A stretch of DNA of 64,000 nucleotides from Eledone cirrhosa (Eukaryota): positions 16,368,001 through 16,432,000 of the forward strand of contig OZ024761.1 of assembly GCA_964016885.1 (NCBI GenBank), given 5' to 3'. Positions 1 to 64,000 of this stretch are shown here, one piece after another. Each line of letters starts with the position of its first letter. The first letter of the stretch is position 1. The notes beneath the pieces were generated by a model. It made no database searches, had not been told where the DNA came from, and saw nothing but the letters and a program-made list of their open reading frames with translations. The position numbers and the translations under genes were made by a program.

Positions 1-338
1 TTGAGGATGTTGTAGATACTATTTCTAGCATGCCGGTGTGACCACGTAGCGTCATTGTTGTTTAGTAGTCTACTCGTCAACCCCAATCGATTAGATCTAT
101 GATCAAAGTCATTTCAACCGTGAACTTCCCATCATCTATTTATGTGCAAGGAAACCATAGCCACGTTTTGTTTTTGTTACTGTTTTGTTGTTGCAGTTGT
201 TGTCCAAGGTGTGATTTGCGGAGATATTTGGCTGTTGTTTCTAACGATCTGACGAGCGCTATTATCAAAGCTACTCTGGCTGTGACCAATCCATGCAGAG
301 AACTCAGACATATCCAACGTGTCTTTTATTTATATAAT

Positions 339-452
339 TGTTTCTACTTTTGGCACAAGGCCAGCAATTATCCCAGTGCATTACCGGTACTTTATTTTAT
401 CGACCCCGTAAGGATGAAAGGCAAAGTTAACCTCGGCGGGATTTGAACTCAG
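339..452 (-). mobile_element. tRNA-derived SINE (abundant octopus-type family), partial
   Basis: Reverse complement of GAGTTCAAATCCCGCCGAGGTTAACTTTGCCTTTCATCC...GGTCGATAAAATAAAGTACC...GCCTTGTGCCAAAAGTAGAAAC, with B-box-like GAGTTCAAATCC. The family recurs at least 8 times in the window. Confidence 0.85.
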
Positions 453-457
453 TTACA

Positions 458-582
458 GCCCTTGCCATTCTGAGTTCAAATCCCGCCGAGGTTAACTTTG
501 CCTTTCATCCTCACGGGGTCGATAAAATAAAGTACCAGTAATACACTGGGTAATTGCTGGCCTTGTGCCAAAAGTAGAAACA
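458..582 (+). mobile_element. tRNA-derived SINE, same family, head-to-head with the 339-452 copy
   Basis: Same consensus on the + strand; forms an inverted pair with a ~17-nt spacer. Confidence 0.85.
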
Positions 583-685
583 GAAATATTAATATACGTC
601 TGGATCGTTTACCGGACAGAGATAACATTGACTAGGATCCAGAAAACTTTGATAATGGAGTAGTTATATATTGTGATATATATAT

Positions 686-832
686 TACTGCAATGCCAGG
701 CCAACCCGTAGCAAAGGCAGAGCAAGCCTCTAACCTTTCACCTATTTCCAAAAATCAGTTTAACATCGATTAAGATATTAAGCTAAGAACAGATACTACA
801 CTTTGATCTTAGCCAAAAGGCCGAGAAGTGAA
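686..832 (-). pseudogene. U2: U2 spliceosomal snRNA pseudogene (internally deleted, 3'-truncated)
   Basis: Minus strand reads TCACTTCTCGGCCTTTTGGCTAAGATCAAAGTGTAGTATCTGTTCTT-AGCTTAATATCT (U2 5' end with branch-point recognition GTAGTA), then TGTTAAACTGATTTTTGGAA (Sm site) and GGCTTGCTC...GGGTTGGCCTGGCATTGCAGTA (stem-loops III/IV). Stem-loop IIb and the 3' arm of SL IV are missing. Confidence 0.9.
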
Positions 833-2229
833 TGTCTTTACTGGACTTTCTTCTGTTTCTCCATTGTGATCCTGTCTCTACTTGTACTCTCGAAGAAGGG
901 CTTAAGCCTGACACGTCGACCGTTCTTTCCTCTTTCTAATATAAAGCATGTACCTGTTTGTTGTCTCCTTGAACTGTATATGTGTATGTGTGTGTGTATA
1001 CAATATATATAAGAAAAGAGCCAGGACCCCCGCCGGCTGAGCTCCGGCCGTTTCGACAGCTAGGTCTGAACGCCGTCGGAGTCCTGACTCTTTTCCTATT
1101 ACTCACTCTACTACCCTACGTATCGAGTACTCTGGTATGTTATGGTCCACCTGGTTCCTTAACCACACTTCCTTCGTTACAATACACACACACACACATA
1201 TATACATATATATATAGGATGTGTAAATAAACATACACACACATAGGATGTGTGGCCTGAGGAAGATTTCTCTGTCATTTCTAACAGGATGAGTGACCAT
1301 GTAGAGGTTCTCTCCGACACTGATGATGGTGGTGGTGGTGGTGACTGTTCTTTTCTTTGCCCCCGCCCTCCCCCTGCTACTTTCGCCCTGTGTTAACGTG
1401 AAATATATTACTAACCTAAAAACCTAATTGTTCAACTGTAAACCCCCCCCACCACCACCACCACTGGATTCGTTGCCCTTCCCTTTTCTCTTCTTCTTCC
1501 TTCTTATCCTCGCTCTTTCTCACTATTTTTTTTTTCTCTTTCTATTATTACACATACATACACTTCTACTTCCCTCTCTCACTCTGTCTCTCGTTCACAA
1601 CGCATACACTCCTACTCTACCCACCACCTTTACTTCTTTCCTCCTTCCACTCATTTGTCATCTCTGCCGCCGCCACCACACGTGGCTTCTGTCTTTCTCT
1701 TTTTCTCTTTCTTTTTACTTCGCCACCGCCATCGCCCCCCTTTCAACTGTTTTCTTTTATTTCCTCTCCCTTTGACATCACCTCCCACCATTACTCTCAC
1801 TCGTTTGTTCACCGCTGCCGTCACCATCACCACCACCACCGTCTCCACGAACTCAGTGTTGTTGGTGGCGGTGGCAGTGGTGGTTGGAGGTAAGGTGAGC
1901 TGGCAGGAGGGTTTCTTGCTCATCTTCATGCTCGCTTCTTACCCACCCTCATCCTCATCTTGTCTCCCCCCCCCCCTCCTCCTCCAGACACTGCTCCCCT
2001 GCCTTTCACTGCAACGCCTTCCATTCCCCCACCTGCACCACCCCAGCCACTTGTCAGCCTTTCTTTGTTCCCTTTTCTCCCCCCGCCTCACCTGCACCGT
2101 TTCCATTACCACGTCTTTTACATCTACAACAACCCTCACCTGTCCACTTGTCACTTTTTATCCTCATCATTGAGCACTTCCCCCACCCCATCCCGTCCCG
2201 TCCCTGCCGTTAGCTTCTCTTTTGCTCCA

Positions 2230-2712
2230 TACACCACCACCACTACACCATCACCACTACCACACCATCACAACTACCACTGCATCATCACCACTACACC
2301 ATCACCACCACTACTACTACTCTATCACAGCCACTACTGCACCACCACAACCACTACTGCACCACCACAACCACTACTGCACCACCACAACCACTACTGC
2401 ACCATCACCACACCACCACAACCACTACTGCACCATCACCACCACTACTGCGCCACCACCACCACCACTACACCACCACCACTACATCACCACCACCATT
2501 AGTACCACTACACTATCACCACCTCTACTACACTATCACCACCACTACTACACTATCACCACCACCACCATTACTACACCACCACCACCACCACTACACA
2601 ATCTACACCATCACTATCACTGCATCACCACCACCACTAGTACCACTACACCATCACCACCATCACTACATTACCATACACACACACACACACACACACG
2701 TGTGTGTGTGTG
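2230..2712. repeat. Degenerate (CAC/CAT/TAC)n trinucleotide minisatellite ending in (CA)n(TG)n
   Basis: Directly visible; includes 21-nt CCACTACTGCACCACCACAA repeats. The upstream 1430-2230 region is C/T-rich low complexity. Confidence 0.9.
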
Positions 2713-2844
2713 AAGATGCATAGCCTGGTGGTTAGTGTGTTGGATTCACAGTTAATAGCTGATTCAGGCCAGAGCATATCGCAGTTTCATTGGTGTTAAG
2801 TGATTGAGAGTACAAGACACACCACAGAGTTAACTCCCTTGGAG

Positions 2845-3072
2845 CCACGTGGAATGAATTGTTTTTTCTCAAAAACACAACAGAACACTGTCCAGGAATT
2901 AAACCCACAACATTGCAATAATAAGTTCAACACTCTAACCACTAAGCTGCTTGACTACAACAACATAGAATGAAGTGTTTGGCTCATGAGCACAACATGG
3001 CACCCTGTCCAGGGAATTGAACCCACAATATTCCACTCATAAGTCCAACACCCTAACCACTAGGCCACATAC
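2845..3072 (-). mobile_element. Two tandem degenerate tRNA-SINE heads
   Basis: Minus strand has TGGCCTAGTGGTTAGGGTGTTGGACT...GGGTTCAATTCC (A and B boxes), plus a second diverged copy ending near 2950. Confidence 0.6.
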
Positions 3073-3635
3073 ATACCTTCACATGACAAATACTTACCGA
3101 CCTCTGTCCAGCTAATTATTCCATGTCTGGAGAAAGTAGAGTGAAAAGAGCTCTGCTGCACTATAGCTTGGTTGAAAGCCAAACTTTTCAGCTCAAAATG
3201 AGCTGATCCCCCCCCCCCCCCTCAGCAAGTAACTCTGCAGTTTATGGACTGCTGGTTCCAGTAATGATATAGGTCGGTATTTTTGTAGAATCTAGGTCAG
3301 TATTTGAATAGATCAGCTCTGGATTCCATCGTATGTATTGCTGTAACACAGAGGTAGTTAGTTAAATCTTTCACTGGTTTTGGAAATAAGCCACAAGTTT
3401 ACCCTTTTGATACCAAAATGCCTGAAACTGCCCCTGCCTTCTACGATAGGAAGAGAGGGAAAATTGGTGAATTGTTGTTGAGCCTGGTCAAAAGAAATTC
3501 CTGACTTAACTGTGGTGTCTTTGATCCAGAAGGTTCCAAAATCCCTCTGTGTCTCCTCTAAACTGCCCATGGTTCTACAACACAAAACTGTTTATTTTAA
3601 AGTGTTCATATTTACCTAAAAACATTCCATTATAA

Positions 3636-3920
3636 TCCACCGAGGTTAACTTTGCCTTTCCATCCTTACGGGCTCGATAAAATAAAGTACCAGTAATGCA
3701 CTGGGTAATTGCTGGCCTTGTGCCAAACGTAGAAACAATTATAATTAGTATCAGTAGAGCGTCAGACGCCATGCTTTGCCACATAAAGTTATGACCCTTT
3801 ACGTTCAAATCCCGTCGAGGTTAACTTTGCCTTTCATCCTTACGGGGTCGATAAAATAAAGTACCAGTAATGCACTGGGTAATTGCTGGCCTTGTGCCAA
3901 ACGTAGAAACAATTATAATT
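3636..3920 (+). mobile_element. Two tandem copies of the same SINE family as 339-582
   Basis: CGAGGTTAACTTTGCC...GTGCCAAACGTAGAAACAATTATAATT occurs twice, nearly identically (3640-3747 and 3816-3920). Confidence 0.85.
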
Positions 3921-4193
3921 TTATGCATGTACCTTAGGTTTAATTACATTAGCTTAATAAGAGGAAGGTTATATTACTAAATCACAACAAATTCTTGAAT
4001 ATTTTCAAAATTAGTTGAAAATCACAGGCAGTGTCTTTCATTATATATATATATATGTGTGTATATATATATGTGTGTGTATATATATATGTGTGTATGT
4101 ATATATGTAAAAGGTAAACAGAAATAACTACACTATCGGTACAGTATATAGAAGGAATATATTAGGTTAACGCTTGATATAGCAGGAAGAGGG

Positions 4194-4229
4194 TCTTAAC
4201 GTTTCGGACGCTAGTCCTTCATCAGAAGA
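4194..4229 (-). ncRNA. Minimal type I hammerhead ribozyme motif (Penelope-like-element type)
   Basis: Minus strand reads TCTT-CTGATGA-A-GGAC TAGC GTCC-GAAA-CG-TT-AAGA: stem I TCTT/AAGA, stem II GGAC/GTCC, palindromic AACGTT stem III, one extra A after the core. Confidence 0.6.
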
Positions 4230-4597
4230 ATGAGAAATGAGATAGATTAAAGGGGTGGGCAGGGTGGAATTGGAAACAATGTCTTTAGATAAAAATAACA
4301 GGTCCATTCATGTTGACATCTCTATATATCAGTAATTATTTGTCATAGTTATGATGAGTAGGTTAGTAGAATGGAATTTAGGTTGTTGGTGCTATTGTGA
4401 CAGCTCACACCCATTTATGTTGTTGGTGTTATTACAGGTCACACACACCTATCTAGATTGAGCTGACCTTCTACAAGGTTGCGTCTAGTGCATCTAGTAG
4501 GTTTCTTGGGTGTTTTAATGTTTTAGGAAACCAGCTTAAAATATATAGAAGCAGGCTGTAAATTTTTTTTTTTTTCCCATATATATGTATATATTTA

Positions 4598-4928
4598 GGC
4601 ACATGGCTTAGTGGTTAGAGCAATGGACTGGCAATCTAAAGGTTGTGAGTTCAATTCTCAGACCGGGTGATGTGTTGTTTCCTTGAGCAAGACACTTTAT
4701 TTCACATTGCTCCAGTTTACTCAGCTGTAGAAATGAGATGATAGGGACTGGGGTCCCTCTCATTCCACTGCAAAGTGGTCGTGGAGGTGCCACGGCAAAA
4801 AAGCACCCAGCACTCACTGTAAATGAGGTTGGTGTTAGGAAGGGCATCCAGCTGTAGAAATCAAGCCAGAATCAGTTCCCGTCTCACCCTTGCAAGCAGG
4901 GAAAAGCGGACGTAAAATGAAATGATGA
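4598..4928 (+). mobile_element. Composite SINE: tRNA head + CORE-like segment, joined to a Meta-domain-like SINE 3' half with (ATG)n tail
   Basis: A box TGGCTTAGTGG, B box GAGTTCAATTC, CORE-like CCTTGAGCAAGACACTT, then GGTGTTAGGAAGGGCATCCAGCTGTAGAAA and GGACGTAAAATGAAATGATGAT. Domain names are assigned from recall of consensus motifs. Confidence 0.7.
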
Positions 4929-5477
4929 TATATATATATATGAAAAATTTGGGACCCAATGGGCGAGCTCCTGCCGTTTCAACAGCTAGATCTGAATACT
5001 AGCTGTTGAAACGGCAGGAGCTCAGCCATCTGAGCCCTAACTAATTCACCAATCTCTCCTCTCATATTTCCTCTCCTATCTCCATCTCTCTCTTTAAGAT
5101 TGGTTACTCTTGAACTGTGTATGTATATATATATATATATATTAGGTTGTTCAGTAGATTTGTGGTTTACTGAGGTGGGTATCAAAAGAGATTTTAGCTT
5201 TGTGTGATTAACAAATCTGAAGAGCAGATGTTAAACAATAATGATGATGACATGGTCGGCCAAATCAAAGTGGTGCCCCTGCATGGCCGCAGTCTATTAA
5301 CTGAAACAATCATCATCATCATTCCACTGAGGCATTAGTTGGATGAGGCTCTTTGAGGCAATGTTTTACAGCAGGATACCAACCCTTTTAGTCACTTCTT
5401 AAGACGCAGGGATACAGTGTACCTAGCAAAAAGTGAATACACATGCATGTGTGTGGGAGGGGGGGGGGGGGCAGAGG

Positions 5478-5630
5478 AGTTGTTAGAATACTGGGCAGAG
5501 TGCTTTGTGGAATTCATTCCAGCTCACATCTCTCTGAGTTCAAATCCTGTTGGGGTCAACTTTGCCTTTGATCCTTTCGAGGTTGATAAAAACAAAAAAC
5601 AGTACCAGTCTAGTACTGGGGTTGATTCTT
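5478..5630 (+). mobile_element. Old diverged SINE copy (339-582 family)
   Basis: CTGAGTTCAAATCCTGTTGGGGTCAACTTTGCCTTTGATCCTTTCGAGGTTGATAAA...AGTACCAGT. Confidence 0.75.
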
Positions 5631-5822
5631 CCTCTATATCTCTTTCTCACTTCCATTCTCTCACCCTCTCTATCTTTCTCTGGAGAGGAGATGGGCTCCA
5701 CCATGTCTAACAATGCCTTAGAAACGCTGTATGTCAATGCAACACCCCTGTGACTCCCCCTCAGGAGTTACAGGACAATGTATGTATGCATATCTAATAT
5801 CTTGTGTTTGTTTCACTTTCAG

Positions 5823-5867
5823 ATTTTTTGATATGAAACATAAGGACCATTACAAAATCTACAATCT
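5823..5867 (+). CDS. 45-nt internal exon of a PTEN/TPTE (voltage-sensing phosphatase)-family phosphoinositide phosphatase: (R)FFDMKHKDHYKIYN(L)
   Basis: Pyrimidine-rich acceptor tttgtttcactttcAG and donor GTAAGT. Length (45 nt) and phase (2/2) match human PTEN exon 3 (RFLDSKHKNHYKIYNL). PTEN versus TPTE/VSP cannot be resolved from one exon. Confidence 0.88.
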
Positions 5868-5940
5868 GTAAGTACTCAGTGATTTTATGTTGTTGTTAGT
5901 CAGCACCGGGTATTTAGTACCCTAAACTAGCTCTACAATG

Positions 5941-6467
5941 CAGTTGAACCTCGGTTCATGTATGCCTTGCATCGCAAACAAATCGGTTCACGAATAATTT
6001 TTTCGAACATAAAGCATCTCGGTTGACGATTGGTGTCTCGAGTATCATGCAAGCCGGCAACAAGCTTGGATTATCGGCGGGAAAGTGTCACTTGCTGTGT
6101 AGTTAGTTACTATGGTGATATCTACCTGTTTTTCACACATAGTCATTCTCTCTCTCTCTCTCTCAACAGTTCTTATGGGGAAAAATAGTTTCGGTTTAAG
6201 AACATTTCGGATGATGAATGGCCTTCAGCAATAAACTAAAGTTAACCCTTTAGCATTTAAACCGGCCATATCCGGCCAGAATTCTCTCACCTCTTTCTGA
6301 TTAAACCAGCCGTAACCGGCCACTCATATTGATGTTAAGGTATTGTTCTCAAAATGATTATTATCAAAATCTCATAAATTCAGTATTATGTGAGATAATT
6401 GTGTAAATACAATAGTATATCTAGGGTAATGTAAACATTAAAGGGTTAATGAACCGAGGTTCCACTG
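5941..6467. mobile_element. Tigger/pogo-like MITE
   Basis: TIRs CAGTTGAACCTCGGTTCAT (5941) and ATGAACCGAGGTTCCACTG (ends 6467); right flank TA, left flank TG (probably a mutated TA). Confidence 0.8.
6246..6445. mobile_element. piggyBac-like MITE nested in the Tigger-like MITE
   Basis: TTAA|CCCTTTA...TAAAGGG|TTAA: TTAA target-site duplication and CCC/GGG termini; 200 bp. Confidence 0.85.
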
Positions 6468-6872
6468 TATATGTGCTCCCTTCCTTCTCCGTTATGTAAA
6501 ATAAAATAATTTCAACTGACAGTTTGGTAAGCTGACAAACCTTGTTCGTGAGACGCCTTGCACTGCAGTCCATAGTCAGCTATTTGACAGGTCATAACAC
6601 CATACTGCACGCCCTGCACCACTTTAAGATTCACTGATGCACCTTTTGGAAGATGCCACATTGCAGATAACTATGAATAATAGTTGAATGGGTCGTGTAA
6701 AATACCCATGGAGACGGGAAAAGGTGGACAGCAATGTACCACGCATCCCTTGTATAATTATCAACTATTACTTTTAGTTATCTGTATTGTAGTTGCTTCT
6801 CTAACATATTTTCAAATTTCCAACATGCTTAAATAAAACAAATGTTACACATACACACGTGTGTGTGTATAT

Positions 6873-6903
<31 letters not shown>

Positions 6904-7161
6904 TACACTCACACTCACACACACAGCTTTGCGCAGAGACGGTGGTTATTGCTTGTTGAAAACTAAAAAAACTATATATACATGCATGTATATATAGTTA
7001 CTTTCTTTAAGATTGGCGGATCTTCGATAGACGCGGAGAGTACGACAAAGGGAGATAACTCTATTTGACTCTGTGTTTACAAAGGTACTGCACTGGCTTT
7101 ATTTCTTCATAACTTTCTCAATAATTCACACTTTGTTACGAAATTTTGCAGAGTTAGGTTT

Positions 7162-7361
7162 NNNNNNNNNNNNNNNNNNNNNNNNNNNNNNNNNNNNNNN
7201 NNNNNNNNNNNNNNNNNNNNNNNNNNNNNNNNNNNNNNNNNNNNNNNNNNNNNNNNNNNNNNNNNNNNNNNNNNNNNNNNNNNNNNNNNNNNNNNNNNNN
7301 NNNNNNNNNNNNNNNNNNNNNNNNNNNNNNNNNNNNNNNNNNNNNNNNNNNNNNNNNNNNN
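7162..7361. other. Assembly gap (200 N)
   Basis: Run of N; continuity across it is not guaranteed. Confidence 1.
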
Positions 7362-9165
<1,804 letters not shown>

Positions 9166-11660
9166 ATGGATGATTTCTTCCTATCCCAACTAGTGCTCGA
9201 ACCAACGAGGTGCCACAAAAACGTCCTAGACTTAATTTTCAGCAATCACACTGACAATATCCACAATATTGCAGTGGAGAAAACTCTACTCTCTGATCAT
9301 GACATGGTTCTCTGTGATCTGAGATTCCACCGTCCAATATACAAACCCAATGTCATTTCTCCTGTCCATCCGTTTGACGCTATGGATTTCCACAATGCAA
9401 ACTGGGAAGCGATCAGTCATGATCTTGCACATGTCGACTGGTCCTTCACGCACACTCATACACCCACTAACATCAAAAAGTCCTGGCAGACTTTTGTGGA
9501 CACTGTTACAAACATATGTGCTAAACACACCCCATTAAGAACTATAAACAAATCTAAGAGCAGAATCCCTAGAAATAGAAAAACACTCATCAGAAAAATT
9601 AAGAGAACGAACAAAAAAAATCAACAAGCTGAAATACTGTCAGCAGCAACACATCAACTTGACTGCCATTTCATCACTAGAGATTAAAAAACATAACCTC
9701 CAAAACAACATAATGTCCCTCATCAACAATCAGAGAAGAGCTGAAGAGGCCTGGGCCATTGAGAAGATCAAACTCAATCCCAAAGTGTTCTTTGTCATTT
9801 GCAAAAAAACACAAAATCACTGGCTCTACTGTTGGCCCTCTAATTGATGAAAATGGCACTCTTCAAGACAATGCTAAAACCATGGGTGAGATACTGCAGA
9901 AACAATACTGCTCTGTTTTCAGCAATCCTGATATGGCCGATCTGGGCTGTATCGGCGATGTTACTCCCCATTACACCTTATCGGACATAACGTTTGGCGC
10001 CCCTGATGTCTTGGCGCAATAAAGGAAATCAAACATATTCAGCAGTAGGTCCCGATAGGTTCCCTGCTTGTGTCTTGAAGGCGTGTCAACACCAACTTGC
10101 TTCTCCTCTTGCCAATCTGTGGCGGAACTCACTGGATGCTGGATATGTGCCAGAAAACCTTCTATCCCAGTCTGTTGTCCCAGTTTTCAAAAAGGGAAAC
10201 AAATCCCTTGCCGTGAATTACCGTCCAATCTCACTCACCTCTCATATCATTAAGGTATTGAGCGAGTGGTGAGATCGCGAATGACCCACTTCCTTGAGAG
10301 TAACAATATGCTGAACTCCAACCAGCATGGATTCCGTAATGGAAGGGATTGCCTGACGCAACTACTGCATCACTTTGATGACATTTTGAGAGCCTTGGAG
10401 AGGGTTCCAACACTGATGTTATCTACCTTGATTTCAGCAAGGCCTTTGACAGGGTTGATCATAACATTCTACTGAGAAAGCTGTCCAATATTGGTGTCAC
10501 TGGAAAGCTGCTGCAGTGGATCAAGAGCTTCCTGTCAAACAGAACCCAACATGTTGTAGTTGAGGGAGTCAAATCAAGCCCAGCCAAAGTCAGTAGTGGA
10601 GTCCCACAAGGCACTGTGTTGGGCCCACTTCTCTTCATCATCTATATTAATGACATCACTGACATCATCAAACACAGCAACATTAAAATTTTCGCTGATG
10701 ATTCCAAGCTCCAAAAGGTCATCAATGGCGTGGATGACCGGATAAGCCTTCAGTCAGACCTACTGGCTGTTACCCAATGGGCAGAAAAGAACAACATGTT
10801 ACTGAACGAAGACAAATTCGAACTGATCCACTTTGGAAAAGAGGATGCTCTGAAACTCCCGTACTCCCTTCCCTCCGGGGAAACTCTCGTGGCATCTAAC
10901 AACATCAGAGACTTGGGAGTAACCGTGGACAGCAACATAAGCTGGACCACGCATATAAGCAGCAAAGTTGACATGGCCCGCAGAATGTGTTCCTGGATCC
11001 TCAGAACCTTCCAGTCGAGAGATTCCCGCACCATTATCCTTCTCTTCTCTACTTTCGCCCGACCACACCTTGAATACTGTTGTCCACTGTGGTCTCCCCA
11101 CACGAAACAAAGTATCATGAAACTTGAAGCTCCTCAAAGGGCAATCACGAAAAAGATAGATGGCATGTCAGACCTTGACTACTGGGTCGATTGGAAAACC
11201 TGAAACTTTACTCACTCAACGTCGCCGTGAGCGTTATATTATCTGCATGATGTGGAAAATGTTCCATCATCACTGCCAAATGATGTTGGCATCGCCTTCA
11301 AGATACACCAAGGCTTGGGCCCCGTGCTATCCGTCCCATTCAAAAATCTAAATCGCAACTCATAACAACAATACGGCACAATTATTTCACCTCAATCGGC
11401 CCTGCTCTCTTCAACATCACACCAGGACACGTCAAAACAGAAACTGACCACACAAGATTCAAGAAGTCCTTTGGACAAATTCCTCCAAGTAATCCCGGAC
11501 AAACCACCCACACCCGGATATGTCTCCGCAAACAGTAATTCTCTTCTCGAATGGGCCATGGTGCCCAAATCCTGAATTGAAAGACTTCGCCAGGTGGTGC
11601 TATTAAGTTAGACATGGCCTGGGCCAATACTGGCCAAAACATTTCAAAGTATTCAAAGTT
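9166..11660 (+). mobile_element. 5'-truncated, frameshifted CR1/L2-group LINE ORF2 (APE C-terminus + reverse transcriptase) with 3' UTR
   Basis: APE motifs [13 protein letters not shown] and SDH; RT motifs NYRPISLTS, NQHGFR, YLDFSKAFDRVDH, GVPQGTVLGPLLF, FADD; downstream LGV..D and LEYCCPLWSP. Ends in a TTCAAAGT tandem tail; (TA)n lies on both sides. Confidence 0.93.
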
Positions 11661-13574
<1,914 letters not shown>

Positions 13575-13607
13575 CACACATACATACACAGATATACAGA
13601 CAGAGAG

Positions 13608-13820
13608 AGAATAGAAAAGCTTTCACCGTATTTTTGACTAAAGAAACTTTTTTACCCTGATAATGGTGTTTAGAACCCTCAGATAAATGGAAAAAGATGA
13701 GTATTGATGTACATGTACGTCAATACTCATCTTTTTCCATTTATTTGAGGGTTCTAAACCCCATTATCAGGCTAAAAAAATTTCTTTAGTCAAAAATATG
13801 GTGACAGCATTCTATTTTCT
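13608..13820. repeat. Loop-less foldback palindrome (~105-bp arms), MITE-like
   Basis: Symmetry centre GTACA|TGTAC at 13713/13714; arm example ATGGAAAAAGATGAGTATTGA / TCAATACTCATCTTTTTCCAT. Confidence 0.9.
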
Positions 13821-14025
13821 AATATCAAACCTACTCACTGTTTCAAAATATACTTACTTATTATATATAATATATATATATATATATACACACACTATAT
13901 ATTTCTCTAAGTGATATATACATATAGCAATTAGAGAAACATATAGTATCTATATATATATATATATATATATATAGAATAATGTTAAATAAAAGTCAAA
14001 TGATTAAAATTTAGCTTCGTTTATT

Positions 14026-14080
14026 ACTGCTATATATATTTCAGTGACAGCCATCTTTGGCTGTGACCTCTTCAGGCAGT
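14026..14080 (-). ncRNA. Type I hammerhead ribozyme motif (copy 1)
   Basis: Exact reverse complement of 14203-14257. Confidence 0.65.
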
Positions 14081-14102
14081 TTGAATTAGTATGGTATAGA
14101 CA

Positions 14103-14157
14103 ACTGCTATATATATTTCAGTGACAGCCATCTTTGGCTGTGACCTCTTCAGGCAGT
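14103..14157 (-). ncRNA. Type I hammerhead ribozyme motif (copy 2)
   Basis: Exact reverse complement of 14203-14257; tandem with copy 1. Confidence 0.65.
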
Positions 14158-14202
14158 TTGAATTAGTATGGTATAGACAATGTCTATACAATACTAATTC
14201 AA

Positions 14203-14257
14203 ACTGCCTGAAGAGGTCACAGCCAAAGATGGCTGTCACTGAAATATATATAGCAGT
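14203..14257 (+). ncRNA. Type I hammerhead ribozyme motif (copy 3)
   Basis: ACTGC-CTGAAGA-GGTCACAGCC AAAGAT GGCTGTCACT-GAAA-TATATA-TA-GCAGT: stem I ACTGC/GCAGT, CUGANGA core, 9/10-bp stem II, GAAA, palindromic minimal stem III, predicted AUA cleavage triplet. Confidence 0.7.
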
Positions 14258-14469
14258 AATAAACGAAGCTAAATTTTAATTATTTGACTTTTATTTAACT
14301 TTATTTTAAACTACTCCGGAGTAACCAAACCAACCTGCGCACTTCGTCGAGTGCTCCAGCCTGCATACTGGGGTGTTGGTATACAACCAACATAAACTCA
14401 AAATCTATATATATATAGATATATAATATATGTATCTGTGAGTGTGAAGCCACATCAACTGTGTAATGC

Positions 14470-14733
14470 ATTGTGTATTGAACAATTTATTTCATATTAC
14501 TCCAGTTTACTCAGCTGTATAAAGGAGATGCCTCCTTTCCCTGGGACAACATTGGTGGCGAGGAGAGGAGAGACTAGTATGAATGGGTGATTGCTTGTCT
14601 TCTACAATCTTGTGCCTCACAGGGGAACTTTCTAGTTCTTTATCTTTAGGTTGTGAACCCCAAATCTGAAAGATTTCGCCTGGTGTTAAGTTAGACATGG
14701 CCTAGGCAAACACTGGCTGAAACTTATCAAAGT
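14470..14733 (+). mobile_element. SINE remnant whose 3' tail is homologous to the 3' end of the LINE at 9166-11660
   Basis: Body CTCCAGTTTACTCAGCTGTA matches the SINE at ~4710. Tail CCCAAATCTGAAAGATTTCGCCTGGTGTTAAGTTAGACATGGCCTAGGCAAACACTGGCTGAAAC..TCAAAGTTA matches 11565-11661. Confidence 0.75.
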
Positions 14734-14767
<34 letters not shown>

Positions 14768-15920
14768 TATCTTATTCTTATTCTTTGCCCACTAATTCCT
14801 GAGAGGGGAAAAACTTTGGCGCTTGTACGTCAGGCGAATGACCAAGTGTTAAATCACACACAGACACATATATGTATTCTGGTCGTTAAGTTGAAATTAT
14901 ATTTATATATAATTACTGGCTTGTCTCTTCACAACCAGAAAATACTTCACATTATTCTAATTAGTTTAAATACATATGGTTCTTCTTGGCATTTTATATC
15001 TAGTGTATTTCTACATTTGTGTGTTAATCTCTCGTTACACAGATAAAACATAAGGGATACGATATATCAGTATATATTCAAGTTACCGGATAAAGAAAAG
15101 GTTATATGAAATCCCCTCACCGGCACTTTAAACTTGGATATTACATTTACGAAAAGAGATAAATTTTTATCAGTATTTTGGCTTCTTGAACTGATAGTAA
15201 CTTCCTAAACATCTTTGTTATATACCTACATTCTTAACATCGCATCATATTTTTCTGATCCCGGGGTGGTACTGCTGTTTATATTATGTCTACGACAATG
15301 TCACCTCTACTAAAAACACCCAAACTCAATCATCTAGCTTCTAATCAGACATCACAATAATCACTGCCCACACCATTTCCTATTCGGAATGTTGGTTTCA
15401 TGCAATATCTCTCCATGTCTTTCAAAAAAAAAAAAATGACTTAACAGTTTACACTGAACATTAAAGTCAACGGTACCTCTGGTCTACCAAACACACACAT
15501 TTAATTACGCTAACCTCTAATGTTTTATCTGTATATGATGAGATTAACAACTGCGCCTATATTTATATAAACATATGTAGGTCTACTTCATTAAACTCAT
15601 ATTTTCTATTAGAATTAGAATTTAAACTAGGACCAACACACGACTCTTGGTTTAACTTTCTAATGTGTTCTTGAAACTGTAATACTGGTAAGTCTTAGAG
15701 ATAGTTGAGGTTTTGTTCCAGCCCTAAATTTGGCTTTTCTTTTCCTTTAAACGAAACTAAAACTTTTTCTCTACGACAATATTACATAACTCTTTTTACA
15801 TACCAAAAAGAAAAAGAAACTTGACCTTCGAAGACAACAAGAATATACTTGCTTCTATGGAGTCGGAAAAAAGAAAATATATACACACATATAGGTGTAC
15901 ATACATCTATCTATATCTAT

Positions 15921-15971
<51 letters not shown>

Positions 15972-16273
15972 AATAAGTAGAAGGGATATTTAATTTGTTG
16001 GTAATTCAACAAATATATATATTTATAATTGATTCGAAGCAGTCGACAGTTTTCTGGAGTATAATAAATGGAAACTATATTTATAAAACCATATTTATTC
16101 TATTATATATATTTCAAGCGTACCAAAACTTTGGTGCGCTCTCATCAGATAAAATACAAAGTTTGTTTTATAAATTTTGACATATCCAGGAACGAGATGT
16201 TAACAGTTCAAATTTTACCTGGTATTTATTAATATCATTGATATATGTATAGGCAGAGAGGTACATGTATGTA

Positions 16274-16325
<52 letters not shown>

Positions 16326-17343
16326 AGAGAAAGTAGAGTTTCAGTTAAGTTTATTATTAGTTGAGTCACGGCTGGAAGGCCATTGATTATTCAGGTTGTT
16401 TAGTCTTGGTAACCCAGGTCTGTACTGTCTATAAAAATAAACAACATAAATAGCTCTGTGTGAAAATGCCTGAATAAGACAGATACACGTGGGAAAATAT
16501 ACAAGGTTCACAACAACTGTGGGCAAATTTCATTAACCCCAATGAAGAAATACGTTTATTGTTATTGTGTCGTTGGTTTACACTTGCAGGTGGTTGAAGT
16601 CTGTAAACAAATATTAAGGGAGGTAAGTATAGAACACGCAATTCTCAAGGGAGATAACTCAAACATGAAATGAAAATTTATTCTAAAATGATAGACGTCT
16701 TTAAAAAATAGAACAAGAATCAAAACATTCTTGAAAATAGAATTAAAGAAACGCAGATTGTATTCTATTGTTTATTTTTTTTTATTTTTCCTTCCATATA
16801 TACTAATGTATATATAAATGTACATACATATATATCTATATGTAATATAAGAGAAAGATGTTTATTGGTTGGTTGAATTACACGAAAACTACACACACAC
16901 ACATCTAAAGAGAGAAATACAATTAAAGTGTTAGATATTCACAGAGAGTGACGTCCCACAAATGTATCAGTTAGCTTTTATAGAGTCGTTTTACAGTCTT
17001 TGATTTTACAGAACAAAGAAAAATGATACTATTTGAAATAAATCTACCCTCCAGCTTTTATATATACACTAATTTACATTCCGTACCAACGAAGCAACAC
17101 TTCAATCTATCTCTCTCGATAAATATATATAGCTCTGCCGTCGGGGTCATACTTTTTCCCATATATATATATATGAGGGGTAAACTGAAATAATTACACC
17201 GGTAACATAATTAGTTTTACACCGGTATTTCCGAAACATACTCTCGTTGGCATTCGTTTATACGAGGTAAACTTTTTTATGCCGTTTAACTGAGTGTTTA
17301 ACTGTAGATTGACTTGCTTTGTCATACTTTCATATACACACAG

Positions 17344-17378
<35 letters not shown>

Positions 17379-17574
17379 TTTATTATTAGAACGTCGATTA
17401 ATCGACTTTACCCTCTCCCCGAATTGATAGGTCTGTGCCTTTAGTAAAGATCATTAAGTTTGTATTCTTTCTAATGAGAAGAGATACAAATAATAAGTCA
17501 AGTGTAAAATTAAAGTAGAAAGATATGACAATAGCATTTAAAATTTTTCTCCACTTTATTGAGATTCAAATATT

Positions 17575-17792
17575 GGTTTCTTATATAGGCACAAGGCCAG
17601 TGATTTTGGGGGAGGGGAAAGTCGATTAAATCGACCCCAGTGCGTGACTGGTACTTTATTTTACCGACCCCGTGAGGATGAAAGGCAAAGTTAACCTCGG
17701 CGGGATTTGAAATCAGATCATAAAGGGCCGTAACTCTTTGCTGCAAAGCTTGGCGTCCGACTCTCTACCGATACTGCCAATCCACCACCCTC
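17575..17792 (-). mobile_element. Full-length SINE with a 17-bp TSD
   Basis: ATTGAGATTCAAATATT at 17558-17574 and 17793-17809. Array paralogs show the empty site (ctttattgagatgcaaac). Confidence 0.9.
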
Positions 17793-18087
17793 ATTGAGAT
17801 TCAAATATTAAAAGGAAAAAACATAATAAAAATATATATAATGTCATAACATAGGATAGGATAACATTCGGATAGGATGGTCGTTTCTGTTGTCTTCGGC
17901 ACGTAGTTCTAAATTCGTCATCTTCCTTTCCAGTCATAAATATGTCGTTGACGGACGTAAGCATAAGTTTAATTTCTTCTTAAATGAAGTACTAATCCTT
18001 AGGTAGCCGTCTTGGTGGTACATTTATTAGCTTTAATTCATGTCTACACTCCTTGTAATAATTCGTACGTTTTTGTGATTGTTAATA

Positions 18088-18236
18088 ATTGTTTCTACTT
18101 TTGACACAAGGCCAGAAATTGCTGGTACTTTATTTTATCGACCCCGTAAGGATGAAAGGCAAAGTTGACCTCGGCGTGATTTGAACTCAGAATGGAAAGG
18201 GCCGTAACGCTATGCGTCAAAGCATGACGTCCTACC
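18088..18236 (-). mobile_element. SINE (339-582 family)
   Basis: TGTTTCTACTTTTGACACAAGGCCAG...TCGACCCCGTAAGGATGAAAGGCAAAGTTGACCTCGGC...TTTGAACTCAGAA. Confidence 0.85.
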
Positions 18237-19295
18237 CTAATAATAAACAAAGTGGTCTACTAAATTGACAGAGGCCAATATGGAAGTAAGAGTTGTTTAA
18301 TCTTGGTCAGAATTGTCTTCCGTCAAGGTTAAGTCTCGCTTTCTCTCCTGTAAAATAAATAGGCTGTTTTTAGACCAGGAGAATGGGAGGATTGACTCAG
18401 TCAGATTTAAATGCACACATGACGGTAAATACGACAGTCCTACAACAATAGCTAAGTGTCTATAACAATCACGCATTTAAGTGACTGAAAACCTTACTAA
18501 TTTGTTTTTATTTTGGTACTTGAAAACAAAATTTAGAAAAAAATTATATATTTAATTTCACGTAAGTCAAATACAATGTATTTAAATGAATCTACAGATG
18601 GAGTTGCAATATCTGCCAAGACTTTAGAAATAGTGAAATATATAATTTTTTTAAATTAAAACTACTTTTCAAAGGAATAATAAACACACACATACATACA
18701 TACATACATATCTAGTGGAGATATTTCTGAGATTGGAAACCCTATCGATGTATGTATTTTGTCACTGAAAAGTTATCAAAAAATTATTATTATATATACA
18801 TATGTGTGTTTATGATGTAAGTAAAATGAATCCATATATGAGGTTTTCGATACCTGCCAGAGCTTATGAATTAGTAAAATAATATTTTTTCTTTTTTTTC
18901 AATTATGTCAAACATCGTATGTGGTTCTTTATCAAAGAAATGCTAAAATAGATTTAAATATATGAAATTTGCGCAGTAGAATGACGGCCAATTGGTGGTA
19001 TCGCAGGTAGCGGAGGGGGAACTAAAAAGGTGGCTTCGAGATGATCGTAGCCCAGAAGTTAGTGACCATTCTTTAGATTAAAAAAATAAAACTTTTAAAT
19101 TTAAGATAAAGTAGAAGATCGAAACCCTATCACCAATCTATATACACTCAATTGATGCGTAGATACACCACAACTACCCACACGGCCACCTACAGACTAA
19201 CAAATACAGAGTGAAAATAAACACATTTAAAGCTATTTTATTATAAGACTGAAAATAAGTTTATATATGTAAATATTCAAAAGAAAATCACTTAA

Positions 19296-19360
19296 GTCTT
19301 TATAGTCTAGTGGTAAGACATAGGACTGGGGAATGCCGTGGTTAGATTTCGAATCAACTT
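19296..19360 (+). other. Degenerate tRNA-like / Pol III promoter head, present once per unit
   Basis: A-box-like TAGTCTAGTGG and B-box-like GATTTCGAATC about 42 nt downstream, followed by a T-run. No complete cloverleaf. Copies near 25527, 31787, 38092, 44383, 50690, 56985 and 63276. Confidence 0.45.
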
Positions 19361-21127
19361 ACAACATTAATTTTTTTTATCCTCACACTGTAAGGAATTT
19401 GCTAGATTTGAACACGTAGTCATACCATTTAAAGCTTTATTTTTCTCTCTCTGGTGGTAAGACAGTCAGCATATAAATAAACGTGCCATACCATTTAAAA
19501 CTTTATTTGGAGATAAGCCAAAGACACATAAATGCACCAAGTAGTAAACCCTTGATTTAACTTACTATGAAGATGAAGAATGTCTTAATATCAAAGTGAC
19601 GTTAAATTTAGGGGTCAATTTCATTGTTTGTAATTTACAGAAACACCTTAATATAATACAATGTACAGGATATATATGTCAGAATGAATAATTTTTATTT
19701 TCTTGTTCCGTCAAACCTTGCGTTTATTCTACACACACACGTCGAAACACTTGCTTGAGGTGGCTTTCTTAGTCGTAATGAGAAGTGTTGGCTTTGTGGA
19801 GATTGATACAACTTTGGGTGATGATACGAGGAGAGGCAAGCTTGTGGAAAGTGTCTTAGTGGAAGAGATGACATCAGATCAGTAACCTCCAAAGAGATGA
19901 AATTAGTGACTGAGATGCTATCATTGCATAGTTAAGAATATATATAACAGATATATACTATAAATTTAACAAATCAAACTACAGTTATACTCTAACACGG
20001 AAGACAAATAAAACTTTACCTCTATCATGCACGTCGTATCCAGTGTGTTGTTATAAAAAAACCGGTGAAACACTAAATATCCCACCAGTGTAGCGATTTT
20101 ATATTCTCTCTGCTTCATCGTACCACCCAGTAACATGAAACTGTATTCAAATCTCTGGGAGGTAGAATTACGTCGCTTTAAAATAAACACACTGGGGTCA
20201 GTTTGAATATTGATTTCATGTGAAAAATATATACATATTATGATTGTACTCCGAACTATCAATATTGAAACAATTCTAATGCGCCAATAAAATTTATATA
20301 TATATACAGCAACAGTGTTTTCGATCTTTCTTACTTTTTTATTCACATTCTACAGTCACTTTAACTCTGTAATAAAACCCAACACGAGACGAACGTTAAC
20401 TGCAGTTACCCACGAAATTAACGCACACACAAATGAATATTTATATACTACTAAAGTGTATGTAAAATTAAAAAATAAATACTTAAATTCTATGTATAAC
20501 TAAACATGCAATATGTTTTGTTGTAAAACACTAAATAATGATTTAAGAAACGATGTCAATCTTTTTGTAGTGAAAAACATTAATTTATGTGTGTGCATAT
20601 ATGCTCCATTTAAGACAGCGAAAAAACCAGTACCTCCTGCAAAGAATGCCAAACAGTTTAAGCCTCGGGGATACCGGTGTAACACTAATTAAGTTACCGG
20701 TGTTGATATTTCAGTTGAACCCTGCTTCAACAAACTCCCCGGTAATTTGAAATCGAGTTCAGAGTGAGGGGTGTAAAACAGAATTCTGTTTGGAAAATAG
20801 TAAATTCTAAACCTGCTAGAAATAGCAGCGAAATGTAATACTTTGGGTACGAGGTGCGACTGTCTTACCCCTTATTATATATATATATATGCGTAAGTAG
20901 ATTCACGGGTCGCGTCGGGAAGAAACCACAATAAATACAATGTACTCAATAGATTGGCACAGTATATATATATGTGTGTGTATACATATAAATATATGTG
21001 TGTGTGTATGTATATATACATATAAATACTTATATATATGCATACATATATGTATACACACACACATATATATATATATATTTGTGTATATATAGCTGTG
21101 TGTGTATTTCTATATATATAATTATTA

Positions 21128-21224
21128 GAGTTTAACTTTGCCTTTAATCCTTACGGGGTCGATAAAATAAAGTACCAGTAATGTACTGGGATAATTGCTG
21201 GCCTTGTGCCAAAAAGTAGAAACC
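21128..21224 (+). mobile_element. 5'-truncated SINE inserted only in unit 1
   Basis: Flanked by ATTATTA on both sides; all other units show the empty site ATAATTATTACTTAGG. Confidence 0.85.
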
Positions 21225-21301
21225 ATTATTACTTAGGTTCTAAGGAATATTCCGCGAATGTCGGGGTTTACTGTGTATATATATATATGTATATACATAT
21301 T

Positions 21302-21677
21302 TATTGCTTTCACTGTTATTTCTAGCATAAAAAAGAAAAACCGGAAGGGGAGAAAATTGAAAAACTTCTTCTTTTTCCCCCTCTAACTTTTCAAACAAAA
21401 GGAAATTTTATGTAAACAAAAACGACATTTTTGCCAAGAAAGATAACTCTTCTCTGACTTAAATCCAAAATTGGGATACAAAAAATTGCGGAATATTTTT
21501 TGTATCCCAATTTTGGATTTAAGTCAGAGAAGAGTTATCTTTCTTGGCAAAAATTTCGTTTTTGTTTACATAAAATTTCCTTTTGTTTGAAAAGTTAGAG
21601 GGGGAAAAAGAAGAAGTTTTTCAATTTTCTCCCCTTCCGGTTTTTTCTAGCGTATGCTAGAAATAGCAGTCAAAGTA

Positions 21678-21680
<3 letters not shown>
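21302..21680. repeat. ~380-bp foldback hairpin (MITE-like), unit 1
   Basis: Arms ~185 bp, near-perfect; ~10-nt loop TTGCGGAATA; TA-rich flanks. Confidence 0.95.
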
Positions 21681-21708
<28 letters not shown>

Positions 21709-22785
21709 TTTTTGTGACAATATATATAGTTTTAACGCTAAATTATTAACAACAATATATTGTATTTGTTTGCCTATTGGACGCATAAGACGCTCACTCG
21801 ATTTTAATTATATTTTACGTTGTATTTTGAGGTTTATAGGCATTTCTATGGACCACCTATAATATTCGCGGTTTTTCACTATTCTCGGGTTCTCTAGGAC
21901 TGTAAACCCCACGAATGCCGGGGGGTAACTGTATATGAATATATCGACTAATAATATACAGTATAATTGTACGAGTATGCATATACATAGCAATATATAT
22001 ACACTAATATATATACATGTCTAGACATATATGTACATATATATAGACACACATGTATATATATATATATATGCATGTATGTATATATGTACACATATAT
22101 ATACATATATATATATGCATGTATGTATATATGTATATATATATATATATATATATAGACATGTGTGTGTGTATGTACATTCTTAGGTATATACATATAT
22201 ATTTATACACACATACATACAAATATATATATTTCTATGAGTCACGGTTTATTACACATTGGAGACAGCGTGAGAGATTTAGCTTTCATTTTTAGCAGAT
22301 TTAGAAACTTCGCAAACGCTTTAATTTTTCTTATTGCCGGTACTCTGAACACGATTTGAAATGACTGGAGTGAGTTTATAAAAGGGTAAACTGAAATAGT
22401 TGCACCGGTAATATATTTAGTGTTACACCGTTATTGTCGAAACAATCTCTTTCGCATTCGTCTGCAAGAGGTAACGTTTTCTATGCCGTCTCTGGTAGTG
22501 TAGAACTGTAGGTTGACTTGCTTGGATTTTACAACTCTTTGTCAACGTGCATATTATTATTATATACTTTCAAACACACTTACATATATTATATTTATAA
22601 ACATATAGGATTTTACTAAGCTTTTATTCTTTCTAATGTGAAGAGATAGAAATAATAAGTTAAAACTAAAGTATAATGATATAACAACAGCATATAATAG
22701 TTTTCTCCACTTTATTGAGATGCAAACATTTTAAAGAAAAAACATGACGGTATAAGAAATATTTAATATCATAACATATAATATT

Positions 22786-23606
22786 TCAGGTAGGATGGTC
22801 GTTTCTCTTGTCTTCCACCTCCAGTTGTAGATTCTTCATGTCCTCTCTAGCCATAATTTTGTCGTCGACATATGCATAAGTTTGATTTCTTCTTGAATGA
22901 ATTGCAAATCTTGAGGTAGCCTTCTTGGTACATTTATTAGCTTTAATTCGTGTTTACACGGCTTGTAATAATTCGTACGTTTTTTACTTTAGATGAAACA
23001 TGTATATAAAAACTTCTGTGGCTTTGGTATACCTTTAAGTTTGATTTCAATAGAAAAATACTTACTGAACATGTGTAACACAATTATAACTGGATCTACT
23101 TAGTTCCTAGCCACTATAAAAAAATCTATTTGATAGAAGTTATTTCCTAGTTCTATGCACTGTCAATATCCCTTCTACTTTTTATATGCTTGTATTTGTT
23201 TAAGAAACATTCTCTGATTTAGAAACCACGATCTTCTCGCACCACCGTTGTAGTAATTCTTGTTAAATGTTTTGTCTGGTCTATTGTCAATAAGTGTCCT
23301 TGTTTTCTGATTATGAATAAAGTTAAGTGGTCTACTGAATTGTCTTAATTATTGCTAATTTATAAGTTTGTTTAACTGCCGATAACTTTTAAATCTATTT
23401 CTTAGGTTGCTTAGGCCTACAAATCTTATATCAGTGTCCCTCCTTTTGACACTTTCTACGAGTGAATCCTTAAATTGACATTTTATTTTGGGTTGTACTG
23501 CCTTATCCCACCTATAACAGCTAGAAGCAAATATAGTAAAAACAGGTCCTTGACTGTGGAGACGAATATGAGTTATGTTGAATATAATTGTTGAGGTTTA
23601 TTCAAT
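22786..23606 (-). pseudogene. Module A: degenerate coding exon of an unidentified secreted/membrane protein
   Basis: Acceptor ttttttcttctcttAG, then a mutated start (ATA) and IFVSTVKDLFLLYLLLAVIGG (signal-peptide-like). C-terminal block ...CKHELKLINVPRRLPQDLQFIQEEIKLM/VDDKIMAREDMKNLQLEVEDKRNDHPT*; multiple stops and frameshifts. Copies at about 29062-29870, 35329-36147, 41652-42458, 47925-48743, 54250-55056 and 60545-61351. Confidence 0.55.
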
Positions 23607-24149
23607 CTAAGAGAAGAAAAAATAAGTAAAGTGCAAAATTAACGTTTAAAGACAAAAGTATTTCTCTTTCTCTCTGGCAAAATAAATCTGCTGTTTTTAG
23701 ACCTAGAGGAGGGGAGGATTGACTCAGTCAGGTTTCAATGCCCACATGACGGAAATTACGGCACACCTACAACAACAGTTAAGTGTCTATAACCACCATG
23801 CATTTATGAGACTAAAAACCTTGCTAGTGTATTTTTATTTTGGTACAAAAGTTTTTAAATAATTTCATAAGTTTTAAATTCAAGTAAGTCCAATATAACG
23901 TATTTAAACGAATCTATAGATAGGATTTCAATATCTTCCAGAGCTTATGAAATAGTAAAACAATTTTTTTTTCTTTTCAATTATATCAAATACCATAAGT
24001 TGTTCTTTATTAAAGAAATGCTAAAATAGATTTAGTTAGTATGACTCTGAAATGTGTTCATAAACGGTAATGTTATGTTTTCCGTAGAGCCTGTCTGTCT
24101 TACAGTATGTTTACACACAATACATACATGCATATACATAAATTAATTG

Positions 24150-24486
24150 TTTATTAGCTATATTCATCTGTTTACACTCCTCGTAATAATTCGAGCGGTT
24201 TTGTTTTTGTTTTTTCTTCAGGAGAGACGTAGATAGAAAAACGTTCGTGGCTTTAGTATTGTTTAATTGCCGATAAATTTGAAATATATTTGTTAGGTTT
24301 CTTAGAACTACAAATCTTTCTTATGACACTTACTACGGAATAAATTCTTAGCTGGATACTTTACTTTGTGATTACTTTCCTCCCAAAGCCATAACAGCTT
24401 GAATCAGATGTAGCAAAAACTTGTGAAGACCGACATGAGTTATATTGAATATAAGTGTAGACGTAAAATATTTTTGTTTATTCAAT
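24150..24486 (-). pseudogene. Module B: shorter, internally deleted paralog of module A
   Basis: Same acceptor context (AG|ATTGAATAAAC) and intact ATG: MSVFT/FLLHLIQAVMALGG, with synonymous differences from A (TTA/TTG, TTG/CTG). Copies at about 30406-30742, 36690-37043, 43002-43338, 49286-49639, 55600-55936 and 61895-62231. Confidence 0.5.
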
Positions 24487-27401
24487 CTAAAGGGAAGGAA
24501 AAAGAAGCATAAGTCAAGTGCAAAATTAACGTTTAAAGGCATAAAGGTATCTCGCTTTCTCTCCTGTAAAACAAATAGGCTGTTTTTAGACCAGGAGGAT
24601 GGGAGGATTGACTCAGTCAGATTTAAATGCACACATGACGGTAAATACGACAGTCCTACAACAGTTAAGTGTCTATAACAACCATGCATTTAAGAGACTG
24701 AAAACCTTACTAATGTGTTTTTATTTTGGTATTTAAAAACAAATTATATATTTAATTTCCTGTAAGTCAAATACAATGTATTTAAATGAATCTACAGATG
24801 GAGTTGCAATATCTGCCAGGACTTTGGAAATAGGGAAATATATAATTTTTAAAATTAAAACTACTTTTCAAAGGAATAATAAAGATATATATACACACAC
24901 ACACACATCTCTAGTGGAGATATTTCTGAGATTGGAAACCCTATCGATGTATGTATTTTGTCACTGAAAAGTTATCAAAAAATTATTATTATATATACAT
25001 GTTTGTGTTTTTGACGTAAGTAAAACGAATCTATATACGAGATTTTCGATACCTGCCAGAGCTAATGAAATAGTAAAAGAATATTTTTATTTTTCAATTA
25101 TGTCAAACATCGTATGTGGTTCTTTATGAAAGAAATGCTAAAATAGATTTAAATATATGAAATTTGCACAGTAGAATTACGGCCGCTTGGCTGGCGTCTG
25201 GTAAAGTGGTGGTAGTGTAGGTTCGAGCGGAGGGGAAACTAAAAAGGTGGCTTCGAGATGATCGTGGCCCCGGGTAGCCCAGAAGATAGAGACCAATCTC
25301 TTAAATTAAAAAAAATTAAAATGTTTTAAACTTAAGATAAAGTAGAAGATCGAAACCCTATCTCCAAATCTATACACACTCAATTGATGCATAGATACAC
25401 CACAACTACCCACACGACCACCTACAGACCAACAAATACGGAGTGAAAATAAACATATTTAAAGCTATTTTATTGTTAGACTAAAAATAAGTTTATATAT
25501 GTAAATATTCAAAAGAAAATCACTTAAGTCTTTATAGTCTAGTGGTAAGACATAGGACTGGGGAATGCCGTGTTTGGATTTCGAATCAACTTAAAACATT
25601 ATTTTTTTTATCCTCACACTGTAAGGAATTTGCTTGATTTGAACACGTAGTCATACCATTTAAAGCTTTATTTTTCTCTTTCTAGTCGTAACACAGTCAG
25701 CATATAAATAAACGTGATTCACTTCAACACGTTGCCATACCATTTAAAACTTTATTTGGAGATGAGACAAAGACACATAAATACACTAAGTAGTAAACCC
25801 TTGATTTAACTTACTATGAAGATGAAGAATGTCTGTTAATATCAAAGTGACGTTAAATTTAGGGGTCACTTTCATTGTTTTTAATTTACAGAAACTCCTT
25901 AATATAATACAATGTATATATTAGAAGGAATATTTTTTATTTTCTTGTTCCGTCAAACCTTGCGTTTATTCTACACACACACACGTCGAAACACTTGCTT
26001 GAGGTGGCTTTCTTAGACATAATGAGAAGTGTTGGCTTTGTGGAGATTGATACAACTTTGGGTGATGTTACGAGGAGAGGCAAGGCTATGGAGAGTGTCT
26101 TAGTGGAAGAGATGATATCAGAGCAGTAACCTCCAAAGAGATGAAATTAGTGACTGAGATGCTATCATTGCATAGTTCAGAATATATATAACAAACATAT
26201 ACTATAAATTTAACAAGTCAAACTACAGTTATACTCTAACACGGAAGACAAATAAAACGTTACCTCTATCATGCACGTCGTATCCAGTGTGTTGTTATAA
26301 GAAAACCGGTGAAACACTAAATATGCCACCAGTGTAGCGATTTTATACTCTCTCTGCTTCATCGTACCACCCAGTAACATGAAACTGTGTTCAAATCCCT
26401 GGGAGGTAGAATTACGTCGCTTTAAATAAACACACTGGGGTCAGTTTGAATATTGATTTCATGTGAAAAATATATACATATTATGATTGTACTCCGAACT
26501 ATCAATATTGAAACAATTCTAATGCGCCAATAAAATTTATATATCTATACAGCAACAGTGTTTTCGATCTTTCTTACTTTTTTATTCACATTCTACAGTC
26601 ACTTTAACTCTGTAATAAAACCCAACACGAGACGAACGTTAGCTGCAGTTACCCACGAAATTAACGCACACACAAATGAATATATATATATATACTACTA
26701 AAATGTATTTAAAATTAAAAAATAAATGCTTAAATTCAATGTATAATTACACGTACAATATGTTTTGTTGTAAAACCCTAAATAATGATTTCAGAAATGA
26801 TGTCAATCTCTTTGTACGGAGATAAACATTAATTTAAGTATATGCATTGTGTGTGCGTATATACTCCATTTAAGACAGCGAAAAAGCCAGTACCTTCTTC
26901 GAAGAATGCCAAATAGTTTATGCCTCAGGGATACCGGTGTAACACTGATTAAATTACCGGTGTAGATATTTCAGTTGAACCCTGCTTCAACAAACTACCC
27001 GGTAATTTGAAATCGAGTTCAGAGTGAGGGGTGTAAAACAGAATTCTGTTTAGAAAATAGTAAATTCTAAACCTGCTAGAAATAATAGCCAAATGTCGTA
27101 CTTTGGGTACGAGGTGCGACTCGTCTTACCTCTTCTAATATATATATATATATATGTGTGTGTGTAGATTCACGGGTCGCGGCGGAGAGAAACCACAATA
27201 AATACAATGTACTCAATAGATTGGCATAGTATATATATATGTGTGTGTACATATAAATATGTGTGTGTGTGTATGTATATATATATATGTATAAATGTAT
27301 ATATACATATAAATACTTATATATATATATATATACATAAACATGTGTATACATACACACATATATAAATAAATATGTATGTATATATATATATCTGTGT
27401 G

Positions 27402-27439
<38 letters not shown>

Positions 27440-27482
27440 TTACTTAGGTTCTAAGGAATATTCCGCGAATGTCGGGGTTTAT

Positions 27483-27519
<37 letters not shown>

Positions 27520-27530
27520 ATATACATATT

Positions 27531-27911
27531 TATTACTTTCACTGTTATTTCTAGCATAAAAAAGAAAAACCGGAAGGGGAGAAAATTGAAAAACTTCTTC
27601 TTTTTCCCTCCTCTAACTTTTCAAACAAAAGGAAATTTTATGTAAACAAAAACGAAATTTTTGCCAAGAAAGATAACTCTTCTCTGACTTAAATCCAAAA
27701 TTGGGATACAAAAAAAATTCCGCCAGTTTTTGTATCCCAATTTTGGATTTAAGTCAGAGAAGAGTTATCTTTCTTGGCAAAAATTTCGTTTTTGTTTACA
27801 TAAAATTTCCTTTTGTTTGAAAAGTTAGAGGAGGGAAAAAGAAGAAGTTTTTCAATTTTCTCCACTTCCCGTTTTTTCTAGTGTATACTAGAAATAGCAG
27901 TCAAAGCAATA
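27531..27911. repeat. ~380-bp foldback hairpin, unit 2
   Basis: Same element; loop TTCCGCCAG. Confidence 0.95.
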
Positions 27912-28254
27912 TATATATGCCTTTTGTGACAAAATATATTGTTTTAATGCTAGATTATTAACAACAATATATTGTATTTGTTGGCCTATTGGACGCAGAA
28001 GACGCTCACTCGATTTTTATTATATTTTACGTTGTATTTTGAGGTTTATAGACATTTCTATGGACCACCTACAATATTCGCGGTTTTTCATTATTCTCGG
28101 GTTCTCTAGGACTGTAAACCCCACGAATGCCGGGGGGTAACTGTATATGAATATATCGACTGATAATATACAGTATAATTGTATGAGTATGCATATACAT
28201 AGCAATATATATACATATTTACACATATATGTACATATATATATATAGACACAC

Positions 28255-28297
<43 letters not shown>

Positions 28298-28299
28298 TG

Positions 28300-28330
<31 letters not shown>

Positions 28331-28381
28331 GCATGTATGTATATATGTATACATATATATATATATGAATGTCTGTATATA

Positions 28382-28439
<58 letters not shown>

Positions 28440-31131
28440 TAGACATGTGTGTGTGTGTACATTCTTAGGTATATACATATATATTTATACACACATACAT
28501 ACAAATATATATATTTCTATGAGTCACAGTTTATTTCACATTGGAGACAGAGTGAGAGATTTAGCTTTCATTTTTAGCAGATTTAGAAACTTTGCAAACG
28601 CTTTATTTTTTCTTATTGCCGGTACTCTGAACACGATTTGAAATGACTGGAGTGAGTTTATAAAAGGGTAAACTGAAATAGTTGCACCGGTAATATATTT
28701 AGTGTTACACCGGTATTTTCGAAACAGTCTCTTTCGTCTGCAAGAGGTAACGTTTTCTATGCCGTCTCTGTTAGTGTAGAACTGTAGGTTGACTTGCTTG
28801 GTTTTTACAACTCTTTGTCAACATGCATATTATTATTATAAACTTTCAAACACACTTACATATATTTTATTTATAAACATATAGGATTTTACTAAGTTTT
28901 TATTCTTTCTAATGTGAAGAGATAGAAATAATAAGTTAAAACTAAAGTATAATGATATAACAACTGTATATAATAGTTTTCTCCCCTTTATTGAGATGCA
29001 AACGTTTTAAAGAAAAAACATGACGGTATAAGAAATATTTAATATCGTAACATATAATATTTCAGGTAGGATGGTCGTTTCTCTTGTCTTCCACCTCTAG
29101 TTGTAGATTCTTCATGTCCTCTCTAGCCATAATTATGTCGTCGACATATTCATATTCTTGAATGAATTGCAAATCATAAGGTAGCCTTCTTGGTACATTT
29201 ATTAGCTTTAATTCGTGTTTACACTGCTTGTAATAATTCGTACGTTTTTTTACTTTAGATGAAACATATATATAAAAACGTCTGTGGCTTTAGTATACCT
29301 TTAAGTTTGATTTCAATAGAAAAATATTTACTGAACATGTGTAACACAATTATAACTGGAGCTACTAAGTTCCTAGCCACTAGAAAATCTATTTGATAGA
29401 AGTTATTTCCTAGTTCTATGCACTGTCAATATCCCTTCTACTTTTTATATGCTTGTGTTTGTTAAAGAAACATTCTCTGATTTTAGAAACCACGTTCTTC
29501 TCGCACCACCGTTGTAGTAATTCTTGTTAAATGTTTTGTCTGGTCTATTGTCAATAAGTGTCCTTGTTTTCTGATTATGAATAAAGTTAAGTGGTCTACT
29601 GAATTGTCTTAATTATTGCTAATTTATAAGTTTGTTTAACTGCCGATAACTTTTAAATCTATTTCTTAGGTTGCTTAGGCCTACAAATCTTATATCAGTG
29701 TCCCTTCTTTTGACACTTTCTACGAGTGAATCCTTAAATTGACATTTTATTTTGGGTTGTACTGCCTTATCCCACCTATAACAGCTAGAAGCAAATATAG
29801 TAAAAACAGGTCCTTGACTGTGGAGACGAATATGAGTTATGTTGAATATAATTGTTGAGGTTTATTCAATCTAAGAGAAGAAAAAATAAGTAAAGTGCAA
29901 AATTAACGTTTAAAGACAAAAGTATTTCTCTTTCTCTCTGGCAAAATAAATCTGCTGTTTTTAGACCTAGAGGAGGGGAGGATTGACTCAGTCAGGTTTC
30001 AATGACGGTAATTACGGCACCCCTACAACAACAGTTAAGTGTCTATAACCACCATGCATTTATGAGACTAAAAACCTTGCTAGTGTATTTTTATTTTGGT
30101 ACAAAAGTTTTTAAATAATTTCATAAGTTTTAAATTCAAGTAAGTCCAATATAACGTATTTAAACGAATCTATAGATAGGATTTCAATATCTTCCAGAGC
30201 TTATGAAATAGTAAAACAATTTTTTTTTCTTTTCAATTATATCAAATACCATAAGTTGTTCTTTATTAAAGAAATGCTAAAATAGATTTAGTTAGTATGA
30301 CTCTGAAATGTGTTCATAAACGGTAATGTTATGTTTTCCGTAGAGACTGTCTGTCTTACAGTATGTTTACACACAATACATACATGCATATACATAAATT
30401 AATTGTTTATTAGCTATATTCATCTGTTTACACACCTCGTAATAATTCGAGCGGTTTTGTTTTTGTTTTTTCTTCAGGAGAGACGTAGATAGAAAAACGT
30501 TCGTGGCTTTAGTATTGTTTAATTGCCGATAAATTTGAAATATATTTGTTAGGTTTCTTAGAACTACAAATCTTTCTTATGACACTTACTACGGAATAAA
30601 TTCTTAGCTGGATACTTTACTTTGTGATTACTTTCCTCCCAAAGCCATAACAGCTTGAATGAGATGTAGCAAAAACTTGTGAAGACTGACATGAGTTATG
30701 TTGAATATAAGTGTAGACGTAAAATATTTTTGTTTATTCAATCTAAAGAATTTTAAGTCAAGTGCAAAATTAATGTTTAAAGGCATAAGAAAGGTATCTC
30801 GCTTTCTCTCCTGTAAAACAAATAGGCTGTTTTTAGACCAGGAGGATGGGAGGATTGACTCAGTCAGATTTAAATGCACACATGACGGTAAATACGACAG
30901 TCCTACAACAGTTAAGTGTCTATAACAACCATGCATTTAAGAGACTGAAAACCTTACTAATGTGTTTTTATTTTGGTATTTAAAAACAAATTATATATTT
31001 AATTTCATGTAAGTCAAATACAATGTATTTAAATGAATCTACAGATGGAGTTGCAATATCTGCCAGGACTTTGGAAATAGAGAAATATATAATTTTTAAA
31101 ATTAAAACTACTTTTCAAAGGAATAATAAAG

Positions 31132-31166
<35 letters not shown>

Positions 31167-33660
31167 TCTCTAGTGGAGATATTTCTGAGATTGGAAACCC
31201 TATCGATGTATGTATTTTGTCACTGAAAAGTTATCAAAAATTTATTATTATATATACATGTTTGTGTTTTTGACGTAAGTAAAACGAATCTATATACGAG
31301 ATTTTCGATACCTGCCAGAGCTAATGAAATAGTAAAAGAATATTTTTATTTTTCAATTATGTCAAACATCGTATGTGGTTCTTTATTAAAGAAATGCTAA
31401 AATGGATTTAAAGATATGAAATTTGCACAGTAGAATTACGGCCGCTTGGCTGGCGTCTGGTAAAGTGGTGGTAGTGTAGGTTCGAGCGGAGGGGAAACTA
31501 AAAAGGTGGCTTCGAGATGATCGTGGCCCCGGGTAGCCCAGAAGATAGAGACCAATCTCTTAAATTAAAAAAAATTAAAATGTTTTAAACTTAAGATAAA
31601 GTAGAAGATCGAAACCCTATCTCCAAATCTATACACACTCAATTGATGCATAGATACACCACAACTACCCACACGACCACCTACAGACCAACAAATACGG
31701 AGTGAAAATAAACACATTTAAAGCTATTTTATTGTTAGACTAAAAATAAGTTTATATATGTAAATATTCAAAAGAAAATCACTTAAGTCTTTATAGTCTA
31801 GTGGTAAGACATAGGACTGGGGAATGTCGTGTTTGGATTTCGAATCAACTTAAAACATTATTTTTTTTATCCTCACACTGTAAGGAATTTGCTTGATTTG
31901 AACACGTAGTCATACCATTTAAAGCTTTATTTTTCTCTTTCTAGTCGTAACACAGTCAGCATATAAATAAACGTGATTCACTTCAACACGTTGCCATACC
32001 ATTTAAAACTTTATTTGGAGATGAGACAAAGACACATAAATACACCAAGTAGTAAACCCTTGATTTAACTTACTATGAAGATGAAGAATGTCTGTTAATA
32101 TCAAAGTGACGTTAAATTTAGGGGTCACTTTCATTGTTTTTAATTTACAGAAACTCCTTAATATAATACAATGTATATATTAGAAGGAATATTTTTTATT
32201 TTCTTGTTCCGTCAAACCTTGCGTTTATTCTACACACACACACGTCGAAACACTTGCTTGAGGTGGCTTTCTTAGACATAATGAGAAGTGTTGGCTTTGT
32301 GGAGATTGATACAACTTTGGGTGATGTTACGAGGAGAGGCAAGGCTATGGAGAGTGTCTTAGTGGAAGAGATGATATCAGAGCAGTAACCTCCAAAGAGA
32401 TGAAATTAGTGACTGAGATGCTATCATTGCATAGTTCAGAATATATATAACAAACATATACTATAAATTTAACAAGTCAAACTACAGTTATACTCTAACA
32501 CGGAAGACAAATAAAACGTTACCTCTATCATGCACGTCGTATCCAGTGTGTTGTTATAAGAAAACCGGTGAAACACTAAATATGCCACCAGTGTAGCGAT
32601 TTTATACTCTCTCTGCTTCATCGTACCACCCAGTAACATGAAACTGTGTTCAAATCCCTGGGAGGTAGAATTACGTCGCTTTAAATAAACACACTGGGGT
32701 CAGTTTGAATATTGATTTCATGTGAAAAATATATACATATTATGATTGTACTCCGAACTATTAATATTGAAACAATTCTAATGCGCCAATAAAATTTATA
32801 TATCTATACAGCAACAGTGTTTTCGATCTTTCTTACTTTTTTATTCACATTCTACAGTCACTTTAACTCTGTAATAAAACCCAACACGAGACGAACGTTA
32901 GCTGCAGTTACCCACGAAATTAACGCACACACAAATGAATATATATATATATACTACTAAAATGTATTTAAAATTAAAAAATAAATGCTTAAATTCAATG
33001 TATAATTACACGTACAATATGTTTTGTTGTAAAACCCTAAATAATGATTTCAGAAATGATGTCAATCTCTTTGTACGGAGATAAACATTAATTTAAGTAT
33101 ATGCATTGTGTGTGCGTATATACTCCATTTAAGACAGCGAAAAAGCCAGTACCTTCTTCGAAGAATGCCAAATAGTTTATGCCTCAGGGATACCGGTGTA
33201 ACACTGATTAAATTACCGGTGTAGATATTTCAGTTGAACCCTGCTTCAACAAACTACCCGGTAATTTGAAATCGAGTTCAGAGTGAGGGGTGTAAAACAG
33301 AATTCTGTTTAGAAAATAGTAAATTCTAAACCTGCTAGAAATAATAGCCAAATGTCGTACTTTGGGTACGAGGTGCGACTCGTCTTACCTCTTCTAATAT
33401 ATATATATATATATGTGTGTGTGTAGATTCACGGGTCGCGGCGGAGAGAAACCACAATAAATACAATGTACTCAATAGATTGGCATAGTATATATATATG
33501 TGTGTGTACATATAAATATGTGTGTGTGTGTATGTATATATATATATGTATAAATGTATATATACATATAAATACTTATATATATATATATATACATAAA
33601 CATGTGTATACATACACACATATATAAATAAATATGTATGTATATATATATATCTGTGTG

Positions 33661-33700
<40 letters not shown>

Positions 33701-33743
33701 TTACTTAGGTTCTAAGGAATATTCCGCGAATGTCGGGGTTTAT

Positions 33744-33780
<37 letters not shown>

Positions 33781-33791
33781 ATATACATATT

Positions 33792-34172
33792 TATTACTTT
33801 CACTGTTATTTCTAGCATAAAAAAGAAAAACCGGAAGGGGAGAAAATTGAAAAACTTCTTCTTTTTCCCTCCTCTAACTTTTCAAACAAAAGGAAATTTT
33901 ATGTAAACAAAAACGAAATTTTTGCCAAGAAAGATAACTCTTCTCTGACTTAAATCCAAAATTGGGATACAAAAAAAATTCCGCCAGTTTTTGTATCCCA
34001 ATTTTGGATTTAAGTCAGAGAAGAGTTATCTTTCTTGGCAAAAATTTCGTTTTTGTTTACATAAAATTTCCTTTTGTTTGAAAAGTTAGAGGAGGTAAAA
34101 AGAAGAAGTTTTTCAATTTTCTCCACTTCCCGTTTTATCTAGTGTATACTAGAAATAGCAGTCAAAGCAATA
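33792..34172. repeat. ~380-bp foldback hairpin, unit 3
   Basis: Same element; loop TTCCGCCAG. Confidence 0.95.
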
Positions 34173-34515
34173 TATATATGCCTTTTGTGACAAAATATAT
34201 TGTTTTAATGCTAGATTATTAACAACAATATATTGTATTTGTTGGCCTATTGGACGCAGAAGACGCTCACTCGATTTTTATTATATTTTACGTTGTATTT
34301 TGAGGTTTATAGACATTTCTATGGACCACCTACAATATTCGCGGTTTTTCACTATTCTCGGGTTCTCTAGGACTGTAAACCCCACGAATGCCGGGGGGTA
34401 ACTGTATATGAATATATCGACTGATAATATACAGTATAATTGTACGAGTATGCATATACATAGCAATATATATACATATTTACACATATATGTACATATA
34501 TATATATAGACACAC

Positions 34516-34564
<49 letters not shown>

Positions 34565-34566
34565 TG

Positions 34567-34597
<31 letters not shown>

Positions 34598-34648
34598 GCA
34601 TGTATGTATATATGTATACATATATATATATATGAATGTCTGTATATA

Positions 34649-34700
<52 letters not shown>

Positions 34701-37700
34701 TAGACATGTGTGTGTGTGTACATTCTTAGGTATATACATATATATTTATACACACATACATACAAATATATATATTTCTATGAGTCACAGTTTATTTCAC
34801 ATTGGAGACAGAGTGAGAGATTTAGCTTTCATTTTTAGCAGATTTAGAAACTTTGCAAACGCTTTATTTTTTCTTATTGCCGGTACTCTGAACACGATTT
34901 GAAATGACTGGAGTGAGTTTATAAAAGGGTAAACTGAAATAGTTGCACCGGTAATATATTTAGTGTTACACCGGTATTTTCGAAACAGTCTCTTTCGCAT
35001 TCGTCTGCAAGAGGTAACGTTTTCTATGCCGTCTCTGTTAGTGTAGAACTGTAGGTTGACTTGCTTGGTTTTTACAACTCTTTGTCAACATGCATATTAT
35101 TATTATATACTTTCAAACACACTTACATATATTATATTTATAAACATATAGGATTTTACTAAGTTTTTATTCTTTCTAATGTGAAGAGATAGAAATAATA
35201 AGTTAAAACTAAAGTATAATGATATAACAACTGTATATAATAGTTTTCTCCCCTTTATTGAGATGCAAACGTTTTAAAGAAAAAACATGACGGTATAAGA
35301 AATATTTAATATCATAACATATAATATTTCAGGTAGGATGGTCGTTTCTCTTGTCTTCCACCTCTAGTTGTAGATTCTTCATGTCCTCTCTAGCCATAAT
35401 TATGTCGTCGACATATGCATAAGTTTGATTTCTCCTTGAATGAATTGCAAATCTTGAGGTAGCCTTCTTGGTACATTTATTAGCTTTAATTCGTGTTTAC
35501 ACTGCTTGTAATAATTCGTACGTTTTTTACTTTAGATGAAACATATATATAAAAACGTCTGTGGCTTTAGTATACCTTTAAGTTTGATTTCAATAGAAAA
35601 ATATTTACTGAACATGTGTAACACAATTATAACTGGAGCTACTAAGTTCCTAGCCACTAGAAAATCTATTTGATAGAAGTTATTTCCTAGTTCTATGCAC
35701 TGTCAATATCCCTTCTACTTTTTATATGCTTGTGTTTGTTAAAGAAACATTCTCTGATTTTAGAAACCACGTTCTTCTCGCACCACCGTTGTAGTAATTC
35801 TTGTTAAATGTTTTGTCTGGTCTATTGTCAATAAGTGTCCTTGTTTTCTGATTATGAATAAAGTTAAGTGGTCTACTGAATTGTCTTAATTATTGCTAAT
35901 TTATAAGTTTGTTTAACTGCCGATAACTTTTAAATCTATTTCTTAGGTTGCTTAGGCCTACAAATCTTATATCAGTGTCCCTTCTTTTGACACTTTCTAC
36001 GAGTGAATCCTTAAATTGACATTTTATTTTGGGTTGTACTGCCTTATCCCACCTATAACAGCTAGAAGCAAATATAGTAAAAACAGGTCCTTGACTGTGG
36101 AGACGAATAGGAGTTATGTTGAATATAATTGTTGAGGTTTATTCAATCTAAGAGAAGAAAAAATAAGTAAAGTGCAAAATTAACGTTTAAAGACAAAAGT
36201 ATTTCTCTTTCTCCCTGGCAAAATAAATCTGCTGTTTGTAGACCTAGAGGAGGGGAGGATTGACTCAGTCAGGTTTCAATGCCCACATGACGGAAATTAC
36301 GGCACACCTACAACAACAGTTAAGTGTCTATAACCACCACGCATTTATGAGACTAAAAACCTTGGTAGTGTATTTTTATTTTGGTACAAAAGTTTTTAAA
36401 TAATTTCATAAGTTTTAAATTCAACTAAGTCCAATATAACGTATTTAAACGAATCTATAGATAGGATTTCAATATCTTCCAGAGCTTATGAAATAGTAAA
36501 ACAATTTTTTTTCTTTTCAATTATATCAAATACCATAAGTTGTTCTTTATTAAAGAAATGCTAAAATAGATTTAGTTAGTATGACTCTGAAATGTGTTCA
36601 TAAACGGTAATGTTATGTTTTCCGTAGAGCCTGTCTGTCTTACAGTATGTTTACACACAATACATACATGCATATACATAAATTAATTGTTTATTAGCTA
36701 TATTCATCTGTTTACACTCCTCGTAATAATTCGAGCGGTTTTGTTTTTGTTTTTTCTTCAGGAGAGACGTAGATAGAAAAACGTTTGTGGCTTTAGTATT
36801 GCTTATTTTTAAGTTTTGTTTAATTGCCGATAAATTTGAAATATATTTGTTAGGTTTCTTAGAACTACAAATCTTTCTTATGACACTTACTACGGAATAA
36901 ATTCTTAGCTGGATACTTTACTTTGTGATTACTTTCCTCCTAAAGCTATGACAGCTTGAATGAGATGTAGCAAAATCTTGTGAAGACTGACATGAGTTAT
37001 GTTGAATATAAGTGTAGACGTAAAATATTTTTGTTTATTCAATCTAAAGGGAAGGAAAAAGAATTATAAGTCAAGTGCAAAATTAACGTTTAAAGGCATA
37101 AGAAATGTATCTCGCTTTCTCTCCTGTAAAACAAATAGGCTGTTTTTAGACCAGGAGGATGGGAGGATTGACTCAGTCAGATTTAAATGCACACATGACG
37201 GTAAATACGACAGTCCTACAACAGTTAAGTGTCTATAACAACCATGCATTTAAGAGACTGAAAACCTTACTAATGTGTTTTTATTTTGGTATTTAAAAAC
37301 AAATTATATATTTAATTTCATGTAAGTCAAATACAATGTATTTAAATGAATCTACAGATGGAGTTGCAATATCTGCCAGGACTTTGGAAATAGGGAAATA
37401 TATAATTTTTAAAATTAAAACTACTTTTCAAAGGAATAATAAAGATATATATACACACACACACACACACATCTCTAGTGGAGATATTTCTGAGATTGGA
37501 AACCCTATCGATGTATGTATTTTGTCACTGAAAAGTTATCAAAAAATTATTATTATATATACATGTTTGTGTTTTTGACGTAAGTAAAACGAATCTATAT
37601 ACGAGATTTTCGATACCTGCCAGAGCTAATGAAATAGTAAAAGAATATTTTTATTTTTCAATTATGTCAAACATCGTATGTGGTTCTTTATTAAAGAAAT

Positions 37701-39708
37701 GCTAAAATGTATTTAAAGATATGAAATTTGCACAGTAGAATTACGGCCGCTTGGCTGGCGTCTGGTAAAGTGGTGGTAGTGTAGGTTCGAGCGGAGGGGA
37801 AACTAAAAAGGTGGCTTCGAGATGATCGTGGCCCCGGGTAGCCCAGAAGATAGAGACCAATCTCTTAAATTAAAAAAAATTAAAATGTTTTAAACTTAAG
37901 ATAAAGTAGAAGATCGAAACCCTATCTCCAAATCTATACACACTCAATTGATGCATAGATACACCACAACTACCCACACGACCACCTACAGACCAACAAA
38001 TACGGAGTGAAAATAAACACATTTAAAGCTATTTTATTGTTAGACTAAAAATAAGTTTATATATGTAAATATTCAAAAGAAAATCACTTAAGTCTTTATA
38101 GTCTAGTGGTAAGACATAGGACTGGGGAATGTCGTGTTTGGATTTCGAATCAACTTAAAACATTATTTTTTTTATCCTCACACTGTAAGGAATTTGCTTG
38201 ATTTGAACACGTAGTCATACCATTTAAAGCTTTATTTTTCTCTTTCTAGTCGTAACACAGTCAGCATATAAATAAACGTGATTCACTTCAACACGTTGCC
38301 ATACCATTTAAAACTTTATTTGGAGATGAGACAAAGACACATAAATACACTAAGTAGTAAACCCTTGATTTAACTTACTATGAAGATGAAGAATGTCTGT
38401 TAATATCAAAGTGACGTTAAATTTAGGGGTCACTTTCATTGTTTTTAATTTACAGAAACTCCTTAATATAATACAATGTATATATTAGAAGGAATATTTT
38501 TTATTTTCTTGTTCCGTCAAACCTTGCGTTTATTCTACACACACACACACGTCGAAACACTTGCTTGAGGTGGCTTTCTTAGACATAATGAGAAGTGTTG
38601 GCTTTGTGGAGATTGATACAACTTTGGGTGATGTTACGAGGAGAGGCAAGGCTATGGAGAGTGTCTTAGTGGAAGAGATGATATCAGAGCAGTAACCTCC
38701 AAAGAGATGAAATTAGTGACTGAGATGCTATCATTGCATAGTTCAGAATATATATAACAAACATATACTATAAATTTAACAAGTCAAACTACAGTTATAC
38801 TCTAACACGGAAGACAAATAAAACGTTACCTCTATCATGCACGTCGTATCCAGTGTGTTGTTATAAGAAAACCGGTGAAACACTAAATATGCCACCAGTG
38901 TAGCGATTTTATACTCTCTCTGCTTCATCGTACCACCCAGTAACATGAAACTGTGTTCAAATCCCTGGGAGGTAGAATTACGTCGCTTTAAATAAACACA
39001 CTGGGGGTCAGTTTGAATATTGATTTCATGTGAAAAATATATACATATTATGATTGTACTCCGAACTATTAATATTGAAACAATTCTAATGCGCCAATAA
39101 AATTTATATATCTATACAGCAACAGTGTTTTCGATCTTTCTTACTTTTTTATTCACATTCTACAGTCACTTTAACTCTGTAATAAAACCCAACACGAGAC
39201 GAACGTTAGCTGCAGTTACCCACGAAATTAACTCACTCACAAATGAATATATATATATATATATACTACTAAAATGTATTTAAAATTAAAAAATAAATGC
39301 TTAAATTCAATGTATAATTTCACGTACAATATGTTTTGTTGTAAAACCCTAAATAATGATTTCAGAAATGATGTCAATCTCTTTGTACAGAGATAAACAT
39401 TAATTTATGTATATGCATTGTGTGTGCGTATATACTCCATTTAAGACAGCGAAAAAGCCAGTACCTTCTTCGAAGAATGCCAAATAGTTTATGCCTCAGG
39501 GATACCGGTGTAACACTAATTAAGTTACCGGTGTAGATATTTCAGTTGAACCCTGCTTCAACAAACTACCCGGTAATTTGAAATCGAGTTCAGAGTGAGG
39601 GGTGTAAAACAGAATTCTGTTTGGAAAATAGTAAATTCTAAACCTGCTAGAAATAATAGCCAAATGTCGTATTTTGGGTACGAGGTGCGACTCGTCTTAC
39701 CTCTTCTA

Positions 39709-39740
<32 letters not shown>

Positions 39741-40089
39741 AGATTCACGGGTCGCTGCGGAGAGAAACCACAATAAATACAATGTACTCAATAGATTGGC
39801 ATAGTATATATATATGTGTGTGTACATATAAATATGTGTGTGTGTGTGTATGTATATATATATATGTATAAATGTATATATACATATAAATACTTATATA
39901 TATATATATACATAAACATATGTATACATACACACATATATAAATAAATATGTATGTATATATATATATCTGTGTGTCTATTTATATATATATATATATA
40001 TATATAATTATTACTTAGGTTCTAAGGAATATTCCGCGAATGTCGGGGTTTAATGTGTATATATATATATATATGTGTATATACATATT

Positions 40090-40469
40090 TATTACTTTCA
40101 CTGTTATTTCTAGCATAAAAAAGAAAAACCGGAAGGGGAGAAAATTGAAAAACTTCTTCTTTTTCCCTCCTCTAACTTTTCAAACAAAAGGAAATTTTAT
40201 GTAAACAAAAACGAAATTTTTGCCAAGAAAGATAACTCTTCTCTGACTTAAATCCAAAATTGGGTTACAAAAAAATTCCGCAATTTTTTGTATCCCAACT
40301 TTGGATTTAAGTCAGAGAAGAGTTATCTTTCTTGGCAAAAATTTCGTTTTTGTTTACATAAAATTTCCTTTTGTTTGAAAAGTTAGAGGAGGGAAAAAGA
40401 AGAAGTTTTTCAATTTTCTCCACTTCCCGTTTTTTCTAGTGTATACTAGAAATAGCAGTCAAAGCAATA
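40090..40469. repeat. ~380-bp foldback hairpin, unit 4
   Basis: Same element; loop ATTCCGCAA. Confidence 0.95.
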
Positions 40470-40840
40470 TATATATGCCTTTTGTGACAATATATATTGT
40501 TTTAACGCTAGATTATTAACAACAATATATTGTATTTGTTGGCCTATTGGACGCAGAAGACGCTCACTCGATTTTTATTATATTTTACGTTGTATTTTGA
40601 GGTTTATAGGCATTTCTATGGACCACCTACAATATTCGCGGTTTTTCACTATTCTCGGGTTCTCTAGGACTGTAAACCCCACGAATGCCGGGGGGTAACT
40701 GTATATGAATATATCGACTGATAATATACAGTATAATTGTACGAGTATGCATATACATAGCAATATATATACATATTTACACATATATGTACATATATAT
40801 ATATAGACACACATGTATATATATATATATATAGACACAC

Positions 40841-40883
<43 letters not shown>

Positions 40884-40939
40884 TGTATGTATATATGTAT
40901 ACATATATATATATATGAATGTCTGTATATATGTACATA

Positions 40940-41021
<82 letters not shown>

Positions 41022-43727
41022 CATAGACATGTGTGTGTGTGTACATTCTTAGGTATATACATATATATTTATACACACATACATACAAATATATATATTT
41101 CTATGAGTCACAGTTTATTACACATTGGAGACAGAGTGAGAGATTTAGCTTTCATTTTTAGCAGATTTAGAAACTTTGCAAACGCTTTATTTTTTCTTAT
41201 TGCCGGTACTCTGAACACGATTTGAAATGACTGGAGTGAGTTTATAAAAGGGTAAACTGAAATAGTTGCACCGGTAATATATTTAGTGTTACACCGGTAT
41301 TTTCGAAACAGTCTCTTTCGCATTCGTCTGCAAGAGGTAACGTTTTCTATGCCGTCTCTGTTAGTGTAGAACTGTAGGTTGACTTGCTTGGTTTTTACAA
41401 CTCTTTGTCAACATGCATATTATTATTATATACTTTCAAACACACTTACATATATTATATTTATAAACATATAGGATTTTACTAAGTTTTTATTCTTTCT
41501 AATGTGAAGAGATAGAAATAATAAGTTAAAACTAAAGTATAATGATATAACAACTGTATATAATAGTTTTCTCCCCTTTATTGAGATGCAAACGTTTTAA
41601 AGAAAAAACATGACAGTATAAGAAATATTTAATATCATAACATATAATATTTCAGGTAGGATGGTCGTTTCTCTTGTCTTCCACCTAGTTGTAGATTCTT
41701 CATGTCCTCTCTAGCCATAATTATGTCGTCGACATATTCATATTCTTGAATGAATTGCAAATCATAAGGTAGCCTTCTTGGTACATTTATTAGCTTTAAT
41801 TCGTGTTTACACTGCTTGTAATAATTCGTACGTTTTTTTACTTTAGATGAAACATATATATAAAAACGTCTGTGGCTTTAGTATACCTTTAAGTTTGATT
41901 TCAATAGAAAAATATTTACTGAACATGTGTAACACAATTATAACTGGAGCTACTAAGTTCCTAGCCACTAGAAAATCTATTTGATAGAAGTTATTTCCTA
42001 GTTCTATGCACTGTCAATATCCCTTCTACTTTTTATATGCTTGTGTTTGTTAAAGAAACATTCTCTGATTTTAGAAACCACGTTCTTCTCGCACCACCGT
42101 TGTAGTAATTCTTGTTAAATGTTTTGTCTGGTCTATTGTCAATAAGTGTCCTTGTTTTCTGATTATGAATAAAGTTAAGTGGTCTACTGAATTGTCTTAA
42201 TTATTGCTAATTTATAAGTTTGTTTAACTGCCGATAACTTTTAAATCTATTTCTTAGGTTGCTTAGGCCTACAAATCTTATATCAGTGTCCCTTCTTTTG
42301 ACACTTTCTACGAGTGAATCCTTAAATTGACATTTTATTTTGGGTTGTACTGCCTTATCCCACCTATAACAGCTAGAAGCAAATATAGTAAAAACAGGTC
42401 CTTGACTGTGGAGACGAATATGAGTTATGTTGAATATAATTGTTGAGGTTTATTCAATCTAAGAGAAGAAAAAATAAGTAAAGTGCAAAATTAACGTTTA
42501 AAGACAAAAGTATTTCTCTTTCTCTCTGGCAAAATAAATCTGCTGTTTTTAGACCTAGAGGAGGGGAGGATTGACTCAGTCAGGTTTCAATGCCCACATG
42601 ACGGTAATTACGGCACCCCTACAACAACAGTTAAGTGTCTATAACCACCATGCATTTATGAGACTAAAAACCTTGCTAGTGTATTTTTATTTTGGTACAA
42701 AAGTTTTTAAATAATTTCATAAGTTTTAAATTCAAGTAAGTCCAATATAACGTATTTAAACGAATCTATAGATAGGATTTCAATATCTTCCAGAGCTTAT
42801 GAAATAGTAAAACAATTTTTTTTTCTTTTCAATTATATCAAATACCATAAGTTGTTCTTTATTAAAGAAATGCTAAAATAGATTTAGTTAGTATGACTCT
42901 GAAATGTGTTCATAAACGGTAATGTTATGTTTTCCGTAGAGACTGTCTGTCTTACAGTATGTTTACACACAATACATACATGCATATACATAAATTAATT
43001 GTTTATTAGCTATATTCATCTGTTTACACACCTCGTAATAATTCGAGCGGTTTTGTTTTTGTTTTTTCTTCAGGAGAGACGTAGATAGAAAAACGTTCGT
43101 GGCTTTAGTATTGTTTAATTGCCGATAAATTTGAAATATATTTGTTAGGTTTCTTAGAACTACAAATCTTTCTTATGACACTTACTACGGAATAAATTCT
43201 TAGCTGGATACTTTACTTTGTGATTACTTTCCTCCCAAAGCCATAACAGCTTGAATGAGATGTAGCAAAAACTTGTGAAGACTGACATGAGTTATGTTGA
43301 ATATAAGTGTAGACGTAAAATATTTTTGTTTATTCAATCTAAAGAATTTTAAGTCAAGTGCAAAATTAATGTTTAAAGGCATAAGAAAGGTATCTCGCTT
43401 TCTCTCCTGTAAAACAAATAGGCTGTTTTTAGACCAGGAGGATGGGAGGATTGACTCAGTCAGATTTAAATGCACACATGACGGTAAATACGACAGTCCT
43501 ACAACAGTTAAGTGTCTATAACAACCATGCATTTAAGAGACTGAAAACCTTACTAATGTGTTTTTATTTTGGTATTTAAAAACAAATTATATATTTAATT
43601 TCATGTAAGTCAAATACAATGTATTTAAATGAATCTACAGATGGAGTTGCAATATCTGCCAGGACTTTGGAAATAGAGAAATATATAATTTTTAAAATTA
43701 AAACTACTTTTCAAAGGAATAATAAAG

Positions 43728-43762
<35 letters not shown>

Positions 43763-46256
43763 TCTCTAGTGGAGATATTTCTGAGATTGGAAACCCTATC
43801 GATGTATGTATTTTGTCACTGAAAAGTTATCAAAAATTTATTATTATATATACATGTTTGTGTTTTTGACGTAAGTAAAACGAATCTATATACGAGATTT
43901 TCGATACCTGCCAGAGCTAATGAAATAGTAAAAGAATATTTTTATTTTTCAATTATGTCAAACATCGTATGTGGTTCTTTATTAAAGAAATGCTAAAATG
44001 GATTTAAAGATATGAAATTTGCACAGTAGAATTACGGCCGCTTGGCTGGCGTCTGGTAAAGTGGTGGTAGTGTAGGTTCGAGCGGAGGGGAAACTAAAAA
44101 GGTGGCTTCGAGATGATCGTGGCCCCGGGTAGCCCAGAAGATAGAGACCAATCTCTTAAATTAAAAAAAATTAAAATGTTTTAAACTTAAGATAAAGTAG
44201 AAGATCGAAACCCTATCTCCAAATCTATACACACTCAATTGATGCATAGATACACCACAACTACCCACACGACCACCTACAGACCAACAAATACGGAGTG
44301 AAAATAAACACATTTAAAGCTATTTTATTGTTAGACTAAAAATAAGTTTATATATGTAAATATTCAAAAGAAAATCACTTAAGTCTTTATAGTCTAGTGG
44401 TAAGACATAGGACTGGGGAATGTCGTGTTTGGATTTCGAATCAACTTAAAACATTATTTTTTTTATCCTCACACTGTAAGGAATTTGCTTGATTTGAACA
44501 CGTAGTCATACCATTTAAAGCTTTATTTTTCTCTTTCTAGTCGTAACACAGTCAGCATATAAATAAACGTGATTCACTTCAACACGTTGCCATACCATTT
44601 AAAACTTTATTTGGAGATGAGACAAAGACACATAAATACACCAAGTAGTAAACCCTTGATTTAACTTACTATGAAGATGAAGAATGTCTGTTAATATCAA
44701 AGTGACGTTAAATTTAGGGGTCACTTTCATTGTTTTTAATTTACAGAAACTCCTTAATATAATACAATGTATATATTAGAAGGAATATTTTTTATTTTCT
44801 TGTTCCGTCAAACCTTGCGTTTATTCTACACACACACACGTCGAAACACTTGCTTGAGGTGGCTTTCTTAGACATAATGAGAAGTGTTGGCTTTGTGGAG
44901 ATTGATACAACTTTGGGTGATGTTACGAGGAGAGGCAAGGCTATGGAGAGTGTCTTAGTGGAAGAGATGATATCAGAGCAGTAACCTCCAAAGAGATGAA
45001 ATTAGTGACTGAGATGCTATCATTGCATAGTTCAGAATATATATAACAAACATATACTATAAATTTAACAAGTCAAACTACAGTTATACTCTAACACGGA
45101 AGACAAATAAAACGTTACCTCTATCATGCACGTCGTATCCAGTGTGTTGTTATAAGAAAACCGGTGAAACACTAAATATGCCACCAGTGTAGCGATTTTA
45201 TACTCTCTCTGCTTCATCGTACCACCCAGTAACATGAAACTGTGTTCAAATCCCTGGGAGGTAGAATTACGTCGCTTTAAATAAACACACTGGGGTCAGT
45301 TTGAATATTGATTTCATGTGAAAAATATATACATATTATGATTGTACTCCGAACTATTAATATTGAAACAATTCTAATGCGCCAATAAAATTTATATATC
45401 TATACAGCAACAGTGTTTTCGATCTTTCTTACTTTTTTATTCACATTCTACAGTCACTTTAACTCTGTAATAAAACCCAACACGAGACGAACGTTAGCTG
45501 CAGTTACCCACGAAATTAACGCACACACAAATGAATATATATATATATACTACTAAAATGTATTTAAAATTAAAAAATAAATGCTTAAATTCAATGTATA
45601 ATTACACGTACAATATGTTTTGTTGTAAAACCCTAAATAATGATTTCAGAAATGATGTCAATCTCTTTGTACGGAGATAAACATTAATTTAAGTATATGC
45701 ATTGTGTGTGCGTATATACTCCATTTAAGACAGCGAAAAAGCCAGTACCTTCTTCGAAGAATGCCAAATAGTTTATGCCTCAGGGATACCGGTGTAACAC
45801 TGATTAAATTACCGGTGTAGATATTTCAGTTGAACCCTGCTTCAACAAACTACCCGGTAATTTGAAATCGAGTTCAGAGTGAGGGGTGTAAAACAGAATT
45901 CTGTTTAGAAAATAGTAAATTCTAAACCTGCTAGAAATAATAGCCAAATGTCGTACTTTGGGTACGAGGTGCGACTCGTCTTACCTCTTCTAATATATAT
46001 ATATATATATGTGTGTGTGTAGATTCACGGGTCGCGGCGGAGAGAAACCACAATAAATACAATGTACTCAATAGATTGGCATAGTATATATATATGTGTG
46101 TGTACATATAAATATGTGTGTGTGTGTATGTATATATATATATGTATAAATGTATATATACATATAAATACTTATATATATATATATATACATAAACATG
46201 TGTATACATACACACATATATAAATAAATATGTATGTATATATATATATCTGTGTG

Positions 46257-46296
<40 letters not shown>

Positions 46297-46339
46297 TTAC
46301 TTAGGTTCTAAGGAATATTCCGCGAATGTCGGGGTTTAT

Positions 46340-46376
<37 letters not shown>

Positions 46377-46387
46377 ATATACATATT

Positions 46388-46768
46388 TATTACTTTCACT
46401 GTTATTTCTAGCATAAAAAAGAAAAACCGGAAGGGGAGAAAATTGAAAAACTTCTTCTTTTTCCCTCCTCTAACTTTTCAAACAAAAGGAAATTTTATGT
46501 AAACAAAAACGAAATTTTTGCCAAGAAAGATAACTCTTCTCTGACTTAAATCCAAAATTGGGATACAAAAAAAATTCCGCCAGTTTTTGTATCCCAATTT
46601 TGGATTTAAGTCAGAGAAGAGTTATCTTTCTTGGCAAAAATTTCGTTTTTGTTTACATAAAATTTCCTTTTGTTTGAAAAGTTAGAGGAGGTAAAAAGAA
46701 GAAGTTTTTCAATTTTCTCCACTTCCCGTTTTATCTAGTGTATACTAGAAATAGCAGTCAAAGCAATA
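46388..46768. repeat. ~380-bp foldback hairpin, unit 5
   Basis: Same element; loop TTCCGCCAG. Confidence 0.95.
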
Positions 46769-47111
46769 TATATATGCCTTTTGTGACAAAATATATTGTT
46801 TTAATGCTAGATTATTAACAACAATATATTGTATTTGTTGGCCTATTGGACGCAGAAGACGCTCACTCGATTTTTATTATATTTTACGTTGTATTTTGAG
46901 GTTTATAGACATTTCTATGGACCACCTACAATATTCGCGGTTTTTCACTATTCTCGGGTTCTCTAGGACTGTAAACCCCACGAATGCCGGGGGGTAACTG
47001 TATATGAATATATCGACTGATAATATACAGTATAATTGTACGAGTATGCATATACATAGCAATATATATACATATTTACACATATATGTACATATATATA
47101 TATAGACACAC

Positions 47112-47160
<49 letters not shown>

Positions 47161-47162
47161 TG

Positions 47163-47193
<31 letters not shown>

Positions 47194-47244
47194 GCATGTA
47201 TGTATATATGTATACATATATATATATATGAATGTCTGTATATA

Positions 47245-47296
<52 letters not shown>

Positions 47297-50200
47297 TAGA
47301 CATGTGTGTGTGTGTACATTCTTAGGTATATACATATATATTTATACACACATACATACAAATATATATATTTCTATGAGTCACAGTTTATTTCACATTG
47401 GAGACAGAGTGAGAGATTTAGCTTTCATTTTTAGCAGATTTAGAAACTTTGCAAACGCTTTATTTTTTCTTATTGCCGGTACTCTGAACACGATTTGAAA
47501 TGACTGGAGTGAGTTTATAAAAGGGTAAACTGAAATAGTTGCACCGGTAATATATTTAGTGTTACACCGGTATTTTCGAAACAGTCTCTTTCGCATTCGT
47601 CTGCAAGAGGTAACGTTTTCTATGCCGTCTCTGTTAGTGTAGAACTGTAGGTTGACTTGCTTGGTTTTTACAACTCTTTGTCAACATGCATATTATTATT
47701 ATATACTTTCAAACACACTTACATATATTATATTTATAAACATATAGGATTTTACTAAGTTTTTATTCTTTCTAATGTGAAGAGATAGAAATAATAAGTT
47801 AAAACTAAAGTATAATGATATAACAACTGTATATAATAGTTTTCTCCCCTTTATTGAGATGCAAACGTTTTAAAGAAAAAACATGACGGTATAAGAAATA
47901 TTTAATATCATAACATATAATATTTCAGGTAGGATGGTCGTTTCTCTTGTCTTCCACCTCTAGTTGTAGATTCTTCATGTCCTCTCTAGCCATAATTATG
48001 TCGTCGACATATGCATAAGTTTGATTTCTCCTTGAATGAATTGCAAATCTTGAGGTAGCCTTCTTGGTACATTTATTAGCTTTAATTCGTGTTTACACTG
48101 CTTGTAATAATTCGTACGTTTTTTACTTTAGATGAAACATATATATAAAAACGTCTGTGGCTTTAGTATACCTTTAAGTTTGATTTCAATAGAAAAATAT
48201 TTACTGAACATGTGTAACACAATTATAACTGGAGCTACTAAGTTCCTAGCCACTAGAAAATCTATTTGATAGAAGTTATTTCCTAGTTCTATGCACTGTC
48301 AATATCCCTTCTACTTTTTATATGCTTGTGTTTGTTAAAGAAACATTCTCTGATTTTAGAAACCACGTTCTTCTCGCACCACCGTTGTAGTAATTCTTGT
48401 TAAATGTTTTGTCTGGTCTATTGTCAATAAGTGTCCTTGTTTTCTGATTATGAATAAAGTTAAGTGGTCTACTGAATTGTCTTAATTATTGCTAATTTAT
48501 AAGTTTGTTTAACTGCCGATAACTTTTAAATCTATTTCTTAGGTTGCTTAGGCCTACAAATCTTATATCAGTGTCCCTTCTTTTGACACTTTCTACGAGT
48601 GAATCCTTAAATTGACATTTTATTTTGGGTTGTACTGCCTTATCCCACCTATAACAGCGAGAAGCAAATATAGTAAAAACAGGTCCTTGACTGTGGAGAC
48701 GAATAGGAGTTATGTTGAATATAATTGTTGAGGTTTATTCAATCTAAGAGAAGAAAAAATAAGTAAAGTGCAAAATTAACGTTTAAAGACAAAAGTATTT
48801 CTCTTTCTCCCTGGCAAAATAAATCTGCTGTTTGTAGACCTAGAGGAGGGGAGGATTGACTCAGTCAGGTTTCAATGCCCACATGACGGAAATTACGGCA
48901 CACCTACAACAACAGTTAAGTGTCTATAACCACCACGCATTTATGAGACTAAAAACCTTGGTAGTGTATTTTTATTTTGGTACAAAAGTTTTTAAATAAT
49001 TTCATAAGTTTTAAATTCAACTAAGTCCAATATAACGTATTTAAACGAATCTATAGATAGGATTTCAATATCTTCCAGAGCTTATGAAATAGTAAAACAA
49101 TTTTTTTTCTTTTCAATTATATCAAATACCATAAGTTGTTCTTTATTAAAGAAATGCTAAAATAGATTTAGTTAGTATGACTCTGAAATGTGTTCATAAA
49201 CGGTAATGTTATGTTTTCCGTAGAGCCTGTCTGTCTTACAGTATGTTTACACACAATACATACATGCATATACATAAATTAATTGTTTATTAGCTATATT
49301 CATCTGTTTACACTCCTCGTAATAATTCGAGCGGTTTTGTTTTTGTTTTTTCTTCAGGAGAGACGTAGATAGAAAAACGTTTGTGGCTTTAGTATTGCTT
49401 ATTTTTAAGTTTTGTTTAATTGCCGATAAATTTGAAATATATTTGTTAGGTTTCTTAGAACTACAAATCTTTCTTATGACACTTACTACGGAATAAATTC
49501 TTAGCTGGATACTTTACTTTGTGATTACTTTCCTCCTAAAGCTATGACAGCTTGAATGAGATGTAGCAAAATCTTGTGAAGACTGACATGAGTTATGTTG
49601 AATATAAGTGTAGACGTAAAATATTTTTGTTTATTCAATCTAAAGGGAAGGAAAAAGAATTATAAGTCAAGTGCAAAATTAACGTTTAAAGGCATAAGAA
49701 ATGTATCTCGCTTTCTCTCCTGTAAAACAAATAGGCTGTTTTTAGACCAGGAGGATGGGAGGATTGACTCAGTCAGATTTAAATGCACACATGACGGTAA
49801 ATACGACAGTCCTACAACAGTTAAGTGTCTATAACAACCATGCATTTAAGAGACTGAAAACCTTACTAATGTGTTTTTATTTTGGTATTTAAAAACAAAT
49901 TATATATTTAATTTCATGTAAGTCAAATACAATGTATTTAAATGAATCTACAGATGGAGTTGCAATATCTGCCAGGACTTTGGAAATAGGGAAATATATA
50001 ATTTTTAAAATTAAAACTACTTTTCAAAGGAATAATAAAGATATATATACACACACACACACACACACATCTCTAGTGGAGATATTTCTGAGATTGGAAA
50101 CCCTATCGATGTATGTATTTTGTCACTGAAAAGTTATCAAAAAATTATTATTATATATACATGTTTGTGTTTTTGACGTAAGTAAAACGAATCTATATAC

Positions 50201-52306
50201 GAGATTTTCGATACCTGCCAGAGCTAATGAAATAGTAAAAGAATATTTTTATTTTTCAATTATGTCAAACATCGTATGTGGTTCTTTATTAAAGAAATGC
50301 TAAAATGTATTTAAAGATATGAAATTTGCACAGTAGAATTACGGCCGCTTGGCTGGCGTCTGGTAAAGTGGTGGTAGTGTAGGTTCGAGCGGAGGGGAAA
50401 CTAAAAAGGTGGCTTCGAGATGATCGTGGCCCCGGGTAGCCCAGAAGATAGAGACCAATCTCTTAAATTAAAAAAAATTAAAATGTTTTAAACTTAAGAT
50501 AAAGTAGAAGATCGAAACCCTATCTCCAAATCTATACACACTCAATTGATGCATAGATACACCACAACTACCCACACGACCACCTACAGACCAACAAATA
50601 CGGAGTGAAAATAAACACATTTAAAGCTATTTTATTGTTAGACTAAAAATAAGTTTATATATGTAAATATTCAAAAGAAAATCACTTAAGTCTTTATAGT
50701 CTAGTGGTAAGACATAGGACTGGGGAATGTCGTGTTTGGATTTCGAATCAACTTAAAACATTATTTTTTTTATCCTCACACTGTAAGGAATTTGCTTGAT
50801 TTGAACACGTAGTCATACCATTTAAAGCTTTATTTTTCTCTTTCTAGTCGTAACACAGTCAGCATATAAATAAACGTGATTCACTTCAACACGTTGCCAT
50901 ACCATTTAAAACTTTATTTGGAGATGAGACAAAGACACATAAATACACTAAGTAGTAAACCCTTGATTTAACTTACTATGAAGATGAAGAATGTCTGTTA
51001 ATATCAAAGTGACGTTAAATTTAGGGGTCACTTTCATTGTTTTTAATTTACAGAAACTCCTTAATATAATACAATGTATATATTAGAAGGAATATTTTTT
51101 ATTTTCTTGTTCCGTCAAACCTTGCGTTTATTCTACACACACACACACGTCGAAACACTTGCTTGAGGTGGCTTTCTTAGACATAATGAGAAGTGTTGGC
51201 TTTGTGGAGATTGATACAACTTTGGGTGATGTTACGAGGAGAGGCAAGGCTATGGAGAGTGTCTTAGTGGAAGAGATGATATCAGAGCAGTAACCTCCAA
51301 AGAGATGAAATTAGTGACTGAGATGCTATCATTGCATAGTTCAGAATATATATAACAAACATATACTATAAATTTAACAAGTCAAACTACAGTTATACTC
51401 TAACACGGAAGACAAATAAAACGTTACCTCTATCATGCACGTCGTATCCAGTGTGTTGTTATAAGAAAACCGGTGAAACACTAAATATGCCACCAGTGTA
51501 GCGATTTTATACTCTCTCTGCTTCATCGTACCACCCAGTAACATGAAACTGTGTTCAAATCCCTGGGAGGTAGAATTACGTCGCTTTAAATAAACACACT
51601 GGGGGTCAGTTTGAATATTGATTTCATGTGAAAAATATATACATATTATGATTGTACTCCGAACTATTAATATTGAAACAATTCTAATGCGCCAATAAAA
51701 TTTATATATCTATACAGCAACAGTGTTTTCGATCTTTCTTACTTTTTTATTCACATTCTACAGTCACTTTAACTCTGTAATAAAACCCAACACGAGACGA
51801 ACGTTAGCTGCAGTTACCCACGAAATTAACTCACTCACAAATGAATATATATATATATATATACTACTAAAATGTATTTAAAATTAAAAAATAAATGCTT
51901 AAATTCAATGTATAATTTCACGTACAATATGTTTTGTTGTAAAACCCTAAATAATGATTTCAGAAATGATGTCAATCTCTTTGTACAGAGATAAACATTA
52001 ATTTATGTATATGCATTGTGTGTGCGTATATACTCCATTTAAGACAGCGAAAAAGCCAGTACCTTCTTCGAAGAATGCCAAATAGTTTATGCCTCAGGGA
52101 TACCGGTGTAACACTAATTAAGTTACCGGTGTAGATATTTCAGTTGAACCCTGCTTCAACAAACTACCCGGTAATTTGAAATCGAGTTCAGAGTGAGGGG
52201 TGTAAAACAGAATTCTGTTTGGAAAATAGTAAATTCTAAACCTGCTAGAAATAATAGCCAAATGTCGTATTTTGGGTACGAGGTGCGACTCGTCTTACCT
52301 CTTCTA

Positions 52307-52338
<32 letters not shown>

Positions 52339-52687
52339 AGATTCACGGGTCGCTGCGGAGAGAAACCACAATAAATACAATGTACTCAATAGATTGGCAT
52401 AGTATATATATATGTGTGTGTACATATAAATATGTGTGTGTGTGTGTATGTATATATATATATGTATAAATGTATATATACATATAAATACTTATATATA
52501 TATATATACATAAACATATGTATACATACACACATATATAAATAAATATGTATGTATATATATATATCTGTGTGTCTATTTATATATATATATATATATA
52601 TATAATTATTACTTAGGTTCTAAGGAATATTCCGCGAATGTCGGGGTTTAATGTGTATATATATATATATATGTGTATATACATATT

Positions 52688-53067
52688 TATTACTTTCACT
52701 GTTATTTCTAGCATAAAAAAGAAAAACCGGAAGGGGAGAAAATTGAAAAACTTCTTCTTTTTCCCTCCTCTAACTTTTCAAACAAAAGGAAATTTTATGT
52801 AAACAAAAACGAAATTTTTGCCAAGAAAGATAACTCTTCTCTGACTTAAATCCAAAATTGGGTTACAAAAAAATTCCGCAATTTTTTGTATCCCAACTTT
52901 GGATTTAAGTCAGAGAAGAGTTATCTTTCTTGGCAAAAATTTCGTTTTTGTTTACATAAAATTTCCTTTTGTTTGAAAAGTTAGAGGAGGGAAAAAGAAG
53001 AAGTTTTTCAATTTTCTCCACTTCCCGTTTTTTCTAGTGTATACTAGAAATAGCAGTCAAAGCAATA
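52688..53067. repeat. ~380-bp foldback hairpin, unit 6
   Basis: Same element; loop ATTCCGCAA. Confidence 0.95.
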
Positions 53068-53438
53068 TATATATGCCTTTTGTGACAATATATATTGTTT
53101 TAACGCTAGATTATTAACAACAATATATTGTATTTGTTGGCCTATTGGACGCAGAAGACGCTCACTCGATTTTTATTATATTTTACGTTGTATTTTGAGG
53201 TTTATAGGCATTTCTATGGACCACCTACAATATTCGCGGTTTTTCACTATTCTCGGGTTCTCTAGGACTGTAAACCCCACGAATGCCGGGGGGTAACTGT
53301 ATATGAATATATCGACTGATAATATACAGTATAATTGTACGAGTATGCATATACATAGCAATATATATACATATTTACACATATATGTACATATATATAT
53401 ATAGACACACATGTATATATATATATATATAGACACAC

Positions 53439-53481
<43 letters not shown>

Positions 53482-53537
53482 TGTATGTATATATGTATAC
53501 ATATATATATATATGAATGTCTGTATATATGTACATA

Positions 53538-53619
<82 letters not shown>

Positions 53620-56325
53620 CATAGACATGTGTGTGTGTGTACATTCTTAGGTATATACATATATATTTATACACACATACATACAAATATATATATTTCT
53701 ATGAGTCACAGTTTATTACACATTGGAGACAGAGTGAGAGATTTAGCTTTCATTTTTAGCAGATTTAGAAACTTTGCAAACGCTTTATTTTTTCTTATTG
53801 CCGGTACTCTGAACACGATTTGAAATGACTGGAGTGAGTTTATAAAAGGGTAAACTGAAATAGTTGCACCGGTAATATATTTAGTGTTACACCGGTATTT
53901 TCGAAACAGTCTCTTTCGCATTCGTCTGCAAGAGGTAACGTTTTCTATGCCGTCTCTGTTAGTGTAGAACTGTAGGTTGACTTGCTTGGTTTTTACAACT
54001 CTTTGTCAACATGCATATTATTATTATATACTTTCAAACACACTTACATATATTATATTTATAAACATATAGGATTTTACTAAGTTTTTATTCTTTCTAA
54101 TGTGAAGAGATAGAAATAATAAGTTAAAACTAAAGTATAATGATATAACAACTGTATATAATAGTTTTCTCCCCTTTATTGAGATGCAAACGTTTTAAAG
54201 AAAAAACATGACAGTATAAGAAATATTTAATATCATAACATATAATATTTCAGGTAGGATGGTCGTTTCTCTTGTCTTCCACCTAGTTGTAGATTCTTCA
54301 TGTCCTCTCTAGCCATAATTATGTCGTCGACATATTCATATTCTTGAATGAATTGCAAATCATAAGGTAGCCTTCTTGGTACATTTATTAGCTTTAATTC
54401 GTGTTTACACTGCTTGTAATAATTCGTACGTTTTTTTACTTTAGATGAAACATATATATAAAAACGTCTGTGGCTTTAGTATACCTTTAAGTTTGATTTC
54501 AATAGAAAAATATTTACTGAACATGTGAAACACAATTATAACTGGAGCTACTAAGTTCCTAGCCACTAGAAAATCTATTTGATAGAAGTTATTTCCTAGT
54601 TCTATGCACTGTCAATATCCCTTCTACTTTTTATATGCTTGTGTTTGTTAAAGAAACATTCTCTGATTTTAGAAACCACGTTCTTCTCGCACCACCGTTG
54701 TAGTAATTCTTGTTAAATGTTTTGTCTGGTCTATTGTCAATAAGTGTCCTTGTTTTCTGATTATGAATAAAGTTAAGTGGTCTACTGAATTGTCTTAATT
54801 ATTGCTAATTTATAAGTTTGTTTAACTGCCGATAACTTTTAAATCTATTTCTTAGGTTGCTTAGGCCTACAAATCTTATATCAGTGTCCCTTCTTTTGAC
54901 ACTTTCTACGAGTGAATCCTTAAATTGACATTTTATTTTGGGTTGTACTGCCTTATCCCACCTATAACAGCTAGAAGCAAATATAGTAAAAACAGGTCCT
55001 TGACTGTGGAGACGAATATGAGTTATGTTGAATATAATTGTTGAGGTTTATTCAATCTAAGAGAAGAAAAAATAAGTAAAGTGCAAAATTAACGTTTAAA
55101 GACAAAAGTATTTCTCTTTCTCTCTGGCAAAATAAATCTGCTGTTTTTAGACCTAGAGGAGGGGAGGATTGACTCAGTCAGGTTTCAATGCCCACATGAC
55201 GGTAATTACGGCACCCCTACAACAACAGTTAAGTGTCTATAACCACCATGCATTTATGAGACTAAAAACCTTGCTAGTGTATTTTTATTTTGGTACAAAA
55301 GTTTTTAAATAATTTCATAAGTTTTAAATTCAAGTAAGTCCAATATAACGTATTTAAACGAATCTATAGATAGGATTTCAATATCTTCCAGAGCTTATGA
55401 AATAGTAAAACAATTTTTTTTTCTTTTCAATTATATCAAATACCATAAGTTGTTCTTTATTAAAGAAATGCTAAAATAGATTTAGTTAGTATGACTCTGA
55501 AATGTGTTCATAAACGGTAATGTTATGTTTTCCGTAGAGACTGTCTGTCTTACAGTATGTTTACACACAATACATACATGCATATACATAAATTAATTGT
55601 TTATTAGCTATATTCATCTGTTTACACACCTCGTAATAATTCGAGCGGTTTTGTTTTTGTTTTTTCTTCAGGAGAGACGTAGATAGAAAAACGTTCGTGG
55701 CTTTAGTATTGTTTAATTGCCGATAAATTTGAAATATATTTGTTAGGTTTCTTAGAACTACAAATCTTTCTTATGACACTTACTACGGAATAAATTCTTA
55801 GCTGGATACTTTACTTTGTGATTACTTTCCTCCCAAAGCCATAACAGCTTGAATGAGATGTAGCAAAAACTTGTGAAGACTGACATGAGTTATGTTGAAT
55901 ATAAGTGTAGACGTAAAATATTTTTGTTTATTCAATCTAAAGAATTTTAAGTCAAGTGCAAAATTAATGTTTAAAGGCATAAGAAAGGTATCTCGCTTTC
56001 TCTCCTGTAAAACAAATAGGCTGTTTTTAGACCAGGAGGATGGGAGGATTGACTCAGTCAGATTTAAATGCACACATGACGGTAAATACGACAGTCCTAC
56101 AACAGTTAAGTGTCTATAACAACCATGCATTTAAGAGACTGAAAACCTTACTAATGTGTTTTTATTTTGGTATTTAAAAACAAATTATATATTTAATTTC
56201 ATGTAAGTCAAATACAATGTATTTAAATGAATCTACAGATGGAGTTGCAATATCTGCCAGGACTTTGGAAATAGAGAAATATATAATTTTTAAAATTAAA
56301 ACTACTTTTCAAAGGAATAATAAAG

Positions 56326-56365
<40 letters not shown>

Positions 56366-58601
56366 CTCTAGTGGAGATATTTCTGAGATTGGAAACCCTA
56401 TCGATGTATGTATTTTGTCACTGAAAAGTTATCAAAAAATTATTATTATATATACATGTTTGTGTTTTTGACGTAAGTAAAACGAATCTATATACGAGAT
56501 TTTCGATACCTGCCAGAGCTAATGAAATAGTAAAAGAATATTTTTATTTTTCAATTATGTCAAACATCGTATGTGGTTCTTTATTAAAGAAATGCTAAAA
56601 TGGATTTAAAGATATGAAATTTGCACAGTAGAATTACGGCCGCTTGGCTGGCGTCTGGTAAAGTGGTGGTAGTGTAGGTTCGAGCGGAGGGGAAACTAAA
56701 AAGGTGGCTTCGAGATGATCGTGGCCCCGGGTAGCCCAGAAGATAGAGACCAATCTCTTAAATTAAAAAAAATTAAAATGTTTTAAACTTAAGATAAAGT
56801 AGAAGATCGAAACCCTATCTCCAAATCTATACACACTCAATTGATGCATAGATACACCACAACTACCCACACGACCACCTACAGACCAACAAATACGGAG
56901 TGAAAATAAACACATTTAAAGCTATTTTATTGTTAGACTAAAAATAAGTTTATATATGTAAATATTCAAAAGAAAATCACTTAAGTCTTTATAGTCTAGT
57001 GGTAAGACATAGGACTGGGGAATGTCGTGTTTGGATTTCGAATCAACTTAAAACATTATTTTTTTTATCCTCACACTGTAAGGAATTTGCTTGATTTGAA
57101 CACGTAGTCATACCATTTAAAGCTTTATTTTTCTCTTTCTAGTCGTAACACAGTCAGCATATAAATAAACGTGATTCACTTCAACACGTTGCCATACCAT
57201 TTAAAACTTTATTTGGAGATGAGACAAAGACACATAAATACACTAAGTAGTAAACCCTTGATTTAACTTACTATGAAGATGAAGAATGTCTGTTAATATC
57301 AAAGTGACGTTAAATTTAGGGGTCACTTTCATTGTTTTTAATTTACAGAAACTCCTTAATATAATACAATGTATATATTAGAAGGAATATTTTTTATTTT
57401 CTTGTTCCGTCAAACCTTGCGTTTATTCTACACACACACACACGTCGAAACACTTGCTTGAGGTGGCTTTCTTAGACATAATGAGAAGTGTTGGCTTTGT
57501 GGAGATTGATACAACTTTGGGTGATGTTACGAGGAGAGGCAAGGCTATGGAGAGTGTCTTAGTGGAAGAGATGATATCAGAGCAGTAACCTCCAAAGAGA
57601 TGAAATTAGTGACTGAGATGCTATCATTGCATAGTTCAGAATATATATAACAAACATATACTATAAATTTAACAAGTCAAACTACAGTTATACTCTAACA
57701 CGGAAGACAAATAAAACGTTACCTCTATCATGCACGTCGTATCCAGTGTGTTGTTATAAGAAAACCGGTGAAACACTAAATATGCCACCAGTGTAGCGAT
57801 TTTATACTCTCTCTGCTTCATCGTACCACCCAGTAACATGAAACTGTGTTCAAATCCCTGGGAGGTAGAATTACGTCGCTTTAAATAAACACACTGGGGG
57901 TCAGTTTGAATATTGATTTCATGTGAAAAATATATACATATTATGATTGTACTCCGAACTATTAATATTGAAACAATTCTAATGCGCCAATAAAATTTAT
58001 ATATCTATACAGCAACAGTGTTTTCGATCTTTCTTACTTTTTTATTCACATTCTACAGTCACTTTAACTCTGTAATAAAACCCAACACGAGACGAACGTT
58101 AGCTGCAGTTACCCACGAAATTAACTCACTCACAAATGAATATATATATATATATATACTACTAAAATGTATTTAAAATTAAAAAATAAATGCTTAAATT
58201 CAATGTATAATTTCACGTACAATATGTTTTGTTGTAAAACCCTAAATAATGATTTCAGAAATGATGTCAATCTCTTTGTACAGAGATAAACATTAATTTA
58301 TGTATATGCATTGTGTGTGCGTATATACTCCATTTAAGACAGCGAAAAAGCCAGTACCTTCTTCGAAGAATGCCAAATAGTTTATGCCTCAGGGATACCG
58401 GTGTAACACTAATTAAGTTACCGGTGTAGATATTTCAGTTGAACCCTGCTTCAACAAACTACCCGGTAATTTGAAATCGAGTTCAGAGTGAGGGGTGTAA
58501 AACAGAATTCTGTTTGGAAAATAGTAAATTCTAAACCTGCTAGAAATAATAGCCAAATGTCGTATTTTGGGTACGAGGTGCGACTCGTCTTACCTCTTCT
58601 A

Positions 58602-58633
<32 letters not shown>

Positions 58634-58982
58634 AGATTCACGGGTCGCTGCGGAGAGAAACCACAATAAATACAATGTACTCAATAGATTGGCATAGTAT
58701 ATATATATGTGTGTGTACATATAAATATGTGTGTGTGTGTGTATGTATATATATATATGTATAAATGTATATATACATATAAATACTTATATATATATAT
58801 ATACATAAACATATGTATACATACACACATATATAAATAAATATGTATGTATATATATATATCTGTGTGTCTATTTATATATATATATATATATATATAA
58901 TTATTACTTAGGTTCTAAGGAATATTCCGCGAATGTCGGGGTTTAATGTGTATATATATATATATATGTGTATATACATATT

Positions 58983-59362
58983 TATTACTTTCACTGTTAT
59001 TTCTAGCATAAAAAAGAAAAACCGGAAGGGGAGAAAATTGAAAAACTTCTTCTTTTTCCCTCCTCTAACTTTTCAAACAAAAGGAAATTTTATGTAAACA
59101 AAAACGAAATTTTTGCCAAGAAAGATAACTCTTCTCTGACTTAAATCCAAAATTGGGTTACAAAAAAATTCCGCAATTTTTTGTATCCCAACTTTGGATT
59201 TAAGTCAGAGAAGAGTTATCTTTCTTGGCAAAAATTTCGTTTTTGTTTACATAAAATTTCCTTTTGTTTGAAAAGTTAGAGGAGGGAAAAAGAAGAAGTT
59301 TTTCAATTTTCTCCACTTCCCGTTTTTTCTAGTGTATACTAGAAATAGCAGTCAAAGCAATA
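58983..59362. repeat. ~380-bp foldback hairpin, unit 7
   Basis: Same element; loop ATTCCGCAA. Confidence 0.95.
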
Positions 59363-59733
59363 TATATATGCCTTTTGTGACAATATATATTGTTTTAACG
59401 CTAGATTATTAACAACAATATATTGTATTTGTTGGCCTATTGGACGCAGAAGACGCTCACTCGATTTTTATTATATTTTACGTTGTATTTTGAGGTTTAT
59501 AGGCATTTCTATGGACCACCTACAATATTCGCGGTTTTTCACTATTCTCGGGTTCTCTAGGACTGTAAACCCCACGAATGCCGGGGGGTAACTGTATATG
59601 AATATATCGACTGATAATATACAGTATAATTGTACGAGTATGCATATACATAGCAATATATATACATATTTACACATATATGTACATATATATATATAGA
59701 CACACATGTATATATATATATATATAGACACAC

Positions 59734-59776
<43 letters not shown>

Positions 59777-59832
59777 TGTATGTATATATGTATACATATA
59801 TATATATATGAATGTCTGTATATATGTACATA

Positions 59833-59914
<82 letters not shown>

Positions 59915-62620
59915 CATAGACATGTGTGTGTGTGTACATTCTTAGGTATATACATATATATTTATACACACATACATACAAATATATATATTTCTATGAG
60001 TCACAGTTTATTACACATTGGAGACAGAGTGAGAGATTTAGCTTTCATTTTTAGCAGATTTAGAAACTTTGCAAACGCTTTATTTTTTCTTATTGCCGGT
60101 ACTCTGAACACGATTTGAAATGACTGGAGTGAGTTTATAAAAGGGTAAACTGAAATAGTTGCACCGGTAATATATTTAGTGTTACACCGGTATTTTCGAA
60201 ACAGTCTCTTTCGCATTCGTCTGCAAGAGGTAACGTTTTCTATGCCGTCTCTGTTAGTGTAGAACTGTAGGTTGACTTGCTTGGTTTTTACAACTCTTTG
60301 TCAACATGCATATTATTATTATATACTTTCAAACACACTTACATATATTATATTTATAAACATATAGGATTTTACTAAGTTTTTATTCTTTCTAATGTGA
60401 AGAGATAGAAATAATAAGTTAAAACTAAAGTATAATGATATAACAACTGTATATAATAGTTTTCTCCCCTTTATTGAGATGCAAACGTTTTAAAGAAAAA
60501 ACATGACAGTATAAGAAATATTTAATATCATAACATATAATATTTCAGGTAGGATGGTCGTTTCTCTTGTCTTCCACCTAGTTGTAGATTCTTCATGTCC
60601 TCTCTAGCCATAATTATGTCGTCGACATATTCATATTCTTGAATGAATTGCAAATCATAAGGTAGCCTTCTTGGTACATTTATTAGCTTTAATTCGTGTT
60701 TACACTGCTTGTAATAATTCGTACGTTTTTTTACTTTAGATGAAACATATATATAAAAACGTCTGTGGCTTTAGTATACCTTTAAGTTTGATTTCAATAG
60801 AAAAATATTTACTGAACATGTGTAACACAATTATAACTGGAGCTACTAAGTTCCTAGCCACTAGAAAATCTATTTGATAGAAGTTATTTCCTAGTTCTAT
60901 GCACTGTCAATATCCCTTCTACTTTTTATATGCTTGTGTTTGTTAAAGAAACATTCTCTGATTTTAGAAACCACGTTCTTCTCGCACCACCGTTGTAGTA
61001 ATTCTTGTTAAATGTTTTGTCTGGTCTATTGTCAATAAGTGTCCTTGTTTTCTGATTATGAATAAAGTTAAGTGGTCTACTGAATTGTCTTAATTATTGC
61101 TAATTTATAAGTTTGTTTAACTGCCGATAACTTTTAAATCTATTTCTTAGGTTGCTTAGGCCTACAAATCTTATATCAGTGTCCCTTCTTTTGACACTTT
61201 CTACGAGTGAATCCTTAAATTGACATTTTATTTTGGGTTGTACTGCCTTATCCCACCTATAACAGCTAGAAGCAAATATAGTAAAAACAGGTCCTTGACT
61301 GTGGAGACGAATATGAGTTATGTTGAATATAATTGTTGAGGTTTATTCAATCTAAGAGAAGAAAAAATAAGTAAAGTGCAAAATTAACGTTTAAAGACAA
61401 AAGTATTTCTCTTTCTCTCTGGCAAAATAAATCTGCTGTTTTTAGACCTAGAGGAGGGGAGGATTGACTCAGTCAGGTTTCAATGCCCACATGACGGTAA
61501 TTACGGCACCCCTACAACAACAGTTAAGTGTCTATAACCACCATGCATTTATGAGACTAAAAACCTTGCTAGTGTATTTTTATTTTGGTACAAAAGTTTT
61601 TAAATAATTTCATAAGTTTTAAATTCAAGTAAGTCCAATATAACGTATTTAAACGAATCTATAGATAGGATTTCAATATCTTCCAGAGCTTATGAAATAG
61701 TAAAACAATTTTTTTTTCTTTTCAATTATATCAAATACCATAAGTTGTTCTTTATTAAAGAAATGCTAAAATAGATTTAGTTAGTATGACTCTGAAATGT
61801 GTTCATAAACGGTAATGTTATGTTTTCCGTAGAGACTGTCTGTCTTACAGTATGTTTACACACAATACATACATGCATATACATAAATTAATTGTTTATT
61901 AGCTATATTCATCTGTTTACACACCTCGTAATAATTCGAGCGGTTTTGTTTTTGTTTTTTCTTCAGGAGAGACGTAGATAGAAAAACGTTCGTGGCTTTA
62001 GTATTGTTTAATTGCCGATAAATTTGAAATATATTTGTTAGGTTTCTTAGAACTACAAATCTTTCTTATGACACTTACTACGGAATAAATTCTTAGCTGG
62101 ATACTTTACTTTGTGATTACTTTCCTCCCAAAGCCATAACAGCTTGAATGAGATGTAGCAAAAACTTGTGAAGACTGACATGAGTTATGTTGAATATAAG
62201 TGTAGACGTAAAATATTTTTGTTTATTCAATCTAAAGAATTTTAAGTCAAGTGCAAAATTAATGTTTAAAGGCATAAGAAAGGTATCTCGCTTTCTCTCC
62301 TGTAAAACAAATAGGCTGTTTTTAGACCAGGAGGATGGGAGGATTGACTCAGTCAGATTTAAATGCACACATGACGGTAAATACGACAGTCCTACAACAG
62401 TTAAGTGTCTATAACAACCATGCATTTAAGAGACTGAAAACCTTACTAATGTGTTTTTATTTTGGTATTTAAAAACAAATTATATATTTAATTTCATGTA
62501 AGTCAAATACAATGTATTTAAATGAATCTACAGATGGAGTTGCAATATCTGCCAGGACTTTGGAAATAGAGAAATATATAATTTTTAAAATTAAAACTAC
62601 TTTTCAAAGGAATAATAAAG

Positions 62621-62655
<35 letters not shown>

Positions 62656-64000
62656 TCTCTAGTGGAGATATTTCTGAGATTGGAAACCCTATCGATGTAT
62701 GTATTTTGTCACTGAAAAGTTATCAAAAATTTATTATTATATATACATGTTTGTGTTTTTGACGTAAGTAAAACGAATCTATATACGAGATTTTCGATAC
62801 CTGCCAGAGCTAATGAAATAGTAAAAGAATATTTTTATTTTTCAATTATGTCAAACATCGTATGTGGTTCTTTATTAAAGAAATGCTAAAATGGATTTAA
62901 AGATATGAAATTTGCACAGTAGAATTACGGCCGCTTGGCTGGCGTCTGGTAAAGTGGTGGTAGTGTAGGTTCGAGCGGAGGGGAAACTAAAAAGGTGGCT
63001 TCGAGATGATCGTGGCCCCGGGTAGCCCAGAAGATAGAGACCAATCTCTTAAATTAAAAAAAATTAAAATGTTTTAAACTTAAGATAAAGTAGAAGATCG
63101 AAACCCTATCTCCAAATCTATACACACTCAATTGATGCATAGATACACCACAACTACCCACACGACCACCTACAGACCAACAAATACGGAGTGAAAATAA
63201 ACACATTTAAAGCTATTTTATTGTTAGACTAAAAATAAGTTTATATATGTAAATATTCAAAAGAAAATCACTTAAGTCTTTATAGTCTAGTGGTAAGACA
63301 TAGGACTGGGGAATGTCGTGTTTGGATTTCGAATCAACTTAAAACATTATTTTTTTTATCCTCACACTGTAAGGAATTTGCTTGATTTGAACACGTAGTC
63401 ATACCATTTAAAGCTTTATTTTTCTCTTTCTAGTCGTAACACAGTCAGCATATAAATAAACGTGATTCACTTCAACACGTTGCCATACCATTTAAAACTT
63501 TATTTGGAGATGAGACAAAGACACATAAATACACTAAGTAGTAAACCCTTGATTTAACTTACTATGAAGATGAAGAATGTCTGTTAATATCAAAGTGACG
63601 TTAAATTTAGGGGTCACTTTCATTGTTTTTAATTTACAGAAACTCCTTAATATAATACAATGTATATATTAGAAGGAATATTTTTTATTTTCTTGTTCCG
63701 TCAAACCTTGCGTTTATTCTACACACACACACGTCGAAACACTTGCTTGAGGTGGCTTTCTTAGACATAATGAGAAGTGTTGGCTTTGTGGAGATTGATA
63801 CAACTTTGGGTGATGTTACGAGGAGAGGCAAGGCTATGGAGAGTGTCTTAGTGGAAGAGATGATATCAGAGCAGTAACCTCCAAAGAGATGAAATTAGTG
63901 ACTGAGATGCTATCATTGCATAGTTCAGAATATATATAACAAACATATACTATAAATTTAACAAGTCAAACTACAGTTATACTCTAACACGGAAGACAAA

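What the first reader, a model, noticed from the sequence alone, without database searches (positions are those of the whole stretch)
18334..64000. 6.3-kb macrosatellite combining a long hairpin, a Pol III-like head, TIR-bounded cargo and pseudogene modules: candidate small-RNA/regulatory array
Seen: at least 7.3 highly homogeneous tandem units with no intact ORF and no rRNA, histone or snRNA gene. Each holds a ~380-bp hairpin, a tRNA-like A/B-box segment, two decayed gene copies with conserved upstream blocks, and hAT-like ends. Inference: a recently amplified locus that could produce hairpin endo-siRNAs/piRNAs or lncRNA matching a gene family and MITEs. Neutral amplification is the alternative, and function is not demonstrated.
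Basis: partly seen in the sequence, partly recalled or inferred. Interest (0 to 1): 0.75.

Follow-up and report, generated by a model that had tools for sequence, protein, structure and literature searches.

The report
Non-coding macrosatellite with collapsed palindrome
This is a real run of about 12 near-identical 6.3-kb non-coding repeats from a family with over 100 copies on one mollusc chromosome; its long hairpin is likely the shrunken centre of an old mirror-image duplication, and the array is likely ordinary repeat turnover rather than a small-RNA factory.

Summary
The array is real: 7.3 units in the window, about 11.7 in all (74 kb), one of about 11 arrays of a family with at least 108 (roughly 140) units on contig C22 of a mollusc genome. 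Units cluster by array, with divergent edge units. The 371-bp hairpin (137-bp perfect stem) and three worn TATA/A-box/B-box heads are present. 'Pseudogenes' and 'hAT-like ends' are not supported: no protein match, no codon constraint, no TIR plus target duplication. Older 6.9/7.1-kb arrays amplify with a single arm, and two solitary copies keep the arms about 480-710 bp apart, so the hairpin likely arose by loss of the centre of an old inverted duplication. The arm belongs to a dispersed ~300-bp element (573 core matches) that lies at mirror centres in three separate lineages; it is the slowest-changing part of the unit, which is unexplained. Hairpin endo-siRNA is unlikely because two papers report that molluscs lack the dedicated pathway. 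Expression is untested. The scan noted the tRNA-like cassette family before on other DNA of this genome, but not this array.

The parts
18334..64000 (.). Macrosatellite array, 7.3 units in the window; continues to about G000:C22:16,460,100 (about 11.7 units, 74 kb)
18401..24616 (.). Unit 1, divergent edge unit (273-288 substitutions from inner units); lacks the head-1 boxes
24617..30863 (.). Unit 2, reference unit used for the coordinates below (6247 bp, 30% GC)
25150..25240 (+). Worn tRNA-like head 1; A-box start to B-box start 21 nt here versus 43 and 51 nt in the older subfamilies
25340..25480 (-). Worn tRNA-like head 2, back to back with head 3
25480..25610 (+). tRNA-like head 3: TATA-like block, A box, non-canonical B box, T run; member of a dispersed cassette family
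26214..26400 (+). ACCGGT block B (third copy of a ~200-bp non-coding module)
26880..28800 (.). Old inverted duplication: outer ACCGGT blocks A (26880-27105) and C (28548-28800) about 71% alike, AT microsatellite tracts, and the central hairpin
27536..27906 (.). Hairpin: two arms of dispersed element E, 137-bp perfect stem, 12-nt loop, 30% GC; copies at 21307, 33797, 40095, 46393, 52693, 58988
29632..30211 (.).
30515..31080 (.). Internal direct duplicate 2, 73% like duplicate 1; no coding signal
17178..18083 (.). Older, SINE-interrupted fragment of the same unit just left of the array (74-82% alike)

Best explanation
The array is a non-coding composite macrosatellite whose units are most alike within each array, likely amplified and homogenised by unequal crossing-over without selection for an RNA product. 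Shown: the unit is a mosaic of internal duplications, three worn tRNA-derived heads and an old inverted duplication centred on a dispersed ~300-bp element; older subfamilies carry one arm, and two solitary copies carry both arms about 480-710 bp apart. Inferred: (1) a fold-back at the element's tail made the inverted duplication; (2) loss of the centre brought the arms to a 12-nt loop in the 6.3-kb lineage; (3) occasional arm-to-arm DNA conversion re-polishes the stem while it decays in other arrays; (4) unit blocks were re-seeded at new sites on C22 and each expanded in place. How the seeding happened is not shown.
For: Tree of 51 unit segments groups units by array with edge units outside; a recent two-unit duplication (U3=U5, U4=U6=U7, 1-3 differences). 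No target duplication of 5 bp or more at the array ends and only short hits, read as common repeats, shared between 17 array flanks. Single-arm 6.9/7.1-kb arrays and spaced-arm copies. 32 distinct hairpins: 0-10 arm mismatches, 4 of 32 perfect, 10 derived states shared by both arms versus 54 one-sided; G-U 15 versus A-C 7, p=0.13. No coding constraint: synonymous share 0.17-0.36 in all 48 frame-by-region tests, 0.17-0.28 in the four main ORF frames; indels divisible by 3 in 27 of 106 and 25 of 100. Head 3 diverges at background rate, 10 of 71 sites; no strict A+B pair in any of 8 family units scanned. Molluscan genome (haemocyanin); endo-siRNA machinery reported lost in molluscs.
Against: The arm is the least or joint-least diverged segment in 5 of 6 older lineages (0.07-0.08 versus mostly 0.10-0.25; 15 of 180 and 13 of 179 sites), and short blocks are kept across three deep groups of the element: this could be constraint rather than conversion. 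Shared changes in both arms are also what selection on a duplex would leave. A 25-mer over the head-3 A box is identical in 108 units of several subfamilies. Expression was not examined.
Confidence: 0.7

Rival explanations
1. The arrays are transcribed and serve as a piRNA source or as Pol III small-RNA gene clusters (4.5SH/snaR-like), the RNAs matching the hundreds of dispersed element and cassette copies.
For: Three heads with TATA-like block and A/B-like boxes per unit; the cassette's upstream block has 493 exact genome matches; piRNAs are widespread in molluscs (PMC6128900); 4.5SH genes lie in 4-5 kb tandem repeats and snaR genes in tandem arrays.
Against: Boxes are non-canonical, head 1 is shortened or lost in the youngest arrays, head 3 is not better kept than its surroundings; no active transposon sequence was recognised in the unit.
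Confidence: 0.15
2. The arm is a functional protein-binding element (a transposon end or a promoter-like block) whose fold-back or cruciform form actively drives breakage and re-seeding of arrays.
For: Slowest-changing segment; ETS-, forkhead- and NFI-like words (names recalled) in 4, 6 and 6 of 6 homologues tested; mirror symmetry around the element in three deep groups with largely unrelated flanks; the hairpin lineage is the youngest and largest.
Against: Arrays without the hairpin also spread (four arrays); both ETS-like words depart from consensus in window unit 2; no autonomous partner or target duplication was found; the 24 loci were picked partly because they looked inverted and had no random control.
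Confidence: 0.1
3. The hairpin is a dedicated endo-siRNA (hpRNA) precursor against a gene family.
For: 137-bp perfect stem, z -35.8; mild, non-significant G-U excess on the + strand.
Against: DICER2 and siAGO reported lost and endo-siRNAs not detected in molluscs; one Dicer-dimerisation locus found among 7 candidates in this genome, a weak exon-wise test; no gene target; stems carry 7-9 mismatches in the 17.7-Mb array.
Confidence: 0.04
4. The array is an assembly artefact of one or two copies.
For: Some units are nearly identical (1-3 differences), so the exact count may be off.
Against: Array-specific variants and about 11 separate arrays; 795-930 contigs per run, most 90-95% alike, cover all 30 bins of 28520-33390 in three runs of one sample, possibly the assembly's own.
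Confidence: 0.01

Closest known systems
Complex and TE-derived macrosatellites (Drosophila R1 and Bari1 arrays, D4Z4; PMC5932611, abstract and outline seen)
   Same: Multi-kb units in homogenised tandem arrays built from repeat debris
   Different: The unit is a mosaic of several small relics and internal duplications, not one transposon; no ORF such as D4Z4's (recalled)
Tetris foldback element of Drosophila virilis (PMC4079207, abstract and outline seen)
   Same: Non-autonomous modular element with inverted repeats and many rearranged forms, shared with a MITE, feeding satellite arrays
   Different: Here the mirror symmetry runs on into different flanking DNA in each lineage, and no transposon termini or target duplication were found
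HINEs, non-autonomous Helentrons of the oyster (PMC7492417, abstract and passages seen)
   Same: The full element has a short motif plus its complement at one end and a third copy at the other end, like subTIR/IR; linked to tandem repeats in a mollusc
   Different: Microsatellite lies outside, no 3' palindrome next to the subTIR, no central tandem repeats; the window keeps only the inner 180-bp part
Rodent 4.5SH RNA repeats (PMC10137851, passages) and primate snaR arrays (PMC3045588, passages)
   Same: Type-2 Pol III boxes with an upstream TATA-like block inside multi-kb tandem repeats
   Different: Boxes here are worn and not better kept than the rest; no transcript is known
Human palindromic AT-rich repeats (PATRRs) in low-copy repeats (search listing only; features recalled)
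   Same: A few hundred bases of AT-rich near-perfect palindrome inside duplicated DNA
   Different: Here in every unit of tandem arrays; cruciform formation and breakage are untested

Membership tests
Macrosatellite (complex tandem repeat under concerted evolution) | Multi-kb head-to-tail units at high identity | tested here: met
   6.2-6.3 kb, 11 complete units, 1-75 substitutions among inner units
Macrosatellite (complex tandem repeat under concerted evolution) | Units more alike within than between arrays, divergent edges | tested here: met
   Tree of 51 segments; edge units fall outside the array clade
Macrosatellite (complex tandem repeat under concerted evolution) | Copy-number variation between individuals | not testable with these tools
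   Only one sample held
hAT element or hAT-MITE | Short TIRs flanked by an 8-bp target duplication | tested here: not met
   All hits lie in AT microsatellite; none at array ends
hAT element or hAT-MITE | Transposase or its relic | tested here: not met
   No Pfam match over cut-off in 12 read-through frames
Protein-coding pseudogene | Homology to a protein, or codon-shaped divergence | tested here: not met
   one 80-aa frame found no homologue
tRNA gene | Cloverleaf recognised by ARAGORN or Rfam | tested here: not met
   0 tRNAs in 20 loci of the cassette family
Pol III type-2 small-RNA gene array (4.5SH/snaR-like) | A and B boxes at working distance with TATA-like block and T run | tested here: inconclusive
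   Degenerate boxes present; no strict pair in 8 family units; head 1 spacing 21 nt
Pol III type-2 small-RNA gene array (4.5SH/snaR-like) | Discrete transcript | not testable with these tools
   No RNA holder listed
hpRNA / endo-siRNA locus | Long fold-back able to form a duplex | tested here: met
hpRNA / endo-siRNA locus | Dicer-2/siAGO pathway and phased 21-22 nt reads | tested here: inconclusive
   One Dicer-dimerisation locus (weak); pathway reported absent in molluscs; no reads available
piRNA cluster | 24-31 nt reads with 1U and ping-pong signature | not testable with these tools
   No small-RNA run listed
HINE (non-autonomous Helentron), for element E | 5' subTIR with complementary IR and a 3' subTIR | tested here: inconclusive
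   Motif layout fits in several C18/C4 copies, spacer about 14-16 nt versus 1-12 in oyster
HINE (non-autonomous Helentron), for element E | 3' palindrome after the subTIR, internal microsatellite, insertion into oligo-T | tested here: not met
   No adjacent palindrome; microsatellite lies outside (by eye); empty sites not found

The most novel reading that the evidence does not exclude
An undescribed ~300-bp dispersed element seeds mirror-image duplications at its tail again and again; once collapsed to an AT-rich palindrome it promotes breakage and re-seeding of its own macrosatellite along one chromosome, and read-through transcripts of the arrays feed piRNAs or long dsRNA back onto its several hundred copies.
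Probability: 0.15. Interest if true: 0.65.

Novelty: new member of a known kind. Interest (0 to 1): 0.3.

Why it matters
As ordinary turnover it is one more composite macrosatellite in a genome where this scan has noted many, but it preserves a rare series of states (single arm, spaced arms, tight hairpin, decaying and re-polished stems) that shows how a satellite hairpin likely arises without selection. If the arm is under constraint or drives its own spread, it would name a palindrome-seeding element and give a testable case of what molluscs, reported to lack endo-siRNAs, do with long fold-back RNA.

Tried and rejected
Expression: no RNA holder listed (3 runs, one study, kind not on record). 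Contigs of those runs were laid on 28520-33390 only, so the hairpin and its flanks were not seen in raw data; none of the 15 joints shown (of 27) had GT..AG ends, and depth there is no copy number. Coding origin: six-frame reading, Pfam on 12 frames with X at stops (one hit, DUF5804, E 8e-4, below cut-off), own-genome search with a 75-aa frame (150 matches; the 8 fetched and the array positions point to copies of the repeat, longest open frame listed 165 aa with stops inside), homologue search for one 80-aa frame only. The ESM Atlas gave no answer. Known RNA: Rfam on window, unit and 8 loci. Zinc-finger promoter idea for the arm: no finger ORFs in 20 loci of the sister family. Real tRNA arrays behind the TATA block: none in 20 loci. 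A by-eye likeness of the ACCGGT block to the C26 palindrome family was not supported by profile search. Shared flanking segmental duplications between arrays: only short common repeats. Covariation of the heads' fold was not tested. Literature: no paper on this family in searches; PMC6128900 passages hold no tandem-repeat clusters, against my recollection. No supplements were read.

Full report
Setting. The window is G000:C22:16,368,001-16,432,000 in a 3.0-Gb genome. Haemocyanin beta-sandwich domains (39 matches, 0 of 14 controls) show a mollusc. Earlier scan notes call it an octopus; I did not test that.

The array. Twenty-mers recur at 6.2-6.3 kb from 18334 onward. With the adjacent stretches there are 11 complete units plus partial ends, about 74 kb. 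Inner units differ by 1-75 substitutions, unit 1 by 273-288; U3=U5 and U4=U6=U7 point to a recent two-unit duplication. The left end starts inside a module next to an older, SINE-interrupted fragment; the right end stops at a microsatellite; no target duplication of 5 bp or more was found.

The family. The same unit forms arrays on C22 near 15.1-15.2, 16.4, 17.0-17.1, 17.7, 18.2, 18.9 and 30.5-30.7 Mb, and older 6.9/7.1-kb versions near 6.6, 7.1, 8.0 and 27.0-27.2 Mb, with solitary copies at 13.1 and 14.1 Mb and on C24. An exact 25-mer has 108 matches, 0 in the control, the 100 listed all on C22. From array spans I estimate about 100 young and about 37 old units; this is my tally, not a tool count. 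A tree of 51 segments groups units by array with edge units outside. Contigs of three runs from one sample cover all 30 bins of 28520-33390 with many variants, so the repeat exists in raw data; that sample may be the assembly's own.

No gene. Outside microsatellites the longest frame is 105 aa (127 aa in unit 1). Twelve read-through frames gave no Pfam match over cut-off; the one frame searched against the protein collection found nothing. Against five older copies the synonymous share of substitutions is 0.17-0.36 in all 48 frame-by-region tests and 0.17-0.28 in the four main ORF frames (about a quarter is the neutral value, recalled). Indels divisible by three are 27 of 106 and 25 of 100. 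The 73% duplicate pair is real but non-coding. hAT-like ends fail: all TIR-plus-TSD hits fall in AT repeats, and the inverted ACCGGT block occurs three times per unit without discrete ends, although its core is specific (219 matches, 0 control).

The heads. Profile searches with 28 unit segments hit a second repeat family clearly with 5 segments (three covering the heads, two the arms), weakly with 2 more, and the reversed control once. The heads belong to a TATA-block + A-box + B-box cassette whose upstream 26-mer has 493 exact matches, the first 100 on 12 contigs; ARAGORN finds no tRNA in 20 such loci. Earlier scan notes describe this cassette family. In this unit the heads are worn: no strict A+B pair in 8 family units (and in only 1 of 3 units of the second family), head 1 spacing cut from 43-51 to 21 nt and lost in unit 1, head 3 diverging at 10 of 71 sites, like its surroundings.

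The hairpin. Arms 27536-27906 fold at -259 kcal/mol, z -35.8; the perfect stem is 137 bp in unit 2, 108 in units 3 and 5, 58 in unit 1 (one search listed 4 of 7). It is the centre of a wider inverted duplication whose outer blocks are 71% alike. The 6.9/7.1-kb arrays have one arm and no hairpin; the 13.1- and 14.1-Mb copies have both arms about 480-710 bp apart. Among 32 distinct hairpins (47 copies, some loci overlapping) arms differ at 0-10 of 134 columns; 10 derived states are shared by both arms and 54 are one-sided; of 54 mismatch types 15 are G-U, 7 A-C, 24 other, 8 indels (p=0.13). Decay with sporadic re-polishing fits DNA-level conversion; selection on a duplex is not excluded.

The element behind the arm. 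A 22-mer core has 573 matches; the first 100 lie on C1, C4, C11, C17 (1 each), C18 (38), C20 (28) and C22 (30). Full copies are about 300 bp, bounded by a repeated short motif, often with an inverted copy of it at the tail. They form three deep groups (support 100/100, 96/90, 93/92). In each group copies sit at mirror centres: this family; multi-kb palindromes on C26; tail-to-tail pairs and fold-backs on C17 and C18; and a 65-bp fold-back in 4.5-kb arrays. Of 24 loci examined 19 had some symmetric match, 14 by my reading involving the element, and 5 none; the loci were not picked at random and there was no control. The arm is the least or joint-least diverged segment in 5 of 6 older lineages. 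This is the main point that the neutral reading does not explain; conversion among hundreds of copies or a bound protein are both open.

Small RNA. PMC11114477 (abstract and passages) reports loss of DICER2 and siAGO in molluscs, while allowing that the miRNA machinery might process some dsRNA; PMC12479628 (passages) finds no endo-siRNAs in molluscs but many piRNAs. One Dicer-dimerisation locus was found among 7 candidates here, a weak test. Expression could not be examined.

Comparison and verdict. It works like other composite macrosatellites and foldback-fed satellites (PMC5932611, PMC4079207: abstracts and outlines). The element resembles a HINE in part (PMC7492417, abstract and passages) but fails two features. 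The heads recall 4.5SH and snaR arrays (passages) without evidence of a transcript. Searches found no description of this family, and the scan had no note on this array. Verdict: new member of a known kind, neutral turnover 0.70, interest 0.3.

Noticed in passing
window:666-832 (-): U2 snRNA copy with deletions and a worn 3' end (96.5 bits), probably a pseudogene
   Followed up: no
window:327-594, 13606-13820, 13978-14305: Three further fold-backs left of the array (83-98% arm identity), one with an internal 77-bp tandem duplication; long hairpins are common here
   Followed up: no
window:7162-7361: 200-base assembly gap followed by two ~1.9-kb AT microsatellite tracts (7362-9167, 11660-13596)
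   Followed up: no
L080:3543-3770, L105:3385-3555, L084: 4.5-4.6-kb arrays on C18, C26 and C1777 (by period also C20 and C22:10.77 Mb) carry the arm with a 65-bp terminal fold-back, TA-flanked and MITE-like, beside four tRNA-like cassettes
   Followed up: partly
L111:3576-7210, L138, L142: Three C26 copies of a ~3.6-kb non-coding palindrome centred on the same element, inner 1.3 kb about 95% symmetric
   Followed up: partly
L123-L129, L136: The TATA + tRNA-like cassette recurs in 10-30 kb tandem blocks, several near contig ends on C8, C10 and C13, with LINE fragments
   Followed up: partly
L126:3171-4454, L137:8052-8628: Helitron-type helicase fragments (recognised by eye) lie within a few kb of the cassette
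   Followed up: no
L048:5299-5562: A lone ACCGGT block on C7 sits among retrotransposon frames, away from any array
   Followed up: no
L140, L141: Haemocyanin genes occur as three tandem copies on C1 and an inverted pair on C26
   Followed up: no
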